NCBI GenBank assembly: GCA_039033835.1
Contig: JBCCBW010000019.1
Span: 14,036-78,035 of the forward strand
Origin: Pseudomonadota bacterium
Lineage (GTDB): Bacteria > Pseudomonadota > Alphaproteobacteria > Sphingomonadales > Sphingomonadaceae
Direction of reading: 5' to 3'
Length of the DNA stretch: 64,000 nucleotides
Shown here: positions 1 through 64,000 of the stretch, piece by piece
How the letters are laid out: each line of letters opens with the position of its first letter
Position numbering within the stretch: position 1 is the stretch's first letter
Notes under the pieces: model-generated
What the model saw: the letters and a program-made list of their open reading frames with translations, nothing else
Database searches by the model: none
What the model was told of the DNA's origin: nothing
Translations under genes and position numbers: made by a program

Positions 1-214
1 ATGCATGCTCGATGATAGCCCCTGTGGGTGACCGATCAGCGTGGTAATGTCCCGGAATTGAATACCCGGTTCCGGAAAGTCGGGAACGGTGCGCACCAGC
101 GCTTGCAGCTCGGTGAGAGTGAGAGGCGATGCGCTCATATGGTTCCCAAAGCAGAGCGCCCCACCAACCGCAAGGGACGATGGGGCGCTGTAACTATCAA
201 TGCGACAGGATCGC

Positions 215-1066
215 TTATTTCTTCTTCGGCTTCTTGCCAGCCCAGATTTGCTTGTAGGACATGAAAGCCAGAGCTGTTGCGAACAGCAGGAAGCCGATCA
301 CGAACCAGCCGGTTTGCTTGCGCTGGATCATCGAAGGCTCAGCCGTCCAGGTCAGGAATGCGGCCACGTCTGCCGACATCTGATCGACGGTCGCTTCAGT
401 GCCGTCCGCATAGGTCACCTGGCCATCAACCGAAATCGGCGGCGCCATGGCGAGATTCACGTTCGAGAAGTACGGGTTGAAATAAAGCCCCGCGGGTGTC
501 TCGAATTCCGGCGACTGCGCGAGCAGCTCGGGGTCCGGCTCACCATAGCCCGACAGCAGCGAATAGACGTAATTGGTGCCACCCTTGCGCGCCTTGGTGA
601 TCAGCGAAAGATCGGGCGGGATCGCATTGTTGTTAGCAACAGCGGCTGCGACATCGTTCGGATATGGGTTCGGGAAGGCATCGGTCGGCTCGCCTGCGCG
701 CAGGTTCGCCTCACCGGTCACTGGATCGATGCCGGGCACGAACCATGTCGCGGCCTCGGCGCGTACTTCTTCCTCTGTGTAACCAAGCTGAGCGAGATTG
801 CGGAACGCTACATATTTCAGGCCGTGGCACGAAGAGCATACCTCTTTGTAGACCTGAAAGCCGCGCTGCAGCTGCGCCACATCCCACTTGCCCAAAGGCC
901 CGTCGAACTTGAAACCGCCTTCAGGTGCCTTCGGCTTCTGTTTGAAGACGTAATAGTCGGCGCGCTCGGGCGGAGCGTAATTGATGGCGCCAGGAATAAG
1001 CGACCACAGCACCAGAATGCCTGTGATCACGAGACCGACGATGATGCCCCCAAGGCGGATAGTCAT
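215..1066 (-). CDS. petC: cytochrome c1 (bc1 complex)
   Basis: CSSCH heme motif in [24 protein letters not shown] motif, C-terminal TM anchor; downstream of petB. Confidence 0.97.
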
Positions 1067-1117
1067 GACCGAAATCTTTCTCGTTATCGGATCAGAAGAA
1101 GTAGCGGATTGCGCCGG

Positions 1118-2491
1118 TTACTCGGCAGGCTGCAATGAACCGTCGGGATCGCTGGGCAGACCCTTGACCGCAGCTTTCGGGTTCTCACCCCCACCATCGG
1201 TTCCGCCCGGCACATCATCCGATCCCAGCACCGCCTCGGTAATCGAGAACGGCAGCGGCTTTGGCACTTCGATCTGACTGACGATCGGCAGGATCACCAG
1301 GAAGTGCAGGAAGTAATACGCCGTCGCGATCTGGCTGAGCAGCACGTAAGGCTCTTCTGCCGGAGCACCGCCGCAATAGGTGAGCAGCGCCATCGCCGGG
1401 ATCAGGCCGAACCAGAAGAACTTCTTGAACAGCGGGCGATAGTGGCCCGAGCGCACCGGGCTCTTGTCGAGCCATGGCAGGAAGAACCAGACCAGGATCG
1501 AACCGAACATCGCGATCACGCCCAGCAGCTTCGCCTGTACCAGAACGATGCCGGTGAACGGGATCGTGAGATCGGCGGTGAATGCACGCAGGATCGCGTA
1601 GAACGGCAGGAAGTACCACTCAGGAACGATCAGCGCCGGGGTCGAGAGCGGGTTGGCTTCGATGTAATTGTCCGGGTGGCCGAGCATGTTCGGCAGGAAG
1701 AACACCATGAAGGCGAACACGATCAGGATCACGCCCAGCCCGAACCCGTCTTTCGACGTGTAATATGGGTGGAATGGAACAGTGTCGCTTTCCTTCTTCA
1801 CCTCCACGCCTGTCGGGTTGGAAGAGCCGGGAATGTGCAGCGCCCAGATGTGCAGGATCACGACACCGGCGATCACGAATGGCAGCAGGAAGTGCAGCGA
1901 AAAGAAGCGGTTGAGCGCGGCATTGTCAGGCGCAAATCCACCAACCAGCCAGATTTGCAGCGGCTCACCCACGAACGGGATCGCACCGAACAGACCGGTA
2001 ATAACCTTGGCACCCCAGAAGCTCATCTGTCCCCATGGCAGCACGTAGCCCATGAACGCGGTCGCCATCATCAACAGGAAGATGACCACGCCGAGCAGCC
2101 AGATCATCTCACGCGGCGGCTTGTAGGACGAATAATACAGGCCGCGGAAGATGTGCAGATAGATCACGATGAAGAAGAAGCTGGCGCCGTTGGCGTGCGC
2201 ATAGCGCATGAGCCAGCCGTAATTGACGTTGCGCATGATATGCTCAACCGTCCCGAAAGCGACATCGGTGTTGGCCGCATAGTGCATCGCCAGGATCACG
2301 CCGGTAACAATCTGCACCACCAGGAAAAATCCGGCAAGCACACCGAAATTCCACATATAGTTGAGATTGCGCGGAACCGGATATCCGGCGCCGACCGCGT
2401 TGTAGACCAGACGCGGAAGCGGAAGCTTCTCATCGATCCATTTGGTGAAACCGGACTGTGGTTCGTACTGCTTTGCCCAGGCGAAACTCAT
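1118..2491 (-). CDS. petB: cytochrome b (bc1 complex)
   Basis: [23 protein letters not shown] and PEWY motifs. Confidence 0.98.
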
Positions 2492-2550
2492 ATCGTTCTC
2501 TCGGATTTCTTCAGCGTGAAAGCAAAATAGCTCAAATCAAATACGTACAA

Positions 2551-3114
2551 TCAACCGACGCGGATGACGGATTCGGAAGCGAATGCGTATTCCGGAACGG
2601 CCAGATTGGTTGGCGCAGGGCCTTTGCGGATGCGGCCTGCAACATCGTAGTGCGAACCATGGCAAGGGCAGAAATAGCCGCCGAACTCACCCTTGTTCTC
2701 ACCTTCGGCGGCACCCAATGGCACACAACCGAGGTGCGTACACACACCCAAAGTAACCAGAATGTCTTCGTTCCCTTCGAGGGTCCGGTCCGCCAGCGTC
2801 TGCGGGTCGCGCATGCTCGCGCCATCATCGGCCTTGGCCTCGGCGATCTCTTCAGGCGTCAGGCGCTTTACGAAAAGCGGCTGCTTACGGAACACCGCCT
2901 TGATGCTTTGCCCCGGCTGGATCGCCGATACGTCAACATCGGTGGTGCTGGCCGCGAGCACGTCTGCCGATGGAGCCATCTGGCTGACCAGCGGGATCAG
3001 GACGGATGCAGCGCCAACGCCGGCCGTGCCGATCGCTGCAATGTGGATCCAGTCGCGACGGTCAACGCCTTCGCCGTTGACAGTGTCTGCTGTGTCAGCT
3101 CCAGTGGAAGCCAT
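2551..3114 (-). CDS. petA: ubiquinol-cytochrome c reductase Rieske Fe-S subunit
   Basis: Tat-like DRRDWI, CTHLGC and CPCHGS boxes; first gene of petABC. Confidence 0.97.
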
Positions 3115-3334
3115 CGTTACGTCACCCTGCTCATCTTGCCGCGCCGGATATAGCGCCTTGCGGCATCATGTTGAAATTACGCCTCGCCCATCCGATGGAA
3201 GCAGCCCGCCTGGCCAGCAAGGCCGAATTCGAATTAAGGCTCGGTCGCGCCATTAAACACAAAAACTCTCAAGTCCAACCGTCTTTTGAGCATCGCTTGT
3301 TCGCTTTGCCGCAAGCCTGATCCGAGCGGCTCAA

Positions 3335-4096
3335 TCAGTTGACTGCGATCATACTGATTTGACGCCCGTAATTCGGCTCGCCGCGCTGCGCAGCTCTTCT
3401 GTAGGAATAGTAACGCTCGGAATGAGAGAATGTATCCCGGTCGAGCGATTCAATTTTTCCAAGACCCGAAACACGCAATTTTTCAGCGATGTAGGCGGAC
3501 AGGTCAAAATGCCAGCGAGCGGTTCCATCGCGTTCCGGGGCGGTTTTGAAAAAAATCGCATCCTCCGCAGCGAATTGGTTGCGGAACGGCGCGTCGACTT
3601 CGTAGCTGGCCTGCGCGATGGTCGGGCCGATGGCTGCAACGATGTTTACCCGTGCCGCGCCAAGCGCCTCCATCGCGGCTATCGTGTTTTCCAACACGCC
3701 GCCATGCGCGCCGCGCCAGCCCGCATGCGCAGCGCCGACAACACCTGCCCCTGTGTCGGCGAACAGTACAGGGGCGCAGTCCGCTGTGACGATCCCGAGC
3801 ACAATGCCGGGTTGGTTCGTTACCACAGCATCGGCAACCGGGCGGCCCTTGGCAACATCGTACCACGCCTGCGTGACGGTCACGACATCGGGCGAATGGA
3901 CCTGATGCGGGGTAACGCATGACGCACCCGCCATGATCGCGTCAGCGGCAGCGGCGCGGGCCGCACGAACCGTATCGTGATCGCCGGGACCGCCATAGCC
4001 GAACTGATGCCGCCCACCGTCATGCCCGAAAAAGCCATGCGGAACCCTGCTCAGAACGCCCGCAGTCTCGATATCAAAAGCGTCACTGTCAGCCAT
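3335..4096 (-). CDS. pgeF: peptidoglycan editing factor PgeF / YfiH laccase-domain protein
   Basis: HQVHS, TADCAP, HAGWRG, YSYRR motifs; start moved to ATG at 4096 (MADSDAF), overlapping the pepN stop. Confidence 0.9.
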   Translation of the reverse strand: MADSDAFDIETAGVLSRVPHGFFGHDGGRHQFGYGGPGDHDTVRAARAAAADAIMAGASCVTPHQVHSPDVVTVTQAWYDVAKGRPVADAVVTNQPGIVLGIVTADCAPVLFADTGAGVVGAAHAGWRGAHGGVLENTIAAMEALGAARVNIVAAIGPTIAQASYEVDAPFRNQFAAEDAIFFKTAPERDGTARWHFDLSAYIAEKLRVSGLGKIESLDRDTFSHSERYYSYRRAAQRGEPNYGRQISMIAVN

Positions 4097-6755
4097 CGAG
4101 ACTGCGCGACACCTGCTCAAACGTATCGCGGGAAAGACCTTCTGACTTCGCAATCCGTTCCAGCTCCGCCTTCATCAGGCCAGCGCGCACCGACTCGATC
4201 CGCCGCCATTTGCCCAGCGGCGAAACGAACCGCGCCGCCGTTTGCGGATTGATCGGATCAAGCGCGAGGATAACGTCGGCTATCATGCGATAGCCCGACC
4301 CGTCCTTCGCGTGGAAGCCCTTCGGATTGCCCGCAAACGCCATGTAGAGCGAGCGGACGCGGTTGGGGTTCGACATGGTGAAATCGGGATGCTCGGCCAG
4401 CGCCTTCACCTGATCGATCACGTCCGGATGCAGCGAGAGTGCCTGCAACGTGAACCACTTGTCGATCACCAGCGCGTTGCCCTGAAACCTGTCATAGAAC
4501 GCCTTGAGCCGTTCTTCGCGGGCCGGGGTTTCGAGGCCGCAGAGCACCATCAGCGCTCCCTGACGATCGGTCATATTGTCGGCCTGGTCGAATTGACGCG
4601 CCGCCATGATCGCTGCTCTTTCAGGGTCACTCGCAGCGAACAGAACGGCGATTTGCGTCTTCACCTTGCGCGCTCCGCGACCGGCGGGATCGGCAAACGG
4701 TATATCGGCGACGCGCGCGTAAACGCCTTCCAGTTCTTGCTTGCACGTCACACCCAAGGCTGCTTTCAATTGCTCGCGCTCGCGATGGATCGCGCCGGGA
4801 TCGGCCTTGCGGTCACCAGTTGCCATGGCCTCGAACAGATACGTCTCGCTCGGCAGCATCATCAGCTCGCCGCGCATATCGTCGTCCAGCGCATCATCGG
4901 TCAGGATCGCGCGCATGGCGTTGCCGATCAACCGCTTGCCCATTGCCCGACCTGCCTCGTCCAGTTCGCCCGAAGCCGCCGCGACCAGATGGCCAAGGGC
5001 AAGCTCCTGCATCGCTTCATATCGAGCGAAGGGGTCATTATCCTTGGCCGCAAGGAAGACCAGGTCCTCTTTCGACAAGTTGCGCTCGATGATAACCGGC
5101 GCGGTAAAGCCTCGATTGATGGAGATAATGGGCGCAGGTCCGGCAAGCGGCAGGTCGAAGGTTTCTTTGTCCTGCTTGAGCACAATGAGCTGTTCCTCAC
5201 CGAGGCTACCCGTTTCGCCACAATGGACCGCGACCCGCAGCGGGATCGGCATCGGACCCTTCTTGGCCTGTCCAGGCGTATCGGGCACCGTCTGGCTGAG
5301 CGTCAGCGAGAAACCGCGCGCCGTGACCTCTTGGCTGACCCGAACGCGCGGCGTTCCGGCCTGTCTGTACCAACGGCGGAATTGAGTCAGTTCCAGCTCG
5401 GCCCCGTCCTCGATCGCGGTGATGAAGTCCTCGCACGTCGCCGCTTCGCCATCGTGACGATCGAAATACAGGTCGGTGCCTTTGCGGAAGTCATCGACGC
5501 CTGCCATCGTGCGCATCATGCGAATGACTTCGGCACCCTTATTGTAGACCGTGGCAGTGTAGAAATTGCTGATCTCGCGATAACTGTCCGGCCGGATCGG
5601 GTGCGCCAGCGGCCCAGCATCCTCCGGGAATTGTGCCGCGCGCAGGATCCGCACATCCTCGATCCGCTTGACCGCTTCGCCGCGCATATCCTGCGAAAAC
5701 AGCTGGTCGCGCAGCACGGTAAATCCCTCTTTGAGGCTCAGCTGAAACCAGTCGCGGCAGGTGATGCGATTGCCCGACCAGTTGTGAAAATATTCATGCG
5801 CGATCACGCCCTCGACCGCGTCGAAATCGCCATCGGTCGCGGTGTCGGGGTCGGCCAGGACGTATTTCGTATTGAAGACGTTGAGGCCTTTGTTCTCCAT
5901 CGCGCCCATATTGAAATCGCTGACGGCGACGATGTTGTACAGGTCGAGATCGTATTCGCGCCCGAACGTCTCTTCGTCCCATTTCATCGAGCGGTGCAGC
6001 GATTCGAGCGCGTGATCGGTGCGCGCCAAGTCCTCGGCGCGGACCCAAATGTTGCACTCAACCTCGCGGCCCGACATCGTTTTGAATGGGGCGGAATTGG
6101 CGACGAGATCGCCTGCGACCAGCGCGAACAGATAGCTCGGCTTGGGCCACGGGTCGTGCCACTCGGCCCAATGCGCGCCGTTGTCGCTTTCACCTTCAGC
6201 GGTCTTATTGCCGTTGCACAGCAGGATCGGAAATTGCTCTTTCGCCCCTTCCATCCGCACGCTGTAGGTCGACAGCACATCCGGACGATCGGGAAAGAAG
6301 GTAATGCGGCGGAAACCCTCCGCCTCACATTGGGTGCAGAGCATCCCGTTCGAAGCGTACAGCCCCATCAGCGTCGTGTTAGTGCTCGGGCTAAGTTCGG
6401 TCGCGATTTCGATCTCTTGGCGGTCGGCGGTCAGCGGCAGGATCAGGTCGTCGCCATCCATCGACCAGTCGTTAACCGGCTCACCGTCGACCTTGACCGA
6501 GAGCAATTCCAGACTGTCACCATTCAGGCGGATAGTATCGGCGGGGTCAGCTTTGGCATTGCGCACCACGGTCAGCCTGGAGACGACGCGGGTGGCGTCC
6601 ACGCCAAGATCGAAGTCCAGCTTCGTTTCCGGAACCAGCCACGGATAGGGTTTGTAATCCTCGCGCCGGATCACCGGCGGTTCATGCGGTGTGGGGGCGG
6701 CATCCGCAAGTTCGGGGTTGCCATCGGGGTTTGTCGGGGAGGTCGCGATATCCAT
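4089..6755 (-). CDS. pepN: aminopeptidase N (M1 family)
   Basis: GAMEN and HEYFH...E zinc motif, 888 aa, C-terminal NPNRVRSL region. Confidence 0.97.
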   Translation of the reverse strand: MDIATSPTNPDGNPELADAAPTPHEPPVIRREDYKPYPWLVPETKLDFDLGVDATRVVSRLTVVRNAKADPADTIRLNGDSLELLSVKVDGEPVNDWSMDGDDLILPLTADRQEIEIATELSPSTNTTLMGLYASNGMLCTQCEAEGFRRITFFPDRPDVLSTYSVRMEGAKEQFPILLCNGNKTAEGESDNGAHWAEWHDPWPKPSYLFALVAGDLVANSAPFKTMSGREVECNIWVRAEDLARTDHALESLHRSMKWDEETFGREYDLDLYNIVAVSDFNMGAMENKGLNVFNTKYVLADPDTATDGDFDAVEGVIAHEYFHNWSGNRITCRDWFQLSLKEGFTVLRDQLFSQDMRGEAVKRIEDVRILRAAQFPEDAGPLAHPIRPDSYREISNFYTATVYNKGAEVIRMMRTMAGVDDFRKGTDLYFDRHDGEAATCEDFITAIEDGAELELTQFRRWYRQAGTPRVRVSQEVTARGFSLTLSQTVPDTPGQAKKGPMPIPLRVAVHCGETGSLGEEQLIVLKQDKETFDLPLAGPAPIISINRGFTAPVIIERNLSKEDLVFLAAKDNDPFARYEAMQELALGHLVAAASGELDEAGRAMGKRLIGNAMRAILTDDALDDDMRGELMMLPSETYLFEAMATGDRKADPGAIHREREQLKAALGVTCKQELEGVYARVADIPFADPAGRGARKVKTQIAVLFAASDPERAAIMAARQFDQADNMTDRQGALMVLCGLETPAREERLKAFYDRFQGNALVIDKWFTLQALSLHPDVIDQVKALAEHPDFTMSNPNRVRSLYMAFAGNPKGFHAKDGSGYRMIADVILALDPINPQTAARFVSPLGKWRRIESVRAGLMKAELERIAKSEGLSRDTFEQVSRSLDG

Positions 6756-6808
6756 ACGAGACCGATTTAGATTGATTTGGCCCCGCGTCCAGCGGCAGTA
6801 AGTCTCAC

Positions 6809-7591
6809 ATGGCGCGATTGTTCATTTTTGGCCTCGGCTACACGGCGAAACGGATTGCGGACGCGGTCAGAAGCCGCGGCTGGGAAGTGGACGCCACCGG
6901 CAGCGCGGGCGACATCGATTTCGGCGACTCGGATGCCGTTCGGGAGGCACTGAGCGGATGCGTGCATGTGCTTTCATCCGTCCCACCGGATCGCAAAAGC
7001 GGCGGCGATGCCGTCCTCGACACATACGCCGAAGATATCGCGGGCAAGCGGCTCGCCTATCTGTCGTCCACCGGGGTCTATGGCGATCAGCAGGGCGCAT
7101 GGGTCGATGAAAGTTCACCCACCGGCGGCGGGCGGCGCGATGCGCGCTCCGATGCCGATGCGCGCTGGATGGAGATGGACGCGCGGGTGTTCCGCCTGCC
7201 TGGGATTTACGGTCCGGGCCGCAGCGCGCTCGACCGGGTGCGCGAGAGCAAGGCGCGGCGGATCGACTTGCCGGGGCAGGTGTTCAGCCGCGTGCATGTT
7301 GACGACATAGTCAGCGGCGTGGTCGCGGCTCTGACGCAGGACGCTCCGCCGGGCGCGTATAATCTCGGCGACGATTTACCCGCGAGCGGCAATGCGGTGA
7401 CCGAGCAGGCGTGCCGGTTGCTCGGCATCGAACCGCCGCCGTTGCAGACGCTGGAAGAAGCGAACCTGTCCGAGATGGCGCTGGGCTTCTATTCTGAGAA
7501 CCGCCGCGTCGCGAATGGCAAAGCCAAGCGCGTGCTGGGGTGGCGGCCGCGATACCCGACCTATGTCGAAGGTCTAACTGCGCTGCTTTGA
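6809..7591 (+). CDS. atypical SDR / NAD-dependent epimerase-dehydratase (YeeZ-like)
   Basis: IFGLGY nucleotide-binding start, YLSSTGVYGD, RLPGIYGPGR, FSRVHVDDI. Confidence 0.85.
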   Translation: MARLFIFGLGYTAKRIADAVRSRGWEVDATGSAGDIDFGDSDAVREALSGCVHVLSSVPPDRKSGGDAVLDTYAEDIAGKRLAYLSSTGVYGDQQGAWVDESSPTGGGRRDARSDADARWMEMDARVFRLPGIYGPGRSALDRVRESKARRIDLPGQVFSRVHVDDIVSGVVAALTQDAPPGAYNLGDDLPASGNAVTEQACRLLGIEPPPLQTLEEANLSEMALGFYSENRRVANGKAKRVLGWRPRYPTYVEGLTALL

Positions 7592-8494
7592 GCGCAGCGC
7601 CAGCACCATCCCGACCACCGCCAAAACCATCCCGCCTGCGGTCAGCCACGTCCAGCGGTAATCCTCGAACAGCGTCGAGATGAGCATCGCGACCGAGATC
7701 GTCAGGATCGAGTTGTAGGCGGTGCGACCTGCTCCGATCTCGCGCACGAGATTATAGTGCAGCGGGAACGTCACCACCGATCCGATCAGTGCCAAATAGA
7801 CGATCCCCACCCAATAGCCGGTGTTCGTCGGCAGCGGCGGCGGTCCGGCGGTCAGCGCCGCGAAGCCGAGATCGAAGATCGTGCCATACAACATCGCCCA
7901 TGCCAGCAGGCTGACCATCGGAACCGCCCGCCCGGTCGGGTTAGCTTGAACGACGTTGGCGATCGACGCTGCCAGAATGCCGAGCATCGCCAGCGCAATC
8001 CCCAGCGCAACATTGCCTCCAATCACGCCGGCATCGGGATTGGCGCGCCATTCGTGCACCAGCAGAAAAGAGACGCCGATGATCGCTATAACACTACCTA
8101 GCCAGAACCTGCCATGGCCGCGTTCGCCCAGAAAGACCCTAGCGAACAGAGCATTGGGCACCATCAACAGGCCGAACATCATCGCGACAATGCCCGAGGT
8201 CACGTAAAGTTCGGCGTGGTAGACGAACAGGAAATTGCCGCTGAACTGAAAGATACCGACGAATGCGGCAAGCATATGCTCCGACCGGGTCAGCCGCAGC
8301 CGCCGCTTCATCAGAAACGCCACCAGGAAAAGCGCCGGAGTCGCCAGCGCAAAGCGATAGAACACCGACCATGCGGCGGGCACGCCGTCGATCTGTCCGG
8401 TGATGACGAACCAGGTCGACCCCCAGATCGAGCCAGTGAGGATGAACGGCACAATCACGCGCCAGTTCAGCATCGGAGCCTGAGACGCGCTCAC
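7574..8494 (-). CDS. EamA/DMT family transporter
   Basis: about 10 hydrophobic helices, IWGSTW motif; GTG start at 8494 overlaps the upstream stop (GTGA). Confidence 0.88.
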   Translation of the reverse strand: MSASQAPMLNWRVIVPFILTGSIWGSTWFVITGQIDGVPAAWSVFYRFALATPALFLVAFLMKRRLRLTRSEHMLAAFVGIFQFSGNFLFVYHAELYVTSGIVAMMFGLLMVPNALFARVFLGERGHGRFWLGSVIAIIGVSFLLVHEWRANPDAGVIGGNVALGIALAMLGILAASIANVVQANPTGRAVPMVSLLAWAMLYGTIFDLGFAALTAGPPPLPTNTGYWVGIVYLALIGSVVTFPLHYNLVREIGAGRTAYNSILTISVAMLISTLFEDYRWTWLTAGGMVLAVVGMVLALRSKQRS

Positions 8495-9498
8495 AGCGAA
8501 GCGATGGCCTTGCCCAAGGCACTCGCATCGTCGGCGCGCGTATCCCATGCGGTTACGAAACGCGCGGCGTCGGTTCCCCAATCGTAGAAGGCAAAGTCCT
8601 GCGCCCGCAGAGCCTCGCGCTCCACGGGCGAGAGCCGCACGAACAGCTCGTTGGCTTCGACCGGATGCATCAGCCGGTCGCCGCAGCCGGTCGCAATCTC
8701 CTGCGCAGCGGCGTTGGCATGGCGCGCATTGTCGAGCCACAGGTCGCCTTCCAGCATCGCCAGCACCTGCGCTGCGAGGTAGCGCCCCTTGCATTGCAGG
8801 TGCCCAGCGCGCTTGCGGCGGTATCTGACCATGTCGGCCTGTTCGGGATCGAACAGCACCACCGCCTCCGCGCTCATCCCGCCATTCTTGATACAGCCAA
8901 ACGCAAGGCTATCGACTGCACCGGCGGCATCCTTTGCCGACCCGCCGAGAAACGCCGCCGCATTCGCGAACCGAGCGCCGTCCATATGCAGGCCAAGCCC
9001 TCGCGCCGAAGCGAAGCGCTTTAGCTCCGAAAGCTCTTCCGGCGAATAGGTTCGACCATATTCGCTCGCCTGCGTTATCGCGATGGCATGGGGTTGCACC
9101 TGATGCACGTCGTCTCGGATCGGGTCGATCACCGCAGCGATATCGGCAGGCGTCAGCTTTGCGCCCTCGCCCTGCGCATGGATCAGTTTCGCCCCATGAA
9201 GGTAGAAGCCGGGCGCACCGCCTTCATCGACTTCGATATGCGCCTCTTCGTGGCACACGACCCCACCATGCGGCTGCACCATGGTTGCCAGCGCAAGACA
9301 ATTGGCCGCTGTGCCCGTGGCGATCCACAGCCCGGCGCATTCGCGGCCGAACAGATCGGTGAAGCGTGCATCGAGCTCTGCCGAAAGCGCATCGCCATCA
9401 TAGGGACTGTCCGTATTGTCGGCGGCGTGCATCGCCTCCCATACCTTGGGATGGACCGGCGCTGCATTGTCGGACAGGAAGGATTTCGGCATGACCAT
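8491..9498 (-). CDS. low-specificity L-threonine aldolase family (PLP)
   Basis: FLSDN, GTAANCLAL, HMDGARFANA, GCIKNGG (PLP Lys). Confidence 0.88.
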   Translation of the reverse strand: MVMPKSFLSDNAAPVHPKVWEAMHAADNTDSPYDGDALSAELDARFTDLFGRECAGLWIATGTAANCLALATMVQPHGGVVCHEEAHIEVDEGGAPGFYLHGAKLIHAQGEGAKLTPADIAAVIDPIRDDVHQVQPHAIAITQASEYGRTYSPEELSELKRFASARGLGLHMDGARFANAAAFLGGSAKDAAGAVDSLAFGCIKNGGMSAEAVVLFDPEQADMVRYRRKRAGHLQCKGRYLAAQVLAMLEGDLWLDNARHANAAAQEIATGCGDRLMHPVEANELFVRLSPVEREALRAQDFAFYDWGTDAARFVTAWDTRADDASALGKAIASL

Positions 9499-9551
9499 CG
9501 CAGAACGCCTCTAGCGGCCCGGACGTTTCTGGCAAGAAGGAGACAGGACGA

Positions 9552-9866
9552 ATGAACGAGCAAGCGCGGGTCACGATCACCCATCATGTGCAAGGGCAGG
9601 GCGGCGAATATGTAGCTCGGCTGGAGGGCGAAAGGCACAAGGGGCACCTCGAATGGGAGCCGGGTGAGGGCGAGCATGGCGAAGAAGTGCGCGTCGCGAC
9701 GCATACGATCGTCCCCGAAGCGATCGGCGGGCGGGGCGTTGCCGCGCAGCTGGTCGAAAGGCTGGTGGCTGATGCACGGCGGCTCGGCTTCAGGATCGTC
9801 CCGCAATGCTCCTATGTCGCGGCGAAGTTCGACCAGAACCCCGATTGGGCAGACCTCCGGGCCTAG
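9552..9866 (+). CDS. small GNAT family N-acetyltransferase (YjdJ-like)
   Basis: HTIVPEAIGGRGVA...IVPQCSYV pattern, 104 aa. Confidence 0.85.
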   Translation: MNEQARVTITHHVQGQGGEYVARLEGERHKGHLEWEPGEGEHGEEVRVATHTIVPEAIGGRGVAAQLVERLVADARRLGFRIVPQCSYVAAKFDQNPDWADLRA

Positions 9867-10042
9867 GCGGCGTGGAAAAATTCCGTGTGGTCTCGACTTG
9901 TCCCGAAGGGATTAGGCCAAAATCCGCCCTCACGGCGTTGCGAACGCTTGAAAGTGCGCTGCACTTCCTGCGCGTCCGCGCCTTGTGAGTTGCGGATTTT
10001 GGCTCCAACCGTGATCCACACGGAATTTGTCCACGCCGCCTA
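9864..10042. mobile_element. 179-bp MITE-like nested palindromic element
   Basis: 27-bp terminal inverted repeats TAGGCGGCGTGGA(A/C)AAATTCCGTGTGG with 1 mismatch; inner IR GCCAAAATCCGC/GCGGATTTTGGC; central AAGTGC-GCT-GCACTT hairpin; no coding capacity. Confidence 0.75.
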
Positions 10043-11641
10043 AGCTTGCTCCAACTGAGAGAAATCGGTCGCAGCGATGGTGGCCAGCACTTCGCGGCGG
10101 ACTTCACGCGCTCGATCGATAGGGACGCCTGGTATCTCGAACTCTCCGCCTGCCAGGCCCAGATGCAGCGTCGCATAGCCGCGCCACCGGGCAATCGGGC
10201 CCTGAGCAATCTCTACCGAATGCAGCTTCATCCGGATGGCTATCTGGCTTTGCGGAGACAGGAACCCGCGCGTCGCCATGATTTGCGCATTATCGAGTGC
10301 GTGCCGGTGAAACGTCCAGGCGTATATGCTCGCCGCAGCGGAGATAATCGCCAGGGCACCAGGGATTGCTGCTGCCAAGATCGCCCATTCCGGAGCAAAC
10401 GCCGCCGTCGCGAAGTATGTGACGATGGCAATCACGACGTAGAACAGCGATGCGAACAGAGCGCTATCATCGCGATAGTGCTTGCTCGCGCGGTGCCAGT
10501 CGGCGCTGTCATTCGGCAATCGAAACCCGGCGCTGGCCGCAATCGGCGCGATCTCGCCCATCTTCGCAAACGGCGCGACGACGTGACTCGATGAGCCTGC
10601 ATCCTGCGCCAGACTCACGAAGCGCAGATCGTGCCAGCCGAACCGGTAACGCAGCAATCCGGTGCCGATCCTGATGCCCTGAACCCGGTGCACCGGCATC
10701 ACCACATCGGTCTTCGTCAGCAGCCCGCGCCGTCGCCTGAAACCGCGCTCGGTCCGTTCGAGCAGGAAACCCCATTCTCGCAGGAACGTGCGGATCAATC
10801 CCGTCGCCGATCCCACCACGAATACGCCGGCCAGTCCGGCCAGCGCGCCCAACAATTGCAAAGTCGCCCCCAGACCGGCCACTTCTTCCCCGCGCTCGCT
10901 CACCCAACCGGTGATCAGATCGATCGCATCGCCGATTTCGATGAAACCGTCTAGATATTGGGTCAGACCGGCGAGCACGGCGAACACCGCAAGCGAGAAC
11001 TCGAACAGGCCAAAGGTGAACAGACGCCCGGTGCCCATGGTGAACAGAGCCTCAGGCTCGGGTTCGGCTGCGTCGGCCGCGTTTACCCCATCTGCTGCGG
11101 AGACGGTCGCAACTTGCCCATCGCGCCGCTGGCGCACCAATTGCCGCAGCTGTTCGCCTTCGTCTTCGGTCAGGTAAGACAGGCTCAGATCATCGCCGCC
11201 GCCTGCGCCGGTTTCGAACTTTACCGCCACCAGCCCGAAAATCCGCGCAAGCAGCTTTTGTTCGAGGCTCACATCCTGAATGCGTTCATAGGGCACAGAG
11301 CGCGCGGCGCGGCTGAGCACCCCGCTTTCGACCCTGATATCCTGTTCGCCGACGGTGTAAGTCAGGCGCCTCCAGCCGACATAGCTGAAAAACGCACCGA
11401 TCGCGGCGATGGCCACGCCTACGCCCAGCGCGATAAAGACGGAAGAGGAGCCTTCACCGATACTGTACCCGGCAAAGATCGCAGGCAGGATTGCGTTGGA
11501 GAGGCCCGAGACCACCCCGATGAGAATGCTCAGCGGCGCCGTGCGGCGCGGTTCGCTGCCACTGTTTTCCGCATCGGCGCGCGGAATGGCCGGGGCCGAA
11601 ACTTGCGCGGACGAAGGCGGGACGAGGTCGGTCTCGCTCAC
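10040..11641 (-). CDS. PH (bPH_2) domain membrane protein, YdbT-like
   Basis: TM segments alternating with bPH_2-like repeats (RIQDVSLEQ, RVQGIRI, KLHSVEIAQGP); GTG start at 11641 coupled to the upstream stop. Confidence 0.85.
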   Translation of the reverse strand: MSETDLVPPSSAQVSAPAIPRADAENSGSEPRRTAPLSILIGVVSGLSNAILPAIFAGYSIGEGSSSVFIALGVGVAIAAIGAFFSYVGWRRLTYTVGEQDIRVESGVLSRAARSVPYERIQDVSLEQKLLARIFGLVAVKFETGAGGGDDLSLSYLTEDEGEQLRQLVRQRRDGQVATVSAADGVNAADAAEPEPEALFTMGTGRLFTFGLFEFSLAVFAVLAGLTQYLDGFIEIGDAIDLITGWVSERGEEVAGLGATLQLLGALAGLAGVFVVGSATGLIRTFLREWGFLLERTERGFRRRRGLLTKTDVVMPVHRVQGIRIGTGLLRYRFGWHDLRFVSLAQDAGSSSHVVAPFAKMGEIAPIAASAGFRLPNDSADWHRASKHYRDDSALFASLFYVVIAIVTYFATAAFAPEWAILAAAIPGALAIISAAASIYAWTFHRHALDNAQIMATRGFLSPQSQIAIRMKLHSVEIAQGPIARWRGYATLHLGLAGGEFEIPGVPIDRAREVRREVLATIAATDFSQLEQA

Positions 11642-12198
11642 AGGCTCTCGCGCTTGATATGAGCGCGAATATCTTCGCGCATCTCCACCGCCAGCTCGTG
11701 CCCCAGCCCCGGAAGATGGACCGAAGCGTTGTGATTGCCAGCGGTATGCAACGTCAGCGTGGCGATCCCGAAGAACCGCTCGATCGGCCCTTGGTCGACA
11801 TCGATATGCTGGACCCTTCCGAACGGCACGACCGTATCGGAACGCCATAGCAACCCGCGCACAACGCGCAGTCGATCCGCGCTCATATTGTAACCGCGCG
11901 CATGATAGCGCCGCGAGGGCAGGCGGATGATGAAGGCGATGACGATCAGCAGCAATGGCCCGGCGACTATGCCCGATGGCAAGCCGAGCGCCGCGCCCGC
12001 GTCGCCTTGCAGCACCGCTTCGATCACCAGCGCGCCGATCAGAAACGGGATAGCGGTCAGCGCCGTTTGCACCCGTAGGGCGGAGACGTAGCTCGGGTGC
12101 AGCCTGGTCAGATCGCCATCGGCATCAGCAGTTATCTGCCCCGGCAAAGCGCTGGCAGAAGCGGGACCGGACGGCGATGACAAGGCGGAGACTTCCAT
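11638..12198 (-). CDS. PH (bPH_2) domain membrane protein, YdbS-like
   Basis: VPFGRVQHIDVDQGPIERFFGIATLTLHTAG signature; paired with the YdbT-like gene. Confidence 0.88.
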   Translation of the reverse strand: MEVSALSSPSGPASASALPGQITADADGDLTRLHPSYVSALRVQTALTAIPFLIGALVIEAVLQGDAGAALGLPSGIVAGPLLLIVIAFIIRLPSRRYHARGYNMSADRLRVVRGLLWRSDTVVPFGRVQHIDVDQGPIERFFGIATLTLHTAGNHNASVHLPGLGHELAVEMREDIRAHIKRESL

Positions 12199-12256
12199 AG
12201 TGTCCCCACATGAGTGGCACGGCCTCCCGGTGCAAGACCGAAATATGAAGCGGAGT

Positions 12257-14422
12257 TCAGAAAGCCACAGTCAAGCCACCTGAAACGTCATGCGCTTCCA
12301 GATCGCCAGCGAAAGTCCCCTCGTACCGCACGAACAGCGAAATCGAGTCTCCGATCGTTGCGGTCAGGCCAGCCCCGCCGAAGAATGCACTGTCTTCCAG
12401 CTCCGCTGCGCCTACTCGGAACGCGCTGATAGGAGGCACATCGACCAGCGCGGCGAAGGCTTCTCCTCCATCGTCGATGACATCAAACCGCCAGCCTACG
12501 CGCACGTCGGGGCGAATGACGGTATCGCCAGAACCGAAATCGCGCGCGACCGCAATTTGCGGAGCCAAGAACAGCGCTTCGAAATCCTCCGCCGGTTCCA
12601 CTGCGAGTGCAAAACCGGGCGTACCGGTCTCAACTACATCATCGCGATCGAGACTGACATAGGTTGCAGTCAATTGCGGCACGATGGCGAAGCCGCCATA
12701 ATCGGCTTCATAGGCAACATCGCCATAGATGATGAAATGGTCCGCATCGGCCTCGCCCTCGGCAAATACTTCCGATGCTCCGGGAAGCTGACGCTCGAAC
12801 TCGCCTTCACCGAAGGAATACGTGAATGCGCCGCCAATGCGAAGCCCGCCGTGATGAAACAGTCCATGGACACCAACAGAGCCGGTTTCCTGTTCATATT
12901 CGGCAAGTTCGACAGAGCCTTGTTCAAGCTCCCCCTCGCCTTCGACGTAGCCGCCATGCATACCTACAAGGATGCGCTCGGACAGCTGGTAATCCAGCCC
13001 GAAAAGCACACCAAAAACGTCGCTGTCAAAATCCGAGGTGCCGAAATCCGCATCGCCATCAGTCTCCTGCCATCCGCCGAACACATCGCTCCAGAGTGCA
13101 ATACCACCCACTTGCGTGCCGCGATGATGGGCCCGGTCGAAAGCATCGCGTAATGCGCGCGTCTGAAGATCGGCGGCCTCGGCGGCGATGATGCCGGGCG
13201 CGTTTGCGTAGATCTCCGGCGAGAATGCACGCAGCCCGAGATCGAGACCGTTGGCTCCAAGATCAGACAGCGCGACCAATCCCGGCAAGCCTGCGCCGGT
13301 GACGCCAGCGCCGAGCAGAGTCGTGATATAATCGGCGGCTGGCAGCGCCTGCGCTGAGAGCGGAACGCTGCCATCGAGTAGGAAATCGCCGGTCACCAAC
13401 TGCACCAACGGATCGGTCGCATCGACGCTGATCGTAGTGAAAAGCGGAGCGGCGATGCTGTCGAATGCAGGCGCACCGCCTTGAGGCGAAAGCAGGTCGA
13501 ACGTGAAATCCGATGTGATCGGCCCGAAAGCCGACAGTTGCAATTGACCGCCAATGATAGCTTGCGGGGCTTCTTGCGGCACGCCTGCGATAAGGCCGAA
13601 ATCGGGGCCAAAGCCGGTCGCTGCGATCGAATTGAACTGCGCCTGCGTGATGCTTGCGCCATCGGCAACGCCCAAATCGCTGAGATCGATGCCGGTCCCA
13701 TAAACGTTCAGACCCGGCACATTGATGAGGAAGGCCAACGCATCGGGATCTTCTAGCTCGGCGAGCGAGGAAATCGGATCGCCCGCGGCCGTAAAGAAGG
13801 AGAGCGGGCCAGTGAAACCGTTGCCGCCAAATTGGGCGAAGGCATCCGACAGCACCTCAAGTGACGCGCCGCTTGGGATGGTGATGAGGGTAGGATCGCC
13901 GCCAAGGACAGTCGGACCTCCACTGGGCGGAATAACGCCAGCTGGTGGGCTCAGTTCAATTACGATCAAATCGACACCCGGCCCATTGACGATACCAGTG
14001 GGCGCACCATCCACCCCGGCAAAGCTAATGGTCAGCCCGTCGGTGACACTTGGGTTTTGCAGGTTCGATCCGATGAAAAAGTCTTCGATCAGTCCTGCTC
14101 GAGAACCCGGCGGGATCAGCGTAGTGTCCATTACCGAAGTCGTCGGGATACCCGCGACCGAAGTTTCGAACGGAACGGTCGTCGCGGTCTCATACCCTTC
14201 GAGCCGGGCATTCGCGGCGTTGTTCTGGTTGACGGCGACACTCCCACCATTACCGTCGTCGACGGCGGCACCGCGAAAGACCAGCGCGCCCGTTTCCGGA
14301 TTGCGTTCTGTGACCAGAACCTGAAGTCCTTGAGCGTAAGCCGTCGCCGAAAAGGCAAAGGCGCTTACCAGCAATGGTCCGGCGATGATTATCGGCTTCG
14401 CAAATCGGTTGATAGATGGCAT
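12257..14422 (-). CDS. autotransporter (type Va) with uncharacterised acidic passenger
   Basis: signal peptide (AFSATAYA), FSPEIYA linker helix, about 280-aa C-terminal beta-barrel (GLDYQL..., RVGWRFD, terminal GGLTVAF). Confidence 0.8.
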   Translation of the reverse strand: MPSINRFAKPIIIAGPLLVSAFAFSATAYAQGLQVLVTERNPETGALVFRGAAVDDGNGGSVAVNQNNAANARLEGYETATTVPFETSVAGIPTTSVMDTTLIPPGSRAGLIEDFFIGSNLQNPSVTDGLTISFAGVDGAPTGIVNGPGVDLIVIELSPPAGVIPPSGGPTVLGGDPTLITIPSGASLEVLSDAFAQFGGNGFTGPLSFFTAAGDPISSLAELEDPDALAFLINVPGLNVYGTGIDLSDLGVADGASITQAQFNSIAATGFGPDFGLIAGVPQEAPQAIIGGQLQLSAFGPITSDFTFDLLSPQGGAPAFDSIAAPLFTTISVDATDPLVQLVTGDFLLDGSVPLSAQALPAADYITTLLGAGVTGAGLPGLVALSDLGANGLDLGLRAFSPEIYANAPGIIAAEAADLQTRALRDAFDRAHHRGTQVGGIALWSDVFGGWQETDGDADFGTSDFDSDVFGVLFGLDYQLSERILVGMHGGYVEGEGELEQGSVELAEYEQETGSVGVHGLFHHGGLRIGGAFTYSFGEGEFERQLPGASEVFAEGEADADHFIIYGDVAYEADYGGFAIVPQLTATYVSLDRDDVVETGTPGFALAVEPAEDFEALFLAPQIAVARDFGSGDTVIRPDVRVGWRFDVIDDGGEAFAALVDVPPISAFRVGAAELEDSAFFGGAGLTATIGDSISLFVRYEGTFAGDLEAHDVSGGLTVAF

Positions 14423-14626
14423 TCTATTTGCCCCCTTCGCTTATCGAAAACACGGCGCAGCCATGCTGCTAAAGACTGACTTTCCAGAATTCGTCGCCTT
14501 AACGGGCACAACAGACCCGTACGCGACATTCATCACGCTCTAAGGCTGCCGAACGGCCCGATTATACTTGATTGCTGCTCGATTATTGTTCGATTCTGCG
14601 TGCCGAACGCCGTGAGGCGCTGAGGC

Positions 14627-15796
14627 TTATCGCCTCTGGTCGAACCGCCGCCCGACCATCGCTGCTGCAATATTCGTCTTCTGCACGTCGATCGCTCCAC
14701 CGGCGATCCCCCACGCATAAGCATCGCGCAGGCGCTGCTCCATCCCGTAATCGGTGTGGTAGCCGTATCCGCCCATCACCTGCATGCCGAGCGCGGCGAC
14801 TTCGCGCACGATTTCATTGGCGTAGCATTTGGCGAGGCTGCTCTCATAGACGGTCGGCAGCCCGTCATTCTGTTTGGCGGCGTTTGTGGCTGCGCGGTGA
14901 ATCAGCAGCCGCGCCGCATCGACCTTCATCGCCATCTCGGCGAGCTTCATCTGCACCGCCTGAAAATCCACGATCGGTTTTCCGAACGCTTCGCGCTCCT
15001 GCGTATATTGAAGCGCTTGTTCCAATGCCGCCGCCGCCACGCCGAGGCTCTGGGTCGCGTTGCCACACCGTTCCAGCCCAAACGCGCTCATCAGCTTGCC
15101 GAAGCCGCCAGCGCCGATGATGACGTTCTCGCCCGGCACTTTGACGTCCTCGATCGCATAATCGGCGGTTGGAATACCGCGAAAGCCCATCAGCTCCTCG
15201 CGCTTGCCGAACTGCATGCCTTCCATGTCTTTTTCGAGCAGGATCGCGCCGATCCCTTTCGCTCCCGGATCGTCGGTAAAGCGGCAATAGGTGACGTAAT
15301 AATCCGAATGGCCGCCGCCGCTCGTCCAGCGTTTGTAGCCGTTGACCACGTAACCGTTGCCATCCGCTGTCGCCTTTGTCGTAAGATCGGTGAGCGCGGT
15401 TCCGGCATCAGGCTCGGACATCGACACAGCGACGATCTTCTCGCCCTTGATGACCTCGGGCAGAATACGCGCTTTCATTTCCGACGAGCCGAACCGGTCG
15501 ATGGTGCGAACCGGCCCGGTCAGCGCTTCAAACACCGGGAACGCCACCGCGTTGGTTATCTGCGCAAATTCCTCAAGCACGATCAACGCCTCGATATGCC
15601 CGAGACCCAGCCCGCCATATTCGGTCGGCAGGTTCACGCCGAGGAACCCCATCTCGCCATAGGTGCGCAGCATGGCGGGCGGGACCGGATAGTCGTTCCG
15701 CTCCATGTCGCGCGCCAGCTCCGGCAGCTCGGCACGGGCGAATTTGCGGGCGGTTTCCTGCAGCTCGCGCTGCTCATCGGTCAGTGTAAAGTCCAT
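14627..15796 (-). CDS. acyl-CoA dehydrogenase
   Basis: SMSEPDAGT, NGYKRWTS, RxxFGKPI, GGYGY motifs. Confidence 0.93.
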   Translation of the reverse strand: MDFTLTDEQRELQETARKFARAELPELARDMERNDYPVPPAMLRTYGEMGFLGVNLPTEYGGLGLGHIEALIVLEEFAQITNAVAFPVFEALTGPVRTIDRFGSSEMKARILPEVIKGEKIVAVSMSEPDAGTALTDLTTKATADGNGYVVNGYKRWTSGGGHSDYYVTYCRFTDDPGAKGIGAILLEKDMEGMQFGKREELMGFRGIPTADYAIEDVKVPGENVIIGAGGFGKLMSAFGLERCGNATQSLGVAAAALEQALQYTQEREAFGKPIVDFQAVQMKLAEMAMKVDAARLLIHRAATNAAKQNDGLPTVYESSLAKCYANEIVREVAALGMQVMGGYGYHTDYGMEQRLRDAYAWGIAGGAIDVQKTNIAAAMVGRRFDQRR

Positions 15797-15910
15797 CGGC
15801 CCTGCTTAAGTCCTCTCTGCTCGTGACTGTCCCCTAGCGCATTTGTGAGGACGACGCGCAAGAGCCGACAGCATAGAGTCCGGCTTCAGATGAAACGAGG
15901 GAAAGCGATC

Positions 15911-16570
15911 ATGACCAAACTCCATTCCAGGCTTCATTCGAGTTTGGGCCCCAATCCGCGCCTGGTGCGCATGTTCCTTATCGAAAAGGGCCTTGAGGAA
16001 GGGAAGGATTTCGAGCGCGTCCACTACGACATCATCACTGGCGAAAACCGTCAGGATGAGGATTACATCAAGAAGAACCCGCTCGGCACGATTCCGATGC
16101 TGGAACTGGACGACGGCACCTGCCTCACCGAAAGCTGGCCGATCTGCGAGTTTATCGAGGAAGAGCACCCGGAGCCCAATCTTTTCGGCACCACGTCGCG
16201 CGAACGCGCCGAGGTGCGCAAATGGGCGCGGCTGTTCGATCAGGAGGTCGTGGTGCCGATGACGATGGGCTTTCGTGCGGGTGGCGGACGCCCGATGTTC
16301 GAACCACGCATGCCGGTGGTCAGCCCTGATGCGGGAGCGGAACTGTCCGCCATGTCGGATGAGAAATGGCGGTACTTCGACAGCGTCCTCGGCGACAGCA
16401 ATCACTTTGCGCTCGGCCGGTTTACGTTCGCCGACCTGATCGTGTTCTGCTTTGCCAATTTCGGCTTCACGGTGGGGTGGAAGCTGCCCGAGGGCACGGA
16501 CAATCTCGCGCGCTTTATCGACACCCATAACAAGCGGGCCAGCGCGGGCATCTGGCAGCAGCCGGAATAA
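15911..16570 (+). CDS. glutathione S-transferase family protein
   Basis: GPNPRLVRMFL, NPLGTIPMLELDDG, ESWPICEFI, FTFADL; start at ATG 15911 after GAGGG RBS. Confidence 0.9.
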   Translation: MTKLHSRLHSSLGPNPRLVRMFLIEKGLEEGKDFERVHYDIITGENRQDEDYIKKNPLGTIPMLELDDGTCLTESWPICEFIEEEHPEPNLFGTTSRERAEVRKWARLFDQEVVVPMTMGFRAGGGRPMFEPRMPVVSPDAGAELSAMSDEKWRYFDSVLGDSNHFALGRFTFADLIVFCFANFGFTVGWKLPEGTDNLARFIDTHNKRASAGIWQQPE

Positions 16571-17337
16571 TGGCCGACCTCAGCGGAAAGGTCGCAATCG
16601 TCACCGGCTGCGCTAATGGGATCGGCGCTGCGACAGTGCGGCGATTGCGGGCGGACGGAGCACAGGTGCTCGGCACCGACATTCTGACGGAGGAAGGCGG
16701 GGCATTGTGCGAAGAAGCGGACGCTCGCTTTGCGGTGCAGGATGTTTCGAACATCGCGCGTTGGCCGCAGATCGTTGCGGATGCGGTGGAGACGTTCGGG
16801 CGACTTGATATCCTCATCAACAATGCGGGCACGGTTTCGTCGTTATCGATAGAGGACGTAACCGATGAAGCTTGGGAGCGGATCATCGGCATCAATCTGA
16901 CCGGGACGATGGCAGGGTGCCGTGCGGCGATTGCGGCGATGAGAAACAATCCCGGTGGCGCAAAGGGCTCCATCATCAACATCGCATCCACCACGGCGAT
17001 GGCGCCATTACCCACCGATGTCGCCTATTCCGCGAGCAAAGGCGCGGTGCGGGTGCTGTCCAAGTCTGTCGCCACCCATTGCGCGCAGGCAGGGTATGCG
17101 ATCCGCTGCAACACGATCATTCCCGGCGCGACCGACACCAATATCCTCGCGCAGGCTGAGAACGTGACGCCCGGTTTGAAAGAGGCAGTCGCGGCGACAT
17201 CGCCAATGAAGCGGCTCGCCGATCCGGCTGAAACGGCAGCTGCGATTGCCTTTCTAGCAAGCGACGAATGCCCTTATATGACCGGCGCTGAAATGCTGGT
17301 CGATGGCGGAATGATGTCGTTGCATCCCGGCTTTTAG
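16570..17337 (+). CDS. classical SDR (hydroxysteroid/cyclic alcohol dehydrogenase-like)
   Basis: TGCANGIG, NNAG, YSASK. Confidence 0.92.
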   Translation: MADLSGKVAIVTGCANGIGAATVRRLRADGAQVLGTDILTEEGGALCEEADARFAVQDVSNIARWPQIVADAVETFGRLDILINNAGTVSSLSIEDVTDEAWERIIGINLTGTMAGCRAAIAAMRNNPGGAKGSIINIASTTAMAPLPTDVAYSASKGAVRVLSKSVATHCAQAGYAIRCNTIIPGATDTNILAQAENVTPGLKEAVAATSPMKRLADPAETAAAIAFLASDECPYMTGAEMLVDGGMMSLHPGF

Positions 17338-18644
17338 TTAGTCGCCATTCTTTCGAGATGGCCTGACGCGCGCATCTGCGCAGCAGTCCACGCAAACACC
17401 GCCATCGCGAAGATACCTGACACCAGACAGACCGCAAAAACCGCAATCGTCAGCGATAATGAACCTTGCGTAGGCGCGAGCCAGTCGCTGACCCAGCCTA
17501 TCACCGCAAGCCCCAGCGCCTGCCCCACGAGGTTGTTAAAGAACAACGCGATCGCCACGGCAAACCCGCGCTGACCCGGCTCGACCGCCGCCTGAATGCC
17601 CGACAGGATCGGTGCCTGGCTCGCGACATAGATCGCATAGGCGAAGGCGAAGTAGATCAGGAAGGGCCAGAAACTATCGGATGACAGACTCATTCCCAGC
17701 GGCAGCACACAGCCAAGGCTCACTATGCCCGGAAGCCATGCACGCCAGCGTTCGTCGCGCCGGGTCAGCCAGCCTGCGACATAACCTCCCAGGATCGGCC
17801 CCGGAATGCCGCCGATCAGGAAGGCTAGGCCGAGATAGATGCCGACATCGCCGCTCGAAATGCCGAAATTGCGGATCATCACCGCCGCCATCCAGAACGC
17901 GAGCGCATATCCGATCATGATCTGCACCGCCCAGCCGACCGCCAGCCCCATGAATACCCGGTTGCCGAACAGCACCCGCGCGGTTTCGAACAGCGGCTGT
18001 TGCTCGATTTTGGCGTCCTTCGGCGCATGGCGACCCCGGCGAGGCTCTCGCATGGTGAAATATACGACCGCTCCGATCACGATCCCCGGCAGGCCCATCA
18101 GGACAAACGCCCAACGCCAGCCAAACAGCTCGTTCAATTGCCCTCCGACCAGCAGGCCTCCTGCGGTGCCCATGGTTGCGCCGATGGTCAGAAAACCCAT
18201 CGCCTTGGCCAGCTCTTCACGGCGGAAGTAGTCGGCGACGAGACTTTGCGAGGCCGGACCCGAGCACCCCTCACCCACGCCAACGCCGGTGCGGGCAAAG
18301 AATAGCGTCCAGAATCCGGTCGCCAGCCCGCACAGAGCCGTCATCCCGCTCCAGAATGCAATTGCTCCAGCGACAATATTCTTGCGGACGGATCGATCAG
18401 CCAGTCGTGCCGCAGGAAATCCGACGATCACATAAGTCGCGGCAAAGGCCAGTCCGCCGAGCAAGCCGATTTGACCATCGGAAAAGGAGAACTCGGCCTT
18501 GATGTCTTCCAGCAGGATCGAGAACACCAGCCGGTCCGCGATCGAGAACATGCTGACCAGCGTCAGCAGCCCGAGCACATACCAACGATACGCGCCTTCG
18601 CCTTTGGCAGGAGCTGAACTAGGAGGATTAGATTGTGTCGACAT
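17334..18644 (-). CDS. MFS transporter (spinster-like)
   Basis: DRLVFSILLEDIK, ARLADRSVRK motif A, 12 TM pattern. Confidence 0.9.
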   Translation of the reverse strand: MSTQSNPPSSAPAKGEGAYRWYVLGLLTLVSMFSIADRLVFSILLEDIKAEFSFSDGQIGLLGGLAFAATYVIVGFPAARLADRSVRKNIVAGAIAFWSGMTALCGLATGFWTLFFARTGVGVGEGCSGPASQSLVADYFRREELAKAMGFLTIGATMGTAGGLLVGGQLNELFGWRWAFVLMGLPGIVIGAVVYFTMREPRRGRHAPKDAKIEQQPLFETARVLFGNRVFMGLAVGWAVQIMIGYALAFWMAAVMIRNFGISSGDVGIYLGLAFLIGGIPGPILGGYVAGWLTRRDERWRAWLPGIVSLGCVLPLGMSLSSDSFWPFLIYFAFAYAIYVASQAPILSGIQAAVEPGQRGFAVAIALFFNNLVGQALGLAVIGWVSDWLAPTQGSLSLTIAVFAVCLVSGIFAMAVFAWTAAQMRASGHLERMATN

Positions 18645-18771
18645 TTAGATCATGGCGTGGCGAAAATGGTGAGGTTGCACGACCCGGCGCGCAGCGGCCT
18701 TCCAGGCCGTGAGCACCGGAAGCGTGGAAAGTCGCCATTTGCAGGCCGTCAGGGCTGAATGTCGACACAAT

Positions 18772-19551
18772 CTAATGATGAGGTCGGGCGTCGAGGCCGT
18801 TGTCCACCGGGATCGTCAGGCCGCTCAGGAACCGCGCATCGTCCGAAGCGAGAAACGCCACGCACCCGGCGACATCGCGCGGATGACCCAGCGCATCGCT
18901 GGGCAGCGGGCCGTCGGGGATTTCCATTGGCTCCTCCCCGGCCCGGCCGGACACCTCCATCACCATCGGCGTTTCGATACCGCCGGGTGCCAGCGCATTG
19001 CAGCGGATGCCATACCCCTCATCCTGACAATGGACAGCGATCGAGCGGGTCATAGAGCTGATCCCGCCTTTCGCCGCCGTGTAGGCCGGGATATTACCAT
19101 AGCCCATAAGCGCCGCGGTCGAGGCCATATTGACGATCGAGGAACCTCCGCCGCCGACTGTTTTGTGCCGATGCTTCATCAGCGGCAGCGCGTATTTGCA
19201 GCCCAGAAACGTTCCGACCACATGAATGTCGAGGTGCAGCTTGAAATGATCGAGCGGGCAATCCTCGATACTTTCAAAGATCACATTGCCGGCATTGTTG
19301 ACGAGGATGTCGAGACCGCCGTGACGTTCCTCGACCGCGTGCATCACGTCCTTCCATTGCTGCTCATCGGTCACATCGAGCGCCATCGCATCTCCGCCGA
19401 TGCTATCCGCCACCTGATGCGCCTTTTCGACCTCGCGATCGGTGACGATTACATGCGCGCCTTCTTCGGCCAACCGCTCGCAATCGGCTTTGCCCAGCCC
19501 CATCGCGCCGCCTGTCACCAGCGCAATTTTGCCCGCTACCCGTCCTGCCAT
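18772..19551 (-). CDS. classical SDR
   Basis: TGGAMGLG, NNAG, YTAAK. Confidence 0.92.
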   Translation of the reverse strand: MAGRVAGKIALVTGGAMGLGKADCERLAEEGAHVIVTDREVEKAHQVADSIGGDAMALDVTDEQQWKDVMHAVEERHGGLDILVNNAGNVIFESIEDCPLDHFKLHLDIHVVGTFLGCKYALPLMKHRHKTVGGGGSSIVNMASTAALMGYGNIPAYTAAKGGISSMTRSIAVHCQDEGYGIRCNALAPGGIETPMVMEVSGRAGEEPMEIPDGPLPSDALGHPRDVAGCVAFLASDDARFLSGLTIPVDNGLDARPHH

Positions 19552-19686
19552 CGCTCTCTCCCCAGAGATCTATGTTTCGGTGCAGACTATTGTCGGATCG
19601 GCGGGGCACCACTGTTTAAACCGATGAGAAAAGTGTGAGGTGCGCCGCACAGCGCGTTGGCTATCCTGCCTGCCGGGAGAGAGCGG

Positions 19687-21006
19687 ATGATGGATAACGC
19701 CGAAGTCGCACGCTTGCGAGCGCTGATGGAATGGGAGGGCAGCCGGACGATGCCGCCGCAGGGTTTCCCGAAACTGCCCGACATGCCCGCTGCGCGCTAC
19801 ACCTCACCAGAATATTTCGCGCTCGAACAGGAGCATATCTTTCGCAAGAGCTGGCTGTTCGCGGGCCATATCGACGAGATTCCCGAACCCGGCTGTTACA
19901 TGCGCTGGGACAATGCGGGCGATCCGATCGTCATCGTGCACGGAATGGATGGAAAGGTCCGCGCCTTCTACAACACCTGCCGCCATCGCGGCGCGCCAGT
20001 GGTGACCGAGGATTTCGGCAAATCGTCGCGGCTGATGTGCGGCTATCACAACTGGACGTACAGGACCGACGGATCGCTGATCGGCGTGCCCGAACGGCAG
20101 GATTTCCCGCCCGATTTCGACATGTCATGCCGCGGATTGCTGCCTGTGCGCTGCGAAATGCTGGGGAACGTGATCTTCGTGAATTTCGACGCAGATGCGA
20201 TGCCGCTGACCCAATGGCTTGGTCCACTCATGCGCGAATGGGACGAGTTTGCGTTCGACAAGGTGAAGCTCGCCGCGCGCCATTCTTTCGAGCTCAATTG
20301 CAACTGGAAGGTCGCGATGGAGGCCAACATGGAGGTTTATCATGTGCCATTCATCCACCCGGAAACCGTCGCCCCGCTGGTCGATCCCAAACGCAACCTC
20401 AACACGATGTACCCCCACGGCCACGCCCGCATGTTGGCACCGCCACCACGCACGACGGATCGCGAGCATGTTCGCGCGGTCGATAGCCCGCCCGAATGGC
20501 AGCAGATCGAGAGCGTCGGTGAACTCGGGCGGACCTGCACGCAAAGCTACACGCTGTTCCCAAACTGGGTTTCCCCGCTCTCGAACTATTTCGTGCCGCC
20601 GCTATTGTTCTGGCCGACATCGCTGAACACGACGCGGCTGGAGCTGGTGACGATGGCGCTCGATTGGGGGGACGGCCCAGCGCCCGACCTCTGGACTGTG
20701 CCCGATGAAACCCAGCCTAATGGCCGCCAGATGAGTCCGATCATTCTCGAAGACACGCAGTTCGGCGAGGCGATCCAACATTCGATGCAAAGCTCCGCGT
20801 TTCGCAGCGTGCCGCTGTCCTATCAGGAAGCGCGGATCTACTCGTTCCACCAATCCTGCGACCGAATGATCGGCATCGAAAACGTGCCTGAAGAGCTTCG
20901 GATCGAGCAGGTGATCGGAGAGGAATGGGTGTGGCCCAACGACCCTCGCGTAACACAGATGGAGGCTGAGGCCTCGACCAGAGACACGCGCGACGCCGCT
21001 GAATGA
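19687..21006 (+). CDS. Rieske non-heme iron oxygenase alpha subunit (1)
   Basis: CRH...CGYH Rieske motif and EVYHVPFIH mononuclear Fe motif; start uncertain (19657 or 19687). Confidence 0.92.
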   Translation: MMDNAEVARLRALMEWEGSRTMPPQGFPKLPDMPAARYTSPEYFALEQEHIFRKSWLFAGHIDEIPEPGCYMRWDNAGDPIVIVHGMDGKVRAFYNTCRHRGAPVVTEDFGKSSRLMCGYHNWTYRTDGSLIGVPERQDFPPDFDMSCRGLLPVRCEMLGNVIFVNFDADAMPLTQWLGPLMREWDEFAFDKVKLAARHSFELNCNWKVAMEANMEVYHVPFIHPETVAPLVDPKRNLNTMYPHGHARMLAPPPRTTDREHVRAVDSPPEWQQIESVGELGRTCTQSYTLFPNWVSPLSNYFVPPLLFWPTSLNTTRLELVTMALDWGDGPAPDLWTVPDETQPNGRQMSPIILEDTQFGEAIQHSMQSSAFRSVPLSYQEARIYSFHQSCDRMIGIENVPEELRIEQVIGEEWVWPNDPRVTQMEAEASTRDTRDAAE

Positions 21007-21226
21007 CTACGCATTTCTGATAGGCCCGACGCTACGGAAAACTCCGCTTTCCGCCGTCGTGTGACGATAATGCCGCACTTTGTCGCACTTACTAGCGCTT
21101 TTGCTAGATGAGCGGCGCGACCCTGCCCCTACACTTCCAATCATACCGGAAGACGCAAAATCATGCGCGCCGGCGTTGGGGAACAGGGCCTCGGCCAAGG
21201 TCGAGGCTCTATAGGGAGAGAGCACG

Positions 21227-23764
21227 ATGACCAAACTTCACACCCGCATTGCCTCTGGTAACAGCGCACAGATGCTGCGCCGGACTTTTCTGAGCAGCGC
21301 GGCCATCGCGATATCGGTCGCTATGCCCAATGCTGCTTTCGCCCAAGACGGCCAACTGGAAGAAGTGGCTGAGGAGCAGGGCGAGGATGTGATCCTTGTG
21401 CAGGCGCGGCGTCAGACCGAAAGTCTCCAGGAAGTTCCCGTCACGGTCACCGTTCTCGGGAACGAGTTGCTAGAGCAGTACGGAGTCGATCAGGTGGCCG
21501 ATGTCGTTGGCCGCGTACCCTCCTTGAACGTGCAGGTCGGCGGATCTGGATCGGGCGGTCAGATTTCGCTACGCGGCGTGGGCTCTTCCAACATCTCGGC
21601 AGCCTTCGACAGCGCGGTCGCGTTCGATTTCGACGGTGTACAGATTTCGACCATGCGCCTCGTGCAGGCGGGCTTTTTCGACACCCAGCAGATCGATATT
21701 CTGAAAGGCCCGCAATCGCTGTTCTTCGGGAAGTCCGCATCTGCGGGCGTGTTCGCGATCCGATCCGCAGACCCAACGCCCGAATGGGAAGTGGGAGGGC
21801 AGGCCCAATACGAATTCGAGGAAGAGGGCTACACGGTCAACGGCTATATCTCAGGCCCGGTTACCGACACTCTGGGTATTCGCGTTGCCGCGCAATGGAA
21901 CGATATCGACGAATTTGTCGAACTGCAGCCAGGAGCAAACTCGGCCAACGGCGATTTCCGCGGACAGCAGAATCTGGTTGCGCGCCTGACACTCGATTGG
22001 GAGCCGGATGACCGCTTCGATGCGAATTTCAAACTCCAATATGTCAAGAACGAGGGCGATGGCGCGATCCAGCACTCTGACATTTTCTGCGGCGCCAATG
22101 GCGTGGCAGATCCGATCTTCCTGCTGCAAGGCGTCGTCGCGATCCCGGCAGGGAATGACTGCAACGCTTTCGATGGCAAATACCTGCTGTCGGACGCCGC
22201 GCCCTCGCTCGCTGCCGGCGTTCCCACTCCGTCGGAAGCAGCAGGCCGCAATGGCGTGCCGTTTGCTGAAACGGAAATCTGGTTTGGCCGGTTGTTGTTC
22301 AACCTCGATCTGTCGGACTACCTGACGCTGACATCGACATCGGGCTTTCTCGATCTCGATGCTGTCGATTTCGACTGCTATGGATATGTCGGCATCGGGC
22401 CGGCATTCTCACCCATTGGCAATGCAATTGCCGATCCGACATTCCTGGCAACCAATGCGCCAGCCCTTGCAGCGACCAACGGAGCGGGCGTGCCTCAGGG
22501 CGTCGGCTGTTCGGACCCGGTCAACCAGCTGGAACAATACACGCAGGAACTGCGGGTCACGTCGGACTTCGATGGCCCGTTCAACTTCATGGTCGGCGCA
22601 TTTTACGAAGATCGCACTTTCGTGTTCGACACCGCGCAGCAGGCGGTCAACATCTCGCTGATCGCCCCCGATCCGGTGACCGGGTTTACCTATGACTGGG
22701 ACAAGCGTCACGTAACCAAGACCGAAGCGATTTCGTTCTTCGGCTCGGTCATCTTCGATCTGACCGATCAGCTCGAACTGTCGGGCGGCCTGCGCTACAC
22801 CGACGAAAAGAAAACGCAGACCATCAGCGTGCCGTTCCTGCATACATTCCTGCAAGGGCCGGGTTTTGTCGCACCGGGCTTTTTCTCCGGACCGATCGAC
22901 TTTGCCGATGACAACATCTCGCCGGAAGTGACGCTGCGATATCAGGCGGCCGATGACATCAATGTCTTCGCCTCGTTCAAGACCGGGTTCAAATCCGGGG
23001 GTATCGATAACTCCGCGCTGCCATCCGCCAGCCTCAGCACGGCGGCGCTGTCAGGCAATTTCGACGCGTTGATCTTCGACTCCGAAACGACCATCGGCGG
23101 TGAAATCGGGGTCAAATCGCAATTCGCCGATCGCACTATCACCGTGAACGCCACGGCCTATTACTACGTGTTCGAAGACCTGCAGGTTCAGAACTTCGAC
23201 GCGGTCAACATCCAGTTCCTTACCCTCAACGCCGGTGAGCTTACCTCGCAGGGCGTGGACCTCGAACTGGGCTGGCGCACTCCGGTCGAAGGGCTGAGCA
23301 TTTCCGGCAACGTCGCCTATCTCGACGCGGAATTCAGCGACACCTTCATTACCAGTTCTGGCAACGATCTGGATGGACGCGACGCGGCGCGCGCGCCGAC
23401 CTGGTCCGGCAACCTGGCGGCCGACTGGATCATCCCGCTGGGCGACAGCCTTGATCTCGGGCTGGGCGGAAACATCATCTATTCCGATTCTTATTTCACC
23501 AATGAGGACACGCCGAACGACTTCAGACAAGATGACTATTTCGCCTTCGACGCCCGCATTTCGATCGGCGACGCCGATGGCAGGTGGAAGGTCGCGTTGG
23601 TCGGCAACAACCTCTCGGACGAGATTTGGGTCAACACATCCGGCCCACGCCCCTTCCTCTCACCAGGCGGCGCCGCAGGCTTTGGCTTGCCGCTGGGCGA
23701 TGATGAGGTGGTGACCCAGAACCGCGGTCGTCAGATCTTTGTCGAGACCAGCTTCCGTTTCTAG
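21227..23764 (+). CDS. TonB-dependent receptor
   Basis: signal peptide, ILVQARRQTESLQEVP TonB-box/plug start, ILKGPQSLFFG, C-terminal F; 845 aa. Confidence 0.95.
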   Translation: MTKLHTRIASGNSAQMLRRTFLSSAAIAISVAMPNAAFAQDGQLEEVAEEQGEDVILVQARRQTESLQEVPVTVTVLGNELLEQYGVDQVADVVGRVPSLNVQVGGSGSGGQISLRGVGSSNISAAFDSAVAFDFDGVQISTMRLVQAGFFDTQQIDILKGPQSLFFGKSASAGVFAIRSADPTPEWEVGGQAQYEFEEEGYTVNGYISGPVTDTLGIRVAAQWNDIDEFVELQPGANSANGDFRGQQNLVARLTLDWEPDDRFDANFKLQYVKNEGDGAIQHSDIFCGANGVADPIFLLQGVVAIPAGNDCNAFDGKYLLSDAAPSLAAGVPTPSEAAGRNGVPFAETEIWFGRLLFNLDLSDYLTLTSTSGFLDLDAVDFDCYGYVGIGPAFSPIGNAIADPTFLATNAPALAATNGAGVPQGVGCSDPVNQLEQYTQELRVTSDFDGPFNFMVGAFYEDRTFVFDTAQQAVNISLIAPDPVTGFTYDWDKRHVTKTEAISFFGSVIFDLTDQLELSGGLRYTDEKKTQTISVPFLHTFLQGPGFVAPGFFSGPIDFADDNISPEVTLRYQAADDINVFASFKTGFKSGGIDNSALPSASLSTAALSGNFDALIFDSETTIGGEIGVKSQFADRTITVNATAYYYVFEDLQVQNFDAVNIQFLTLNAGELTSQGVDLELGWRTPVEGLSISGNVAYLDAEFSDTFITSSGNDLDGRDAARAPTWSGNLAADWIIPLGDSLDLGLGGNIIYSDSYFTNEDTPNDFRQDDYFAFDARISIGDADGRWKVALVGNNLSDEIWVNTSGPRPFLSPGGAAGFGLPLGDDEVVTQNRGRQIFVETSFRF

Positions 23765-23787
23765 TCGAACACGCAGTTCGTCACGAG

Positions 23788-23820
23788 CGGGCGGGCCTTT
23801 TGGTCCGCCCGTTTGGCTTT
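23788..23820 (+). terminator. putative rho-independent terminator after the TonB-dependent receptor
   Basis: CGGGCGGGCC-TTTT-GGTCCGCCCG stem followed by TTTGGCTTT. Confidence 0.65.
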
Positions 23821-23914
23821 GGGAAAACTAAGCCAACCTCTCACAAAAATGACCGTTGCCGCTAGGGCGCTGCAAGGCGCATCCTCTGGGCATGATTTCG
23901 ATTGGAGGCATACG

Positions 23915-25138
23915 ATGTCGCGCGAAGAACTGATCACCATGACCCGCAGCCTCATCGCCCATGGCGAGGCGGATACGATGGAGCTCGCCGATGATGTGGT
24001 GCGGATACCGGCGAGCGCCTATACCGATCCTGACCTGTTCGAGCTGGAAAAGCGCAACATCTTCCGCCGTCTGCCGCTGATGGTCGCGCCGTCCTGCGAA
24101 CTGCCTGAGCCGGGCGATTTCAAGGCGATGGATATCTGCGGCGTGCCGCTGTTGCTCTCTCGCCAAAAAGACGGCGAAGTGATTGCCTATCTCAACATGT
24201 GCACCCATCGCGGCAATCCCTTGGCGAGCGGAACCGGCAATGCCAGCCGCTTCACCTGCGGCTATCACGGTTGGACGTTCAAGCAGGATGGCGATCTGAT
24301 CGGCGTCGCTTCACCGGGAGACTTCGGCGCGATCGACAAGGCCGCGCATTGCCTCCACCGCTTCCCTGTGCACGAAAGCGCGGGACTGATCTGGGTGACT
24401 CTCGATCCCAAATCGAAGCTTTCGATCGAAGATTATCTGTGCGGCTATGACAGCCTGCTCGAAGCCTTCGGGTTCAAGGACTGGACGCTGTTCGCGCAGC
24501 GCACTCTATCAGGCCCGAACTGGAAGACCGCCTATGATGGCTATCTCGATTTCTACCACCTGCCAGTGCTGCACAAGGACACGTTTGGCGCAGACTTCTT
24601 CAACCGCGCGAACTACTTTTTCTGGGGCCCGCATCAACGGCTCTCCAGCCCATCGAAATTCGCGCAAAAGACCGGCAGCGACGAGATGCTCGATCTGTCG
24701 CAAATGTCGGACGACGATCTGCCTGATGATGCGTTGACCCAGGGCGTGTGGACGATCTTCCCGCATATCTCGATCGCGAGCTTTTACGGCGGCGGTCAGC
24801 GCGGGGCGATGATCAGTCAGCTGTTCCCCGGCGACGCGGTTGGCGAAAGCTACACGACGCAGTTTTATGTGATGGAAAACCAGCCCGAAACCGAAGAGGA
24901 TGTGAAGTCGGCCCACGAGCAGTTCGACTTCCTCGAAGTGGTGGTACGCGACGAGGATTACGCGACCGGCAAGCGCCAGCATGAAGCGCTACAATCCGGC
25001 CTGCTGCCCGAAGTGCTGTTCGGTCGCAACGAAGGCGGCGGGCAGGTTTTTCACCAGTGGGTCGAAAAGCTGATCAAGGCTTCGGACGATGATCTGTTGG
25101 AGATTTTCGCACAGGAACAGCGCGAAGCAGCGGAGTGA
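23915..25138 (+). CDS. Rieske non-heme iron oxygenase alpha subunit (2)
   Basis: CTH...CGYH and DFYHLPVLH motifs; GGAGG RBS before ATG 23915. Confidence 0.92.
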   Translation: MSREELITMTRSLIAHGEADTMELADDVVRIPASAYTDPDLFELEKRNIFRRLPLMVAPSCELPEPGDFKAMDICGVPLLLSRQKDGEVIAYLNMCTHRGNPLASGTGNASRFTCGYHGWTFKQDGDLIGVASPGDFGAIDKAAHCLHRFPVHESAGLIWVTLDPKSKLSIEDYLCGYDSLLEAFGFKDWTLFAQRTLSGPNWKTAYDGYLDFYHLPVLHKDTFGADFFNRANYFFWGPHQRLSSPSKFAQKTGSDEMLDLSQMSDDDLPDDALTQGVWTIFPHISIASFYGGGQRGAMISQLFPGDAVGESYTTQFYVMENQPETEEDVKSAHEQFDFLEVVVRDEDYATGKRQHEALQSGLLPEVLFGRNEGGGQVFHQWVEKLIKASDDDLLEIFAQEQREAAE

Positions 25139-25142
25139 ACAG

Positions 25143-25218
25143 CCCACCCCGCTGCGACTAGCCAGCAAGCTGGCAAGTCTCGCTCCCCTCCCGCAAGCGG
25201 GAGGGGCTTGGGGGTGGG
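25143..25218. repeat. palindromic intergenic repeat (RPE/REP-like)
   Basis: outer CCCACCCC/GGGGTGGG arms enclosing hairpins GCCAGC-AA-GCTGGC and CCCCTCCCGC-AA-GCGGGAGGGG, between convergent genes. Confidence 0.7.
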
Positions 25219-25231
25219 TCCGAGTACAACC

Positions 25232-26179
25232 TCACCCAAAAGCAGGCCGGAAATTGCTCTCCCCCCAATCCTGACGCTTGGTCCATGTGCCAAGATCTTC
25301 CAGCTCCCCCTCCAGTTCGGGAAAGCGTTCGTAGACATGGTCCATGTCCACCTCGAAGGGCCGCGTGGGCGCTTCGTTGTTGTATTCGTAGAACGCCTGA
25401 ATACCCTTGGCGAAATCCTCGCGCATTTCCGCTGGCATGGTGTCGCCTGCCGCTTCGACCAGATAGCGTCCGAATTCCTCCGGCGTGCACGGATCGTAAG
25501 TGATGTCCTTGTCCAGCGCTGCGGAGAGATATTTGGTGACCTGTTTACCAACCAGCCGCTCAGGACCGCCAATGTTCAGCCACGCGCCTTCCATGTCGGG
25601 GCGCTCAAGGCTCGCGAGCATGAACTTCGCGACATCATCGAGGCTGATCCAGTTGGCCTCCAGCTCAGGATTGTGCGGGTATACATAGCGTCCCTCATTG
25701 ACGATAAAGGGCCGCGCCCAGTTGGTCAGCAGATTGTCCATGAACAATACGCTGCCAAACACGGTTCCCGGTGCACCCGAACGCCACAGCGCGTTGATAC
25801 CCTTGGTGTTTTCGCCATAAGTGAACGGGTCACCGGGCCTGTCAGGTATCCAGCTTGAGGTGTTCCAGACGACGCGCTTTACATTCAGCTCCGCCGCCAC
25901 CTTGCCCAGATCACCGATCAGCACGGCCCGATCGGCACGCGCCTGAAGCGGGTGGGTGTAGAATATGTAATCCGATCCTTCGAGCGCACCTTTGAATGTC
26001 GACGTATCGTAGAGGTCCATCGGGCGCACCTCGACGCGTTCGACACCGTCAATCTTCGCGCCCCCGAACGGATCTTCCTGACGTGAAATCGCGCGCACAT
26101 CATAGCCTGCCTTCAAGGCCTGCCTCACCTGCGCCATACCCTGCCGACCACTCGCGCCGATTACCGTGATGAGTGCCAT
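25232..26179 (-). CDS. NmrA-like NAD(P)-binding protein
   Basis: VIGASGRQG, ANWISLDDVA, IGGPERL pattern. Confidence 0.85.
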   Translation of the reverse strand: MALITVIGASGRQGMAQVRQALKAGYDVRAISRQEDPFGGAKIDGVERVEVRPMDLYDTSTFKGALEGSDYIFYTHPLQARADRAVLIGDLGKVAAELNVKRVVWNTSSWIPDRPGDPFTYGENTKGINALWRSGAPGTVFGSVLFMDNLLTNWARPFIVNEGRYVYPHNPELEANWISLDDVAKFMLASLERPDMEGAWLNIGGPERLVGKQVTKYLSAALDKDITYDPCTPEEFGRYLVEAAGDTMPAEMREDFAKGIQAFYEYNNEAPTRPFEVDMDHVYERFPELEGELEDLGTWTKRQDWGESNFRPAFG

Positions 26180-26307
26180 CTATCGTCTCCCCAATCTCTC
26201 GTAGGGGAGACTAGATTTCGCACCGCACGCACGCACCGCGCCAAAGTGATAGCATCCTAGCAAAAGCGCCCCTTGTCGCCGCGGCGACCGTCCGGACAAA
26301 GTGAACC

Positions 26308-27309
26308 ATGGACAATGAATTCTGGCGCATAGAACGTCGACCGGAGGGTACCGATTTCGCGAGCGCTCTGGCATTGGTGGAAGACCCTTTGGCCGAGCTT
26401 GCCCATGGCGAGATCCGCATCCGGAACGCGATGCTGTCGATGGATGCAGGCACACGCCTGTGGCTGACCGACCGCGAGGATGGTTATCAGCCGCCTTTGC
26501 CCGTCGGCGCACCGATGACGGGGCTGGTGGTGGGCGAAGTGATCGCTTCGAAAGCTGACGGGTTTACCGAGGGCGATCTGGTGCGGGCGTTTGGTGTGTG
26601 GGGCCGGATCAGCCAGGTCGATGCGGCGATGTCGGGCGCGGTGAAGCTCGACCCATCGGTAGCGGACAGGCGCGCTTGGTTCGGTCCGCTCGGGATGAAT
26701 GGCTGGACCGCGCTGTGGGGTGTTGAACAGACCGGCGCAGCCAAGTCGGGAGAGCGGGTGTTGGTATCCGCCGCAGCAGGTGCGACCGGGATACTCGCAG
26801 TGCAGATCGCACGGATACTGGGCTGCGAGGCCTGGGGCATCGCCGGTGGCGCAGACAAATGCCGGATGCTGATCGAAAAGTTCGGGATCGACGGGGCCGT
26901 GGATTACAAACGGGAGGATGTCGGCGCGCAGCTCGATGCGGCAGGCGGCTTCGACGTCTATTTCGACAATGTCGGCGGGCCGCTGCTCGACGAAGTGCTC
27001 ACCCGCATGAACCATTACGGGCGGGTCGCGGTGTGCGGACTGCTCGCCGATTACGGCTCGGACAGGCGCACATCGCCCAAGGAATACGATCAGGTGCTGA
27101 TGCGGCGCTTGCGGATCGAGGGATTCTTCTCCCCCGACTTCATGGATCGCGGGGCAGAGCTGACAGCAAGGCTGCGCGAATGGACGGAAGCAGGGAGACT
27201 AACCATGCCGTATGACATCACGACGGGTCTCGACAACACCCTCAACGCCTATGAAAAGCTCTTCACCGGCAGGAACATCGGCAAAGTCATCGTGGAGCTG
27301 GAGACATGA
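26308..27309 (+). CDS. NADP-dependent oxidoreductase (MDR, prostaglandin reductase/alkenal reductase-like) (1)
   Basis: LSMDAGTR, VSAAAGATG, GIAGG, FDNVGG, GRVAVCG, NIGKVIV. Confidence 0.9.
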   Translation: MDNEFWRIERRPEGTDFASALALVEDPLAELAHGEIRIRNAMLSMDAGTRLWLTDREDGYQPPLPVGAPMTGLVVGEVIASKADGFTEGDLVRAFGVWGRISQVDAAMSGAVKLDPSVADRRAWFGPLGMNGWTALWGVEQTGAAKSGERVLVSAAAGATGILAVQIARILGCEAWGIAGGADKCRMLIEKFGIDGAVDYKREDVGAQLDAAGGFDVYFDNVGGPLLDEVLTRMNHYGRVAVCGLLADYGSDRRTSPKEYDQVLMRRLRIEGFFSPDFMDRGAELTARLREWTEAGRLTMPYDITTGLDNTLNAYEKLFTGRNIGKVIVELET

Positions 27310-27845
27310 ACATGCGCCTCGAAGATCGCGCTGCAATCACCGATGTGATCGCCGCCTATGCCCACGCCATCGACCGCCGCCGGTGGGGCATGATGGAGCA
27401 TCTGTTTCACGACGATGCGCAGTTTCAGTTCGGCGATCTCGTCGGCGACTGGCGCGGTTTCGTCGATCAGGCGCGCGCGATCATCGACCCGTGCCTCGCA
27501 ACCCAGCATCAGCTTGGGCAGATCCAGTTCGGGTTCGAAGGAGCCGATGTCTGCCACACCGAAACCTATATGACCGCGATGCACACGGTCCCGGCAGGCT
27601 ATTCCATTCCTGATGTGTTTCCCGACAAAGCCGCAATCTACTCCGCCGTCATAGCCGGTCGCTATGTCGATCGGTTTGAGAAGCGCGGCGGTGATTGGCG
27701 AATTGCGCGCCGCACCGGCCTGTATGACTGGCGCGAATTTCGTCAGGTCGAAGGCGTCGATCTTTCCGAAATGCCCGAAGGATCATGCGGTTATCACGGT
27801 AAGCAGGATCCCTCGACGCCGGTTGTCGCGCGGTGGCTGGGTTAG
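27306..27845 (+). CDS. NTF2/SnoaL-like protein (SnoaL_4 type)
   Basis: DRAAITDVIAAYAHAIDRRRW, TQHQL, GRYVDRFEKRGGDWRIARR. Confidence 0.85.
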   Translation: MNMRLEDRAAITDVIAAYAHAIDRRRWGMMEHLFHDDAQFQFGDLVGDWRGFVDQARAIIDPCLATQHQLGQIQFGFEGADVCHTETYMTAMHTVPAGYSIPDVFPDKAAIYSAVIAGRYVDRFEKRGGDWRIARRTGLYDWREFRQVEGVDLSEMPEGSCGYHGKQDPSTPVVARWLG

Positions 27846-28255
27846 CGCTTGATCGCAAACACCCCGGTCATCGTCGCGATAGGCTCAGCGCCGCGGCGAA
27901 TTTCGCCCGACGTGTAGGCCGTCCGCCCGCCCAGCCGATCGATCCGCACATAGGCCTCCAGCCAATCGCCAAGCTTCGCGCCGTGCAGATAGTTCACGCC
28001 CAGCGTAATCGTCGACGGGATCAGCCGCGGTCGCTCCGCGTCATAAACCGCATGGCTGAGTGCAACGTCGGCAAAGGTCGAGATTACCCCGCCATGCGCG
28101 GCGTCCTGATAATTGATGTGGTGCGGCTCTATCCGCAAGCCTACTATCTGCGGACCCTCCGCTTGCGTGCGCAGAAAATACGGTCCCCCGTGGTCCAAGA
28201 ATCCGGGCGAGAAGTGCGCAGGCTCGAAGCCGTCTGGCGGTTCATGATTGTCCAT
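27842..28255 (-). CDS. PaaI/hot-dog thioesterase
   Basis: HINYQDAAHGGVISTFAD motif, about 137 aa; start could be 28264. Confidence 0.88.
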   Translation of the reverse strand: MDNHEPPDGFEPAHFSPGFLDHGGPYFLRTQAEGPQIVGLRIEPHHINYQDAAHGGVISTFADVALSHAVYDAERPRLIPSTITLGVNYLHGAKLGDWLEAYVRIDRLGGRTAYTSGEIRRGAEPIATMTGVFAIKR

Positions 28256-28344
28256 TGCACGCACAGCCTAACCCACAATCGCACCGAACTACGGCTATGC
28301 ATTCTGACAATGACTCGCAGGAAGAACGCGCGTAGCCTTGCCGG

Positions 28345-29946
28345 ATGGGACAGGAAACATCGATCGCGGCGAGCCAGGAAGCTCAATCCTTTTGCGACAT
28401 CGTGCGCGAGCACGCGCGCAATCAGGGCGACACCGCCGCCTTCACCTATGGCGACGAGGTCATCACCTTTGCCGAGCTTAACGAGGGCAGCAACCGGGTT
28501 GCCAATGCGCTGAGCGCGCTGGGCGTGCGCAAGGGCGAGCGTGTGGCGTTTCTCGGCAAGAACCACCCGCTTTATTTCGAGGCATTCATCGGCGCGGCCA
28601 AGATCGGCGCGGTCATGACGCCGGTGAACTGGCGGCTCGCCCCGCCCGAAGTCGCCTATATCCTCGCCAATTGCGAAGCGCGGGTGACCTTCATTGGCGA
28701 AGGCTTTGCCGACATCCTGGCGCAAATCCGGTCGGACACACCCGATGTCGAACAGGTCATCGGCATCGATGCGCCCGACCATTCCGGCACCGACTACCGC
28801 ATCTGGCGCGACGGCTTTTCGCCCAAGCCGATCATCGCCGATGTCGGCCTCGATGACGATGCGCTGCAACTCTACACCTCGGGCACGACCGGACGGCCCA
28901 AGGGTGCGGTGATCACGCATGGATCGATCCTGTCGAGCCGCGACGCCGCCGGTCAGGGTGAGATGCGGCAGTGGCAGGAGCCGGTCGAAGGTGACGTGAC
29001 GCTGCTCGCCATGCCGTGCTTTCACATCAGCGGCACCGGCACCGGCATCACGACGATGGTCGCGGGCACGAACGCCATCGTCCTGCCCGAATACGATCCG
29101 ACCAGGGCGCTCGACCTGATCGAGAATTTCAACATCTCGAAAATCTTCCTTGTCCCCGCCGCGATCCAGATCTTGCTCAATCACCCGCGTTCGAAAGAGG
29201 TTGATTTCAGCCGCCTCCAATACATCACCTATGGCGCTTCGCCGATCCCGCTTGAGCTGATGAAACAGGCGATGGACGTGCTCGGTTGCGGGTTTGTGCA
29301 GATGTACGGAATGACCGAGACGAGCGGCACCATCGTCGCGCTCGATCCCGAAGACCACGTACCCGAAGGCTCACCCAGAATGCGCAGTGTCGGCACGCCT
29401 CTCCCGGGTGTCGAGATCAAGATCATCGACGAAGCAGGCGAAGAGGTGCCTGTCGGCACGGTCGGCGAGATCGCCACACGCTCATCGAAGAACATGAGCC
29501 GTTACTGGAACAATCCCGAGGCAACCGCCGAAACCATCGATGCCGAAGGCTGGCTGCGGACCGGCGATGCCGGGTATCTCGACGAAGACGGCTATCTTTA
29601 TATTCACGACCGGGTGAAGGACATGATCATATCGGGCGGTGAGAACATCTACCCCGCCGAGGTCGAAAACGCGCTCTACGCCCACCCCAAGGTAGCCGAT
29701 GTCGCGGTGATCGGCGTGCCGAGCGAGAAGTGGGGCGAGGCAGTGAAGGCATGCGTGGTGGTGAAGGACGGCGAGGCGTTGTCGGAAGCCGAGATGATCG
29801 CCCATGCCCGCGAGCACATCGCGGGCTACAAATGCCCGAAATCGGTCGACTTCATCGACGCATTACCGCGCAATCCTTCGGGGAAGATCCTGCGCCGCGA
29901 GCTGCGCGCGCCCTATTGGGAAGGCAAAATCCGCGCGGTGAACTGA
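28345..29946 (+). CDS. long-chain fatty acid--CoA ligase family (ANL)
   Basis: YTSGTTGRPKG, YGMTET, TGDAG, DRVKDMIISGGEN, PRNPSGK. Confidence 0.95.
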   Translation: MGQETSIAASQEAQSFCDIVREHARNQGDTAAFTYGDEVITFAELNEGSNRVANALSALGVRKGERVAFLGKNHPLYFEAFIGAAKIGAVMTPVNWRLAPPEVAYILANCEARVTFIGEGFADILAQIRSDTPDVEQVIGIDAPDHSGTDYRIWRDGFSPKPIIADVGLDDDALQLYTSGTTGRPKGAVITHGSILSSRDAAGQGEMRQWQEPVEGDVTLLAMPCFHISGTGTGITTMVAGTNAIVLPEYDPTRALDLIENFNISKIFLVPAAIQILLNHPRSKEVDFSRLQYITYGASPIPLELMKQAMDVLGCGFVQMYGMTETSGTIVALDPEDHVPEGSPRMRSVGTPLPGVEIKIIDEAGEEVPVGTVGEIATRSSKNMSRYWNNPEATAETIDAEGWLRTGDAGYLDEDGYLYIHDRVKDMIISGGENIYPAEVENALYAHPKVADVAVIGVPSEKWGEAVKACVVVKDGEALSEAEMIAHAREHIAGYKCPKSVDFIDALPRNPSGKILRRELRAPYWEGKIRAVN

Positions 29947-29947
29947 C

Positions 29948-30484
29948 ATGGGCACGCTCCCCGATCTGCCGGTCCAGCAACTGGCCTATGCGGTTGACGA
30001 CATCGAGACAGCGGCTCGCGCGCATTGCGCTGCATTCGGGTCCGGCCCGTACTTCATCTTTCGCCATGTCCCGCTCACACAAAGCACCCATCGCGGCGTT
30101 GAACGAGCGTTCGATCACTCCTCCGCTTACGGCCAGTGGGGCGAGGTGATGGTCGAGTTCGTTCAGGTGCACAGTGAGCAGCCGAACGCAATATCGGACC
30201 TGTTCCCCGATCGCTCGGCAGCTTCGGGACTGCACCATACGGCGGTGTTTGTGGACGACCTGGCAGCGGGCATCGCGCAGTTCGAAGGTGCCGGCATGCC
30301 GCTCGCCCAGCTTTGCGAGACGGCAACCGGAACCCGATTTGCCTTCATGGATGCCACCGCCTCGCTCGGCCATATGATCGAGCTTTACGAGCCCGATGAC
30401 GCGATCAGGGGCTTTTATGCAATGGTTCAGGAGGCTTCGCAGGAATGGGATGGAACCGACCCACTGCGCGAACTGGGAGAGTGA
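29948..30484 (+). CDS. VOC/glyoxalase family protein (1)
   Basis: QQLAYAVDDI, VEFVQ, GLHHTAVFVDD, HMIELYE. Confidence 0.85.
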   Translation: MGTLPDLPVQQLAYAVDDIETAARAHCAAFGSGPYFIFRHVPLTQSTHRGVERAFDHSSAYGQWGEVMVEFVQVHSEQPNAISDLFPDRSAASGLHHTAVFVDDLAAGIAQFEGAGMPLAQLCETATGTRFAFMDATASLGHMIELYEPDDAIRGFYAMVQEASQEWDGTDPLRELGE

Positions 30485-30485
30485 A

Positions 30486-30959
30486 ATGATCGATCTCGAC
30501 GATGCTTCGAATGCGAATGAGCGGCTCGCGCTCCAGATATTCAAGGCGATGAATGACGGGCGGATCGTCGAGGCGTTGCCCGAACTGACCACGCCCGATT
30601 TCGTCTGGTCGAATAGCGGTCTTCCCGACTTGAAAGGGCAGCAGGCGGTCCACGATTTGCTCACCTCAGGCGGATTCGCTAACGAAATACCGATCCTTGC
30701 CGAGATGACCCACTTTACCGCCGACCTCATCCATATCGCATCGAGCGGCGACACGGTCTTCACCGAACGGGTCGACCATCACTGGGCAGACGATGGGCGC
30801 GATCTCATGACCCCGCATATATGCGGCGTGGTCGAAATTCGCGATGGCAGGATTTCGCGGCTGCACGATTTCTATGACACGGCTTGTTACCAACAGGAAC
30901 CCACCCCACCGCAGGCTGGATTCACGCTAGCAGAGCGGCATCCGGAGCGGGTGGGTTAA
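30486..30959 (+). CDS. limonene-1,2-epoxide hydrolase family (NTF2 fold) (1)
   Basis: VFTERVD (R-x-D) and RLHDFYD catalytic-type motifs; start at ATG 30486. Confidence 0.8.
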   Translation: MIDLDDASNANERLALQIFKAMNDGRIVEALPELTTPDFVWSNSGLPDLKGQQAVHDLLTSGGFANEIPILAEMTHFTADLIHIASSGDTVFTERVDHHWADDGRDLMTPHICGVVEIRDGRISRLHDFYDTACYQQEPTPPQAGFTLAERHPERVG

Positions 30960-30960
30960 C

Positions 30961-31341
30961 TCACGCAGCGAGGCCGGGCAGGTCGACCATCGCAGCGCGG
31001 CATTCGGCATCGGCAAGCGCGGCCACAACCGAAAGCGCGACATAGCCCGGCTCACCAATTGCTTCGATCACTTGAGCCGCCTCGGCATCTGTGATCGCGG
31101 TATGCTCGAACGGCATATGGCGGGCATAGGAGACACAGATTTGCGTGGCTTCATCATCCGACAACTCGGGCGCGGCGCCATCGCCCGGAGCGCCATCAAG
31201 GCCGTGAACCTGCGCGACTGCATGCCGTACTTGGCCGGTCAACTCTTCTCCCAGCGCTTCATGCGCAGCGTTGCGGAACGCTGTGTATTGCTCTGCGAAT
31301 GCCGGATTGCCGGATACGGCCTGCGCGACGGGGCCGTTCAT
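30961..31341 (-). CDS. AhpD/CMD-like fold protein lacking CxxC
   Basis: ITDAEAAQVIEAIGEPGYVAL resembles AhpD-like C-terminal helices; coupled (ATGA) to the upstream CMD gene. Confidence 0.55.
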   Translation of the reverse strand: MNGPVAQAVSGNPAFAEQYTAFRNAAHEALGEELTGQVRHAVAQVHGLDGAPGDGAAPELSDDEATQICVSYARHMPFEHTAITDAEAAQVIEAIGEPGYVALSVVAALADAECRAAMVDLPGLAA

Positions 31342-31877
31342 TCTGCCGCCTCCCGCTGAGTCGGTGCGGGTGTCGGCAGGACGGTGCGCTCCATCACCTC
31401 CGGCTCCAGCCCCATCGTGATCAGCGCCTTCGCCAGCGCGAGGAACAATGTGATCCCCATGCCAAGCTCGGCAATCTGCTCGGGGCTCAAGTGCTTCTGC
31501 AACGCCGCGCGCGCATCGCTTGTCAGTAAGTCGGGATCGAAGATCAGCGCATCGGTGAATTTCAGTACCGCTTTCTCCGCATCGGTCAGCTTGTCGGATG
31601 TCTCATATCCATCGGTAATGTCATCGACGATCGCCTCATTCAGCCCCTCGCCAACCGCCTTGTCGAACCGCACGTTGCGGCAGAACCCGCACTCGGTGAC
31701 ACGGGCATTGCGCATCCGCGCCACTTCCTTGAGCCGGGCGGACAAGACGTCGGAATCCCAGAATGTGCCATACAGCTCCATGAACCGGGTCGCGAGGTCC
31801 GGGTGGTGTGCCAGCACCGAACCGAGATGCGCTGGCTCGCCGGGGATCGCGGAGGATACGCGCGGGGTCGTCGACAT
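31338..31877 (-). CDS. carboxymuconolactone decarboxylase/AhpD family protein
   Basis: RLKEVARMRNARVTECGFC (CxxC), LTDAEKAVLKFTD. Confidence 0.85.
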   Translation of the reverse strand: MSTTPRVSSAIPGEPAHLGSVLAHHPDLATRFMELYGTFWDSDVLSARLKEVARMRNARVTECGFCRNVRFDKAVGEGLNEAIVDDITDGYETSDKLTDAEKAVLKFTDALIFDPDLLTSDARAALQKHLSPEQIAELGMGITLFLALAKALITMGLEPEVMERTVLPTPAPTQREAAE

Positions 31878-31998
31878 AAGTCTCTACTCCTGTGCCGGAC
31901 AGGATAGCTGAAAGCGCCCGAACCCAAGCCTCGTGATTTTCGCAGGGGAGCTCCGCGCGCTGCTCGTGGCATTGTCTGCGCAATTGAGGAGATGCAAA

Positions 31999-32367
31999 AT
32001 GCAGGGCGAAGCGCAAAGAGTGATCGAGCAATTCTGGGCTATTCAGGATGAGGGTGACTACACCAAGCTCGCGCCGTTATTCGCCGAGGATGCGTTGCTA
32101 GAAGACCCGATCTGGGGCCGATATGAGGGGCGCGAGGCGATCCTTGGCTTCATGACGACGATGGTCGCCGAAATGGGCGAACGGAAGATCAAATTCACCG
32201 TCGATGAGATTTGCGGTGACGATCATGCTGTCTGGGCGCGCTGGACCATGCATATAGGAGATGGGCACTCCCCCGAAGGCGCACGCGGCGGTGTCGGCAT
32301 CTACAAGGTCGCGAATGGCCAGCTGACCTATTATCGCGACTATATGGACCCGCCTGCCGAAGACTAA
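31999..32367 (+). CDS. NTF2/SnoaL-like protein (SnoaL_2 type)
   Basis: LFAEDALLEDP, GREAI, YYRDYMD; GAGGAG RBS before ATG 31999. Confidence 0.82.
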   Translation: MQGEAQRVIEQFWAIQDEGDYTKLAPLFAEDALLEDPIWGRYEGREAILGFMTTMVAEMGERKIKFTVDEICGDDHAVWARWTMHIGDGHSPEGARGGVGIYKVANGQLTYYRDYMDPPAED

Positions 32368-32888
32368 AGCTTGCGATACTTCGGATGCCCACCCTTATGG
32401 ATCTTGAGGGTCGGCAGCGGGAGTTCAGGGTCCGGATCGAACATCGGCTGGTTCGCAAGCGGGCTCTTCCAATCGAGAATGTAGGTGCGCGCCGAAATGC
32501 GCCACTCTGGCCCATTGTCACCGGCGCGCTTTTCCCACTCGTCGAGATAACGCCCACCGATCAGATCGCCAGCTATACTACCGTCCTCCTGCGTTCGCCC
32601 ACCGCCGAAAACCCCGTAGCATTCGCTGCTGGCGCTGGTAGGTGAGTGAAACCGGATCAGCGGCTGCGAAAGCAGGTGCCAGCGCCGGGCCAGATTGCTC
32701 TCGGTTTCCATTACCACCGGCAGGAAATCCTCGGCACGGCCCGTGAAGAACCCATATTCGATATGGGCATCCGGCCAGTAACAGCTCGCCTGCCCTTCTG
32801 CATCGAGCCAGTCGAGCGTGCGGCAGTATCGCTGGATCACCTCGCCGATCGCCTGCTTGTCGAGCAATTCCTGAAGTGCCGGCTCCAT
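32364..32888 (-). CDS. NTF2/SnoaL-like protein (SnoaL_4 type)
   Basis: LLDKQAIGEVIQRYCRTLD, GGRYLDEWEKR...WRISAR; start at ATG 32888. Confidence 0.85.
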   Translation of the reverse strand: MEPALQELLDKQAIGEVIQRYCRTLDWLDAEGQASCYWPDAHIEYGFFTGRAEDFLPVVMETESNLARRWHLLSQPLIRFHSPTSASSECYGVFGGGRTQEDGSIAGDLIGGRYLDEWEKRAGDNGPEWRISARTYILDWKSPLANQPMFDPDPELPLPTLKIHKGGHPKYRKL

Positions 32889-32977
32889 GATCGCGCCCTC
32901 CCCATTCCGCCAATTGTGCATGCGCCATATCGCGGTGATCCTGTGCCAAAGACCATAGGCAAATTCGGGAGTGAGAC

Positions 32978-34255
32978 ATGGCGACAGCCGCCAATGACGA
33001 TCTGAACATCAATCTGTTCGATCCCGATCTCCAGCAATGCCCCTATGACGCCTATAAAAAGCTGCGCGACGAGGCACCCGCCTACAACATTCCGGGCACC
33101 GATATGTATGTCGTCAGCCGCTACGATCATGTGCGCGAAGTGTTGATGGACCCGGAGCGCTTTCCAAGCTCCTCAGCCGACACGCCCTTCCGCGCCAGTG
33201 CCGGAAATATCGAACGCGGGGAGATGGTAGCAGCCCGCTTTGAGGAAAAGGGATGGGTGCCCGCCCCAACGCTCAACGGCCGCGATGATCCCAACCACAA
33301 ACAGATGCGTGCGATGTTCAACCAGGCGTTCAAACCGAGCCGGATCAAGGAGATCGATCCGCTGGTCGAGACCCTCGCCTATGACCTGATCGACGGCTTT
33401 ATCGAAGACGGTCGCTGCGAATGGGTGAAGCAATTCTGCGTGCCCCTGCCGCTGTTCATCATCGGCGAGCAGATGGGAGCCAAGCGCGAGGATATCTGGA
33501 GGATCAAGCGCTGGACCGAGGCATTTTTCCAGCGCATCTCGCTGATGCTGCCCGAAGACCAGCATATGGAGATGGTCGACCGCGAGATCGAGGCGCAGCA
33601 ATACTTCCAGCCAATCTTTGAAAGGCTGCGCGCCAATCCCGATGACAGCCTGATCAGCGTGCTGGTCAACACCGTGATCGAGGAATGGGGCCGCCCGCTG
33701 ACCGACAACGAGCTTCACGCCGAGATGATGGCGGATACGTTTGTTGGCGGCAGCGAGACGACCACCAACGCGCTGGCGGCAGGGATGAAGCTGCTGATCG
33801 AGAACAAGGATGTGTGGCACCAGCTCAAATCCGATCCTGACAAATATATGCGGACCTTCGTGGAGGAAGTGGTGCGGCTGGAAAGCCCGGTGCAATCGCT
33901 GATGCGGTTCGTAAAGGACGATACCGAGCTGGCCGGAGTGACAATCCCGGCGGGCGCCATGATCAACATCCGCTTTGCCGCCGCCAATCGCGATGAACGC
34001 GCGTTCGAATGCCCCGAAAAGCTCGATCTCGACCGGCCCAAAGCGGGCAGTCACATGGGTTTTGGATCAGGGACGCATCACTGCCTTGGCGCACCGCTCG
34101 CCCGGCGCGAATTGATCTGGGGCTTTACCGCCGTGGTCGACCGGTTCGAGGATATGTGGTTCGCCGAAGGGAAGAACGACTTCACCTATCACCCGCATTT
34201 CCTGCTGCGCAGCTTGAAGGAACTGCACATCGAGTTTGAGGCTAGGAAAGACTGA
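32978..34255 (+). CDS. cytochrome P450 (1)
   Basis: GGSETTT I-helix, EEVVR ExxR, FGSGTHHCLG heme motif. Confidence 0.97.
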   Translation: MATAANDDLNINLFDPDLQQCPYDAYKKLRDEAPAYNIPGTDMYVVSRYDHVREVLMDPERFPSSSADTPFRASAGNIERGEMVAARFEEKGWVPAPTLNGRDDPNHKQMRAMFNQAFKPSRIKEIDPLVETLAYDLIDGFIEDGRCEWVKQFCVPLPLFIIGEQMGAKREDIWRIKRWTEAFFQRISLMLPEDQHMEMVDREIEAQQYFQPIFERLRANPDDSLISVLVNTVIEEWGRPLTDNELHAEMMADTFVGGSETTTNALAAGMKLLIENKDVWHQLKSDPDKYMRTFVEEVVRLESPVQSLMRFVKDDTELAGVTIPAGAMINIRFAAANRDERAFECPEKLDLDRPKAGSHMGFGSGTHHCLGAPLARRELIWGFTAVVDRFEDMWFAEGKNDFTYHPHFLLRSLKELHIEFEARKD

Positions 34256-34268
34256 TTTCGTTCTATCA

Positions 34269-35898
34269 TCAGATATTCGCCCGCGCCGCAGTACGCCCTG
34301 CGATGTATCCAAAGGCCAGCGCCGGGCCGAGCGTACCACCTGCGCCTGCATAAATCCCGCCCGTTGGACAGGCGATGGCATTGCCCGCACCGTACAACCC
34401 GGCAATCGGCTCATCATTGTGGCCGAGGATGCGCGCCTGCCCGTCAGTCCGCGCGCCGCCATTAGTGCCGAGCAGGCCCATGCGGATTTCGACCGCGTAG
34501 AACGGTGCGCGCTCGACCTTACCCAATGTGACGGCGGTCCCTTCGCGCGAGCGGTCTCCGTAGAAATGATCGTAGGCGCTGGTGCCGCGGTCGAAATCGG
34601 GATCGTGCCCTGCCTCGGCATGAGCGTTGAACCGCGCGACATTTGCCGACAAAGCCCCGCATGGAACACCGATCGCATCTGCCAGTTCGACCAGCGTTTC
34701 TGCCCGCGTAACCCAGTCAGGCACTGGTTGCCCCCGGCAGGCGCGGGCCAATCGGATAGCGCTCGACATAATCGGCGTCGAACACCAGCCATGCAGGCAG
34801 GTTCGGATAGTCGTAGGTCTGCGGATCGAACTGGTGGAAAGCGCCTGCCAGCGCCGAGTAATTCGCCGCCTCGTTGCAGAACCGCTCTCCCTTGCGATTG
34901 ACCATCAGCGAATGCGGCACGGTCCGCTCGATCAGCACCGGCACGGCGCGTTGCTCGCCATCGGGCCAGGGCGCATCAGGCACGACCAGCGTCGGTGCCC
35001 ACCAGCCTTGCGTCATGTTGCCGAGTTTTGCGCCGCTCGCCATCGCCAGCGCCAGCCCCTCGCCGCGCGCGGTCGGCGGACTGGCTGGTGCATCCATCGG
35101 ACCGCGCAGGAAGGTCTGGCGTTTGTCCTCGTCCCACTCGAACCCACCGGTTGCGATGATAACACCGTTGCGAGCATTGAGCTGAAAAGGCTCGCTATCG
35201 CGCGTGCCATCAATCCCGGAGACGCGATCCGCGTCCTTCACCAATTGCTTCGTCTCGACATTCAGGATCGGCTCGATCCCACGATCCAGACAGGCTTGCA
35301 GCAGCCGCCCGATCATCGCCTGCCCGAAGCCACGTTCATTATTGGCCATGCGCCGCTGCAATTCCTCTGGCGGCACGATGCCGCTGCCTCCGCCCAAGGG
35401 CGTCTCGCGCAGCATCATCGGCTTGGGTTCTTCGATCGCGGTGATGCGCCCTGCCCATTCCTTCAACTGACCCAAAGCAAACAGATCATGATCGAGCGCC
35501 CGCCCGCCTTCGGGTTTCGCGCCGGGTCGGTCGAGATAATAGTCGGGGTAGCCATCGAGCAGCGCGACCTTCAGCGCTCCGGCACCCTCGAGGAAGGCCA
35601 GCGCCTCCGGGCCAACGTCGACAAAGGCCTCCAATGTCTCATCGACCAGATCGCCGTGGCCGAGGCTGTGGAAATAGGCGAGCGCCTCTTCGCGGCTATC
35701 CGTCATTCCTGTGGCACGCTGGCGCGGATTGTCGGGCACCCAGATTACTCCGCCGGAGATAGCCCCCGTACCGCCGATCCGGTCGAAGCGTTCGACCAAC
35801 GCGACGCTTGCCCCGGCTTCATGCGCGGCCAAGGCTGCGGTCATCCCCGCAGGTCCGCATCCCAAGACGATAACATCTACTTCGTTCATACTTGTCAT
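34269..35898 (-). pseudogene. FAD-dependent oxidoreductase, 3-ketosteroid delta1-dehydrogenase (KstD)-like; frameshifted
   Basis: two ORFs (34717..35925 and 34269..34769) are the N- and C-terminal parts of one protein: GCGPAG FAD motif, GGVIWVPDNP, YPDYY, NRKGERFCNEA, then PFYAVEI, GTNGG, GLYGAGN, YAGAGGTLGPA; removing one C from C5 at 34731-34735 restores a 542-aa frame. Confidence 0.88.
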
Positions 35899-35992
35899 AA
35901 GGACGCGCATGATGGCGGCGGGCAATTGCCCATTTTGGCAAGGTGCACTCCGCGGCGCGTATCGCTAGGCAAGCATTAAAGGGAGACAGGCC

Positions 35993-36781
35993 ATGAAACT
36001 CGAAGGAAAAGTCGCAGCCATCACCGGGGGCACCGCAGGGCTTGGGCGCGGCATTGCCGAGGCGTTTATGGCCGAAGGCGCAAAGGTCGCTCTGTTTGCC
36101 CGTAATGCCGATAAAGGCGCGCGCGTTCTTGACGAGTTGCGGGTCAATCGGCCCGGACGAGACCGGGCGATCTTCGTCGCGGGCGACGTGATGAATCAGG
36201 GAAATGTGGAGGGCTTTATCGACAAAACCATCGATGAATTCGGCACGCTCGACATTCTCGTCAACAATGCGGGCGGCGCAGGCGATCTTCAGCCGATGGT
36301 GGACCTGTCCGACGAAGCCTTCGACGAAGCGATGAAGTGGAACGTCTATTCGACCTTCTGGGCCACGCGCCGCGCGCTGCCCGAAATGCTCAAAAAAGGC
36401 GATGGGCGAGTGATCAACATGTCATCGATGGAGGGCAAACATGGCAAGCCTGTCTTCACCGCCTACACCGCGGCCAAACATGCGGTGAACGGAATCACCA
36501 AATCACTCGCCCGCGAAGTTGGAGCACAGGGCGTAACGGTCAATTCGATCTGCCCCGGCCTCGTCGTGACCGATATCATCAAGAATAACGGCCCGGCCAC
36601 CGCGAAAGCGATGGGTATGGAGTTCGACGAGATGATCACGATGTTCGCGCAGGAGGCCGCGATCAAGCGACCCAACACGGTCGAGGAAATCGCTGCGGTC
36701 GCGATGCTGCTCGCCAGCAAGGAAGGCGCCGGCATCACTGGCGCAATGATCAGCGTGGATGGCGGGACGGCGCAGTTCTAA
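35993..36781 (+). CDS. classical SDR (3-hydroxybutyrate dehydrogenase-like)
   Basis: TGGTAGLG, NNAG, YTAAKH. Confidence 0.92.
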   Translation: MKLEGKVAAITGGTAGLGRGIAEAFMAEGAKVALFARNADKGARVLDELRVNRPGRDRAIFVAGDVMNQGNVEGFIDKTIDEFGTLDILVNNAGGAGDLQPMVDLSDEAFDEAMKWNVYSTFWATRRALPEMLKKGDGRVINMSSMEGKHGKPVFTAYTAAKHAVNGITKSLAREVGAQGVTVNSICPGLVVTDIIKNNGPATAKAMGMEFDEMITMFAQEAAIKRPNTVEEIAAVAMLLASKEGAGITGAMISVDGGTAQF

Positions 36782-36794
36782 TCTTGGGCGTCAT

Positions 36795-37604
36795 CTATTC
36801 CTGCATCTTCGCCATCGCCGCGCCCACCGCCGCTTCGATATCGGTCGCCTGCGGATTGCCGCGCAAAGTTAGGCCCCCATTGGGCTGGATGTTCTGACCG
36901 GTCACGAACGCATGGTCGGTGCACAGCCACAGGCAGGCATGGGCAACATCCTCGGACGTGTTGAGCCTGCCGAGCGGATAGCGTGGCAGAAACGCATCGA
37001 CCAGACCGGGGGTTGCAAACGCGCCTTCGGTCATCGGGCTTTCGGTGAAGGCCGGTGAGACCGTGTTCGCCTTGATCCCCAGATGCCCGAAATCGTTGGC
37101 GACGCATTCGATCATGGCTTCGCCCGCGCGTTTGGTGCCGATATAGGCCGCGTGGTTGTTGATCAGTGCCTTGGTCGTGGCCGAACTGAGCGAGATGATC
37201 GATCCACCGGTCGGCTGCTGCTCCGACATGACCTTCACAAACGCTTGCAGGAAATGATGCACGCCCTTGAATTGCAGGTCGGTGATCTGATCGAGATCCT
37301 CCTGCGTCGTTTCGAGCAGGCTGGCGAGCAACGCCCACCCGGTACAATTGATCGCTGCATCGACCCGACCGAATTCCGACTTCGCCTTGTCGGCCATGGC
37401 ATGGGCCTGTCCGTGATCGGTGATATCGCATAGCGCGTATTCGCCGCCAATCTCGCTCGCCAGCGCGGCCAGTGGCTCCTCATGGCGTCCGGCGACCATC
37501 ACCTTCGCCCCCTCGCTGGCGAACAGCCTTGCAATGACCTGACCCATGTTACCTGCGCTGGCCGCGCCAAGCACCACTGCACTTTTGCCTTCAAGCTGTC
37601 CCAT
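36795..37604 (-). CDS. SDR family oxidoreductase
   Basis: VLGAASAGNMG variant glycine motif, YIGTK. Confidence 0.88.
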   Translation of the reverse strand: MGQLEGKSAVVLGAASAGNMGQVIARLFASEGAKVMVAGRHEEPLAALASEIGGEYALCDITDHGQAHAMADKAKSEFGRVDAAINCTGWALLASLLETTQEDLDQITDLQFKGVHHFLQAFVKVMSEQQPTGGSIISLSSATTKALINNHAAYIGTKRAGEAMIECVANDFGHLGIKANTVSPAFTESPMTEGAFATPGLVDAFLPRYPLGRLNTSEDVAHACLWLCTDHAFVTGQNIQPNGGLTLRGNPQATDIEAAVGAAMAKMQE

Positions 37605-37729
37605 GACGTCTCCTGTGTTGGCAAGGATCTATCACGAGGAGCGCACCCTCCACCCTTCCCAAAAGTGTCCATTGTCCGCACCTGCGCGCCGAACGATAGC
37701 CGCAGCATATCTATCAGGAGAGGAAGGCC

Positions 37730-38149
37730 ATGTTCACAGGACCAATGGAGGATCGTCTCGCGATCCGCGAGTTGCATGAGGTCTATGGCGATGGTGTCGT
37801 GCGCTTCGATGCCGACACATGGGGATCGGTCTGGGCAGACGATGCGGATTGGGACTTCATGGGGATGAACCTGAAAGGCCGCGAGGTGATTGTGCAGACG
37901 TGGCTGGGCGCGATGTCGAACTTCGACGCCGTCAGCTTCAGTTGCGTCCCCGCATCCATTGAAGTCGATGGCGACAAAGCCACTTCGCAGGTCCAGACGC
38001 AGGAAGTGCTCAAGGGCAAGGACGGATCGACCCGGATGATCGGCGGGCTCTACACCGATGAGCTGGAAAAGCGTGACGGCGCGTGGGTTTACACCAAGCG
38101 CGCGTTTCAGATTGTTGCGGAATACAACCCTGCAGAGGAGACCGCCTAA
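37730..38149 (+). CDS. NTF2/SnoaL-like protein (SnoaL_4 type)
   Basis: EDRLAIREL, GLYTDELEKRDGAWVYTKR. Confidence 0.85.
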   Translation: MFTGPMEDRLAIRELHEVYGDGVVRFDADTWGSVWADDADWDFMGMNLKGREVIVQTWLGAMSNFDAVSFSCVPASIEVDGDKATSQVQTQEVLKGKDGSTRMIGGLYTDELEKRDGAWVYTKRAFQIVAEYNPAEETA

Positions 38150-38490
38150 TGGCCAAGATCGTCATTGCCGCCCAGATCGATCTCGATCCCGCGCAACGCG
38201 CCGAGGCGCTCATCAGCGCCAAGCCACACATCGATGCCGCGCTCGCTCAGGATGGCTGCATTGCCTATGACTGGAGCGCCTGCGGCCAGACCCCGGGACG
38301 CGTCAACGTGTTCGAGGAATGGGAAAGCGAAGAGGCGCTCGCGCATCATTTCGCCAATGCGGCCTATGCCGGGATGCGCGACCATATCGGGCAGTTTGGC
38401 CTGACCGGCGCGGCAAGCAAGAAGTACCGCGTCGATGCGGAGGGCCCGGTTTACAACGCCGAGGGGCAGGCCACCGAGGCGTTTGATTGA
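38149..38490 (+). CDS. antibiotic biosynthesis monooxygenase (ABM)/quinol monooxygenase-like protein
   Basis: QDGCIAYDWS, VFEEWESEEALAHHF; TAATG coupling to the upstream gene. Confidence 0.85.
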   Translation: MAKIVIAAQIDLDPAQRAEALISAKPHIDAALAQDGCIAYDWSACGQTPGRVNVFEEWESEEALAHHFANAAYAGMRDHIGQFGLTGAASKKYRVDAEGPVYNAEGQATEAFD

Positions 38491-38996
38491 GACTTTTGGG
38501 GGCTATCCTCGCTGGTGGACAGGCGCGCCGTTTCGGCAGTGACAAGGCGCATGCGCTCTTCGACGGAAATCGGCTGATCGATCGGGTGGCTGATGCACTG
38601 GGGACGCAAACCACCGCGCTGATTGTGTGCGGTCGGGAGGAGCCGGGGTTCGGATGCGTACCAGATCAACCGGAGGCCGGGATCGGCCCTCTGGGAGGGC
38701 TGAACGCCGCCCTCGGCTTCGCGGAAACGCATGGCTTCACCCATGTCCTCTCCGCCGGAGTGGACGCGCCGAACATCCCATCCGACCTTGCCAAACAGCT
38801 GACGGGCGAAGGTCCGGCGATCGTGGCCAGCCAGCCGGTTGTCGGTCTCTGGCCGGTAACGGTGGCAGCTGACCTTGTGGAGTTTATCGAGGGTGGCGGG
38901 CGATCGTTGTACCGGTTTGCCGATCATGTGAGCGCGCGGCGGATCGAAATCGACCCGCCGCTCCTCAATGTGAACAAGCCTGAAGATTTGTCCTAA
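38487..38996 (+). CDS. mobA: molybdenum cofactor guanylyltransferase
   Basis: ILAGGQARRFGSDKA, GPLGG, NVNKPED; TTG start overlapping the upstream stop. Confidence 0.88.
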   Translation: MRLLGAILAGGQARRFGSDKAHALFDGNRLIDRVADALGTQTTALIVCGREEPGFGCVPDQPEAGIGPLGGLNAALGFAETHGFTHVLSAGVDAPNIPSDLAKQLTGEGPAIVASQPVVGLWPVTVAADLVEFIEGGGRSLYRFADHVSARRIEIDPPLLNVNKPEDLS

Positions 38997-39994
38997 AGCT
39001 TGAGCATCTGCTTTCCACGGTTCTTCCCGACGAAAAGCCGCTTCAATGTCTCGGGAGCATTTTCGAAACCCTCCTGAATATCCTCCTGATAGTTCAGACG
39101 ACCATCCTGCACGAAGCCCTCAAGCCGCTTGCGGATTGCGGGAAATTCCGGTGCCCAGTCGAGCACGATGAAACCCGCCATGCTCGCCCGGCGGAAGATC
39201 AAGTTGAAGTAATTGCCCGGTCCGCTTGGCAGGCCGCCGGATTCATAACGGCTGATCCCGCCGCAGATCACCACCCGAGCATTCGTGGCGATATTGGCGA
39301 GCATATCATCCAGGATCGTGCCGCCGACATTGTCGTAGATCACGTCCACCCCGCGCGGGCAGTGCTGCTTGATCTGCTCCTTCACGCCGCCCGCTTTGTA
39401 ATCGATGGCGGCGTCGTATCCGGCCTCTTCGACCAGCCACTTGCACTTTTCCGGTCCGCCAGCGATCCCGACGGCTCGACATCCGGCGATCTTCGCCAGC
39501 TGACCGACCACCGATCCGGTCGCTCCTGCTGCGCCGGACACCAGCACCGTATCACCCGCGACAGGCTTTCCGACCTTGAACAGCCCGCAATAGGCCGTCA
39601 ATCCAGTGGTCCCGAGCACCGACAGAACGGCGGTGGGCGAAAGTGCGGTATCGACCTTGGTCAGCCCTTCGCCATTATGCACCAGATGCTCGGTCCATCC
39701 GGTCGTGCCGAACACCATGTCACCAACGGCGAATTTGCCACCCTTCGAGACGACAACCTCTGCGATCCCGCTGCCACGCATAACATCGCCGATTGCCATG
39801 GGAGCGACATAGTCGGCGATGTTCTCCATCCAGCCCTTCTGCGCCGGGTCGAAGCCGAGATAGTGCGTCTTGAGCAGCATCTCGCCCTCGCCCGGATCGG
39901 GCAATTCGGTGTCGACCAGCTTGAAATCGCCATCCTCGATCCCGCGGCCGCGCGGGTGTCCGTTCAAGAGCCATTGGCGGGTGTTGGTCGGCAT
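38993..39994 (-). CDS. NADP-dependent oxidoreductase (MDR, PTGR-like) (2)
   Basis: RQWLLNGHPRG, DPAQKGWM, VSGAAGATG, DNVGG, NRGKQMLKL; real start ATG 39994, not 40669. Confidence 0.92.
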   Translation of the reverse strand: MPTNTRQWLLNGHPRGRGIEDGDFKLVDTELPDPGEGEMLLKTHYLGFDPAQKGWMENIADYVAPMAIGDVMRGSGIAEVVVSKGGKFAVGDMVFGTTGWTEHLVHNGEGLTKVDTALSPTAVLSVLGTTGLTAYCGLFKVGKPVAGDTVLVSGAAGATGSVVGQLAKIAGCRAVGIAGGPEKCKWLVEEAGYDAAIDYKAGGVKEQIKQHCPRGVDVIYDNVGGTILDDMLANIATNARVVICGGISRYESGGLPSGPGNYFNLIFRRASMAGFIVLDWAPEFPAIRKRLEGFVQDGRLNYQEDIQEGFENAPETLKRLFVGKNRGKQMLKL

Positions 39995-40129
39995 CGGGAA
40001 AACTCCTTTGTATCGATGCCCTAATGCGCAGGCATGCGCGGTCGCTCCACGGACAAAAGTGCCAGTCGGTAAAAGTATCAGTCGCTGCCCTTGGCGTCTC
40101 TGGTATCTTCCCCTCAGAGGAGAAACCCG

Positions 40130-42280
40130 ATGGGTGTCGAAACGCACAAGACCTTCTGCCGCTTTTGTCATGCGAATTGCGCGATGGAAGTCGATGTCGA
40201 GGCCACACCAACAGGGCGCAAAGTGCTCGAAGTGCGCGGCGATCCAGGCGATCCGGCATTCGGCGGTTACACCTGCCTGAAGGGGCGCGAACTGCCGGAT
40301 TCGCACAATGCAGAGCACCGGCTGCATCACTCGCTGGTGCGCGATGCCGATGGCGAGTTTCAGGAAACCAAGATGCCCGATGCGCTTGCGCATGTCGCCG
40401 GAGAAATCCGCCGCATCATCGATGAGCATGGCCCCAATTCCGTGGCAGTGTTCATGGGGTCGGGCGGCTATCAGAACAGCGCCGCCATGGCCGCTTCGCT
40501 GAGCTTTGCGCAGGCCATTGGAACACGCAATTTCTACACCTCGGTAACGCTCGATCAGCCCGCCAAGGTGTTCACCACCGCGCGCTACGGCAAGTGGATG
40601 GGCGGGATGAACACGTTCTCCGAAAGCGACGTGTCTCTTCTGATCGGCAACAATCCGATTGTCTCGCATTACTCACCGCCGGGAGGAGTACCGCCCTTCA
40701 GCCCTTCGCGCCGCATCCGCGATGCGAAGGAGCGCGGCATGAAAGTGATCGTCGCCGATCCCCGCGAAAGCGACGTGGCGCGGCTCGCGGATATCTACTT
40801 GCCGGTAAAGCCGGGCGAAGACCCCGCGCTGCTCGCAGGAATGCTCAACGTGATCATCTCCGAGGAGCTTTACGACCGCAATTTCGTTGCAGCCCATGTC
40901 GACGGGTTCGAGGAATTGGCCGAAGCGGTAAAGTCGTTCACGCCCGATGTCGCCGCCGACCGCGCTGGAGTTGATGCCGACCAGTTGGTCGCAGCCGCAC
41001 GCATGTTTGCGGGCGGCTCAAAAGGCTGCGCGGTCACCGGAACCGGGCCGGAAATGGCGGGAAACGGAACGCTGACCGAATATCTCGTCACCTGCCTCAA
41101 CACGGTGTGTGCCCGGTTCAAGCAGGAGGGCGAAAAGGCCGCGATCCCCGGCGTCTTTACCAATATCAACGGCCCTCGCCGCGCTCAGGTCGGCCCGCCG
41201 GTGCCGATGTTCGGCGCAGACGGCATGGCCAAATCGCGCTTTCGCGGGCTGGGCCAGCTCGGCTTTGAAATGCCCTGCAATGTACTCGCCGATGAAATCC
41301 TCACACCCGGCGATGGTCAGGTGCGGGTGCTGATCTCGGTCGGCGGCAACCCGGTGGTGGGCTTTCCCGATCAGGCGAAGATGACCCGCGCGCTCGATCA
41401 TCTGGAAATGTTTGTGCAAATCGACCCGTGGATGAGCGCCAGCGCCAGGCGCGCCGATGTCGTCCTCGCACCGTCGCAGTGCCTTGAACGCGAAGACATC
41501 ACCAACCTTTCCGAATGGTGGCACGAGGAAGCCTATGCTCGTTATGTCGAGGCTATCGCGACCCCGCCGGGCGACGTGATCGACGAATATGAGATGTTCT
41601 GGACTCTCGCGCATCATCTCGGCGTGACGATGGAACTCGCAGGCGGCCCGCTGCCGATGGACGAGAAACCATCGAAAGAGACATTCCTCGATCTAATGAC
41701 GGCCGGATGCATCGTCCCGCCGAGTCAGGTACGCAAGGACGCTCGGAAAGCGGGCGGTGCAGCTGTGGTCTATGAGGACAAGCACCCAATTGTCGGACCG
41801 GTCGAGGAAGGCGAGTTCCACCGCTTCGGCCTTGATGTCGGCGACATGCCGGGTGAGTTGAAACGCTATGCGAGCAATCCGCCCGCGCGCGCAGGCTATG
41901 AGTTCAAACTGATCAGTCGCCGCTCCAAAACGCGGTTCAACTCGATCGGTCACCCGCTCAAGAAGCTGCAGGAAAAGACCACCACCAACCCAGCCTATAT
42001 CCACCCTGATGACATCGCGCAGCTGGGTCTGGAAGAGGGCGGGATCGTCGAAATTACATCGCCGCATGCGACCATTCACGGTGTTGTGAAAGCCAGTGAC
42101 AAGGTGCGGCGCGGGCTCGTCTCGATGGCGCATGCCTATGGCGATGCCGATGCCTCGAAAGAGGATGTGCGGGAGCGCGGTTCCTCGACCAACCGGCTGA
42201 CCAGCGAAGTGGTCGATTTCGATCCGATCACGGGGCAGAGCCTGCAAAGCGCGATCCCAGTGAAGCTGGTGGCAGCCTAG
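40130..42280 (+). CDS. molybdopterin (bis-MGD/DMSO reductase family) oxidoreductase, single subunit
   Basis: N-terminal CRFCHANC...C [4Fe-4S] motif, GNNP, ADPR, GGNP, C-terminal molybdopterin-binding domain (AYIHPDD); no Tat signal. Confidence 0.92.
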   Translation: MGVETHKTFCRFCHANCAMEVDVEATPTGRKVLEVRGDPGDPAFGGYTCLKGRELPDSHNAEHRLHHSLVRDADGEFQETKMPDALAHVAGEIRRIIDEHGPNSVAVFMGSGGYQNSAAMAASLSFAQAIGTRNFYTSVTLDQPAKVFTTARYGKWMGGMNTFSESDVSLLIGNNPIVSHYSPPGGVPPFSPSRRIRDAKERGMKVIVADPRESDVARLADIYLPVKPGEDPALLAGMLNVIISEELYDRNFVAAHVDGFEELAEAVKSFTPDVAADRAGVDADQLVAAARMFAGGSKGCAVTGTGPEMAGNGTLTEYLVTCLNTVCARFKQEGEKAAIPGVFTNINGPRRAQVGPPVPMFGADGMAKSRFRGLGQLGFEMPCNVLADEILTPGDGQVRVLISVGGNPVVGFPDQAKMTRALDHLEMFVQIDPWMSASARRADVVLAPSQCLEREDITNLSEWWHEEAYARYVEAIATPPGDVIDEYEMFWTLAHHLGVTMELAGGPLPMDEKPSKETFLDLMTAGCIVPPSQVRKDARKAGGAAVVYEDKHPIVGPVEEGEFHRFGLDVGDMPGELKRYASNPPARAGYEFKLISRRSKTRFNSIGHPLKKLQEKTTTNPAYIHPDDIAQLGLEEGGIVEITSPHATIHGVVKASDKVRRGLVSMAHAYGDADASKEDVRERGSSTNRLTSEVVDFDPITGQSLQSAIPVKLVAA

Positions 42281-42295
42281 CCAAATACGCTTGGG

Positions 42296-42375
42296 CTGAG
42301 CTGGTCGAAGCCCTGTACTTCACCTTTTCCATCTTCAAAAAAAGAACAGCCCTTCGACAAGCTCAGGGCGAACGG
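42296..42375. repeat. inverted REP-like doublet
   Basis: CTGAGCTGGTCGAAG (42296-42310) and CTTCGACAAGCTCAG (42352-42366) are reverse complements with 1 mismatch. Confidence 0.7.
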
Positions 42376-42392
42376 AATGGAGTAATCAGAAT

Positions 42393-43406
42393 ATGCCTGC
42401 CAATCGCCGCTTCCTCCTTCAGCGTCGCCCTGATGGCGAGCCTGTTCCCGAAGACTTCGAGCTGGTTACCGAGCCGACGCCGGATTTGGCCGAGGGGCAA
42501 TTCCTGATCCGCAACCATTACGCCTCGCTCGACCCGGCGATGCGCGGGTGGATGGATGCGGGCGGTAACTACATGCCGCCGGTGCCGCTGGGCACTTCGA
42601 TGCGAGCGAGCACCATTGGCGTGGTCGAGGAAAGCCGGGCCGAAGGTTTCGAAAAGGACCAGTGGGTGATGGGCCTGAACGCGCTCGAAGATTATTCGAT
42701 CAGCGAACAGGGCGGCTTCACCCAGCCGATCGACCCTAGTCTCGTTCCGAGTGTGACTAATTATCTCTCGATCTTTGGCGCGGTCGGGATGACGGCCTAT
42801 TTCGGGTTTCTAGAAGTCTGCGAGCCCAAGGAAGGTGAGACCGTGCTCGTCACAGGCGCAGCGGGAGCGGTTGGCAGTCTTGTCGGCCAACTCGCCAAGA
42901 TCCATGGCTGCCGCGCGGTCGGTATTGCTGGCGGCCCGGAAAAGTGCGCGAAACTGACCGAAAAATACGGTTTCGACGCCGCTATCGACTACAAAGGCAA
43001 GGACGAAGCCGCACTCACCGCTGCCATCGCCGAAGCTGCTCCCAATGGCATCGACGTGATTTTCGAGAATGTCGGGGGTGAAATCCTCGATGCAGGATTG
43101 ATGAACCTCAACCTCTACGCCCGCGTTGGCCTGTGCGGGCTGATCAGCGAATACAACACGCCCCCGCGCGGCGCGCGCAATCTTTGGAACCTTATCGTCA
43201 CGCGATCCTCGATACGCGGTCTGCTGGTCATGGACTATGTCGAGCGCTTCCCTGAAGGCGCAGCGAAGATGGGCGAATGGGCCGCCGCCGGTAAGCTCGC
43301 GAGCGAAGAGCATATCGACGAAGGTTTGGAGAACGCCTTCGACAGCTTCATGCGGCTTTTCGCGGGATCGAATCAGGGCAAGATGATTCTCAAGATCGCG
43401 ACCTGA
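42393..43406 (+). CDS. NADP-dependent oxidoreductase (MDR, PTGR-like) (3)
   Basis: NRRFLLQRRPDG, SLDPAMRGWM, VTGAAGAVG, ENVGG, NQGKMIL. Confidence 0.93.
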   Translation: MPANRRFLLQRRPDGEPVPEDFELVTEPTPDLAEGQFLIRNHYASLDPAMRGWMDAGGNYMPPVPLGTSMRASTIGVVEESRAEGFEKDQWVMGLNALEDYSISEQGGFTQPIDPSLVPSVTNYLSIFGAVGMTAYFGFLEVCEPKEGETVLVTGAAGAVGSLVGQLAKIHGCRAVGIAGGPEKCAKLTEKYGFDAAIDYKGKDEAALTAAIAEAAPNGIDVIFENVGGEILDAGLMNLNLYARVGLCGLISEYNTPPRGARNLWNLIVTRSSIRGLLVMDYVERFPEGAAKMGEWAAAGKLASEEHIDEGLENAFDSFMRLFAGSNQGKMILKIAT

Positions 43407-43407
43407 A

Positions 43408-44184
43408 ATGGCGCGCGATCTGCTCGTCCTGTCCGGCGGTCACCATTATGAGCGCGAACCCTTCGCCGAATTGCTCGGCAGTCTCGGCGAGTGGGACATC
43501 ACGCATCTCATGCACCCGGAAGCCGAAGAGGCAGTCGCCAATGGCCGCGCCTTGGAGGCGGACGCGGTGCTATTCTATGACATGGGCGGCTACACCTTTG
43601 CAGACGATTGGGTGACCTCGCGCCCGCCATCGCAAGCGTTTCGCCGGGCGATAGTTGAGCGGTTCGAAGGCGGTCGCGGCGCGGTTGCAATGCATCATGC
43701 GCTGGCCGGATGGGCGGACTGGCCCAAATGGCACGAAATGCTGGGCGGTCGGTTCCTCTACACACCGGGCGAAGTGCGCGGGAAGACTACGCTCGATTCC
43801 GGTTACCGCCACGATGTCGATTACGCCGCGCAGGCGGTGGCGGATCATCCGGTGACCGCCGGATTGCCGAAGGAATTCCGCGTCGTCGACGAACTCTATC
43901 TCGCCGAGATTTTCGAAGACGATGTCACGCCATTGGTGCGGTCGGATTACACCTTTACCCGCGACAATTTCTATTCCGCCGCTCTGGGTATTTCGGGGAC
44001 GCTGTATTCGAACGAGGGCTGGGAGCACCCGCCCGGCAGCAACCTGGTCGCATGGCACAAACGGGTTGGAAACGCGCCATTGGTTTACCTTCAATTCGGC
44101 GACGCACCTCAGACCTACGCCAATCCAAATGTACGACAGATGCTGACCAATGCGCTTGAATTCATCGCAGGAGAGACGCCATGA
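43408..44184 (+). CDS. ThuA-like domain protein (1)
   Basis: LLVLSGGHHYE, GAVAMHHA, HPVTAGLPKEFRVVDELY, VYLQFGD. Confidence 0.78.
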   Translation: MARDLLVLSGGHHYEREPFAELLGSLGEWDITHLMHPEAEEAVANGRALEADAVLFYDMGGYTFADDWVTSRPPSQAFRRAIVERFEGGRGAVAMHHALAGWADWPKWHEMLGGRFLYTPGEVRGKTTLDSGYRHDVDYAAQAVADHPVTAGLPKEFRVVDELYLAEIFEDDVTPLVRSDYTFTRDNFYSAALGISGTLYSNEGWEHPPGSNLVAWHKRVGNAPLVYLQFGDAPQTYANPNVRQMLTNALEFIAGETP

Positions 44185-44561
44185 CCCCGACCGAAACGAT
44201 CGAAGCCTTCATCGCCGCCTGGGACGAATACGATCTGGAAAAGATCTACTCTTTCATGGCCAACGATATTGAGTGGTCCGACATGCCGCTGTCCACCGTT
44301 AACGGGATCGATCAGGTCCGCGCCAAGATGGATATGTTTCCCGGCGTCGAGGCATGCGGATTCGATACGCATCACATCGCCGCCAATGGCAATGTCGTCC
44401 TGACCGAGCGCACCGACTGGTTCGAGATGAAGGGCCGCAAGCGGGTGATCAAGGTGATGGGCGTGTTCGAACTGAACGATGACGGCAAAATCGCCAAATG
44501 GCGCGATTACTTCGACAGCGCCGAGTTTGTGCGTGAGTTTGGCGATCTCGCCGACGGCTGA
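44181..44561 (+). CDS. limonene-1,2-epoxide hydrolase family (NTF2 fold) (2)
   Basis: VLTERTD and KWRDYFD motifs intact. Confidence 0.88.
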   Translation: MTPTETIEAFIAAWDEYDLEKIYSFMANDIEWSDMPLSTVNGIDQVRAKMDMFPGVEACGFDTHHIAANGNVVLTERTDWFEMKGRKRVIKVMGVFELNDDGKIAKWRDYFDSAEFVREFGDLADG

Positions 44562-44663
44562 GACACCAAAAACCGCGTCCATCCTAACACATTCGCGCAT
44601 CGCATCGCCCCGGCGCATGTGGCTAGGCTTGCAACCTACTTCGCTGGGATGAGAGCCGCCGTC

Positions 44664-45917
44664 ATGAACAAGCCAGAAGCCATCAAAGACGCGAACGTCT
44701 TCGCGCCCGAAACGCTGATCGACCCGTTCGACTATTACCGCGCGATCCATGACGCGGGGATCACGATCGAGCACTTGCCGGAGATGAACACCTACGTCGT
44801 CTACAGCTATGATCTGTGCAACGAGGCGAACACCAAGCCCGAGGTCTTCTCAAACGATTTCAGCGTTCTTATGGGGCGTGAGGAAGACGAAGAGATCAAC
44901 GCGATCCTCGCCGGAGGCTGGCCGGACGAGCCCACTTTGCTGACCGCCGATGCCCCGGTTCACACCCGCAATCGCAAGCTTGTAAACCTCGCTTTCTCGG
45001 CACCGCGCGTGAACGCGATCGAAGATACGATGCGCGAAAAGTCCATCAACCTGATCGAGGCGTTCGCAGATAAAGGCGAATGCGAGTTCGTCGAAGAATT
45101 CGCGATCCCGCTGCCGGTGTTCATGATCGCCGGACAGATCGGGCTCGATAACGACCCGAAAAAGGTGAAAGAATGGTCCGACGCCGCCGTCGACCGTTTC
45201 AGCCAGATGGTCGATCACGAGCGCAAGAAGGAATGCGCGCGCGCGCTGGTCGAATATCAGCATTACATGAAGGGCAAGATCGACGATCGCCGCGCCAATG
45301 GCGGCGACGACCTGCTGGCCGATCTGGTCGAGGCGCGGGTCGAAGGCGAAGAGCCACTGACCGATCCGCAGATCATGTCGATCATGCAGCAATTCATGGT
45401 CGCCGGAAACGAGACGACAACCTCAACGCTCGCAGGCGGTCTGCTCCAACTGATCCGCAATCCCGAGCAGATGGAGAAGGCGAAAGCTGCGGCAGGCGGG
45501 CGCGATCCCAAGCTGATCGGCAACCTTGTCGAGGAATCGCTGCGGTACGAGACACCGACAGCGGGCATGTGGCGGATCGTAAAGCAGGACACCGAGCTTG
45601 GTGGTCAGGCGATCCCGGCAGGCGCAGTGGTGCAGCTGCGGTATGCTGCGGCCAATCGCGATCCGAAGAAGTTCGAAAACCCGGACAAATTCGACATCGA
45701 ACGCAAGAATGCGCGCGCGCATCAGGCCTTTGGCAAGGGGCCGCATATGTGCGTGGGCAATATGCTGAGCCGCAAGGAAATGCTGGTCGCGTTTGATGAG
45801 CTGCTGGAGCGGCTCGACGATTTCGCGGTCGCCGATGAGGACGGGATCACGATCCTGCCTAACATCCTGCTGCGCGGGGTGACGCGCCTGCCGATTACAT
45901 TTTCGAAGAAGGCCTGA
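44664..45917 (+). CDS. cytochrome P450 (2)
   Basis: AGNETTT, EESLR, FGKGPHMCVG; start uncertain (44619/44649/44664). Confidence 0.97.
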   Translation: MNKPEAIKDANVFAPETLIDPFDYYRAIHDAGITIEHLPEMNTYVVYSYDLCNEANTKPEVFSNDFSVLMGREEDEEINAILAGGWPDEPTLLTADAPVHTRNRKLVNLAFSAPRVNAIEDTMREKSINLIEAFADKGECEFVEEFAIPLPVFMIAGQIGLDNDPKKVKEWSDAAVDRFSQMVDHERKKECARALVEYQHYMKGKIDDRRANGGDDLLADLVEARVEGEEPLTDPQIMSIMQQFMVAGNETTTSTLAGGLLQLIRNPEQMEKAKAAAGGRDPKLIGNLVEESLRYETPTAGMWRIVKQDTELGGQAIPAGAVVQLRYAAANRDPKKFENPDKFDIERKNARAHQAFGKGPHMCVGNMLSRKEMLVAFDELLERLDDFAVADEDGITILPNILLRGVTRLPITFSKKA

Positions 45918-45923
45918 GCGCAC

Positions 45924-47027
45924 GTGAATTTCGACCTATCCGAAGAGCAGGAGCTGTTCCGCAGCTCGGTGGAGCGCTTTTCCGCACCGATCAATGTCGA
46001 GGCACGGCGCAAGCTGCGATTGTCCGAGACAGGATATGATCGCGAGCGCTGGCAGGAGCTGGCCGAGCTCGGCCTGATCGCACTGGCGGCACCTGAAGAG
46101 GCGGGCGGCATGGGCGGCTCTGCGGTGGATCTGGCGTTGGTGGCGGAGGCCATAGGGCACGCGAACTCCCCCGATCCGTGGCTGGAGCACGGCGTGCTGC
46201 CAGCGCTCCTGCTGGCGCAGGGCGGCGCAGAAGGCGCGCTTGAGAAGATGCTGAGCGGAGAGCAGATCGCAAGCTTTGCGTGGACCGAGCGGGCGCAGCG
46301 TTACAACCTGACCGCCAGCCATATGAAGGCCGAGGCAAACGGTGATGGGTTCGCACTGACGGGCGAGAAGACGTTCGTAATGGGCGCGCTGCTAGCGGAC
46401 CTATTCGTCGTTACCGCCGATCTGGAAGGCGAGACCACCTGTTTTCTGGTGCCGCGCGACACACCTGGCCTCGAAGTGAGAGCCTATCGTCTGACTGATG
46501 GAAGCATTGCTGGTGAGCTGAAACTCACGCGAGTTGGCGTATCCGCTGCGGCGAAGCTGACGCTCGACCCGCACGCTCTCGCCGCTATCGTCGGCAAAAT
46601 ACGCCTCTACGCAGCTGCAGAGATGGTCGGTCTGGGCCAGCGGCTGCTCGACGATACTCTCGCATATGTCAAAGAGCGCGAGCAATTCGGCGTCGCGATT
46701 GGCTCGTTTCAGGCTCTGCAACACCGGCTGGTTGAAGCCTATGCGAAGATCGAACAGTCGCGCTCCATGCTCTATCGGGCGGCACTGACCGACCGTTCGG
46801 ACAGCGCTGCATGGCAACGTGCTGCTGCCGGAGCCAAAGCATTTATCGGCGAGAATATCGACGCGGTCGCACGTGAGGCGGTGCAGATGCATGGCGGCAT
46901 GGGGATCACCGATGAACTGGCCATTGGCCACGCGATGAAGCGCGTCATGGTGCTCGCAAGACTGTTTGGCGACACCGACACTTTGTTGGCGGAATATGGG
47001 CTCGCCGAAAACACTCTGGCTGCTTGA
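45924..47027 (+). CDS. acyl-CoA dehydrogenase, short (PimD-like) subunit
   Basis: FDLSEEQELFR, REQFGVAIGSFQALQHR, QMHGGMG; 367 aa; GTG start. Confidence 0.88.
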   Translation: MNFDLSEEQELFRSSVERFSAPINVEARRKLRLSETGYDRERWQELAELGLIALAAPEEAGGMGGSAVDLALVAEAIGHANSPDPWLEHGVLPALLLAQGGAEGALEKMLSGEQIASFAWTERAQRYNLTASHMKAEANGDGFALTGEKTFVMGALLADLFVVTADLEGETTCFLVPRDTPGLEVRAYRLTDGSIAGELKLTRVGVSAAAKLTLDPHALAAIVGKIRLYAAAEMVGLGQRLLDDTLAYVKEREQFGVAIGSFQALQHRLVEAYAKIEQSRSMLYRAALTDRSDSAAWQRAAAGAKAFIGENIDAVAREAVQMHGGMGITDELAIGHAMKRVMVLARLFGDTDTLLAEYGLAENTLAA

Positions 47028-47038
47028 GGGGACGCGCA

Positions 47039-47464
47039 ATGGGACAAAAGATCGATCCGGAGCTGTGGAGCGACGATCCGCAACCGCATTTGATGGGCGG
47101 ACGCTTGCCCTCGGGCGAGATCGTCTTCCCGATGCCTCAGGGTGACGCGGCGAGCGATGTGGAGCCCTACAAACTCTCGCGCACCGGAACGCTCTGGTCC
47201 TGGACCACTCAGGGCTTCCTGCCGAAAGAGCCGTATGAAGGCCCCGGCTCCGGTCCCGACGAAGGTCCGCCCGATTTCCAGCCCTTCCTGCTCGGCTATG
47301 TCGAACTGCCCAGCGAAGTGATCGTCGAAGCGCGGATCGTCGATGCGCGGCTGGAAGACTTGCATCTCAATATGCCGGTCGAATTCTGCATTGTGCCGTT
47401 CAACGCCACACACGACACCTACGCCTTCCGCCCGATTACCCAAGCCGAGGAGCAGGCCGCATGA
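47039..47464 (+). CDS. DUF35 OB-fold protein (thiolase partner)
   Basis: LSRTGTLWSWT, GYVELP, MPVEF; ATGA-coupled to the thiolase. Confidence 0.85.
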   Translation: MGQKIDPELWSDDPQPHLMGGRLPSGEIVFPMPQGDAASDVEPYKLSRTGTLWSWTTQGFLPKEPYEGPGSGPDEGPPDFQPFLLGYVELPSEVIVEARIVDARLEDLHLNMPVEFCIVPFNATHDTYAFRPITQAEEQAA

Positions 47465-48621
47465 GCGAGAATGTCTATATCGTCGGCGCGGGCATCCATC
47501 CGTTTGGTCGAACCGAAGGCCGCTCCGGTCGCGAGCAAGGCGTGTTCGCTGTGCGTGAGGCGCTGGCCGATGCCGGTCTGGAATGGTCGGACATGGAATG
47601 CGCCTATGGCGGATCAGCCGCAGCGGGCAACGCAGACATTATGGTCAACGAGCTGGGCCTGACCTCGCTCCCCTTCACCAATGTCGCCAATGGCTGCGCC
47701 ACCGGCGGCAGCGCACTGGTTGCCGCGCAACAGGCTATCGCGAGCGGCATGTATGATCTCGCGCTGGCAGTCGGCTTCGACAAGCATCCGCGCGGCGCGT
47801 TCAACGCCAAGCCATCGGATTACGGGTTGCCCGAATGGTATGGCCAGACCGGCATGATGCTGACGACGCAGTTCTTTGCGCTGAAGATTCAGCGCTACAT
47901 GCAGCTGCACGGAATCAGTCGCGAAACTCTGGGCCGGGTTGCGGAAAAGGCGTTCCGCAATGGCGCCAAGACCCCGCACGCCTGGCGGCGCAGCGAGATC
48001 GACCTTGAGACGATCATGAACGCGCCAATGATCAACGATCCGCTGACCAAGTTCATGTTCTGCGCCCCGGCAGAGGGCGGCGTCGCACTGATCCTCGCCA
48101 GCGAAAAGAAAGCACGAGAGCTTGGGGCGCTGGCAGAGGGCAAAAGCGCAAAAATCGCCAATATCGCAGTGCGCACACGCCCACCAGACAGCTTCGAAGT
48201 GTTTCAGGCGGGCGTCAGCATCAAAGAAGGCGGCAAGCCTACTGTGCTCGCTTCAAAAGCTGCATTCGAAGGAGCCGGGATCGGCCCGGAGGACATCGAC
48301 GTCGCACAATTGCAGGACACTGAAAGCGGCGCTGAAATCATGCACATGGCCGAAAACGGTTTTTGCGCAGATGGCGATCAGGAAAAGTGGCTGGCCGAAG
48401 GCTGGACCGAAACCGATGGCAAGCTGCCGGTCAACACCGATGGCGGTTGCCTGGCCTGCGGTGAACCGATCGGCGCGTCGGGCCTGCGGCAGGTCTACGA
48501 AAACGTTGAACAATTGCGCGGCCGCGCGGGTGAGCGACAAGTCCCTAACACGCCAAAGACCGGATACAGCCACGTCTATGGCGCTCCCGGCCTTTCCGCC
48601 GTGGCGATATTGGAGCGATAA
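47461..48621 (+). CDS. thiolase-family (SCP2/lipid-transfer type) protein with atypical motifs
   Basis: NVANGCATGGSA, VNTDGG; QDTE and GEPIGASG in place of HDCF and GHP. Confidence 0.88.
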   Translation: MSENVYIVGAGIHPFGRTEGRSGREQGVFAVREALADAGLEWSDMECAYGGSAAAGNADIMVNELGLTSLPFTNVANGCATGGSALVAAQQAIASGMYDLALAVGFDKHPRGAFNAKPSDYGLPEWYGQTGMMLTTQFFALKIQRYMQLHGISRETLGRVAEKAFRNGAKTPHAWRRSEIDLETIMNAPMINDPLTKFMFCAPAEGGVALILASEKKARELGALAEGKSAKIANIAVRTRPPDSFEVFQAGVSIKEGGKPTVLASKAAFEGAGIGPEDIDVAQLQDTESGAEIMHMAENGFCADGDQEKWLAEGWTETDGKLPVNTDGGCLACGEPIGASGLRQVYENVEQLRGRAGERQVPNTPKTGYSHVYGAPGLSAVAILER

Positions 48622-48630
48622 TTGGGCAAG

Positions 48631-49404
48631 ATGCCAGGGAAAATGGACTCCAAGGTCGCGCTGGTCACTGGCGGCGCGGAGGGGATCGGAGCCGCGGTCG
48701 GTCGGATGATCGTCGCCGAAGGCGGCAAGGTGCTGCTCTGCGATGTCCAGATCGACAAGGCCCGCGCGCTCGCAGAAGAACTGGGCGAGAATGCCGAAGC
48801 GTTTGAACTGGATGTGCGCGATCTCGATCGCTGGCACGAAGCGGTCAAAGCCGCGCAGGACCATTTGGGCAAGCTGACGGTCCTGTGCAACATCGCCGGT
48901 ATCTCCGAACCGGGCAATGTCGTCGATGTCGATCTCGATAGCTGGCAGCGGACCATCGACATCAACCTCGTCGGACCTTTCTACGGCTGCCGCGCCGCTC
49001 TTCCCGCGATGGAGGCGTCGGGCGAGCCTGCTGCCATCGTCAATATCGGTTCGATGATCGCCATCCGGGCTGCGGCTTTCGTGGCTGCCTACAGCGCTTC
49101 GAAAGCGGGCCTGCTCGGCCTGACCCGTAGCATCGCGCTCGATTGTGCCGAACGTGGCGTGCCGGTGCGGGCGAATATGGTGCATCCCGGTGCGATCCGG
49201 ACACCGATGTACGACCGGTACAAATATTCCGGGATGGCCGAACCTGAAGTGGTCGAAGAACAATTCGCCGCGACCCACCCGATGAACCGCATCGGTGAAC
49301 CCGAAGAAGTGGCCAAGGCGGTCGTCTTCCTCGCCAGCGATGAAGCAAGTTTCACCACCGGCTGCGACTTCACCGTCGATGGCGGCGGGTCGATTAGGAG
49401 CTGA
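48631..49404 (+). CDS. classical SDR
   Basis: TGGAEGIG, NIAG, YSASK; start 48622 or 48631. Confidence 0.92.
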   Translation: MPGKMDSKVALVTGGAEGIGAAVGRMIVAEGGKVLLCDVQIDKARALAEELGENAEAFELDVRDLDRWHEAVKAAQDHLGKLTVLCNIAGISEPGNVVDVDLDSWQRTIDINLVGPFYGCRAALPAMEASGEPAAIVNIGSMIAIRAAAFVAAYSASKAGLLGLTRSIALDCAERGVPVRANMVHPGAIRTPMYDRYKYSGMAEPEVVEEQFAATHPMNRIGEPEEVAKAVVFLASDEASFTTGCDFTVDGGGSIRS

Positions 49405-49405
49405 T

Positions 49406-50173
49406 ATGAGCGACCAACCAACAACACGGATCGACGCGCATTTCATCGCTGCGGGCAAGTATCATGACATCGACTATCCCCGGCTGGAAATCCTGAAGCT
49501 GCTCGCCGAACATCCGCATATTCGCACGACGGTGGCAGCCGATTATTCGGGGCTGGAACGGCTCGATCAGTGCCGCTTCCTCATCACCTATACCTGCGAT
49601 CTGATGCCGACCGAGGAGCAGGCGGCGCAGCTGCGCGCGTGGGTCGAGGGCGGTGGCAAATGGCTGGCGCTGCATGGCACCAACTCGATCCTGGTTTTTA
49701 CCGAGGAAGGCCTGGTCGCTTGCCCGGAAGACCGCCCGGATGTGTTCGAAATGCTCGGCACGCAGTTCAAGGCGCATCCGGTTATTGGTCCATTCGAGGT
49801 CGAAGTGGTCAACAAGGATCACGAACTCACCCGCGGGATCGACGATTTCGAAGTGGTCGATGAGCTGTACCTGTCGAAGACAACCGCCCCGATCGACACG
49901 CTGATGCAAACCACGTTCGAAGGTGAAGCCACCGGCTTTGTCGAGGCAAACTGGGAAAAGACCAGCGTGCCGATCCTCTACACCCGCGACATCGGCAAGG
50001 GGCGGATCGTCTACAACACGCTCGGCCATTGCCGGGGGCACTACGACCTACCCGGAATGCAGGATTTCTACCCGCACAAGGAAATGTGCGCGTGGAATTA
50101 CGACGTTTACTACGACCTTCTGCGCCGCTCGATTGGCTGGGCCCAAAGAGACGATGCGCGAGAAGGCGAATAA
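49406..50173 (+). CDS. ThuA-like domain protein (2)
   Basis: GGKWLALHGT, HELTRGIDDFEVVDELY, GRIVYNTLGH; start ATG 49406. Confidence 0.8.
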   Translation: MSDQPTTRIDAHFIAAGKYHDIDYPRLEILKLLAEHPHIRTTVAADYSGLERLDQCRFLITYTCDLMPTEEQAAQLRAWVEGGGKWLALHGTNSILVFTEEGLVACPEDRPDVFEMLGTQFKAHPVIGPFEVEVVNKDHELTRGIDDFEVVDELYLSKTTAPIDTLMQTTFEGEATGFVEANWEKTSVPILYTRDIGKGRIVYNTLGHCRGHYDLPGMQDFYPHKEMCAWNYDVYYDLLRRSIGWAQRDDAREGE

Positions 50174-50185
50174 GGGACGCAAGCC

Positions 50186-51394
50186 ATGGATATGGAATTC
50201 ACCGCAGAGGACCTCGCTTTCCGCGAAGAAGTCAGGAATTTTCTCGCCGAAAAGCTCCCGGATCGCCTACGCGATGGCGCGCGCCGGACGCCGGGTGTGT
50301 TTGTCGAGCCCGATATCGGGATGGAGTGGCACCGCGCGCTCAACGAGCGTGGCTGGGTCGCGCCGCACTGGCCCAAGGAAGATGGCGGGACAGGATGGAC
50401 ACCGGTGCAGAAGTACCTGTTCGAAAAGGAATGCGCCCTTGCCGGCGCCCCCGCGATTTCGATTCTCGGCCTGCGGCTTGTCGGCCCGGTGATCTGCGAA
50501 TTCGGCACGCCAGAACAGAAAGCGCGCTTCCTGCCGCGCATTCTCTCCGGCGAGGATTACTGGTGTCAGGGATACTCGGAGCCGGGCTCGGGATCGGACC
50601 TTGCCTCGCTTAAGACGGCGGCTCGGCTTGAGGGCGATGAATATGTCGTCAACGGCTCAAAGATCTGGACCACCCACGCGCATCACGCCAACTGGATTTT
50701 CGCCCTCGTCCGCACGGATAATTCGGGCAAGAAGCAGTCAGGCATCACGTTCCTGCTGCTGCCGATGGATCAGCCGGAGGTCGAGGTCACCCCGATCCAT
50801 TCGATGTCGGGTGATCACGAAGTCAACCAGGTGTTCTTCTCCGACGCGCGCACATCGGTGGAGAACCGCATCGGAGAAGAAGGCGCAGGCTGGTCGATCG
50901 CCAAATTCCTGCTCGAAAACGAGCGCGGCGGATCGTGCTTTGCCCCTCGTCTGCTCCAATCGATCGAGAAGCTGTCGCAACTGGCGGAGGATCAACCTTC
51001 GGGCGTGAATGGAGCCATCGCCCACGACGCGCGGTTCCGTGACCGGCTGGCGCGCGCTCGGCTTGAAGCCGAAGCGCTGGAGGTCACCGAACTGCGCATC
51101 CTTGCCGAGCTGGCCAAGGGCCGTGCGCCCGGTCCGCAAACCTCGCTGGTGAAATTGCTCGGTGCCAATATCGGGCAGGAAGTCGACACATTGCGGCTCG
51201 AGCTGCTCGGCCCCGACGCGCTGCAACTGCCGCTGGAGCGCCCGCTTTATGGTAACGAAGCGCCCGAGCCGGTTGGCAGCGAACTCGCCCAGACCGCGAT
51301 GGGTCGGTACCTCAACAACCGCGCCGCGACGATCTTTGGCGGATCGGACGAAGTTCAGAAAAACATTATTGCCAAGACCGTTCTCGGTCTCTGA
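50186..51394 (+). CDS. acyl-CoA dehydrogenase, long (PimC-like) subunit
   Basis: WCQGYSEPGSGSDLASL, NGSKIWTT, LENERG, TIFGGSDEVQKNII. Confidence 0.92.
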   Translation: MDMEFTAEDLAFREEVRNFLAEKLPDRLRDGARRTPGVFVEPDIGMEWHRALNERGWVAPHWPKEDGGTGWTPVQKYLFEKECALAGAPAISILGLRLVGPVICEFGTPEQKARFLPRILSGEDYWCQGYSEPGSGSDLASLKTAARLEGDEYVVNGSKIWTTHAHHANWIFALVRTDNSGKKQSGITFLLLPMDQPEVEVTPIHSMSGDHEVNQVFFSDARTSVENRIGEEGAGWSIAKFLLENERGGSCFAPRLLQSIEKLSQLAEDQPSGVNGAIAHDARFRDRLARARLEAEALEVTELRILAELAKGRAPGPQTSLVKLLGANIGQEVDTLRLELLGPDALQLPLERPLYGNEAPEPVGSELAQTAMGRYLNNRAATIFGGSDEVQKNIIAKTVLGL

Positions 51395-51417
51395 ACGCCT
51401 TTTAGGAGACTGACCAA

Positions 51418-52320
51418 ATGGACGTATCGAAGCTGATGTTCCGCGATGGCCTGATGGACGGCGAGCGCATCCTCGTCACCGGCGGCGGCACCGGATTGGG
51501 TCGCGAAATGGCCGAAGGGTTTTTGAAGCTCGGCGCAACCGTCTACATTTGCGGACGGCGCCAGAACAAGCTGGATGAGACCGCCGCTGAGGTAATGGAA
51601 CAGCACGGCGGAAAGGTCGTCGCCCATGCCTGCGACATTCGCGATGCCGATGCAATCCATACCATGGTAGATGCGATCTGGGCCGATGGCGGAGCGCTGA
51701 CCGGTGTGGTCAACAACGCAGCGGGCAACTTCATCAGCCGCACTGAAGATCTGTCGGTCAACGGCTTCAACGCCATCGCAGACATCGTCATGCGCGGTAC
51801 GTTTTATGTGACGCTCGATATCGGCAAGCGATTAATCGAGGAAAAGAAAACCGCGAGTTTCCTTTCGATCCTCACCACCTGGGTCTGGTCGGGCAGTGCT
51901 TTCGTGGTGCCAAGCGCGATGTCGAAGACAGCGATCCACGCGATGACGCAGAGCCTCGCTACCGAATGGGGCCGCTATGGCCTGCGCTTCAACGCCATCG
52001 CGCCGGGGCTATTCCCGACCAAGGGCATGAGTGCGCGGCTATCCCCTGGCGGGCAAGGCGGCAATTCCAAAAACGATCTCAACCCGATGGGCCGTGCCGG
52101 CGAGATGCACGAACTCGCCAATCTCGCCGTGTTCCTGCTGGGACAGGGCGCGGAATATGTGAACGGCCAGACGATCGCGATCGACGGCGCAGGCTATCAG
52201 GCAAACGGCGGCACGTTCTACCCGCAGCTCCACGCGATGGGCGACAATGAGTGGGACATGATGCGCCAGATGATCAAAGGCACCAACGCCAAGGACAAGG
52301 CGGATCGGGCGACAGGGTGA
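51418..52320 (+). CDS. SDR, 2,4-dienoyl-CoA reductase-like
   Basis: TGGGTGLG, NNAAGNFI, PSAMSK (no catalytic Tyr, as in the DECR/TER subfamily). Confidence 0.85.
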   Translation: MDVSKLMFRDGLMDGERILVTGGGTGLGREMAEGFLKLGATVYICGRRQNKLDETAAEVMEQHGGKVVAHACDIRDADAIHTMVDAIWADGGALTGVVNNAAGNFISRTEDLSVNGFNAIADIVMRGTFYVTLDIGKRLIEEKKTASFLSILTTWVWSGSAFVVPSAMSKTAIHAMTQSLATEWGRYGLRFNAIAPGLFPTKGMSARLSPGGQGGNSKNDLNPMGRAGEMHELANLAVFLLGQGAEYVNGQTIAIDGAGYQANGGTFYPQLHAMGDNEWDMMRQMIKGTNAKDKADRATG

Positions 52321-52397
52321 GGGACGGAGCGCCTATAGCCGGCCAGACCCCTATCGACCCATTCTCGGTCATTCTCGAACGCCGATCACTCATCATC

Positions 52398-52928
52398 TCA
52401 ATCATTATCGAAACACCCCAAAGCCTCGAGCATGCGGAACTCTCCTAGACCGAGCGCATCAAACTCGTCTGTCTCACCTTCAGCTTCAACGCCTAATTCT
52501 GCCAAGCCTTCGCTAATAGGGGATTTGGATGCTGTGTGCCGCCCAGAAAACATGCCGCCTAGGACATTAAGCAATGATCTCTTTGTTTGCTTCGCAAACG
52601 TAGAGATCGACCGATTCCATAACATTTCACCATTCTCAAAAATAGCAGCATGTTGACTTCCCATACCGCCAAAGTAGTCGGTCTCAATGTAGATTGCTCG
52701 ACCTTGGCCTAGCCAGCGTCCAATTTCGTCGGCCATACTTTGGTTAAGGTGGCAAAAGTCGCCGATGGGTCGTTCATCCCATATACCGAGCTCATCAAGA
52801 CGCCGATCATCCAGAGGTACAATCACCAAGCCAAACGGCACTTCCGTTGGCTCCGGAGCGCCAAAACGATCAATAAGCTTGGCAAGCGTCCGTCGGTTTC
52901 CGATGAGTGCGTTTATATGGTGGCCCAT
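52398..52928 (-). CDS. hypothetical protein (lower GC)
   Basis: 176-aa ORF with IYIETDYFGGMGSQHAA; visibly more AT-rich than neighbours. Confidence 0.7.
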   Translation of the reverse strand: MGHHINALIGNRRTLAKLIDRFGAPEPTEVPFGLVIVPLDDRRLDELGIWDERPIGDFCHLNQSMADEIGRWLGQGRAIYIETDYFGGMGSQHAAIFENGEMLWNRSISTFAKQTKRSLLNVLGGMFSGRHTASKSPISEGLAELGVEAEGETDEFDALGLGEFRMLEALGCFDND

Positions 52929-53009
52929 GAGGTAGCCGTAAGCCGATCAACAACAAATTTAATGTCCACTTTCACCCGCATAATCGGATGGCGACTTCCG
53001 ACTGGATCG

Positions 53010-54632
53010 TCACTCCGTATTCTCATCCGCCAACTGCTGCGCCGTCTTGTAATCCGGCTTGCCATTGTTCAGTCGTAGGGATCGGTCGGTGAATACATAC
53101 ATTCGCGGTATCTTGTACCCGGCCAGCTCGTCGCGCGCATGGCCGTCGAGTGCCTCTTCCAATCTGTCCGGCGCACAGCCTTTGATTTCGACCACTGCGA
53201 CGACCTTCCGCCCAAACCGCTCATCGGGCAGGCTGACGACGCGCACATCGTTCACCGCCGGGTGGCTTTGCAGGACCGCTTCGACTTCTTCGGGGAAGAC
53301 CTTCTCGCCGCCCGTGTTGATGCACATATTGTCTCGGCCGATGAACTCCATCGTGCCATCGGGCGACCAACGGGCCTGATCCCCCGTCATCAACCAGCGC
53401 TTGCCGCCGATCTCGGGGAAGGTTTGCGCGTTCTTCTCGGTCTCGCCGAGATAGCCGAGCGGCAGCGGGCCGGTGCGTGCGACGATGCCCACGCCCTCTT
53501 CGCCCGGTTCGATTTCCTTCAAATTTTCGTCGAACAGTTTGGTCTCTCGCCCTGGAAGCGGCTGAAATTTGCCTCCGCCGGTCGATCCGGCGGCTGTGGT
53601 GATAACGATACCGGTGCCTGAGCTTTCGCTGGAGCCGAGCGCGTCGATGATCACCATCTGCGGATGATGGCCAAGCAACCGCTTCTTCAAGCCTTCGGAA
53701 AACACAGCGCCCGATGATGTCACCATCCGCAGGCTCGCAAGCACATCGGCCCCATCGCCGCGAGCATCCAGTCGATCGGCGAGCGGAAGCGCGAAAGCAT
53801 CGCCGACGATGAAGATACCGCGCGCACCCAGCCGCTTGACCTCGTCCAGCGCCAGATCGGCATCGAACTTCTCCGCTGGAAGCAGGGCCAGTGTCCCACC
53901 TTTCAACAGGTGGATAACGGCTGTGAATTGCCCAGCGCCATGCATCAGCGGGCTGAGCAGCAGCATCGGCGACATGCTCGCAGGATGATCGGGGCCGATC
54001 CTGGCCGCTTCATCGACCTGCGCTTCGAGCGAGGTGGCAACGAAGGGCGGCTCGCCAAAACCGCGCTGCCAGACCGAGATATTGAACGCCTGCCATGCCT
54101 CGACCATCGGCCACATCACCGCTTTGGGCATGCCGGTGGTGCCGCCGGTCGCGGTCAGGAACAGCGCCTGCGGATCGTCATTGATAGCGAAATCAGATGG
54201 CAGATCGTGCGCTCGCAATGCTGCCCAATCTGCGTGGCCGACATCGATTGTCACCGTGTCCGCTGGCATCGCCGCCGCACCCGGCTCAGCAAAGTCGCTT
54301 TCGGTGAACAGCGCCTTCAGGCCGAACCGCTCGAAGATGTCGGCGAGTTCGCGGGCCTTGTAGTGGTAGTTCACATTCACCGGAACCACGCCTGCTTTGA
54401 TGCAGCCGAAATAGGCGAGAATGTAATCGGGATTGTTGCGCAGCATCTGGCCCGCAATGTCGCCGGGTTTCAGGCCACGCTCGCTCAGGCCCGCCGCGAT
54501 TGCATCGGTTTGCGCATCCAGCTCACCCCAACTGAGCACCCGATCACCATGGACCACGGCAGGACGGTCCGGCTCGATTGCCGCAGCCAGTGCCTTCAGC
54601 GCATGACCAAAATTCTCGCCCTGCCACACCAT
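53010..54632 (-). CDS. acyl-CoA synthetase (ANL family, FadD19-like)
   Basis: TGGTTGMPK, LGSSES, TGDQA, GRDNMCINTGGEKVFPEEVE, NNGKPDY; real start ATG 54632. Confidence 0.92.
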   Translation of the reverse strand: MVWQGENFGHALKALAAAIEPDRPAVVHGDRVLSWGELDAQTDAIAAGLSERGLKPGDIAGQMLRNNPDYILAYFGCIKAGVVPVNVNYHYKARELADIFERFGLKALFTESDFAEPGAAAMPADTVTIDVGHADWAALRAHDLPSDFAINDDPQALFLTATGGTTGMPKAVMWPMVEAWQAFNISVWQRGFGEPPFVATSLEAQVDEAARIGPDHPASMSPMLLLSPLMHGAGQFTAVIHLLKGGTLALLPAEKFDADLALDEVKRLGARGIFIVGDAFALPLADRLDARGDGADVLASLRMVTSSGAVFSEGLKKRLLGHHPQMVIIDALGSSESSGTGIVITTAAGSTGGGKFQPLPGRETKLFDENLKEIEPGEEGVGIVARTGPLPLGYLGETEKNAQTFPEIGGKRWLMTGDQARWSPDGTMEFIGRDNMCINTGGEKVFPEEVEAVLQSHPAVNDVRVVSLPDERFGRKVVAVVEIKGCAPDRLEEALDGHARDELAGYKIPRMYVFTDRSLRLNNGKPDYKTAQQLADENTE

Positions 54633-54767
54633 CGCCTGAATCTCCTTTACAGTGCTCGTGGCGTAGCCAGCAGAAACCCGCAATGCCCCTGCGTAAAGTA
54701 TGAGGCGAATCACATAAGATGGGTTAGGCTGCGCGCGACGGGACTTGAGGAGAGGAGGAGCCAGACC

Positions 54768-55577
54768 ATGGCAACAAACGTAGTCGAGCTGCGCACGCCG
54801 CAGGGCCGCGAAAAGCTTGAGCAATTGCTCGAGCAGGTCACCATCACCTGCCCGGAGGACATTCACGATGCCGCTGTTGCGCTCGCCCGGATGGCGCAGG
54901 AGCGCGGGATGCAGATCGCGGTATGCGATGACATTTCCTCGAAAGAACCGATGGTCGATGCCGAAGGGACGATCCTGAACGCCGATGTATTCCGCTGGCT
55001 GGATGATGGATCGCGCTGGTGGGAGGATCATCGCCTGGCGCTGCATTCGCCCCTTCCGCGAGCGTGTCGGTATGAAAGCGAACCGTTCTGGGTGAACAGC
55101 CAGGGATTCAACACGCGCTGGCGCAATTCCTATCTGGAAGAACTGGATCTCACCGATTTCGAGAAACGATCGCTGTGCAAGGCTGCGATCGTCATTCCGG
55201 TCCACCTGCCGTTCGGCCAGATTTCCGCGAACAGCTTCATCAGCATGGACCGCGAGAAAGAGGATCTGAGCGAGGAATTCGCGACCTACGGATCGCTGTT
55301 CGCGCAGGTCACACGGCGGTTTGTGGCTGGCTATGTGCAAGCGCACCGAACCAAGCGTCGGATTCCGTCCGATTGCGTGCTGTCCAAGCGCGAAGTGGAA
55401 TGCCTGCGCTGGGCCGCGATCGGCAAAACCGACAAGGAAATCAGTATGATCCTTGAACGCAGCCACGCCACGATCCGCTATCACATCCACCGCGCTGGCG
55501 AAAAGCTGGATAGCGTGAACCGCGCGCAGACGATCTTCAAGGCGGGTCAGCTGGGGTATCTGGGGGCGAATAGTTAG
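54768..55577 (+). CDS. LuxR-family regulator (autoinducer-binding-type N-domain + HTH), no cognate luxI in window
   Basis: SPLPRACRYESEPFW and IPVHLPFG N-domain; LSKREVECLRWAAIGKTDKEIS HTH; strong GGAGG RBS before ATG 54768. Confidence 0.92.
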   Translation: MATNVVELRTPQGREKLEQLLEQVTITCPEDIHDAAVALARMAQERGMQIAVCDDISSKEPMVDAEGTILNADVFRWLDDGSRWWEDHRLALHSPLPRACRYESEPFWVNSQGFNTRWRNSYLEELDLTDFEKRSLCKAAIVIPVHLPFGQISANSFISMDREKEDLSEEFATYGSLFAQVTRRFVAGYVQAHRTKRRIPSDCVLSKREVECLRWAAIGKTDKEISMILERSHATIRYHIHRAGEKLDSVNRAQTIFKAGQLGYLGANS

Positions 55578-55588
55578 GGTTATTTGTC

Positions 55589-55812
55589 TTTCGCACCCGC
55601 ATCCGCGGGCGCGTCCTCGCTAGACGTCCTCCGCTTCGCTACGGACCCGCTGCGGGCGGGCGGTCGCCCTTGCGACGCCTGCGGCGTCGAATTAGCGCTT
55701 CCTTGGCGGCTTGGTGGCGGAGCACGGTCGCGATAGCGGACCGGCCGCCCGCAGCGACGCGACCTTCAGGTCGCATGAGCGAGGATATCGCAGCCCGGAT
55801 GGGCTGCGGAAA
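55589..55812. repeat. about 220-bp nested inverted repeat (REP/MITE-like) between convergent genes
   Basis: GCTGCGGGCGGGCGGTC vs GACCGGCCGCCCGCAGC arms; TCCTCGCT vs AGCGAGGA; internal GCGACCT-TC-AGGTCGC hairpin. Confidence 0.65.
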
Positions 55813-56346
55813 TCAAAGACTCCTCAACGGCTCGCTCCCATCCCAGTCCTCGCCAGCCTGCTTGATCATCGCAAACAGCCCTGGTCCGGCTTCACCCTGT
55901 TGCAGGATTTCCACCAAGCTACCTGGCCCTTGTCCCGGATCGACATAAATCACCCGGCTGTCTCCGAGCGATCCCTCGATCACAATCTCAGCACACTGTT
56001 CGCCGCAGACGCGATACGCCTCTTCGATATCGTCGACGAGAATGCAGACATGGTGCAGCCCATCATTCACAGCCGCATATTCACCCGAATAGATCGACGG
56101 GTGATCGTCGCGTGGGCGGATCAGCTCGATCTGGAGATCGCCCCAATAGGCCAACGCGAGATCGAAAACGGCCTCCGTAGGTTCACCGTGGTACTTCATG
56201 CCTTCCAGATGAATGCCCTCCATCAGGAAGAATGGCCCTACGCCCATCACCTCGGTCCAGTGCCTGACCGCAGCGTCGAAATCCTTCGGCACAAAGGCAA
56301 GCTGCATTACCTCCCCCAGCCCTGCAATTCCTCCTGCGCGCGCCAT
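55813..56346 (-). CDS. VOC/glyoxalase family protein (2)
   Basis: MQLAFVPKDF, LQIELI, GLHHVCILVDD, LVEILQ; GGAGAGG RBS before ATG 56346. Confidence 0.85.
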   Translation of the reverse strand: MARAGGIAGLGEVMQLAFVPKDFDAAVRHWTEVMGVGPFFLMEGIHLEGMKYHGEPTEAVFDLALAYWGDLQIELIRPRDDHPSIYSGEYAAVNDGLHHVCILVDDIEEAYRVCGEQCAEIVIEGSLGDSRVIYVDPGQGPGSLVEILQQGEAGPGLFAMIKQAGEDWDGSEPLRSL

Positions 56347-56447
56347 GAATCCTCTCCAATCCGATAGTGTGACCGCAGGGCGAACCTGTGTGATATTCTC
56401 TCCAACGGACACTGCACAAAGTGCGAGGAATCAGGATCACACCCGCC

Positions 56448-57872
56448 ATGAACGAGATCAAAGACATCAAACGCCAAGATCGCTGCCCGGGCATGACCTA
56501 TACCGACATGCTCGAAGGCGACACGCGCACGCCGCCGGATTACCTGTTCGAAGAAACGAACATCGACATGCCGAACGATCCGCTGCCGATCGAGCCGTAT
56601 GTGAGCGAGGAATATGCAGCGCTCGAACGCGAGAAGCTGTGGCCGAATGTCTGGCTGTTCGCCGCGCGCGAGGATGAGCTGCCCGATCCCGGCGACACGG
56701 TCGTGTTCGAGATCAACGAGAAAAGCTTCCTGATCACCCGCCAGCGCGACGGCAGCGTGCGCGCGTTCTACAATGTTTGCCTGCACCGCGGACGCAAGTT
56801 GCGCACCGAAGATGGCAACACCACGCAGTTCCGCTGCCCGTTCCACGGCTTCACCTGGAAAACCGATGGATCGCTGAAAGAAATTCCGTGCGAATGGGAC
56901 TTCAAGCATTTGCAGGACAAGGACATGAGCCTGCCCGAAGTTCGCGTCGAGCTGTGGCAGGGCTTTGTGATGATCACCGAGAACGCCGATCTGCCGGACT
57001 TCAAGACCTGGCTCGGCCCGGCAGCCGATCACTACGACAATTACGACATGGAAAACCGCTACACCGGCATGTGGGTCGCGCGGAAGATCCCGGCCAACTG
57101 GAAGGCCACAGCCGAGGCCTTCATGGAAGCGTGGCATTCAATCACCACGCACCCGCAATTGCTGCCGTTTCTCGGCGATGCCAACAGCCGCTACGACCTG
57201 ATCGGCGACCACTTCAATCGTGCGATCACTCCGTCAGGCGTGCTCAGCCCGCATCTCAAGGGCAAGACTCAGCAATATGTGCTCGACAAGATGGCTGAGT
57301 TCTCCGGTGGATCGGATGCCGAGACCAATCGCCGCTATGCCGCGAGTGAGGAGCAGGTCGAGATCGACGAGAGCGATCCGTTGCAAGCGCGCAAGCTGTT
57401 GGCCGAGGCCAGCCGGGCTGGCTTCGCCGAAGCATATGGCCACGATTATTCGGACAAGTCGGACTCCGAAATTCTCGACAATTTCACCTACAACATCTTC
57501 CCCAACTTCGCGCCGTGGATCGGGTATCTTCCGACGCTGTGCTACCGCTGGCTGCCCGGCGACACGCCCGATTGGTGCGTGATGGAGATCCGCTTGCTGT
57601 TCCCGACGCCCAAGGGCGAGAAGCGACCGCGCGCAGTCGAGAAGGTCACTATTCCCGAAGACCAACCCTTCGCCTGGGCCAAGGATGTCATGGGCGAAGC
57701 GCTGGCGGGTGTGTTCGATCAGGACATGGCGAACCTGCCGCATGTGCAGACGGGCATGAAGGCATCGGGCAACGGGATCATGGAACTCGGCGCGTATCAG
57801 GATAGCCGTGTGCGCCATTTCCAGACGACTTTGCGGAAATATATCGACGGCGAGCTGCCAGCCGCTAAGTAG
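56448..57872 (+). CDS. Rieske non-heme iron oxygenase alpha subunit (3)
   Basis: CLH...CPFH and EAWHSITTH motifs, DQDMANL. Confidence 0.92.
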   Translation: MNEIKDIKRQDRCPGMTYTDMLEGDTRTPPDYLFEETNIDMPNDPLPIEPYVSEEYAALEREKLWPNVWLFAAREDELPDPGDTVVFEINEKSFLITRQRDGSVRAFYNVCLHRGRKLRTEDGNTTQFRCPFHGFTWKTDGSLKEIPCEWDFKHLQDKDMSLPEVRVELWQGFVMITENADLPDFKTWLGPAADHYDNYDMENRYTGMWVARKIPANWKATAEAFMEAWHSITTHPQLLPFLGDANSRYDLIGDHFNRAITPSGVLSPHLKGKTQQYVLDKMAEFSGGSDAETNRRYAASEEQVEIDESDPLQARKLLAEASRAGFAEAYGHDYSDKSDSEILDNFTYNIFPNFAPWIGYLPTLCYRWLPGDTPDWCVMEIRLLFPTPKGEKRPRAVEKVTIPEDQPFAWAKDVMGEALAGVFDQDMANLPHVQTGMKASGNGIMELGAYQDSRVRHFQTTLRKYIDGELPAAK

Positions 57873-57880
57873 CTCTGTCC

Positions 57881-58633
57881 ATGAGCATCTCTGTCGACCT
57901 CTCCGGGCGCAATGCGCTGATCACCGGCGCATCTTCGGGCCTTGGATCTCGTTTTGGGCGCATCCTCGCTGCAAATGGAGCGAATGTCGCGCTGGGCGCC
58001 CGGCGCAAAGATCGGCTTGAGGCGTTGGCCAACGAGATTGGGCCGCAAGCCGCTGCGGTAGAGATGGATGTGGCGCGCGAGGCAGATATCGTCGCGGGCT
58101 TCGACGCTGCCGAGCGGGCTTTCGGAACCATCGATACAGTGATCGCCAATGCCGGTGTCGATGGCGCGGGCATGATCAACGATATGTCCGAAGAGGAAAT
58201 CGAGCGGACGCTGGCGATCAATCTTAAGGGGGCAATCCTGACCGCTCGCGAAGGTGCCAAGCGTATGATCGCTGCGGGCAATGTGAAGGGCCGGATCGTG
58301 ATGATCGCCTCGATCACCGCTTTCGAACCCTCGCCTGGTCTGGTTGCCTACTCGGCCAGCAAGGCCGGCGTAGTGCAGGCGGCGCGCAGCATGGCCCGTG
58401 AATGGGCGCGCGCTGGTATCTGCGTGAACACGATCTCCCCCGGCTACATCCGCACTGCGATCAACGACGAATGGTTCGACACCGATCTCGGCAAGAAGCA
58501 AATCGCGCGCTTTCCCAAGCGCCGGTTGATGGCGGAAGAAGGGCTGGACGGCCCGGTGCTGTTCCTGTGCTCCGATGCAGGGGAGTTTGTGACGGGCGCC
58601 GATTTCGTGCTGGATGACGGGCAGACGTTATAG
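57881..58633 (+). CDS. classical SDR
   Basis: TGASSGLG, ANAG, YSASK. Confidence 0.92.
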   Translation: MSISVDLSGRNALITGASSGLGSRFGRILAANGANVALGARRKDRLEALANEIGPQAAAVEMDVAREADIVAGFDAAERAFGTIDTVIANAGVDGAGMINDMSEEEIERTLAINLKGAILTAREGAKRMIAAGNVKGRIVMIASITAFEPSPGLVAYSASKAGVVQAARSMAREWARAGICVNTISPGYIRTAINDEWFDTDLGKKQIARFPKRRLMAEEGLDGPVLFLCSDAGEFVTGADFVLDDGQTL

Positions 58634-58645
58634 GGCAAAAGTTCC

Positions 58646-59338
58646 ATGCCGCATGACCGCAAGCTCTTTATCGCCTCGCCATCGATTGGCGTGAACCCTT
58701 CGGATTTCGAGTTCTTCGAAGAGCAGCGCCTCCATCGCGAAGCTGATCATTCCGCAAGGCCTCTGCACACGCAGACTGGAAACAAGGCTGCTACTCGTTT
58801 TGGTCTTCCCCAATACAAGGAAACGCCGCGTTTAAAGGTCGCACTTAAAAACAAACCGCTCGACTTCTATGGCTTCGAGCGCTGGATTCTCTCTTCGCGA
58901 GCTAAGGACCTGTTGCATGCGATGGACCCAGCCGCCTTCGATTTCAGGAAATGCGAAACAAGCGCACCGCCCCGACACAACATTGACAATTATTGGATTG
59001 GGAAGGTGCGCCGCGTGATCGAGGAATTCGACCGTGGTGCCTCGAACTTCGAAAAAGCGGGTAGGCAGTGGGATGTCGGTTTAGAAGAGTGGACTTTCAA
59101 TCACGCGATCAGAAAGCTGAACACATTGGTGCTTCATCCCGGACACGAGGAATCGTTGGCGTTCTATATCCTCGATTATTCTCTCTACCCCATTTTTGAT
59201 GGGCGGCTCGTCGAGGCAATCCGGGGTGCAGGGCTACGCGGCCTGATGTTCTCTCCGTTGCAATGGCCGGACAAAGGCGATGTGAGAACTGTCTACATCG
59301 AGAACTACGGCTACTGGAAGGATCAAGGCGCGCTATAG
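58646..59338 (+). CDS. hypothetical protein, Imm11/DUF1629-like
   Basis: WILSSRAKDLLHAMDPAAFDFRKC...YWIGKVRR pattern resembles DUF1629/Imm11 proteins; lower GC. Confidence 0.55.
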   Translation: MPHDRKLFIASPSIGVNPSDFEFFEEQRLHREADHSARPLHTQTGNKAATRFGLPQYKETPRLKVALKNKPLDFYGFERWILSSRAKDLLHAMDPAAFDFRKCETSAPPRHNIDNYWIGKVRRVIEEFDRGASNFEKAGRQWDVGLEEWTFNHAIRKLNTLVLHPGHEESLAFYILDYSLYPIFDGRLVEAIRGAGLRGLMFSPLQWPDKGDVRTVYIENYGYWKDQGAL

Positions 59339-59363
59339 ACTATGCGCTTAGCGACGGACCGAC

Positions 59364-59750
59364 TTATGCTTTCGCCGCCACCTGCTTCGCATCGAAATAA
59401 TGGATGCGCAGTTCCTTTAGCAGCCCATCCTCAAACGCGCCGCATTCGTTGACGGTCTGGCTGAACGTTTCGCCAGTGCGCATTGACGTCATGGTGAGCG
59501 TCAGAACCGTCACCGCGTGCGTATCTCCGCCGGTGATATCGTGAATATCGACGCTAGCTTCGGCCCAGGTACCGTACATCGCCGCTGCGCAGCGTTGCAG
59601 CGCATCCTTTCCGCGCCACTCACCGCCGAAGGGCAGGCATTCGGCTTCGTAAAGCACGAAATCCGGATGGATCAGCGATTCCACTTTGTCCCAGTCGCGC
59701 GCCCCAGCCGCCATATAGACCGCTGATAGCAATTCGCGCGGTGCGCTCAC
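59364..59750 (-). CDS. NTF2/SnoaL-like protein (SnoaL_2 type)
   Basis: LIHPDFVLYEAECLPFGGEWRGKD, ELRIHYFD; start inferred at GTG 59750. Confidence 0.8.
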   Translation of the reverse strand: MSAPRELLSAVYMAAGARDWDKVESLIHPDFVLYEAECLPFGGEWRGKDALQRCAAAMYGTWAEASVDIHDITGGDTHAVTVLTLTMTSMRTGETFSQTVNECGAFEDGLLKELRIHYFDAKQVAAKA

Positions 59751-59757
59751 CGCTGAG

Positions 59758-59988
59758 TTACTCAATCGTCCCGACCAGATCGCCAACCTTGTACTTCGTG
59801 CCTTCCTCACCGGTCGGGCGGATCACCCCGCCCGCTTGCGCTTCGATCTCGACCGTCGTCTTGTCGGTTTCGGCGGTGTAGATGATATCGCCTTTTGCGA
59901 CTTCCTCTCCATCGCCGAACATCCATTCGGACAGGGTCACTTCGGTTGCGCTCATCCCGAGCTTGGGGATGCGGATTTCTTCGGCCAA
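59758..59988 (-). CDS. stand-alone lipoyl carrier domain
   Basis: IPKLGMS...ETDKTTVEIEAQAGG (lipoyl Lys in DK); 76 aa with no E2 catalytic domain. Confidence 0.9.
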   Translation of the reverse strand: MAEEIRIPKLGMSATEVTLSEWMFGDGEEVAKGDIIYTAETDKTTVEIEAQAGGVIRPTGEEGTKYKVGDLVGTIE

Positions 59989-59991
59989 GGC

Positions 59992-60978
59992 TCAGTCCTT
60001 TCCTACCGAGGCTTTGATCTGTGCGACAATATCGCTCTTTTGCGGGATCCATGCCTGCTCAAGATGCGTCGCGAACGGCACTGCAGAGAATGTCCCGCCG
60101 ATGCGGCGCACCGGGCCTTTGAGGTTGTCCCAACATTTCTCCTGGATGTTCGCAGCGATCTCCGCGCCGGTGCCGAACGGGCGCACCGCCTCATGCAGGG
60201 TTAGCGCGCGCCCGGTCTTGTTGACGCTCGCAAGCACGGTTTCCTCGTCATAGGGAGCGATGGTGCGCAGGTCGATCACTTCGACGCTGATACCTTCCTT
60301 CTCCAGCTCACCGGCCACTTCCAGCGCGTCGAGCACAGTGCGGCCATAGGTGATGAGCGAGATGTCGGAGCCTTCTTTCGCCACCGCCGCCTTGCCCAGC
60401 GGCACGCGGTATCCGGGGCCGGGATCTTCCGATGTGAGCCCGTAGCACAGGATGTTTTCGATAAAGATCACCGGGTCGTTGGCATCGATCGCGGACCGCA
60501 TCAGACCGCGCGCATCGGCGGCGTTGGATGGCGTCACCACATGGATCCCGGCGACGTGAGCAAACCATGCCTCCAGCATATCCGAATGTTGCCCGCCGAA
60601 GCCGACACCCACGCCGGTGGTGGTGCGGATAACGATCGGGCACGGCGTCTGCCCGCCGCTCATGAAGCGGAGTTTAGCCGCGTGGTTGACGATCTGGTCC
60701 ATGCACACGCCCACGAAGTTCATCAGCATGATCTCTGCGATGGGACGCTGCCCGGCGAGCGCCGCGCCTACAGCGGCACCGATAATCGCGGTTTCGGAAA
60801 TCGGCGTCGCGCGGATGCGGTTCTCGCCGTATTTCTCAGACAGGCCGGAGGTGATCTTAAACACCCCGCCGCCTTGTTTGGCCGCGACATCTTCGCCCAG
60901 GCAGAACACGCCATCATCTTCGGCCATCGCCTCGTCAATCGCGAGGTTGAGCGCCTGCGTCATGGTAATCTCGGCCAT
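59992..60978 (-). CDS. 2-oxoacid/acetoin dehydrogenase E1 beta subunit
   Basis: GEDV, TPISETAIIG, QHSDMLE, VIDLRTIAP. Confidence 0.93.
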   Translation of the reverse strand: MAEITMTQALNLAIDEAMAEDDGVFCLGEDVAAKQGGGVFKITSGLSEKYGENRIRATPISETAIIGAAVGAALAGQRPIAEIMLMNFVGVCMDQIVNHAAKLRFMSGGQTPCPIVIRTTTGVGVGFGGQHSDMLEAWFAHVAGIHVVTPSNAADARGLMRSAIDANDPVIFIENILCYGLTSEDPGPGYRVPLGKAAVAKEGSDISLITYGRTVLDALEVAGELEKEGISVEVIDLRTIAPYDEETVLASVNKTGRALTLHEAVRPFGTGAEIAANIQEKCWDNLKGPVRRIGGTFSAVPFATHLEQAWIPQKSDIVAQIKASVGKD

Positions 60979-61946
60979 CAGGCAGTCTCCTCAAGCACGT
61001 CTTTGTAAATCTCATTGATGTCCGGCAGCGGCGCATCGAGTGCATGCTGAACCGCCGCGTCGATATCGGCGTCGATCTTGGCAACGATCGCGTCGAGTTC
61101 CTCTTCGGTGAACTGCCGTTCAAGCATGACCTGCCGCAGCTTTGGTAACGGGTCTTCGGCCTGCATTTCCGCAAGGTGCTCAGGCGGCATGTAGGAGAAG
61201 TCCGAGCCGAAGAAGTGGCCCATCATGCGGTAACACATTGCCTCGACCAGAACCGGCCCCTTGCCCGAACGCGCGTGCTCGACAGCTTCCTCCATCGCAG
61301 GGTAGACTTCATTGACATTGTTACCGTCGACTTTGATGCCCTTCATCCCGTATCCCGCAGCGCGGCTTGAGATGTCGGTACTGTCGGTATGGTCGGCATA
61401 GGCGGTATGCTCGCCATAGCGGTTGTTCTGGCACAGAAAGACAACCGGCAGCTTATAAAGCTGGGCCATGTTCATCGCTTCGTGGAAGCCGCCAATATTG
61501 GCCGCGCCGTCGCCAAAGCTGACGAGTGTGACCCGGCCATCGCCATTGTTCTGGCTCGCCATCGCCAGGCCGTTGGCAATCGGCAGTCCGCTGCCGACAA
61601 CGCCGGTGGTGACCATGATCCCGGTTTCGGGATCGGTGATGTGCATCGTGCCGCCTTTGCCTTTGCAGGTGCCGGTCGCCTTGCCGAGACACTCGCCCCA
61701 CCATTTCTCCAGCGGAATACCCTTCGCCGTCTGTTCGCCCTGCCCGCGATAGGTGCACACGACATAATCGTCGTCCTCCAGCGCAGCCATAGCGGCGGCA
61801 GAGACGAGCTCCTGCCCGCGCACACAATAATACATGACGGCAACTTTGCCCTGCATCAGCAGCTCGCGGAATTTCTCGTCCGTGCGGTTCACCTTCATCG
61901 TGCGGGTGTAGATATCAAGCAGCTTGTCGCGTTCTATCTCGGCCAT
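60978..61946 (-). CDS. 2-oxoacid/acetoin dehydrogenase E1 alpha subunit (TPP)
   Basis: GKGGTMH, GDGAAN...QNN TPP motif, YRMMGH. Confidence 0.93.
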   Translation of the reverse strand: MAEIERDKLLDIYTRTMKVNRTDEKFRELLMQGKVAVMYYCVRGQELVSAAAMAALEDDDYVVCTYRGQGEQTAKGIPLEKWWGECLGKATGTCKGKGGTMHITDPETGIMVTTGVVGSGLPIANGLAMASQNNGDGRVTLVSFGDGAANIGGFHEAMNMAQLYKLPVVFLCQNNRYGEHTAYADHTDSTDISSRAAGYGMKGIKVDGNNVNEVYPAMEEAVEHARSGKGPVLVEAMCYRMMGHFFGSDFSYMPPEHLAEMQAEDPLPKLRQVMLERQFTEEELDAIVAKIDADIDAAVQHALDAPLPDINEIYKDVLEETA

Positions 61947-61978
61947 GGATCGGAGCCTTCCTGTAATGGATTAAATGC

Positions 61979-62743
61979 TTAGAACTGGACGCGCTGCGTG
62001 AAGCCGCCATCGACCACGACATTCGCGCCGGTCATGTATGGGCAGGCCGGGCTCGCGACGAAGACCACCGCCTTCGCGACTTCCTCCGGCTCGCCAAAGC
62101 GGCCCATCGGTATCTTCGCCAGCGTCCCTTCGTAAAGCGGCGGCACGGCGTCCTTGATCATCTCCCAGTTTCCACCAGAATAGTAGATCGCGCCGGGTGA
62201 GACGCAGTTTACGCGGATGCCCATCGGCGCCAACGCCTGGCTCAGCTGCGAACCATGGGTGATGAGCGCGGCCTTAAGTGCGTTGAAAGCTTGCGGTGCC
62301 ACGAAAGTCTCAAGCGCTGCGGTCGATGACATCAGCACAATTGACCCGCTGTCCGAGGCTTCGAGATGCGGGGTCAGCACTTCGATCGCATGGACTGCGC
62401 CAAGGATATCCATGTCGAGACCCTGCTGCCAATCGCCTGTCCCGCCGGTGCCAGAAGAGCTGGCCATGTGAACGAAGATATCGCAGCCGCCCAGCGCATC
62501 CGCCGCATCGCCAATCCATTTCTTGTAAGCGTCCGCGCCGCTCGCCATGTCGAAGACCTCGCCATGAACCTTGCCCGGACCAGCCGCGTCTATTTCTTTC
62601 TTCGCGGCCTCGATCTTGTCTTCCTTGCGGCTGAAAAACGCGACATCCGCGCCTTCGGCAGCAAAGTGCCGGAGCGAGGCGAGGCCAAGGCCGTGCGCAC
62701 CGCCATTCATGATGACTTTCTTGCCGGTAAGTCCCAGATCCAT
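61979..62743 (-). CDS. SDR family protein (catalytic Tyr replaced by Phe)
   Basis: NGGAHGLG, FNALK at the YxxxK position, RVNCVSPG; start ATG 62743. Confidence 0.88.
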   Translation of the reverse strand: MDLGLTGKKVIMNGGAHGLGLASLRHFAAEGADVAFFSRKEDKIEAAKKEIDAAGPGKVHGEVFDMASGADAYKKWIGDAADALGGCDIFVHMASSSGTGGTGDWQQGLDMDILGAVHAIEVLTPHLEASDSGSIVLMSSTAALETFVAPQAFNALKAALITHGSQLSQALAPMGIRVNCVSPGAIYYSGGNWEMIKDAVPPLYEGTLAKIPMGRFGEPEEVAKAVVFVASPACPYMTGANVVVDGGFTQRVQF

Positions 62744-62810
62744 CGCACACTCTCCCAACTCGTTGAATAATGCGAAGGGGATAGCGGAGGCTTGGCAGCA
62801 AGCGCACTCG

Positions 62811-63494
62811 TCAAAAGTGGGGGGAGTGGTAGACAAGCGCCGAAAGGCCGAGCCACGTCGTGAACATTATCAGATAGGGCCAACGGCGGGGCCACAACAA
62901 GGTAACGAGAAGAGTAGCGGCCGCGGTCCCGCCAAGGGCGATCAAGGCAGAGCTTGCCGCGAAAGTGCCGGTGAGTGCCGTTTGGATCGCTATGCTGGCC
63001 CATTGAGCGGGAAGGAGCGCCAACAGCCAGTCCGGCAAGGCACCTGGCTCCGCCACCGCTGTTAACACGACAGCCGCTTCGCCCGCGACCACAAAGACGG
63101 CAATCCACCAGCCTTTGTCCGACGCGCTACGGGCAAATAGAGCGCCTCGCGCGGCGAAACTGATGCTGGCGATGACGACGGCAATCCCGATAGGAACAAA
63201 GTGTGGCTGGATTGGCAGACCACGCGCAAACGCGATCAATACGAGGCCGGTGCCGGTAAGAAGAGCCAAAAGGACCCCAACCCAGAGACGCCCGGCAGCA
63301 GCAGCCGCAATCATGCCAGTGCCCATCAGCCCTATCGCCACGATCGGACTGGCTATTGCGACAAGCGAGTCGGGAGCAGATGCATCGACAAACAGAAGCA
63401 TCGCTATGGCTGGCGCCGCGATCCCTGCCAGCGAACCGGACAACCAGGCCAGCCATGGCGAGCCAGGTGGCTGAGCGTGCAATGTGGGCTCCAT
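62811..63494 (-). CDS. hypothetical multi-pass membrane protein
   Basis: hydrophobic 227-aa ORF from ATG 63494. Confidence 0.55.
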   Translation of the reverse strand: MEPTLHAQPPGSPWLAWLSGSLAGIAAPAIAMLLFVDASAPDSLVAIASPIVAIGLMGTGMIAAAAAGRLWVGVLLALLTGTGLVLIAFARGLPIQPHFVPIGIAVVIASISFAARGALFARSASDKGWWIAVFVVAGEAAVVLTAVAEPGALPDWLLALLPAQWASIAIQTALTGTFAASSALIALGGTAAATLLVTLLWPRRWPYLIMFTTWLGLSALVYHSPHF

Positions 63495-63570
63495 GAGAAG
63501 GACACTGGTCAAAGCATACGCCAATGTCGAGCTGGAAGGATCAGTGGCACTTAGCTTGGGTGACTGAAAA

Positions 63571-63696
63571 ATGGTGCTGCCGAATGAAGAACGTTTGAAC
63601 ACTCTCTTCGATGAGCTTGCACGGTGGAATTCCATACTCGAAGCCGAAAACATCGATTGGCACGCGATCCAAGCACCCGACGACATGGAACCGTGA
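63571..63696 (+). CDS. small acidic hypothetical protein (41 aa)
   Basis: hand translation MVLPNEERLNTLFDELARWNSILEAENIDWHAIQAPDDMEP; ends 9 nt before the mobC-like ATG. Confidence 0.35.
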   Translation: MVLPNEERLNTLFDELARWNSILEAENIDWHAIQAPDDMEP

Positions 63697-63705
63697 GGTC
63701 GTGCG

Positions 63706-64000
63706 ATGGCAAAGCAGAACCTCACAATTCGGTTCTCAGATGATCAGCGCGCTACATTGGAGCGGCGCGCTGGCAGTCGCCCGCTTGCAGACTACATTCG
63801 CGAAGAACTCGATCTGGCGGACACTCAGACCAAGGTTCGTCGCTACAAACCAAAAACCGACGCGGTAGCAATGGCGCAAATACTCGCTGCGCTCGGCTCT
63901 TCCGATCTGTCCGCTTCAATGCGCGACATTGCCCATGCGGCGCGAAACGGTGCGCTCGAAGACTCCGATGATCTGCGACTGTCGCTGCATGCGGCCTGTC
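63706..64000 (+). CDS. mobC: MobC-like ribbon-helix-helix relaxosome accessory protein (truncated by window end)
   Basis: hand translation MAKQNLTIRFSDDQRATLERRAGSRPLADYIREEL...AVAMAQILAALGSSDLSASMRDIAHAARNGAL...; not in the ORF track because there is no stop in the window. Confidence 0.75.
   Translation, partial: MAKQNLTIRFSDDQRATLERRAGSRPLADYIREELDLADTQTKVRRYKPKTDAVAMAQILAALGSSDLSASMRDIAHAARNGALEDSDDLRLSLHAAC

What the first reader, a model, noticed from the sequence alone, without database searches (positions are those of the whole stretch)
14627..62743. About 48-kb catabolic super-cluster for an unidentified hydrophobic (terpenoid/steroid/oxidised-lipid) substrate
Seen: nearly every gene here is a redox, CoA, hydrolase or transport gene. 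The set is 3 Rieske alphas, 2 P450s, a KstD-like FAD enzyme, a Mo enzyme plus mobA, 8 SDRs, 3 MDRs, 7 NTF2-fold proteins, 2 VOC, 2 ThuA-like, 3 ACADs, 2 CoA ligases, DUF35/thiolase, E1alpha/beta/lipoyl, a TonB receptor and an MFS, in many short divergent units. Knowledge: P450s, KstD-like enzymes, paired ACADs, DUF35/SCP2-type thiolases and FadD19-like ligases are typical of steroid and diterpenoid catabolism. I do not recognise the 9,10-seco ring-opening genes (kshB, hsaABCD/tesA-D) or aromatic meta-cleavage genes. Inference: an uncharacterised pathway for a cyclic or oxygenated lipid-like compound, not matching any pathway I can name.
Basis: partly seen in the sequence, partly recalled or inferred. 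Interest (0 to 1): 0.82.

Follow-up and report, generated by a model that had tools for sequence, protein, structure and literature searches.

The report
Conserved Erythrobacter catabolic cluster, substrate unknown
A 48-kb block of about 50 uptake, oxygenase, redox and CoA-dependent genes in a marine Erythrobacter is real and is kept together across its whole bacterial family. It probably works as one regulated pathway for breaking down a fatty, acid-like natural compound that nobody has yet identified.

Summary

New evidence:
- **Source:** the window is an Erythrobacter-type chromosome, not an island.
- **Core synteny:** the 20-gene core (KstD-like gene to CoA ligase 2) keeps its order in 78 of 80 species-level genomes, at 63-90% protein identity.
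- **Both arms conserved:** they have the same order and ends in Erythrobacter and Altererythrobacter, while the outside flanks differ.
- **Compact version:** Novosphingobium tardum packs orthologues from all three parts into about 20 kb.
- **Shared promoter element:** CAAA(A)GTG recurs in promoter regions of all three parts and is conserved across species, next to a 90%-conserved LuxR-type regulator.

This argues for one functional unit, probably one regulon.

No protein reaches a curated equivalog cut-off, and only two reach broad subfamily cut-offs. The cluster does not match the estrogen (edc) or bile-salt clusters I compared. It lacks the 9,10-seco steroid genes, any standard two-domain extradiol ring-cleavage dioxygenase, enoyl-CoA hydratases and redox partners.

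Best reading: uptake and oxidative, beta-oxidation-like breakdown of a hydrophobic carboxylate with enone, alcohol and branched or alicyclic features. The substrate is unidentified.

In this genome the KstD-like gene carries a +1 frameshift.

The parts
14627..15796 (-). Acyl-CoA dehydrogenase 1 (homomeric type); left end of the conserved block
   Evidence: Pfam Acyl-CoA_dh_N/M/1. 90% identical orthologue at the same place in E. rubeus and GH1-10.
15911..17337 (+). GST (15911-16570) and SDR1 (16570-17337), one unit
   Evidence: Pfam. The GST is generic, not LigE/F/G-like. The pair is conserved in L084, L085 and L088.
17334..19551 (-). SDR2 (18772-19551) and MFS transporter (17334-18644)
   Evidence: Pfam. 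The MFS is nearest the anion:cation symporter (D-galactonate) family, below its cut-off. The pair is also kept in the compact N. tardum cluster.
19687..25138 (+). Rieske alpha 1 (19687-21006), TonB-dependent receptor (21227-23764), Rieske alpha 2 (23915-25138)
   Evidence: Pfam. Motifs intact. Only distant PDB relatives. The RHO2 start is fixed by the contig's own protein P0121.
25232..26179 (-). NmrA-like atypical SDR
   Evidence: Pfam NmrA. 83-96% identical orthologues.
26308..27845 (+). MDR1, a CurA/PTGR1-like enone reductase (26308-27309), and a SnoaL_4 NTF2 protein (27306-27845)
   Evidence: Pfam. NCBIfam CurA model 248 bits against a cut-off of 440.
27842..28264 (-). 4HBT-fold acyl-CoA thioesterase
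   Evidence: Pfam 4HBT.
28345..29946 (+). Acyl-CoA ligase 1
   Evidence: Pfam AMP-binding. Passes NCBIfam subfamily PRK06187, 615 bits against 476.
29948..34255 (.). Variable accessory segment: VOC1, NTF2b, hyp1 and a CMD-family protein (minus strand), NTF2c, NTF2d (minus strand), P450a (32978-34255)
   Evidence: Pfam. Content differs between relatives: only NTF2c in GH1-10; CMD, NTF2c, NTF2d and P450a in E. rubeus.
34269..35925 (-). KstD/ChcC-like FAD-dependent desaturase, interrupted by a +1 frameshift in a G5 run at about 34731-34735
   Evidence: Pfam FAD_binding_2. The C-terminal part continues in another frame. G5 run. The extra base is present in an independent assembly of the source run and absent in a near-identical strain. 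Intact in relatives at 536-546 aa.
35993..37604 (.). SDR3 (+, 35993-36781) and SDR4 (-, 36795-37604)
   Evidence: Pfam. Found in 64 of 80 loci at 81-83% identity.
37730..38996 (+). NTF2e (SnoaL_4), ABM monooxygenase-like protein, MobA-like guanylyltransferase
   Evidence: Pfam. MobA model 95 bits against 152. Conserved in 56-65 of 80 loci.
38993..39994 (-). MDR2, a CurA/PTGR1-like enone reductase
   Evidence: Pfam ADH_N_2. NCBIfam CurA model 337 bits against 440. 85% median identity, matched in 75 of the loci searched.
40045..40086 (+). Conserved promoter element CTCCACGGACAAAAGTGCCAGTCG, with a second tandem copy GTAAAAGTATCAGTCG, upstream of the Mo enzyme
   Evidence: Kept in 68 of 70 orthologous upstream regions.
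40130..42280 (+). Cytoplasmic single-subunit Mo-bisMGD oxidoreductase with an N-terminal 4Fe-4S motif
   Evidence: Pfam Molybdop_Fe4S4, Molybdopterin and Molydop_binding. CxxCxxxC..C motif and no twin-arginine signal. No NCBIfam cut-off reached. Best PDB hit 138 bits. Large uncharacterised family.
42393..44561 (+). MDR3 (CurA-like), ThuA1, LEH/SnoaL_2 protein
   Evidence: Pfam. NCBIfam CurA model 331 bits against 440.
44664..52320 (+). Eight-gene run: P450b, ACAD2 (PimD-like), DUF35 OB-fold protein, SCP2-type thiolase-like protein, SDR5, ThuA2, ACAD3 (PimC-like), SDR6 (dienoyl-CoA-reductase-like)
   Evidence: Pfam. NCBIfam partial matches. P450b is 78-92% identical in 80 species. Order conserved. 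The thiolase keeps Cys79 but has Q285 and E335 in place of the canonical histidines.
52398..52928 (-). ORF with no family match; a strain-specific insert
   Evidence: No Pfam hit. No orthologue in 80 loci. Other genomes have a GNAT gene or nothing at this spot.
53010..54645 (-). Acyl-CoA ligase 2
   Evidence: Pfam AMP-binding. NCBIfam PRK07798 480 bits against 543. Follows SDR6 in 36 of 63 loci.
54768..55577 (+). LuxR/GerE-family regulator, 269 aa; candidate pathway regulator
   Evidence: Pfam GerE. 90% median identity in 36 loci. Present in N. tardum and in the pNL2 sister cluster. Conserved AAAGT element upstream.
55813..56346 (-). VOC2 (Glyoxalase_4), weakly methylmalonyl-CoA-epimerase-like
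   Evidence: Pfam. PDB search. 84% median identity.
56448..58633 (+). Rieske alpha 3 (56448-57872) and SDR7 (57881-58633)
   Evidence: Pfam. Distant from all solved Rieske oxygenases by sequence. AlphaFold model has pLDDT 82, and fold search gives TM 0.54-0.61 at 16-20% identity.
58646..59338 (+). Imm11-family gene; a strain-specific insert in a variable slot, not part of the pathway
   Evidence: Pfam Imm11. No orthologue in relatives. Third-position GC is 0.63.
59364..62743 (-). Operon: SDR8, E1 alpha, E1 beta, 76-aa lipoyl carrier, SnoaL_2 protein; right end of the conserved block
   Evidence: Pfam. E1 beta passes PRK09212, 351 bits against 321; E1 alpha scores 280 against 394. Lipoyl-lysine motif ETDKT. 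Same order in YT30, the JBDWPA MAG, A. arenosus and N. tardum.

Best explanation
This is one vertically inherited, functionally linked catabolic gene cluster of the family Erythrobacteraceae, and probably a single regulon. It takes up and breaks down a hydrophobic organic acid whose identity is still unknown.

**Shown**
- The gene inventory.
- Conservation as a block across genera, with the ends at 14627 and 62743.
- A compact re-packing in Novosphingobium tardum that joins genes from the left arm, core and right arm.
- A conserved CAAA(A)GTG promoter element in all three parts.
- A highly conserved LuxR-type regulator.

**Inferred mechanism**
1. A TonB-dependent receptor and an anion-symporter-type MFS import the compound.
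2. The P450s (nearest to terminal-methyl hydroxylases CYP142/125/124) and three orphan Rieske monooxygenases add oxygen, using redox partners encoded elsewhere.
3. Eight SDRs and an NmrA protein interconvert alcohols and ketones.
4. Three CurA/PTGR1-like reductases and a dienoyl-CoA-reductase-like SDR saturate C=C bonds next to carbonyls. A KstD/ChcC-like flavoenzyme desaturates a cyclic ketone.
5. NTF2/LEH-fold proteins isomerise, dehydrate or open epoxides.
6. Two CoA ligases, a PimC/PimD-like heteromeric ACAD, SDRs and a DUF35 plus thiolase-like pair shorten a carboxylated chain.
7. A ThDP-dependent E1 with a free lipoyl carrier cleaves a 2-oxo or acyloin intermediate.
8. A cytoplasmic bis-MGD molybdoenzyme with its own MobA does an unassigned step, either O2-independent hydroxylation or hydration, or a reduction.

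The chemistry fits an alicyclic or methyl-branched (isoprenoid-derived) carboxylate bearing enone and alcohol groups. It is not the canonical 9,10-seco steroid route.
For: - **Inventory:**
- **Origin:** Erythrobacter, with uniform GC.
- **Core synteny:** colinear in 78 of 80 species loci at 63-90% identity.
- **Left arm:** same order and same left end in E. rubeus and GH1-10.
- **Right arm:** same order and same right end in YT30 and a MAG, although their outside flanks differ.
- **Altererythrobacter arenosus:** keeps the whole block, 30 kb from Rieske 2 to Rieske 3 against 32.6 kb here.
- **N. tardum:** KstD-like, SDR3, Mo enzyme, P450b, ACAD2, ThuA2, ACAD3, GerE regulator, Rieske 3, NmrA, lipoyl, E1 beta, E1 alpha, SDR8, MFS, SDR2 and TBDR lie contiguous. 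The 15 orthologues among them are 59-87% identical.
- **Related sister cluster:** on N. aromaticivorans pNL2, with Rieske-ThuA, LuxR, OB-fold, thiolase (71%), ACAD (61%), E1 alpha/beta, VOC and TBDR.
- **Promoter element:** 6 exact hits in 2.6 kb of intergenic DNA against 0.33 in shuffles. Phylogenetic footprints upstream of the Mo enzyme (68/70), NTF2e/SDR4 (41 sequences), LuxR (39 sequences) and Rieske 3 (8/17).
- **Partial family matches that set the chemistry:**
- **P450 neighbours CYP142/125/124:**
- **MaoC hydratase:** in the Porphyrobacter clade, a canonical thiolase and a MaoC hydratase follow SDR6.
Against: - No substrate, expression or mutant data exist. No RNA run holds the sequence.
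- The cluster is cut into more than 20 short, often divergent units and has variable slots, so parts could serve different compounds.
- 27 of 63 loci lack ligase 2 and the right arm next to SDR6.
- A Rieske 2 orthologue sits in a different context in another Novosphingobium.
- No enoyl-CoA hydratase, ferredoxin, reductase or aldehyde dehydrogenase lies in the window.
- I noticed the promoter motif in these same sequences, so its shuffle statistic is post hoc.
- All functional assignments are at family level, below curated cut-offs.
Confidence: 0.6

Rival explanations
1. It is a historical mosaic. Several small, independent catabolic modules for different compounds happen to lie side by side, and they are conserved only because the genomes compared are related.
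For: - More than 20 short divergent units, with variable slots holding different accessory genes.
- The right arm is absent next to SDR6 in 27 of 63 loci.
- A Rieske 2 orthologue occurs with other partners in a Novosphingobium.
- Similar mixed islands are common on sphingomonad plasmids.
Against: - The flanks outside the block differ between genomes while the block and its ends persist.
- N. tardum re-packs genes of all three parts contiguously in a new order.
- The shared promoter element is conserved across species.
Confidence: 0.2
2. It degrades a sterol or bile-acid side chain and the A/B rings, with the ring-opening (ksh/hsa) genes encoded elsewhere in the genome.
For: - The P450s are nearest to steroid C26-monooxygenases CYP142/CYP125 among solved structures.
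- There is a KstD-family flavoenzyme, a heteromeric-type ACAD pair with a weak IpdE2 match, a DUF35 plus lipid-transfer-type thiolase, and TBDR/MFS uptake as in sphingomonad steroid clusters.
Against: - The intact KstD-like orthologue scores 421 bits against a cut-off of 789, and slightly higher on the ChcC1 model.
- The Rieske proteins carry Ring_hydroxyl_A, not the KshA-type domain.
- The window has no hsa/tes genes, MaoC/ChsH hydratases or amidases.
- Composition differs from the edc cluster and from Chol11 cluster 2.
- No paper in the library links Erythrobacter to steroid degradation.
Confidence: 0.12
3. It degrades plant- or alga-derived phenylpropanoid-type compounds such as lignans, diarylheptanoids/curcuminoids or lignin dimers.
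For: - Three CurA-like NADPH enone reductases.
- A GST plus SDR pair, an NmrA-like reductase, Rieske alphas with no adjacent beta-subunit gene, and TBDR plus MFS uptake.
Against: - The GST is generic; LigF scores only 36 bits.
- There is no ring-cleavage dioxygenase and no O-demethylase.
- The VOC proteins are small and weakly epimerase-like.
- Heavy investment in CoA and ACAD chemistry, and P450s of the lipid-hydroxylase type.
Confidence: 0.08
4. It degrades oxidised polyunsaturated lipids (algal oxylipins). The logic mirrors eicosanoid breakdown: SDR oxidation, enone reduction, omega-hydroxylation to a dicarboxylate, then beta-oxidation.
For: - PTGR1/LTB4-12HD-type reductases in three copies.
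- A dienoyl-CoA-reductase-like SDR, a PimC/PimD-like (dicarboxyl-CoA type) ACAD pair, LEH-fold proteins, a GST and a P450.
Against: - Three Rieske oxygenases, a KstD/ChcC-like cyclic-ketone desaturase, the Mo enzyme and the E1/lipoyl system have no place in that scheme.
- There is no hydratase.
Confidence: 0.08

Closest known systems
Related cluster on Novosphingobium aromaticivorans DSM 12444 plasmid pNL2 (about 145-181 kb), also on plasmids of Novosphingobium sp. ES2-1, THN1, N. humi and Croceicoccus marinus; itself uncharacterised
   Same: Same building blocks: a Rieske alpha followed by ThuA (47% each), a LuxR-type regulator, OB-fold protein plus thiolase (45% and 71%), a PimC-like ACAD (61%), E1 alpha/beta (37-40%), VOC, a KstD-like FAD enzyme, many SDRs and NTF2 proteins, a P450 and TBDRs.
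   Different: It is a paralogous version. It has no Mo enzyme or MobA, no CurA-like MDRs and a full-length E2 instead of a 76-aa lipoyl protein. It adds a GMC oxidoreductase and alpha/beta hydrolases, and it is plasmid-borne. I found no function published for it.
Mycobacterial/actinobacterial cholesterol side-chain genes (cyp125/cyp142, fadE pairs, chsH-ltp2, fadD19, kstD)
   Same: A P450 of the nearest solved type lies directly upstream of an ACAD, a DUF35 protein and a lipid-transfer-type thiolase. There is also a heteromeric-type ACAD pair, a KstD-family flavoenzyme and acyl-CoA ligases.
   Different: There are no MaoC (ChsH) hydratases. The thiolase keeps the nucleophilic Cys, unlike the Ltp2 aldolase (that point is from my own knowledge). 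No curated steroid model is reached. There are no ksh/hsa genes. The Mo enzyme, Rieske oxygenases, ThuA proteins and E1/lipoyl system are extra.
BbsAB-type / SCP2-type thiolase modules (benzylsuccinate, ibuprofen and resin-acid dit pathways)
   Same: A DUF35 OB-fold protein is translationally coupled to an SCP2-type thiolase-like protein. BbsB is the best solved match, at 158 bits. It is flanked by SDRs, an ACAD and a ligase.
   Different: The DUF35 protein has no Zn-ribbon cysteines. The thiolase-like protein has Gln and Glu where BbsB and SCP2 thiolases have the HD(C/A)F and GHP histidines, in 71 of 72 orthologues.
Estrogen (edc) cluster of Caenibius (Novosphingobium) tardaugens and bile-salt side-chain cluster 2 of Sphingobium sp. 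Chol11
   Same: Sphingomonad clusters with TBDR uptake, a P450 or Rieske oxygenase, ACADs and CoA chemistry.
   Different: edc relies on an extradiol dioxygenase, an indolepyruvate-ferredoxin oxidoreductase, MaoC hydratases and an HMG-CoA-synthase-like enzyme. The paper mentions no Mo, Rieske, ThuA or pyruvate-dehydrogenase-type proteins. The Chol11 cluster is defined by amidases and a KshA-type Rieske. None of these is here.

Membership tests
Aerobic 9,10-seco steroid catabolic cluster | A KstD (3-ketosteroid delta-1-dehydrogenase) orthologue | tested here: not met
   The intact E. rubeus orthologue scores 421 bits against a cut-off of 789 on PRK12844, and 439 against 1000 on the ChcC1 model. 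The window copy is frameshifted.
Aerobic 9,10-seco steroid catabolic cluster | KshA-type Rieske oxygenase with a KshB reductase | tested here: not met
   All three Rieske proteins carry Ring_hydroxyl_A. The NCBIfam and PDB neighbours are GbcA/Stc2/CntA or aromatic dioxygenases. The window has no reductase gene.
Aerobic 9,10-seco steroid catabolic cluster | HsaABCD/TesABD ring-opening enzymes (flavin monooxygenase, two-domain extradiol dioxygenase, MCP hydrolase) | tested here: not met
   No such Pfam families occur in 14627-62836. The VOC proteins are 178 aa and weakly epimerase-like. I could not check the rest of the genome.
Aerobic 9,10-seco steroid catabolic cluster | CYP125/CYP142-type C26 monooxygenase | tested here: inconclusive
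   CYP142/125 are the best solved matches, but only at 170-198 bits, and many unrelated P450s score within 30 bits of them.
Sphingomonad estrogen edc cluster | EdcB extradiol dioxygenase, EdcC indolepyruvate-ferredoxin oxidoreductase, MaoC hydratases | tested here: not met
   None occurs among the Pfam results. The edc gene list is from PMC7793797.
Chol11-type bile-salt side-chain cluster | Amidases plus a KshA-homologous Rieske monooxygenase next to SclA and a heteromeric ACAD | tested here: not met
   There is no amidase and no KshA-type Rieske. The cluster definition is from 10.1101/2021.05.19.444901.
Abietane diterpenoid (dit) cluster | DitA1/A2/A3 (Rieske alpha, beta and ferredoxin) and the DitC extradiol dioxygenase | tested here: not met
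   No Ring_hydroxyl_B match, no ferredoxin and no two-domain extradiol enzyme. SnoaL_4 proteins of about 180 aa could be divergent beta subunits; I did not test that. The dit features are from my own knowledge.
DMSO-reductase (bis-MGD) superfamily | Molybdop_Fe4S4, Molybdopterin and Molydop_binding domains, with four Cys for a 4Fe-4S cluster | tested here: met
   All three Pfam domains score above their gathering thresholds. The motif C-x2-C-x3-C...C is present. No functional subfamily cut-off is reached; the best is Fdh-alpha at 212 bits against 666. The Mo-ligand residue was not determined.
PimC/PimD-type heteromeric acyl-CoA dehydrogenase | A large and a small subunit matching TIGR03204 and TIGR03203 | tested here: inconclusive
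   ACAD3 scores 385 bits against 624. ACAD2 scores 217 against 653. These are the best models for both, but they fall below the cut-offs.
SCP2-type thiolase with a DUF35 partner (BbsAB-like) | Nucleophilic Cys plus the HD(C/A)F and GHP histidines; a Zn ribbon in the DUF35 partner | tested here: not met
   Cys79 is kept. Q285 and E335 replace the two histidines in 71 of 72 orthologues. The DUF35 protein has no CxxC pairs.
2-oxoacid/acetoin dehydrogenase complex | E1 alpha, E1 beta and an E2 with lipoyl and acyltransferase domains | tested here: inconclusive
   E1 beta passes subfamily PRK09212 (351 bits against 321). E1 alpha scores 280 against 394. The 'E2' is only a 76-aa lipoyl domain with the DK motif and no catalytic domain.

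The most novel reading that the evidence does not exclude
A family-wide, still undescribed pathway of marine and freshwater Erythrobacteraceae for an abundant natural isoprenoid-type acid, for example one derived from a carotenoid, sterol or phytol. It would use enzymology with no characterised precedent:
- a cytoplasmic single-subunit bis-MGD molybdoenzyme with a dedicated MobA
- ThuA-fold proteins coupled to orphan Rieske oxygenases
- a histidine-less SCP2-type 'thiolase'
- an E1/free-lipoyl C-C-cleaving system

All of this would be under one LuxR-type regulator that recognises a GGACAAA(A)GTG-type box.
Probability: 0.3. Interest if true: 0.8.

Novelty: new variant of a known kind. Interest (0 to 1): 0.58.

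Why it matters
Erythrobacteraceae are common in surface oceans, lakes and algal or cyanobacterial consortia. A 48-kb, roughly 50-gene pathway is kept at 63-90% identity in at least 80 species-level genomes, which means a natural compound is important enough to maintain it. Yet neither the compound nor most of the enzymes can be named.

Finding the substrate would add a carbon-cycle route for hydrophobic dissolved organic matter. It would also assign functions to large orphan families:
- the Mo-enzyme family, with about 1000 representatives at 50% clustering
- ThuA-like proteins
- orphan Rieske alpha subunits
- the variant thiolase

The conserved regulator and box, and the compact N. tardum version, make the question directly testable in cultured strains.

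Tried and rejected
- **Plasmid or mobile-island origin:** megablast of both halves against 72,556 plasmids gave only short 74-80% hits. GC is uniform. Rejected.
- **Exact look-up of a window protein in public assemblies:** not on record.
- **The N. resinovorum pSA2 hit:** it shares only the OB-fold, thiolase and ACAD module.
- **Mo-enzyme paralogues on plasmids:** 35-37% identical, sitting in other mosaic islands with no functional annotation.
- **P450b against plasmids:** the best hits are Nostoc, at 45%. Uninformative.
- **Literature:** ten searches found no paper on this cluster or its pNL2 relative. The edc and Chol11 clusters were read and rejected as matches.
- **RNA evidence:** no RNA run holds the sequence.
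- **Consensus promoter/terminator scan:** at or below shuffle expectation, uninformative.
- **Full 26-nt PWM of the Mo-enzyme box:** it finds only its own site. Only the CAAA(A)GTG core is shared.
- **Rieske 3 model and fold search:** no close structural relative; alpha3 and alpha3beta3 types are equally distant.
- **ThuA2:** no sequence match in the PDB.
- **My own errors, corrected:** my first MDR2 protein was out of frame, so it looked unconserved (corrected). My first call of ORF 'hyp3' was the wrong strand of VOC2.

Full report
**What is there**

I called genes by codon-position GC and scanned every ORF of 14627-62836 against Pfam.
- three Rieske alpha subunits
- two P450s
- a KstD-like FAD enzyme
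- a Mo-bisMGD enzyme with a MobA-like gene
- eight SDRs plus an NmrA protein
- three ADH_N_2-type MDRs
- seven NTF2-fold proteins
- two VOC and two ThuA proteins
- three acyl-CoA dehydrogenases (ACADs) and two AMP-ligases
- a DUF35 protein plus an SCP2-type thiolase
- E1 alpha, E1 beta and a 76-aa lipoyl protein
- a TonB-dependent receptor and an MFS transporter

Catalytic motifs of the Rieske proteins, the P450s, the 4Fe-4S site of the Mo enzyme and the lipoyl-lysine motif are intact. The stated limits are real gene ends.

**Where it comes from**

The window matches no plasmid, and GC is even at 0.58-0.63. P450b has homologues that are 81-97% identical over the best 120 hits, and every named one is Erythrobacter, Porphyrobacter or Qipengyuania. 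A scan of one genome per species returned 153 relatives, of which the best 80 loci were kept; nearly all are labelled Erythrobacter, Porphyrobacter, Qipengyuania or unclassified Sphingomonadales. The window's own Rieske 2 protein is on record on a 79-kb contig. An independent assembly of a marine metagenome run holds 99% of the sampled words of the 3.7-kb stretch I queried. To the left lie housekeeping genes: cytochrome b, aminopeptidase N and bPH_2 proteins.

**Is the clustering meaningful?**

- **Core.** tblastn of all window proteins against the 80 loci shows one conserved order. It runs KstD-like, SDR3, SDR4, NTF2e, ABM, MobA, MDR2, Mo enzyme, MDR3, ThuA1, LEH, P450b, ACAD2, DUF35, thiolase, SDR5, ThuA2, ACAD3, SDR6, ligase 2. 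It is colinear in 78 of 80 loci at 63-90% identity.
- **Left arm.** E. rubeus and Erythrobacter sp. GH1-10 carry ACAD1, GST, SDR1, MFS, SDR2, Rieske 1, TBDR, Rieske 2, NmrA, MDR1, SnoaL_4, 4HBT and ligase 1. The order is the same, and it starts right after the same bPH_2 genes.
- **Right arm.** Erythrobacter sp. YT30 and a MAG carry ligase 2, GerE regulator, VOC2, Rieske 3, SDR7, SnoaL_2, lipoyl, E1 beta, E1 alpha and SDR8, ending at the same SDR. Beyond that, the neighbours differ.
- **Altererythrobacter arenosus** has the whole block.
- **Novosphingobium tardum is the most telling.** It has a compact version of about 20 kb in which orthologues (59-87% identical) from all three parts are contiguous in a new order. 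They are KstD-like, SDR3, Mo enzyme, P450b, ACAD2, ThuA2, ACAD3, GerE, Rieske 3, NmrA, lipoyl, E1 beta, E1 alpha, SDR8, MFS, SDR2 and TBDR.

So the block persists while its flanks change, and its parts stay together after rearrangement. That argues for a functional unit.

There are exceptions:
- The segment between ligase 1 and the KstD-like gene is variable.
- There are variable slots after SDR6 and after SDR7.
- 27 of 63 loci, mostly the Porphyrobacter type, have no ligase 2 or right arm next to SDR6. One of these has a canonical thiolase and a MaoC hydratase there instead.

**Regulation**

A core CAAA(A)GTG, often GGACAAA(A)GTG, lies in the intergenic regions of:
- SDR2|Rieske 1
- Rieske 1>TBDR
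- NmrA|MDR1 (two copies)
- SDR4|NTF2e
- MDR2|Mo enzyme
- VOC2|Rieske 3

A variant, GCGTAAAGTA, lies upstream of the LuxR gene. There are six exact hits in 2.6 kb of intergenic DNA, against 0.33 in 5000 dinucleotide shuffles. I found the motif in these same sequences, so this number is not independent evidence.

Independent support comes from footprints across species:
- Upstream of the Mo enzyme, 68 of 70 species keep CCACGGACAAAAGT(G/A)TCAGTCG, followed by a -10-like TGTGGTAGTCT.
- The SDR4|NTF2e spacer keeps CCCAAAAGTGTCC.TTGTCC (41 sequences).
- The LuxR upstream region keeps CCCCTGCGTAAAGT..GAGG (39 sequences).
- Upstream of Rieske 3, the palindromic CACTGC(A/G)CAAAGTGCG is kept in 8 of 17 relatives.
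- Two of three left-arm relatives keep the element upstream of MDR1, Rieske 1 and the TBDR.

The LuxR-type protein is 90% identical across 36 loci. It is also present in N. tardum and in the pNL2 relative. I infer one regulon with this protein as the likely regulator. Binding has not been shown.

**What the enzymes say**

No protein reaches a curated equivalog cut-off. Only two broad subfamily models pass, for ligase 1 and E1 beta. The partial matches are:
- **P450s:** nearest to CYP142/125/124.
- **Rieske proteins:** only distantly related to any solved enzyme by sequence. A pLDDT-82 model of Rieske 3 is equally far from the alpha3 and alpha3beta3 types.
- **KstD-like protein:** falls between the KstD and cyclohexanone-carboxylate desaturase models, at about half of either cut-off.
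- **MDRs:** all three are CurA/PTGR1-like enone reductases. SDR6 is dienoyl-CoA-reductase-like.
- **ACAD2 and ACAD3:** PimD- and PimC-like.
- **MFS:** nearest the organic-anion symporter family.
- **VOC2:** weakly methylmalonyl-CoA-epimerase-like, not an extradiol dioxygenase.
- **Mo enzyme:** cytoplasmic and single-subunit. It belongs to a large uncharacterised family with 1035 representatives at E<=1e-30. Its best solved relatives are FdhF and acetylene hydratase, at 126-138 bits.

Missing from the window are enoyl-CoA hydratases, ferredoxins and reductases, aldehyde dehydrogenases, and ring-cleavage or ksh/hsa genes.

**Mechanism**

The inferred sequence is:
1. TBDR and MFS uptake of a hydrophobic carboxylate.
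2. Hydroxylation by the P450s and Rieske oxygenases.
3. Alcohol/ketone and enone chemistry by the SDRs, MDRs, the KstD-like enzyme and the NTF2 proteins.
4. CoA activation and chain shortening by the PimCD-like ACAD, SDRs and the DUF35/thiolase-like pair.
5. ThDP-dependent cleavage on a free lipoyl carrier.
6. One unassigned Mo-dependent step.

This fits an alicyclic or methyl-branched, isoprenoid-type acid best. Oxylipins, phenylpropanoid-type compounds and a steroid side chain remain possible.

**Comparison with known systems**

The edc estrogen cluster and the Chol11 bile-salt cluster differ in their defining genes. The closest relative is an equally uncharacterised cluster on N. aromaticivorans pNL2 and on other Novosphingobium and Croceicoccus plasmids. 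Ten literature searches found no description of either.

**Verdict**

It is a new variant of a known kind of system, and it is of moderate to good interest. The main reasons are its family-wide conservation, its orphan enzymology, and the clear experimental handles now available in cultured strains.

Noticed in passing
window 34269-35925 (site about 34731-34735): The KstD-like gene carries a +1 frameshift, a G5 run where relatives have G4. An independent assembly of the source marine metagenome run shows the same five G at depth 31. Two contigs of a second run lack the extra base, and one of them is near-identical to the window. Relatives have intact genes of 536-546 aa. It is either a real pseudogene in this population or a homopolymer sequencing error.
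   Followed up: partly
window 47461-48621, with DUF35 at 47039-47464: The SCP2-type thiolase-like protein keeps the nucleophilic Cys79. It has Gln285 and Glu335 where BbsB and SCP2 thiolases have the HD(C/A)F and GHP histidines, in 71 of 72 orthologues. Its DUF35 partner has no Zn-ribbon cysteines. This may be a different chemistry from thiolysis.
   Followed up: partly
window 58646-59338 and 52398-52928: An Imm11 (polymorphic-toxin immunity) gene and a 176-aa ORF with no family match sit in variable slots of the cluster. Neither has an orthologue in the 80 related loci. The Imm11 gene has low third-position GC (0.63). They look like strain-specific insertions unrelated to the pathway.
   Followed up: partly
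window 12257-14422: An autotransporter gene (beta-domain, third-position GC 0.63) lies between the bPH_2 genes and the cluster's first gene. In E. rubeus and GH1-10 the bPH_2 genes abut the cluster directly, so this is an insertion in this strain.
   Followed up: partly
window 40045-40086: The conserved promoter box upstream of the Mo enzyme is tandemly duplicated in this genome: GGACAAAAGTGCCAGTCG followed by GTAAAAGTATCAGTCG. The relatives examined show one copy.
   Followed up: partly
L092 (N. aromaticivorans pNL2, 140-189 kb): In the related plasmid cluster, an NTF2-family gene follows a Rieske alpha gene directly, the usual alpha-beta layout. The roughly 180-aa SnoaL_4 proteins of the window (27306-27845, 32364-32921) could therefore be divergent Rieske beta subunits encoded apart from their alpha partners.
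   Followed up: no
L093 (Porphyrobacter sp. AAP60) and L042: In the Porphyrobacter-type clade the cluster ends after SDR6 with a Pyrid_ox_like gene, a canonical thiolase and a MaoC hydratase, instead of ligase 2 and the right arm. In L042 the SnoaL_2, lipoyl and E1 module follows SDR6 directly. So the right end of the cluster is modular.
   Followed up: partly
window 25139-25231 and 55578-55812: These are GC-rich intergenic stretches with long inverted repeats, for example CCCCTCCCGCAAGCGGGAGGGG between the convergent Rieske 2 and NmrA genes. They are probably bidirectional terminators or REP-like elements.
   Followed up: no

Follow-up and report, generated by a model that had tools for sequence, protein, structure and literature searches.

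A LuxR-type protein predicted to lack the AHL-contacting residues: a candidate local, metabolite-responsive regulator in a marine catabolic island

In AHL receptors such as TraR and LasR, Asp70 and Trp57 hydrogen-bond the amide and the lactone of the AHL, and the operators (lux boxes) are 18–20 bp inverted repeats, usually dyads, which are centred near −42.5 of the target promoter and have CT-N12-AG as their minimal form. LuxR solos with an altered pocket are, to our knowledge, common in genomes, and few of them have a known ligand or regulon. PluR and PauR, which sense an alpha-pyrone and a dialkylresorcinol, keep Tyr61 and Asp70, the AHL-receptor fold having been retuned via changes in the six-residue motif. 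TeiR-type regulators carry a LuxR-type helix-turn-helix.

The two Photorhabdus proteins, PluR and PauR, are cited as non-AHL LuxR-type precedents (PMC4288048). The solos OryR, XccR, PsoR, NesR and PipR of plant-associated bacteria bear W57M and Y61W and retain D70 (PMC4288048, PMC4338825). Atypical LuxR homologues of sphingomonads were described by Gan et al. 2015 (PMC4288048) and a D70S group of rhizobial solos by Hudaiberdiev et al. 2015 (PMC4338825). TeiR/TesR of Comamonas testosteroni and TeiR-like proteins regulate steroid and bile-acid clusters and respond to pathway substrates (PMC8399759). Our literature search turned up neither a characterised homologue of the protein considered here nor a LuxR regulator in the steroid/bile-salt clusters of sphingomonads.

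The gene in question lies at 54768..55577 (+ strand) of the window, that is, the whole 64-kb stretch of DNA analysed, which comes from a marine Erythrobacter, and specifies a protein of 269 aa. The open reading frame is preceded by a GGAGG ribosome-binding site and its start is convincing, the ATG at 54768 following GGAGAGGAGG. The helix-turn-helix had been called intact in a preliminary description of this DNA, and it is: residues 204–257 (55377..55538, +) match the GerE/LuxR family [PF00196, 48.6 bits], and the DNA-binding residues E178, L182 and G188 of TraR are all three retained as E209, L213 and G219, equivalents of which are present in 56/60, 55/60 and 60/60 relatives, respectively. Family-profile matches, Foldseek and residue mapping delimit a ligand-binding-type domain at approximately residues 20–195 (54825..55352, +). 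Pfam Autoind_bind [PF03472] reaches 17.9 bits over residues 85–166, below its cut-off of 23, and is matched by 32 of 60 relatives at E <= 0.01 (best E 5.5e-17). Searched against the PDB, the family profile matches QscR [8.5e-26], LasR [1e-22] and TraR [4e-15], and these matches reach into the ligand domain. Foldseek with the AF2 model (pLDDT 90.7, pTM 0.83) returned AHL-type receptors at every one of ranks 1–33 (QscR, TraR, SdiA, LasR, RhlR and CviR), with TM values of 0.60/0.67 against QscR and a TMt of 0.60 against the LasR ligand domain. On the predicted structure, this is a LuxR-type protein of two domains with a quorum-sensing receptor fold in its N-terminal part.

Residues were mapped through a formal alignment, a step suggested in the preliminary description, in which TraR and LasR, with sequences identical to PDB 1H0M and 6MWH, were set against a family profile of 60 sequences. 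Five of the six hallmark residues of the ligand domain (W57, Y61, D70, P71, W85 and G113 in TraR) prove to be replaced: W57 by G81, Y61 by W85, D70 by S94, W85 by V109 (with W108 one residue off) and G113 by A140. Only P71 is retained, as P95, and allowing a one-residue shift gives at most 2/6. The D70 to S94 mapping is robust because the neighbouring Pro is retained; the W57 register depends on the profile being aligned without gaps across a loop in which the query is about four residues longer. It had been claimed that the equivalents of Tyr61 and Asp70 are replaced, and this holds in either register. The strings RWW, HSP, PFW and PVH.P.G read earlier by eye are likewise there, as R83-W84-W85, S94-P95, P106-F107-W108 and P144-V-H-L-P-F-G150. 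The earlier register, which took the RWW Trp for W57, differs from the profile register, in which W85 falls at Tyr61 and W77 at Tyr53. The protein is, as judged by alignment, without the AHL-contacting residue set. Its replacements are those of the family: across 60 relatives the D70 column holds Ser in 39 and Asp in one, W77 is present in 55/60 sequences and W85 in 53/60, and relatives of 91% to about 24% identity share the set W77, W85, S94-P95, W108 or W109, and A140. R101 and H146 are conserved, too. Being shared as a signature, the residue replacements do not look like decay.

Orthologues with 85–95% identity occur in the 80 species genomes that were fetched out of 513 tblastn-confirmed stretches, and the wider family numbers 90 representatives (50%-identity clusters) at E <= 1e-30, from marine alpha- and gammaproteobacteria. 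Cultured strains bearing an orthologue include Erythrobacter sanguineus DSM 11032, E. ramosus JCM 10282, E. dokdonensis DSW-74 and E. donghaensis DSM 16220. Median identity across the 80 species loci is 90% for the LuxR protein (87% in the ligand domain, 97% in the helix-turn-helix), 79% for the neighbouring acyl-CoA ligase and 78% for a Rieske protein, the LuxR value being inflated relative to its neighbours because the loci were picked by LuxR similarity. The LuxR protein appears to be under purifying selection. The DNA runs which hold the locus are marine metagenomes; no RNA-seq run holds sequence of the luxR locus.

Upstream of luxR, across a spacer of 135 bp, lies the divergent gene (53010..54632, −) for a 540-aa acyl-CoA ligase [Pfam AMP-binding and AMP-binding_C] of the PRK07798 type, which at 480 bits is below the NCBIfam cut-off of 543. 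A glyoxalase/VOC-family gene (55813..56346, −) [Glyoxalase_4], its start set at 56346 from GGAGAGG-N5-ATG, is convergent with luxR and divergent from the gene for a Rieske oxygenase alpha subunit (56448..57872, +) [Rieske and Ring_hydroxyl_A]. The Rieske protein has no NCBIfam equivalog, and its start is backed by conserved N-terminal peptides and third-position-biased substitutions. Directly 3′ of it, syntenic in most loci and likely in the same operon, is a short-chain dehydrogenase gene (57881..58633, +) [adh_short]. None of the ten enzymes of the 14.6–63 kb island taken through NCBIfam naming reached an equivalog cut-off, and the second ligase alone exceeded a generic subfamily one (PRK06187); the best partial similarities are to KstD/4-oxocyclohexanecarboxylate dehydrogenase, PimD-like acyl-CoA dehydrogenase (ACAD) and lipid-transfer thiolases.

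The ligase adjoins luxR in 77/80 Erythrobacter/Porphyrobacter loci and is not beside it in loci L082, L083, L084 and L086. In Parerythrobacter, Novosphingobium and Porticoccaceae, where the ligase is not beside luxR, the adjacency of the Rieske gene persists in all three loci, the latter being a feature of Erythrobacteraceae and Porticoccaceae loci alike. The glyoxalase-family gene is syntenic in 77/80 loci and in L082 and L083. In a Porticoccaceae relative of 59% identity luxR is followed by Rieske and NmrA genes, with MFS and ACAD-DUF35-thiolase genes also present; in a relative of 47% identity luxR stands between ACAD/thiolase and DUF35-thiolase-ACAD genes. Among the relatives examined, from alpha- and gammaproteobacteria, those of at least 47% identity share gene sets with acyl-CoA dehydrogenases, DUF35-thiolase pairs and short-chain dehydrogenases, to which subsets add Rieske oxygenases, P450s, MFS transporters and SnoaL-like proteins, and in one relative of about 27% identity luxR lies in a different catabolic cluster. 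The divergent arrangement with the ligase reported in the preliminary description is thus present in the window, and as a general feature it extends to Erythrobacter/Porphyrobacter only. Since this adjacency is clade-limited and the linkage to Rieske, ACAD and DUF35-thiolase genes is broader, the further proposal that the acyl-CoA made by the adjacent ligase is the ligand becomes less credible.

Among all genes called in the window Pfam detected neither an Autoind_synth domain nor any further transcription-factor family, and the intergenic gaps yielded no additional regulator or luxI candidate; this negative result stands at the level of Pfam and of ORFs of at least about 60 aa, within the window. 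Two earlier statements, that the window has no luxI and that LuxR is the only regulator in about 48 kb, are in agreement with these scans. Nor was a LuxI found within 10 kb of luxR in the annotated loci L082–L084 and L087, or on the shorter L086 contig.

A 17-nt box, CTGC-N2-AAA-N4-GAGG, has exactly three exact matches in the window, all of them in divergent intergenic regions; about 1.08 matches would be expected by chance even with one mismatch allowed. Box a CTGCGTAAAGTATGAGG (54689..54705, +), an exact match to CTGCNNAAANNNNGAGG, is the best-conserved block of the ligase–luxR spacer in about 77 orthologous spacers. Box b CTGCACAAAGTGCGAGG (56412..56428, +) precedes the Rieske ATG by 19 nt, within the glyoxalase–Rieske spacer, and is conserved in about 73–76 orthologous spacers; the same spacer holds a second block, CTGTGTGATATTC (56385..56397), nearly invariant among orthologues, which may possibly be an extended −10. 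Boxes a and b thus lie on either side of luxR. An AhpD/CMD-like gene (31338–31877, −) and a SnoaL-like gene (31999–32367, +) diverge from the spacer that holds box c CTGCGAAAATCACGAGG (31929..31945, −). The PWM score of box c, 16.8 bits, equals the best match in 30 random windows, and 23 orthologous metagenome loci keep this box as CCCCTG(C/T)GAAAATGGCGAGG. With box a as its sole input, a PWM produced one self-match and one weak match; a two-site PWM and the explicit pattern took its place. A search of the 80 loci, 12.8 kb in size, gave no further copies. L082, L083 and L084 lack an exact match, L082 and L083 showing just a diverged form (ACTGCGCAA...) 5′ of their Rieske gene, and upstream of luxR the box is missing where the ligase is missing. 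The box is asymmetric rather than dyad and satisfies the minimal CT-N12-AG, and each of the three copies points toward its downstream gene; the luxR spacer holds no inverted repeat. Five intergenic regions show an enrichment of CAAA(A)GTG, a related short word whose pattern was picked after the data had been seen.

At sites a and c the centre of the box is about 40–43 nt 5′ of a putative start, with a −10-like hexamer 19–23 nt downstream. For luxR this hexamer is TAGGCT (54725..54730, +), 19 nt 3′ of box a, a putative −10 at the level of consensus; a TAnnnT hexamer (TAGTCT or TAGGCT) stands at the same 19-nt gap in 40/71 orthologous spacers. TATCCT follows box c by 22–23 nt in 22 of 23 orthologous metagenome loci. 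No −10-like element was found 3′ of box b in 73 spacers, so that a single mechanism does not fit all three sites. A later Rieske start (Met at 56493), which would have rescued a class II geometry at box b, was rejected because the MNEIK... peptide is conserved with third-position-biased changes and this Met is Ile or Leu in most orthologues. We also discarded the idea of one box serving two symmetric divergent promoters, since at sites a and c the other strand shows no TAnnnT-type element; for this reason we make no claim on the ligase promoter. A sigma-70 consensus scan of 54500–56600 gave nothing.

Taken together, the receptor fold, the lost AHL residues, the absence of a nearby LuxI and the shared catabolic gene set make a non-AHL, pathway-related ligand the most economical reading. 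We suggest that the protein is a local, metabolite-responsive LuxR-type regulator which responds to a non-AHL ligand and acts through the 17-nt box, and give this account as a whole a probability of roughly 0.5. The ligand would most likely be the substrate or an early intermediate of the island pathway, whose chemistry would be CoA-dependent and alicyclic, terpenoid or steroid-like in kind. The candidate operator is assigned to LuxR on the grounds of proximity and because no other recognisable regulator was found in the 64 kb. At sites a and c the geometry would be that of lux-box class II activation, box a presumably serving autoregulation of luxR, and probably also control of the divergent ligase, and box c control of the AhpD-like/SnoaL-like pair. 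Box b would lie inside the promoter or 5′ leader of the Rieske gene, where the protein could repress or act differently. The preliminary description had proposed a master sensor of a non-AHL ligand driving the cluster. The sensing of a non-AHL ligand is favoured by the fold, the missing AHL residues, the lack of a LuxI nearby and the catabolic context, with the ligase product as the part that suffers; the role of master switch is weakened, as the only strongly conserved candidate operator is confined to three promoters of the 64 kb, two of which lie on either side of luxR. The data fit a locally acting and probably metabolite-responsive regulator better than a proven master switch.

One might argue that the protein is ligand-independent, its receptor-like domain serving folding and dimerisation only, with constitutive DNA binding and control exerted by expression level or a partner protein. 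The loss of five of six hallmark residues is in line with this, high conservation of the domain is equally expected of a dimerisation module, and a box in the luxR promoter region would permit control by autoregulation alone. We consider it unlikely, however, since the replaced positions are not random: relatives of as little as about 24% identity have Trp, Trp and Ser-Pro fixed there, as if a pocket were being maintained; moreover, the family merges without a break into bona fide Autoind_bind domains, and catabolic islands normally need a substrate-responsive switch, for which the window offers no other regulator. Much less probable still is that the protein remains a receptor for AHLs or AHL-like acyl-amides, eavesdropping on other bacteria or using a LuxI encoded elsewhere in the genome. 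Its fold and closest structural relatives are indeed those of AHL receptors, and with 64 kb of the genome covered a distant luxI is possible. Against this, the Asp70 and Trp57 equivalents are Ser and Gly, with Asp in a single one of 60 relatives, no LuxI gene accompanies luxR in the window or in the annotated loci named above, and the linked genes are catabolic, not typical quorum-sensing targets.

The boxes themselves might belong to another factor, such as a regulator or an alternative sigma factor whose gene lies beyond the window, or might act as an element at the level of RNA, with LuxR having its targets elsewhere. The asymmetry of the box and its orientation to the downstream gene in 3/3 cases would suit such an arrangement, as would the position of box b in the Rieske leader, just 19 nt from the ATG, and the lack of the box 5′ of luxR in loci that have no ligase there. 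LuxR is nevertheless flanked by two of the three boxes, and all three are in an island whose sole recognisable regulator is LuxR. As to RNA, Rfam gave no match in 52300–56600, and a small hairpin (GCAC-AAA-GTGC) is possible in box b and not in boxes a and c, which argues against a shared RNA structure. We rate this alternative, too, as rather improbable, and retain LuxR as the protein presumed to bind the boxes.

The protein is best regarded as an uncharacterised variant of the LuxR-solo kind, and it offers a tractable case: the family is present in hundreds of Erythrobacteraceae species and also in Porticoccaceae, with a similar oxygenase and beta-oxidation gene set and three conserved candidate operators. 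Knowing the ligand would give a lead to what this large uncharacterised catabolic island, carried by abundant marine heterotrophs, degrades, and would reveal whether nutrient sensing is a routine second use of the quorum-sensing receptor fold. More tentatively, we might be dealing with an unrecognised, widespread family in which this fold has been turned into a catabolic substrate sensor, its Trp/Trp/Ser-Pro pocket taking an alicyclic, terpenoid or steroid-like acid or CoA thioester and its operator being the asymmetric CTGC-N2-AAA-N4-GAGG. If true, this possible but doubtful extension would mean that LuxR solos devoted to carbon degradation in the ocean have, for the first time, a defined ligand class and a defined regulon.

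With the AHL receptors TraR, LasR, QscR, SdiA, RhlR and CviR the protein has in common its architecture, its fold and E178/L182/G188, and boxes a and c are placed about 40–43 nt 5′ of the putative start as are lux, las and tra boxes. Unlike those receptors it has five of the six ligand-domain invariants replaced and a sub-threshold Autoind_bind match, and unlike their systems the locus combines a window free of LuxI and a non-dyad candidate box with a catabolic context. From PluR and PauR, which have no catabolic linkage, it differs in the replacement motif and in the ligand-producing genes. By description, TeiR is a larger, kinase-like, polar-localised sensor; the parallel drawn with it here is one of function. 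The solos of plant-associated bacteria (OryR, XccR, PsoR, NesR and PipR), which are not AHL-responsive, share Y61W with it; it departs from the OryR type in W57G and D70S, in its marine host, in its linkage to oxygenase and beta-oxidation genes, and in having as neighbours ligase, glyoxalase-family and Rieske genes with no adjoining proline iminopeptidase gene. The homologues of Gan et al. and Hudaiberdiev et al. are, like it, alphaproteobacterial, carry Y61W with D70 and W85 substituted, and have been proposed to be non-AHL (PMC4288048, PMC4338825). Both surveys began from InterPro or Pfam matches to the autoinducer domain (PMC4288048, PMC4338825), which the present protein fails, and whereas no conserved gene neighbourhood was found for their groups, the LuxR family described here has a conserved catabolic one.

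The luxR gene (54768–55577, + strand; 269 aa), whose ATG follows GGAGAGGAGG, is separated by a spacer of 135 bp from a divergent gene for an AMP-forming acyl-CoA ligase (53010–54632, − strand; 540 aa). The ligase resembles the PRK07798-type acyl-CoA synthetases, with 480 bits, which is below that model's own cut-off of 543. The nearest proteins and loci belong to Erythrobacter and Porphyrobacter and the DNA runs containing the window sequence are marine metagenomes; we take the source to be a marine Erythrobacter. Just downstream of the ligase a 176-aa ORF (52398–52928, − strand) has no match in Pfam or NCBIfam and no counterpart in any of 80 orthologous loci, and is regarded as a second strain-specific insert, beside the Imm11 gene described below.

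Pfam recognizes a GerE/LuxR helix-turn-helix in the LuxR protein (aa 204–257, 48.6 bits), and a sub-threshold autoinducer-binding match (aa 85–166, 17.9 bits versus a cut-off of 23). Searched alone against PDB chains, the protein aligned mostly through its helix-turn-helix. A family profile was built from 60 relatives of 24–91% identity, drawn from an exhaustive search which gave 90 cluster representatives with E ≤ 1e-30 (365 with E ≤ 1e-10); its matches to QscR (E 8.5e-26), LasR (E 1e-22) and TraR (E 4e-15) reach well into the N-terminal domain. This alignment also gave a confident AlphaFold2 model (mean pLDDT 90.7, pTM 0.83), for which Foldseek placed AHL-type receptors alone (QscR, TraR, SdiA, LasR, RhlR and CviR) in the top 33 ranks among PDB structures, and 32 of the 60 relatives individually match Pfam Autoind_bind (best E 5.5e-17). 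Since these profile, model and family matches agree, we consider the predicted fold and the homology to AHL-type receptors established, and the protein a divergent family member narrowly missed by the curated Pfam model.

TraR and LasR reference sequences, identical to PDB 1H0M_A and 6MWH_A, were aligned to the family profile. Relative to TraR the replaced positions are Y53 (W77 in LuxR), W57 (G81), Y61 (W85), D70 (S94), W85 (V109, with W108 one residue earlier) and G113 (A140), while P71 (P95) and E178, L182 and G188 (E209, L213 and G219) are kept. The register is unchanged when LasR is aligned, and three independent HMM alignments (QscR, LasR and TraR) agree on it. The assignment of D70 to Ser appears robust because the next residue, a Pro, is conserved; that of W57 to G81 is less secure, the query having some 4 extra residues relative to LasR in the stretch from strand 2 to the Ser-Pro. 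Trp occupies the positions of W77 and W85 in 55 and 53 of the 60 relatives, respectively, and the D70 column holds Ser in 39 and Asp in one, followed by Pro in 50. More distant members have Trp and Gly again at the W85 and G113 columns. The preliminary description was thus right that the Tyr61 and Asp70 equivalents are replaced; its register, in which the Trp of RWW stood for W57, was a different one.

Genes were called by codon usage and all were scanned against Pfam. The first 14.4 kb carry housekeeping genes, among them those for cytochrome bc1, aminopeptidase N and an autotransporter. A single catabolic island then spans 14.6–63 kb (14627–63725, roughly 49 kb). It encodes six acyl-CoA dehydrogenases, many short-chain dehydrogenases, four Rieske alpha subunits (three besides that adjacent to luxR), two P450s, at least seven SnoaL/limonene-epoxide-hydrolase (LEH)-like proteins, a TonB-dependent receptor, an MFS transporter, two acyl-CoA ligases, a DUF35-thiolase pair, a KstD-like flavoprotein, a molybdopterin oxidoreductase, two ThuA-like proteins and an E1 dehydrogenase set. 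Taken together, these enzymes suggest that an alicyclic, terpenoid or steroid-like compound is degraded by a CoA-dependent route. No island enzyme reached an NCBIfam equivalog cut-off, and we regard the island as a conserved Erythrobacteraceae pathway whose chemistry NCBIfam equivalogs leave without assignment. The KstD-like FAD-binding gene (34269–35925, − strand) is split into two frames, an N-terminal one of 402 aa (34717–35925) and a C-terminal one of 166 aa (34269–34769) overlapping by ~50 nt, either through an assembly-error frameshift or as a pseudogene. Between the Rieske–SDR pair and the SnoaL/E1-dehydrogenase genes lies a gene for a 230-aa Imm11-family polymorphic-toxin immunity protein (58646–59338, + strand; Pfam 55.9 bits), with slightly lower local G+C (0.581). 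None of the 80 orthologous loci yielded a relative, so this gene looks like a strain-specific insertion, whereas the rest of the island is conserved.

Among the called genes of the window Pfam found no Autoind_synth domain and, besides LuxR, no TetR, LysR, IclR, MarR, GntR, AraC or other transcription-factor family; the remaining gaps between genes yielded no further regulator candidate. At this level of detection the absence of luxI and the description of luxR as the sole regulator in about 48 kb both stand.

LuxR relatives occur in 513 stretches from species-representative genomes. In the best 80 of these (85–95% identity) the order of leftward ligase, rightward luxR, leftward glyoxalase (55813–56346 in the window), rightward Rieske (56448–57872) and rightward SDR (57881–58633) is kept almost without exception. 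Median identity is 90% for LuxR (87% in the ligand domain and 97% in the helix-turn-helix), 79% for the ligase, 78% for the Rieske oxygenase and 75% for the glyoxalase-family protein, a comparison biased toward LuxR, by whose similarity the loci were picked. The divergent ligase noted earlier thus holds for the window and these close loci, but in more distant relatives it does not adjoin luxR. An operon running from a Mo-oxidoreductase to an ACAD immediately precedes luxR in Parerythrobacter jejuensis (75% identity) and Novosphingobium ginsenosidimutans (85%), where the glyoxalase and Rieske genes still come after it. In a Porticoccaceae gammaproteobacterium (59%; metagenome contigs L084 and L085, 10001–10813) luxR is followed by Rieske and NmrA genes, with MFS, a second Rieske, ACAD-DUF35-thiolase, SDRs and an HpcH/HpaI-type lyase nearby; this similar gene set suggests either joint transfer of the regulator and part of the pathway from one class to another or an ancient origin of both. 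A 47% relative is flanked by ACAD/thiolase and DUF35-thiolase-ACAD genes, with SnoaL, SDR and P450 genes as well, and one of 27% lies in a different catabolic cluster. Across these neighbourhoods the stable partner of luxR is the catabolic gene set, plus the Rieske oxygenase in closer relatives, rather than the ligase.

Conservation within the ligase–luxR spacer is highest in the block CCCCT(A/G)CGTAAA....GAGG, with a 17-nt core at 54689–54705 (site a). An equally conserved block, ACACTGCACAAAGTGCGAGG, occupies the glyoxalase–Rieske spacer (site b, core 56412–56428). Both cores are versions of a single motif, CTGC-RY-AAAGT-RY-GAGG. A search of the window with CTGCNNAAANNNNGAGG, tolerating one mismatch, at which ~1.08 chance matches are expected, returned three matches, each exact. 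The third (site c, 31929–31945, − strand) falls in the spacer of two divergent genes, one AhpD/CMD-like and the other SnoaL-like. With 16.8 bits its PWM score ties with the top hit in 30 random windows, but orthologous metagenome loci keep the site as CCCCTG(C/T)GAAAATGGCGAGG. Across the 80 luxR loci the pattern is confined to the two expected places.

Downstream of site a by 19 nt is a TAnnnT hexamer (TAGTCT or TAGGCT) in 40 of 71 spacers, and TATCCT stands 22–23 nt downstream of site c in 22/23. The box centre would then be roughly 40–43 nt upstream of the putative start, the placement of class II activator sites such as the lux, las and tra boxes. Site b stops 19 nt short of the Rieske ATG, a start confirmed by a conserved peptide and codon-position statistics, and none of 73 spacers has a -10-like element after this site. 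On this spacing site b has to be part of the promoter or leader, and repression would be the likelier effect of a protein bound there. The glyoxalase–Rieske spacer also contains CTGTGTGATATTC (56385–56397), nearly invariant across orthologues and resembling an extended -10 (TGnGATATT); on that reading box b would fall within the 5′ leader of the Rieske gene.

The word CAAA(A)GTG, named in the preliminary description, is part of box b. It occurs six times in 2.8 kb of intergenic DNA versus 0.37 expected from Markov shuffles, in island spacers at 26242, 26297, 37660, 40054 and 56417 (+ strand) and 21076 (− strand); two of these spacers share CGGACAAA(A)GTG and two share CTAGCAAAAGCGC. Possibly it marks a broader promoter-proximal element, akin to box b and involving more promoters, but as the word was chosen after inspection its enrichment is a lead, not a result.

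We propose that luxR encodes a LuxR-type regulator responding to a small molecule other than an AHL; this ligand would most plausibly come from the island pathway, as its substrate or an early intermediate. It would act locally on three units, namely luxR with the ligase, the glyoxalase/Rieske–SDR pair and the AhpD-like/SnoaL-like pair, with the CTGC-N2-AAA-N4-GAGG box as operator of all three, and would be an activator at sites a and c but perhaps a repressor at site b. We give this composite about an even chance (0.5). As previously supposed, the protein is likely a non-AHL sensor tied to the cluster; no support was obtained for "master" control, for a eukaryotic signal or for the ligase product as ligand. 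Residual AHL sensing would fit the fold, but with the contact residues replaced it seems very improbable. The same replacements would suit a regulator working independently of any ligand, which we nevertheless consider unlikely; across the 60 relatives they are a signature rather than decay.

The boxes might instead serve another factor, a doubtful alternative of similar weight, not exclusive of the other readings. The box is not a dyad, and no exact copy was found in the Parerythrobacter, Novosphingobium or Porticoccaceae loci, although ACTGCGCAA... is retained upstream of the Rieske gene in Parerythrobacter and Novosphingobium. On the other side, the window offered no second regulator candidate.

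Our literature search found no paper characterizing this LuxR family, and the main value of the analysis is a concrete, testable candidate operator together with cultured strains for experiments. Surveys of LuxR solos in sphingomonads and other bacteria described homologs with Y61W, D70 and W85 substitutions and proposed for them ligands other than AHLs, but found neither conserved neighbourhoods nor functions; they relied on the autoinducer-domain signature, which the present protein fails (PMC4288048, PMC4338825). With plant-associated LuxR solos it has Y61W in common, but it differs at W57 and D70 and is without their pip neighbour. To the AHL receptors it is homologous and would presumably work alike, though it fails their defining ligand-residue test. 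TeiR-like regulators, which carry a LuxR-type helix-turn-helix, offer a functional analogy only. They control steroid and bile-acid clusters in Proteobacteria (PMC8399759).

Follow-up and report, generated by a model that had tools for sequence, protein, structure and literature searches.

A conserved operon of E1alpha, E1beta and a free lipoyl carrier, with no E2 or E3 gene beside it, in a catabolic gene island of a marine Erythrobacter-type bacterium

Gene organization of the operon

The operon lies in a gene island for the breakdown of ring-shaped lipids in a marine Erythrobacter-type bacterium, within a stretch of 64,000 nucleotides that is here called the window. The original prediction had named a unit of five genes, and all of them were recovered on the minus strand with Pfam support for each, in this order:

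61979..62743, minus strand: atypical SDR of classical type (254 aa), first gene of the operon; Pfam adh_short_C2 (6.9e-40) and adh_short
60978..61946, minus strand: E1alpha (322 aa), thiamine-diphosphate binding; Pfam E1_dh (1.4e-72)
59992..60978, minus strand: E1beta (328 aa); Pfam Transket_pyr and Transketolase_C
59758..59988, minus strand: lipoyl protein (76 aa), TTG start; Pfam Biotin_lipoyl (5.9e-13)
59364..59750, minus strand: SnoaL_2/NTF2-like protein (128 aa), last gene of the operon; Pfam SnoaL_2 (1.5e-13)

The stop of E1alpha overlaps the start of E1beta, and the other intervals are 32 nt (SDR to E1alpha), 3 nt (E1beta to lipoyl gene) and 7 nt (lipoyl gene to SnoaL). Homologues of the SnoaL protein begin at the GTG at 59750, and the ORF extends back to 59810.

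As predicted, we could not detect an E2 or E3 gene. When 15 E2 catalytic-domain proteins were used in tblastn, no E2 catalytic domain was found in the window or within ±10 kb of 84 Erythrobacteraceae loci. Motif scans for DHRxxDG and the E3 redox disulphide gave no match within the 64-kb window, and Pfam scans found neither PF00198 nor E3 in the ORFs from 12 kb to the window end, the first 12 kb being covered by tblastn and the motif scans only. The Pfam tables of four related contigs likewise held no E2 or E3 within ±10 kb. Furthermore, the specialised full-length E2 of a sister module (see below) appears to be absent from 80 Erythrobacteraceae assemblies carrying the E2-less unit, so that the most obvious trans partner is missing.

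E1 subunits and the free lipoyl carrier

The E1alpha translation shows the GDG...NN cofactor motif and the active-site His in 'YRMMGH', and by these intact motifs the E1 looks catalytically competent. Its nearest solved relative is human PDH E1alpha (163 bits), it scores under the NCBIfam PDH equivalog cut-offs (279.7 versus 393.85), and no Aco-specific or other diagnostic model for E1 was matched among the NCBIfam profiles. A Sphingobium homologue is auto-annotated as acetoin:DCPIP oxidoreductase alpha. E1beta aligns to the 464-residue PdhB model NF008854 from position 139 to 461 only and lacks the N-terminal lipoyl domain of that model. E1alpha is 88-95% identical among 80 Erythrobacteraceae species and E1beta 89-98% in relatives; a pattern scan found relatives of E1alpha in 322 species, and the next 50%-identity cluster is 48% identical to it.

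The predicted lipoyl-lysine of the 76-aa protein is K43 in ETDKT, the T-D-K motif was unchanged in all 82 carrier sequences, and the protein is probably lipoylated. Its top NCBIfam match is to the N-terminal 75 residues of AcoC (positions 3-77 of 372). The databases hold 474 relatives, and among the 120 clusters listed, 119 are exactly 76 aa long and one is 75. The best PDB matches of its AF2 model (pLDDT 89) were E2 lipoyl domains (TM 0.9, rmsd about 1 Å). The original prediction had likened the carrier to the H protein of glycine cleavage. The likeness holds in that the carrier is free-standing; however, its Pfam match is Biotin_lipoyl rather than GCV_H, and its model superposes on E2 lipoyl domains. 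By profile and predicted fold, it is an E2-type lipoyl domain and not an H-protein analogue.

The atypical SDR and the SnoaL protein

The proposed Tyr-to-Phe change in the SDR proved to be real. In the alignment to solved SDRs, 'AFNALK' falls on 'vYsatK' with Phe replacing the catalytic Tyr, and Asp occupies the tetrad Asn position ('LDMDILG'), so that the tetrad is D-S-F-K instead of N-S-Y-K. Both residues were unchanged in 80 SDR homologues, and in 30 database relatives the Phe was nearly invariant and the Asp fully so. The Phe-type SDR also adjoins free-lipoyl E1s in gamma-proteobacteria and actinobacteria, whereas the Tyr is retained beside E1s with a full-length E2.

For the SnoaL protein and the thioesterase, which had been put forward as unloaders of the carrier, our results were unfavorable. 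SnoaL is the least conserved operon member (44-95% identity in the Erythrobacteraceae loci), and is missing from four otherwise intact loci (L019, L034, L040 and L072). The window contains six NTF2-like genes in all, SnoaL among them. At three loci (L017, L022 and L076) an ORF of about 750 aa stands in its place. The AF2 model (pLDDT 95) is a generic NTF2 cone, nearest to uncharacterised NTF2 proteins, TerC, IdmH, limonene epoxide hydrolase and ketosteroid isomerase, and the predicted fold matched isomerase-, cyclase- and hydrolase-type NTF2 proteins only. A homologue sits beside a full-length E2 in a Novosphingobium sister module, which indicates that SnoaL is a pathway partner and not a substitute for E2. 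The thioesterase is located 31 kb away.

Conservation and evolutionary series

The SDR-E1alpha-E1beta-lipoyl unit was kept at every informative locus among the 84 Erythrobacteraceae loci examined, and its position next to purE/purK is fixed in this family. Values of dN/dS were 0.16 for the SDR, 0.06 for both E1alpha and E1beta, and 0.15 for both the lipoyl protein and SnoaL, at dS of about 0.8-1.4; all five genes are under purifying selection. The unit is therefore not a decayed copy, and the closest relatives do not routinely carry E2 or E3 in the homologous operon, which the original prediction would have taken as a sign of decay.

The E1 falls into a wide clade with members in Alpha-, Beta- and Gamma-proteobacteria and Actinobacteria; throughout, the lipoyl domain is encoded as a small protein of its own, and judging from the sequences the free 76-aa carrier is ancestral to this clade. 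Among 45 sister-branch loci, 15 have the carrier gene followed by a separate E2 of 250 aa, which consists of the catalytic domain only and has no subunit-binding domain. These loci indicate that, within this clade, the carrier functions without attachment to a core, and that the acyl group was ancestrally handed on to CoA. In the window's branch an E2 catalytic gene was never present within ±10 kb at the loci examined, and more distant E1s have an ordinary full-length E2. The literature search found no paper on this E1-carrier family, in agreement with the suggestion of an undescribed architecture, which can now be refined: the operon is one end of a series from full-length E2 through split E2 to lipoyl protein only. 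In its gene and domain content, it is a stripped-down variant of the pyruvate/acetoin dehydrogenase design.

Neighboring genes and the catabolic island

Four further genes of the island bear on the function of the operon:

53010-54650: AMP-dependent ligase
55813..56412, minus strand: VOC protein; Pfam Glyoxalase_4
56421..57872, plus strand: Rieske oxygenase alpha subunit, convergent with the operon; Pfam Rieske and Ring_hydroxyl_A
57881..58633, plus strand: ordinary SDR (SDR2), downstream of the Rieske gene; Pfam adh_short (2e-51)

One Rieske orthogroup accompanies E1 and the lipoyl gene across the clade. At 24 of 45 distant loci, the Rieske family beside them is the one that the window's gene at 56421..57872 matches (about 40% identity, 345-367 bits); two further Rieske genes of the window, tested against that family, reached at most 139 bits. 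This Rieske gene stands beside the unit in most Erythrobacteraceae and also in Novosphingobium tardum, and it is probably a functional partner of the operon. SDR2, which is kept next to the Rieske gene at related loci, is a probable pathway partner, and so is the VOC protein. The latter has a weak likeness to methylmalonyl-CoA epimerase (TIGR03081, 36.5 bits, below the cut-off). In most of 80 canonical Sphingomonadales E1-E2 operons, a homologue of it (50-63% identity) immediately follows the full-length E2, with a VOC match of any identity in 69 of the 80 loci; this position, together with the homologue beside our operon, points to an acyl-CoA product.

The islands around the operon and its relatives are rich in Rieske oxygenases, P450s, acyl-CoA dehydrogenases and thiolases, and they also hold hydratases, DUF35-thiolase pairs and CoA ligases. 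Clusters of the relatives include KstD-like, acyl-CoA dehydrogenase, thiolase and MMPL/DUF1302/DUF1329 genes. Given this setting, the proposed C-C cleavage of an alicyclic intermediate is reasonable.

Proposed function and alternatives

With moderate confidence, we view the E1 together with its cognate carrier as a specificity module for alicyclic C-C cleavage that works with the Rieske partner and is served in trans by housekeeping E2 and E3. Under this scheme, the Rieske oxygenase and the ordinary SDR would produce a carbonyl compound, which an alpha2beta2 E1 with thiamine diphosphate would then cleave. For this substrate we infer an alpha-hydroxyketone or 1,2-dicarbonyl as the most likely class, with cleavage like that of acetoin; a 2-oxoacid is less likely. 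The acyl fragment would pass to the lipoyl-lysine of the free carrier by E1 reductive acylation, housekeeping E2 catalytic cores would transfer it to CoA, and housekeeping E3 would re-oxidize the dihydrolipoyl group; the acyl-CoA could then feed the beta-oxidation-type genes of the surrounding island. SnoaL, VOC and both SDRs would act as pathway enzymes on substrate or product and not as E2 replacements. As Perham reportedly set out in 2000, the protein context of a lipoyl group matters little to E2 and E3, whereas E1 needs its cognate domain. The E1 would thus be the component that demands its own lipoyl domain, which would explain why the operon keeps only E1 and carrier. Sharing has precedents: Corynebacterium OdhA depends on the lipoyl groups of PDH E2 (PMC8146983, PMC7568260), and human E1a (DHTKD1) works with E2o and E3 of the oxoglutarate complex (PMC8146983). 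However, several points count against this scheme. The sister module's specialised full-length E2 appears to be absent from the assemblies noted above, no diagnostic model matched the E1, a carrier untethered to a core would lose the active-site coupling behind the efficiency of these complexes, the invariant D-S-F-K SDR has no role in it, and the AMP-dependent ligase nearby would fit release of a free acid rather than an acyl-CoA. Of the original interpretation, then, the selected unit without E2 and E3 and its catabolic setting were retained, and the SnoaL or thioesterase unloader was not supported.

It is also possible, though we think it unlikely, that the system works independently of E2, the carrier being unloaded by hydrolysis with re-activation by the AMP-ligase, or by the D-S-F-K SDR, SnoaL or a thiolase-like enzyme, perhaps with re-oxidation other than by E3. 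In favor of this, an E2 catalytic gene is missing from the ±10 kb around every branch member examined, typical Erythrobacteraceae seem to lack the specialised canonical E2, AMP-ligase genes adjoin or often lie near the E2-less units, and the Phe-type SDR is specific to free-lipoyl E1s in three phyla. However, the E2 catalytic domain of the sister branch is genuine, which argues for E2-type CoA transfer as the ancestral state; Phe-type SDRs are also found alongside the split E2 catalytic gene (L102 and L108), and SnoaL coexists with a full-length E2 and is dispensable in some species. We know of no acyl-lipoyl transferase of SDR or NTF2 fold. Somewhat less probable is a classical 2-oxoacid dehydrogenase E1 which would oxidatively decarboxylate a pathway 2-oxoacid, e.g. 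a ring-cleavage product, the rest proceeding as in our preferred scheme. PDH and BCKDH E1 are the nearest among solved structures and models, and a step of this kind exists in ring catabolism: estrogen degraders reportedly convert a meta-cleavage 2-oxoacid to a CoA ester by oxidative decarboxylation, with loss of C4, using an enzyme of a different family (EdcC). Yet there is no consistent linkage to an extradiol dioxygenase or hydrolase capable of producing this oxoacid, and the constant partner is a Rieske oxygenase, which yields hydroxylated carbons rather than oxoacids. Acyloin cleavage and oxidative decarboxylation are inseparable by sequence alone.

An ordinary acetoin/2,3-butanediol operon, with an SDR like butanediol dehydrogenase, AcoA, AcoB, AcoC cut to its lipoyl domain, acetyl-lipoyl handled by the pyruvate dehydrogenase E2 and a coincidental link to the island, seems improbable to us. 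It would agree with the AcoC match of the carrier and the Sphingobium annotation, and an SDR in first position is reminiscent of aco operons that include a butanediol dehydrogenase. A common small substrate is suggested by the very high conservation and the fixed purE/purK position, and an acetyl product would account for the absence of a dedicated E2. However, an SDR without catalytic Tyr and Asn is a poor butanediol dehydrogenase candidate (125.7 bits on the BudC model, cut-off 270), one Rieske orthogroup accompanies E1 and carrier across phyla, and the relatives lie within the KstD-like and MMPL/DUF1302/DUF1329 type of cluster described above. Finally, we regard it as hardly credible that the operon is a decaying, non-functional remnant of a complete dehydrogenase operon after E2 loss. 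E2 and E3 are absent and two SDR catalytic residues are lost, but the five ORFs are intact with dN/dS of 0.06-0.16 at the synonymous divergence given above, E1 is 88-98% identical between genera, the carrier has the same length in 119 of the 120 clusters listed, the E2-less state is common to a whole deep branch, and the SDR substitutions are invariant rather than scattered.

Comparison with known systems

The acetoin system (AcoA/AcoB/AcoC with or without AcoL; Cupriavidus necator, Pelobacter carbinolicus, Bacillus subtilis) resembles the operon in its heterotetramer-type E1alpha/E1beta and lipoyl acceptor, an SDR gene often in the operon and E3 often outside it, and its acyloin cleavage is the best fit to a Rieske partner. 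However, AcoC is a protein of about 370 aa with catalytic and lipoyl domains fused, of which the operon has only the lipoyl part, and our operon has an SDR without the catalytic Tyr and an alicyclic catabolic setting. With the pyruvate dehydrogenase design the operon shares the E1 fold families, the cofactor motifs and a carrier that superposes on E2 lipoyl domains, but it lacks subunit-binding domain, catalytic core and E3, and its carrier is a separate protein.

In the OdhA (KGD)-AceF (DlaT) hybrid of C. glutamicum and mycobacteria, lipoyl and acyltransferase domains on different polypeptides work in trans and one E3 is shared (PMC7568260, PMC8146983). OdhA is an E1 fused to an E2 catalytic domain that borrows the E2 lipoyl domains of another complex, whereas our E1 has its own free lipoyl domain and no catalytic domain; the sister branch encodes that domain as a third polypeptide of its own. 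Human 2-oxoadipate E1a (DHTKD1) is similar to our E1 in having a special substrate range and no E2/E3 of its own and in using a housekeeping core (PMC8146983). It uses the E2o lipoyl domain and binds its core, while our E1 has a dedicated carrier gene and no sign of core binding. The glycine cleavage H protein is, as the carrier is predicted to be, a small soluble lipoylated shuttle between enzymes that the common E3 re-oxidizes, but it has a different fold family and a PLP-dependent partner, the P protein, instead of a thiamine-dependent E1. A further comparison is the Novosphingobium sister module (e.g. L203), SDR(Tyr)-SnoaL_2-SDR-E1alpha-E1beta-full-length E2-VOC with Rieske genes nearby. 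Identity to the operon is 62-64% for the SDR, 35-36% for SnoaL, 39-41% for E1 and 30-36% for the Rieske protein, and VOC is present in both; the sister module alone has a complete E2, with a lipoyl domain, two subunit-binding domains and a catalytic domain, and its SDR retains the catalytic Tyr.

Operon structure and the predicted lipoyl carrier

The unit consists of five close-packed ORFs on the minus strand, where the start of E1beta is overlapped by the stop of E1alpha and the remaining gaps are 3, 7 and 32 nt:

61979-62743, minus strand: SDR, 254 aa (Pfam adh_short, adh_short_C2)
60978-61946, minus strand: E1alpha, 322 aa (Pfam E1_dh)
59992-60978, minus strand: E1beta, 328 aa (Pfam Transket_pyr, Transketolase_C)
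59758-59988, minus strand: lipoyl protein (Lip, the carrier), 76 aa, TTG start (Pfam Biotin_lipoyl)
59364-59750, minus strand: SnoaL, 128 aa (Pfam SnoaL_2)

The E1 subunits matched PF00676 (alpha) and PF02779 with PF02780 (beta), at 1e-72 and 1e-38. The E1alpha translation contains the GDG...NN thiamine-diphosphate motif and the histidine of 'YRMMGH', and that of E1beta the glutamate of 'PISE' and the histidine of 'GGQHS'. As the cofactor motif and the active-site residues are intact, the E1 looks catalytically competent, including for the lipoyl-dependent step. A promoter/terminator scan gave nothing above chance, and no RNA runs containing the sequence were found, the hits being metagenome DNA only. 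Exact database look-ups of the window's lipoyl protein and E1alpha returned no matching record, and the genomic context was therefore taken from relatives.

The carrier has the lipoyl motif ETDKT, in which T-D-K was invariant among the homologues, and it was 76 aa long in 119 of the 120 database clusters listed and 75 aa in the other. Among curated models it best matched that of the acetoin-dehydrogenase E2 (AcoC), over the initial 75 residues (positions 3-77 of 372), and its AlphaFold model (pLDDT 89) superposed on E2 lipoyl domains with a TM of ~0.9. At the level of sequence and modelled fold, the protein is best described as a lipoyl domain whose predicted modification site is a lysine on a beta-hairpin tip. 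A glycine-cleavage H protein was rejected because the only Pfam match was PF00364, the GCV_H fold (PF01597, about 125 aa) being absent, and because none of the 50 structural neighbours listed was an H protein, E2 lipoyl and biotinyl domains being found instead. A biotin carrier was likewise rejected by the T-D-K motif, the neighbouring E1 and the lipoyl domains as top structural matches.

Search for E2 and E3, and conservation of the operon

In our tblastn searches with 15 catalytic-domain E2 proteins, no match was obtained in the 64-kb window or in the 84 related Erythrobacteraceae loci. Neither the E2 active-site motif nor that of the E3 redox disulphide was found in motif scans of the window, and Pfam scans revealed neither E2 nor E3 among window ORFs from 12 kb onward, the first 12 kb being covered by tblastn and motif scans alone. 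Pre-computed Pfam tables of four relatives also held no E2 or E3 within 10 kb. A tethering E2 (PF02817 with PF00198) was not found in the operon, the window or the 84 loci; by contrast, the E2 of a Novosphingobium operon (L203) has all three of the lipoyl, subunit-binding and catalytic domains. The E3 redox motif was found in neither the window nor the related E1 loci L001-L169, except L098. E3 is commonly shared and encoded elsewhere in the genome, so its absence from the locus weighs little. Extra DHRxxDG matches in related loci were dismissed as spurious, lying in out-of-frame ORFs. The original prediction of E1alpha-E1beta plus a free lipoyl protein, without E2 core or E3, between an SDR and an NTF2 protein was borne out in full by the Pfam, tblastn and motif scans of the window.

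The window organism belongs to the Erythrobacteraceae, and E1alpha relatives of the window type occurred in at least 322 species in a pattern scan, the best 80 being 88-95% identical. It had been considered that the operon might be a decayed copy. However, SDR-E1alpha-E1beta-Lip was present in all of the 84 loci wherever the contig allows, and the median dN/dS against the window was 0.06 for each E1 gene, 0.15 for both Lip and SnoaL and 0.16 for the SDR, with dS at about 0.8-1.4; these values argue against decay. SnoaL was the weakest-conserved member (44-95% identity): it was missing from four intact loci, where the operon ended at Lip, displaced by an ORF of ~750 aa in three loci, and missing from Novosphingobium tardum as well.

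The wider E1 family: split-E2 and E2-less branches

The nearest other E1alpha cluster was only 48% identical, in a library clustered at 50% identity, and E1alpha relatives of this sister type were found in at least 591 species. Eighty loci around relatives of this cluster were scored with profiles of the window proteins and placed in a neighbour-joining tree. Wherever E1s of this superclade had a lipoyl domain beside E1beta, it was always a separate protein of about 76 aa. Such free carriers occurred in Paraburkholderia, Pseudomonas, Zoogloea, Comamonadaceae, Azospirillum, Sphingopyxis, Salinisphaerales, Zhongshania, Nocardia, Actinoplanes and Acidimicrobiales. In the sister branch, the next gene after the carrier encoded an E2 catalytic domain alone in 15 of 45 loci; this protein has a length of about 250 aa and a PF00198 match at 2e-76, with neither a lipoyl nor a subunit-binding domain. 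In Paraburkholderia sp. PGU19, such a pair is named in RefSeq 'lipoyl domain-containing protein' and '2-oxo acid dehydrogenase subunit E2', the catalytic-domain protein being WP_180736708.1. The two genes are a split E2. The window's own branch also includes all Erythrobacteraceae, several Sphingomonadaceae and some gamma-proteobacteria and actinobacteria, and none of its loci had an E2 catalytic gene within 10 kb. Distant outgroup E1s had ordinary E2s of 344-618 aa, and the E2-less state is thus old, stable and common to the branch.

Several loci showed other arrangements. L093-L100 (Novosphingobium) and L166 (Sphingobium sp. TomTYG74 plasmid) carried E1alpha-E1beta without lipoyl protein or E2 nearby, so that the lipoyl domain itself would need to come from elsewhere; several assemblies with such a lipoyl-less E1 had a canonical E1-E2-VOC operon elsewhere (BL-8H, CTOTU50391, CTOTU50270). 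In L142 and L143 (Acidimicrobiales), basal in the clade, E1alpha and E1beta were fused into 618-674 aa; a small free lipoyl protein (93 aa) followed the fused E1 in L142, and a lipoyl match lay within a long ORF in L143. Furthermore, among the split-E2 and E2-less relatives, L165 (Paraburkholderia sp. PGU19 plasmid, 17057-18061) and L169 (Azospirillum B510 plasmid, 18482-18939) encoded small hydrophobic-ligand folds (ABM monooxygenase-like, SRPBCC and NTF2) a few kb downstream of the carrier or E2 catalytic gene, a placement which recalls that of SnoaL in the window.

The canonical sister module and the roles of SnoaL and the SDR

In Novosphingobium L140 a full-length E2 lies at a distance of 7 kb from the unit, and a search with this E2 identified a canonical sister module. 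In Novosphingobium L203, L221, L228, L230 and L234 it was arranged as SDR-SnoaL_2-SDR-E1alpha-E1beta-full-length E2-VOC with Rieske genes nearby, and its E2 comprised a lipoyl domain, two subunit-binding domains and a catalytic domain. The VOC gene directly followed E2 in most of 80 canonical Sphingomonadales E1-E2 operons, its product being 50-63% identical to the window VOC (55813-56412), and a VOC match of any identity was present in 69 of the 80 loci. In one member of the Erythrobacteraceae, the canonical operon again lay amid thiolase, acyl-CoA dehydrogenase and P450 genes. The presence of the same partner genes beside a full-length E2 suggests that SnoaL, SDR, VOC and Rieske proteins are partners in the pathway irrespective of the E2 form. 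The SnoaL/NTF2 protein had been proposed to unload the carrier, but this was not borne out: a SnoaL homologue (35-36% identity to that of the window) is part of the module with full-length E2, which argues that it is not an E2 substitute. The window SnoaL (PF12680; AF2 pLDDT 95) was modelled as an alpha+beta cone with a TM of 0.8-0.87 to NTF2-like structures, at 14-20% identity to all structural neighbours, and we could not find a PDB relative at the sequence level.

The window SDR has the Rossmann glycine-rich motif 'NGGAHGLG', whose glycines are invariant, and its tetrad reads Asp-Ser-Phe-Lys rather than the Asn-Ser-Tyr-Lys of a classical SDR. The Asp was invariant; the Phe was conserved without exception across 80 loci, and almost without exception across 30 database relatives. 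SDRs of the Phe type lay beside free-carrier E1s in Alpha- and Gammaproteobacteria and Actinobacteria (L102, L108, L116 and L122 included), whereas homologues beside E1s with full-length E2 (L203, L221) were of the Tyr type, also with Asp at the Asn site. The first SDR of the sister module, 62-64% identical to the window SDR, kept the Tyr ('PQAYNAIK'). The Tyr-to-Phe change thus goes with the free-carrier state.

The catabolic island and the Rieske partner

The window is a large catabolic island, with genes for three Rieske alpha subunits, two P450s, at least four acyl-CoA dehydrogenases, two AMP-ligases, one DUF35-thiolase pair, a KstD-like flavoprotein, many SDRs, six NTF2-like proteins and a TonB receptor. 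The same gene families were found in the loci of relatives, and those from Paraburkholderia additionally had MMPL, DUF1302 and DUF1329 uptake genes. The Rieske gene at 56421-57872 matched the Rieske family adjoining E1-Lip in 24 of 45 distant loci (~40% identity, 345-367 bits), whereas the other two window Rieske genes gave no more than 139 bits against that family. By this match of the adjacent paralogue, the oxygenase and the E1 form a conserved pair.

Other features of the island were recorded as follows. The KstD-like FAD_binding_2 gene (34269-35925, minus strand) appears split into two overlapping ORFs, 34717-35925 covering profile positions 1-303 of 414 and 34269-34769 positions 321-414; the split near 34750 reflects either a frameshift, a pseudogene or an error of assembly. 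Between the ordinary SDR gene and SnoaL lies a polymorphic-toxin immunity-like ORF of the Imm11 family (58646-59338, plus strand), where close relatives had an AraC/DJ-1-type regulator, an OmpA-like protein and a small ORF; it is a local replacement at the 3' end of the operon. The six NTF2/SnoaL-like genes (27306-27845, 31933-32367, 32364-32921, 37730-38149, 44181-44561 and 59364-59750), one of which is limonene-epoxide-hydrolase-like and adjoins a P450, represent an unusual density of small ligand-binding/isomerase folds for 64 kb. A bis-MGD molybdopterin oxidoreductase and two ThuA-like genes were located at 40091-42280, 43408-44184 and 49295-50173 (all plus strand), and ThuA, P450 and acyl-CoA dehydrogenase genes had the same arrangement again in Novosphingobium tardum (L167). 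The 4HBT-type thioesterase (27842-28264, minus strand), presumably the one meant in the original prediction, stands across the island from the E1 operon, at a distance of 31 kb. At the island edge lies an autotransporter beta-domain protein of 721 aa (12257-14422, minus strand) with third-position GC below that of its neighbours.

Unloading of the carrier and proposed mechanism

In L140 and L126, free-carrier and canonical modules lie side by side, and the specialised full-length E2 could serve in trans there. None of the 80 best-listed E1alpha-bearing assemblies appeared among the 80 best relatives of the Erythrobacter specialised E2, which is an argument from ranking with a pattern pre-filter, in a list that kept 59-68%-identity relatives from other families. 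Most Erythrobacteraceae are probably without this E2. The sister-module enzyme was set aside as their trans partner on this result, and such a role looks unlikely for most of the family, which leaves the housekeeping E2 and E3 as candidates.

In complexes of this kind, an E1 generally needs its cognate lipoyl domain, while E2 and E3 act on free lipoamide too. This difference would explain why the operon keeps just the E1 and the carrier. Sharing between complexes is known: OdhA relies on the lipoyl groups of PDH E2, and human E1a works with E2o together with the common E3 (PMC8146983, PMC7568260). We propose that the Rieske oxygenase, possibly assisted by the ordinary SDR (57881-58633, plus strand), would produce a hydroxylated carbon adjoining a carbonyl; E1 would then add thiamine diphosphate to the carbonyl, cleave the C-C bond in an acetoin-like manner and load the acyl group onto the free lipoyl protein, from which E2 and E3 in trans would form acyl-CoA and NADH, and the epimerase-like VOC and beta-oxidation genes would process the acyl product. 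As a whole, C-C cleavage by E1 and carrier with housekeeping E2/E3 in trans is the best explanation, to which we give about an even chance of being right. As a speculation, the acyl group might be acetyl (a tertiary alpha-hydroxy methyl ketone yielding a ketone and acetyl), with the pyruvate dehydrogenase E2 as natural acceptor, which would explain why a dedicated catalytic domain is dispensable. The E1 substrate may also be a 2-oxoacid rather than an acyloin. The SDR with the D-S-F-K tetrad has no place in the proposed scheme, and this keeps an E2-independent route alive: E1 and carrier would be a self-sufficient, core-less system that opens or trims alicyclic ketones, acting on a Rieske-made acyloin, with the diffusible carrier both discharged and recycled in the absence of an E2 catalytic domain and the 'SDR' as a new carrier-handling protein. 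We consider this rather doubtful. If true, the D-S-F-K 'SDR' would have arisen when the lipoyl domain became free, and both the enzyme architecture and the use of protein-bound lipoate would be new.

Should housekeeping E2/E3 serve the carrier, a new substrate would join central metabolism via an E1 and its cognate domain alone, a plug-in idea useful for pathway engineering; should they not, the carrier would represent a new way of using protein-bound lipoate. Furthermore, the steady Rieske link in islands resembling those of steroid/terpenoid catabolism suggests that the breakdown of alicyclic compounds by Sphingomonadales, Burkholderiales and actinobacteria of sea and soil includes a thiamine-dependent C-C cleavage step so far undescribed.

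Comparison with known systems

Proteins of the E1-Lip family bear only generic names in RefSeq, and we found no papers on the family in open texts on free-standing lipoyl proteins, RefSeq product names and acetoin-dehydrogenase-like ring cleavage. Thiamine, E1 and lipoyl proteins went unmentioned in papers on the degradation of bile salts by Sphingobium, on the clusters of Comamonas TA441 and on tomatine-degrading Sphingobium. Two apparent precedents were rejected: the Pelobacter 'lipoyl carrier' is the H-protein-like LarG, and the actinobacterial estrogen genes aedGHJ were reported as hydroxyacid dehydrogenase, decarboxylase and CoA ligase rather than E1/E2. No Aco-specific model matched the E1 at the thresholds used, the matches being to PDH-type models with alpha below the cut-off; a 49%-identical Sphingobium homologue is automatically annotated AcoA.

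Lipoyl-dependent dehydrogenases are textbook giant core-tethered machines. In this large, strongly conserved bacterial family, such a machine has been dismantled, the lipoyl domain always being free and the E2 catalytic half separate or missing. AcoC of the AcoABC system combines a lipoyl and a C-terminal catalytic domain in about 370 aa, whereas the window carrier is the lipoyl part alone in 76 aa. With the 2-oxoacid/acetoin dehydrogenases of the E1alpha-beta class, the window unit shares a ThDP-dependent E1alpha/E1beta and a lipoyl domain; however, it is without a tethering E2 core, so the operon is not to be filed within these complexes. Judged from its genes, it would work like an acetoin/2-oxoacid dehydrogenase without the tethering E2 core.
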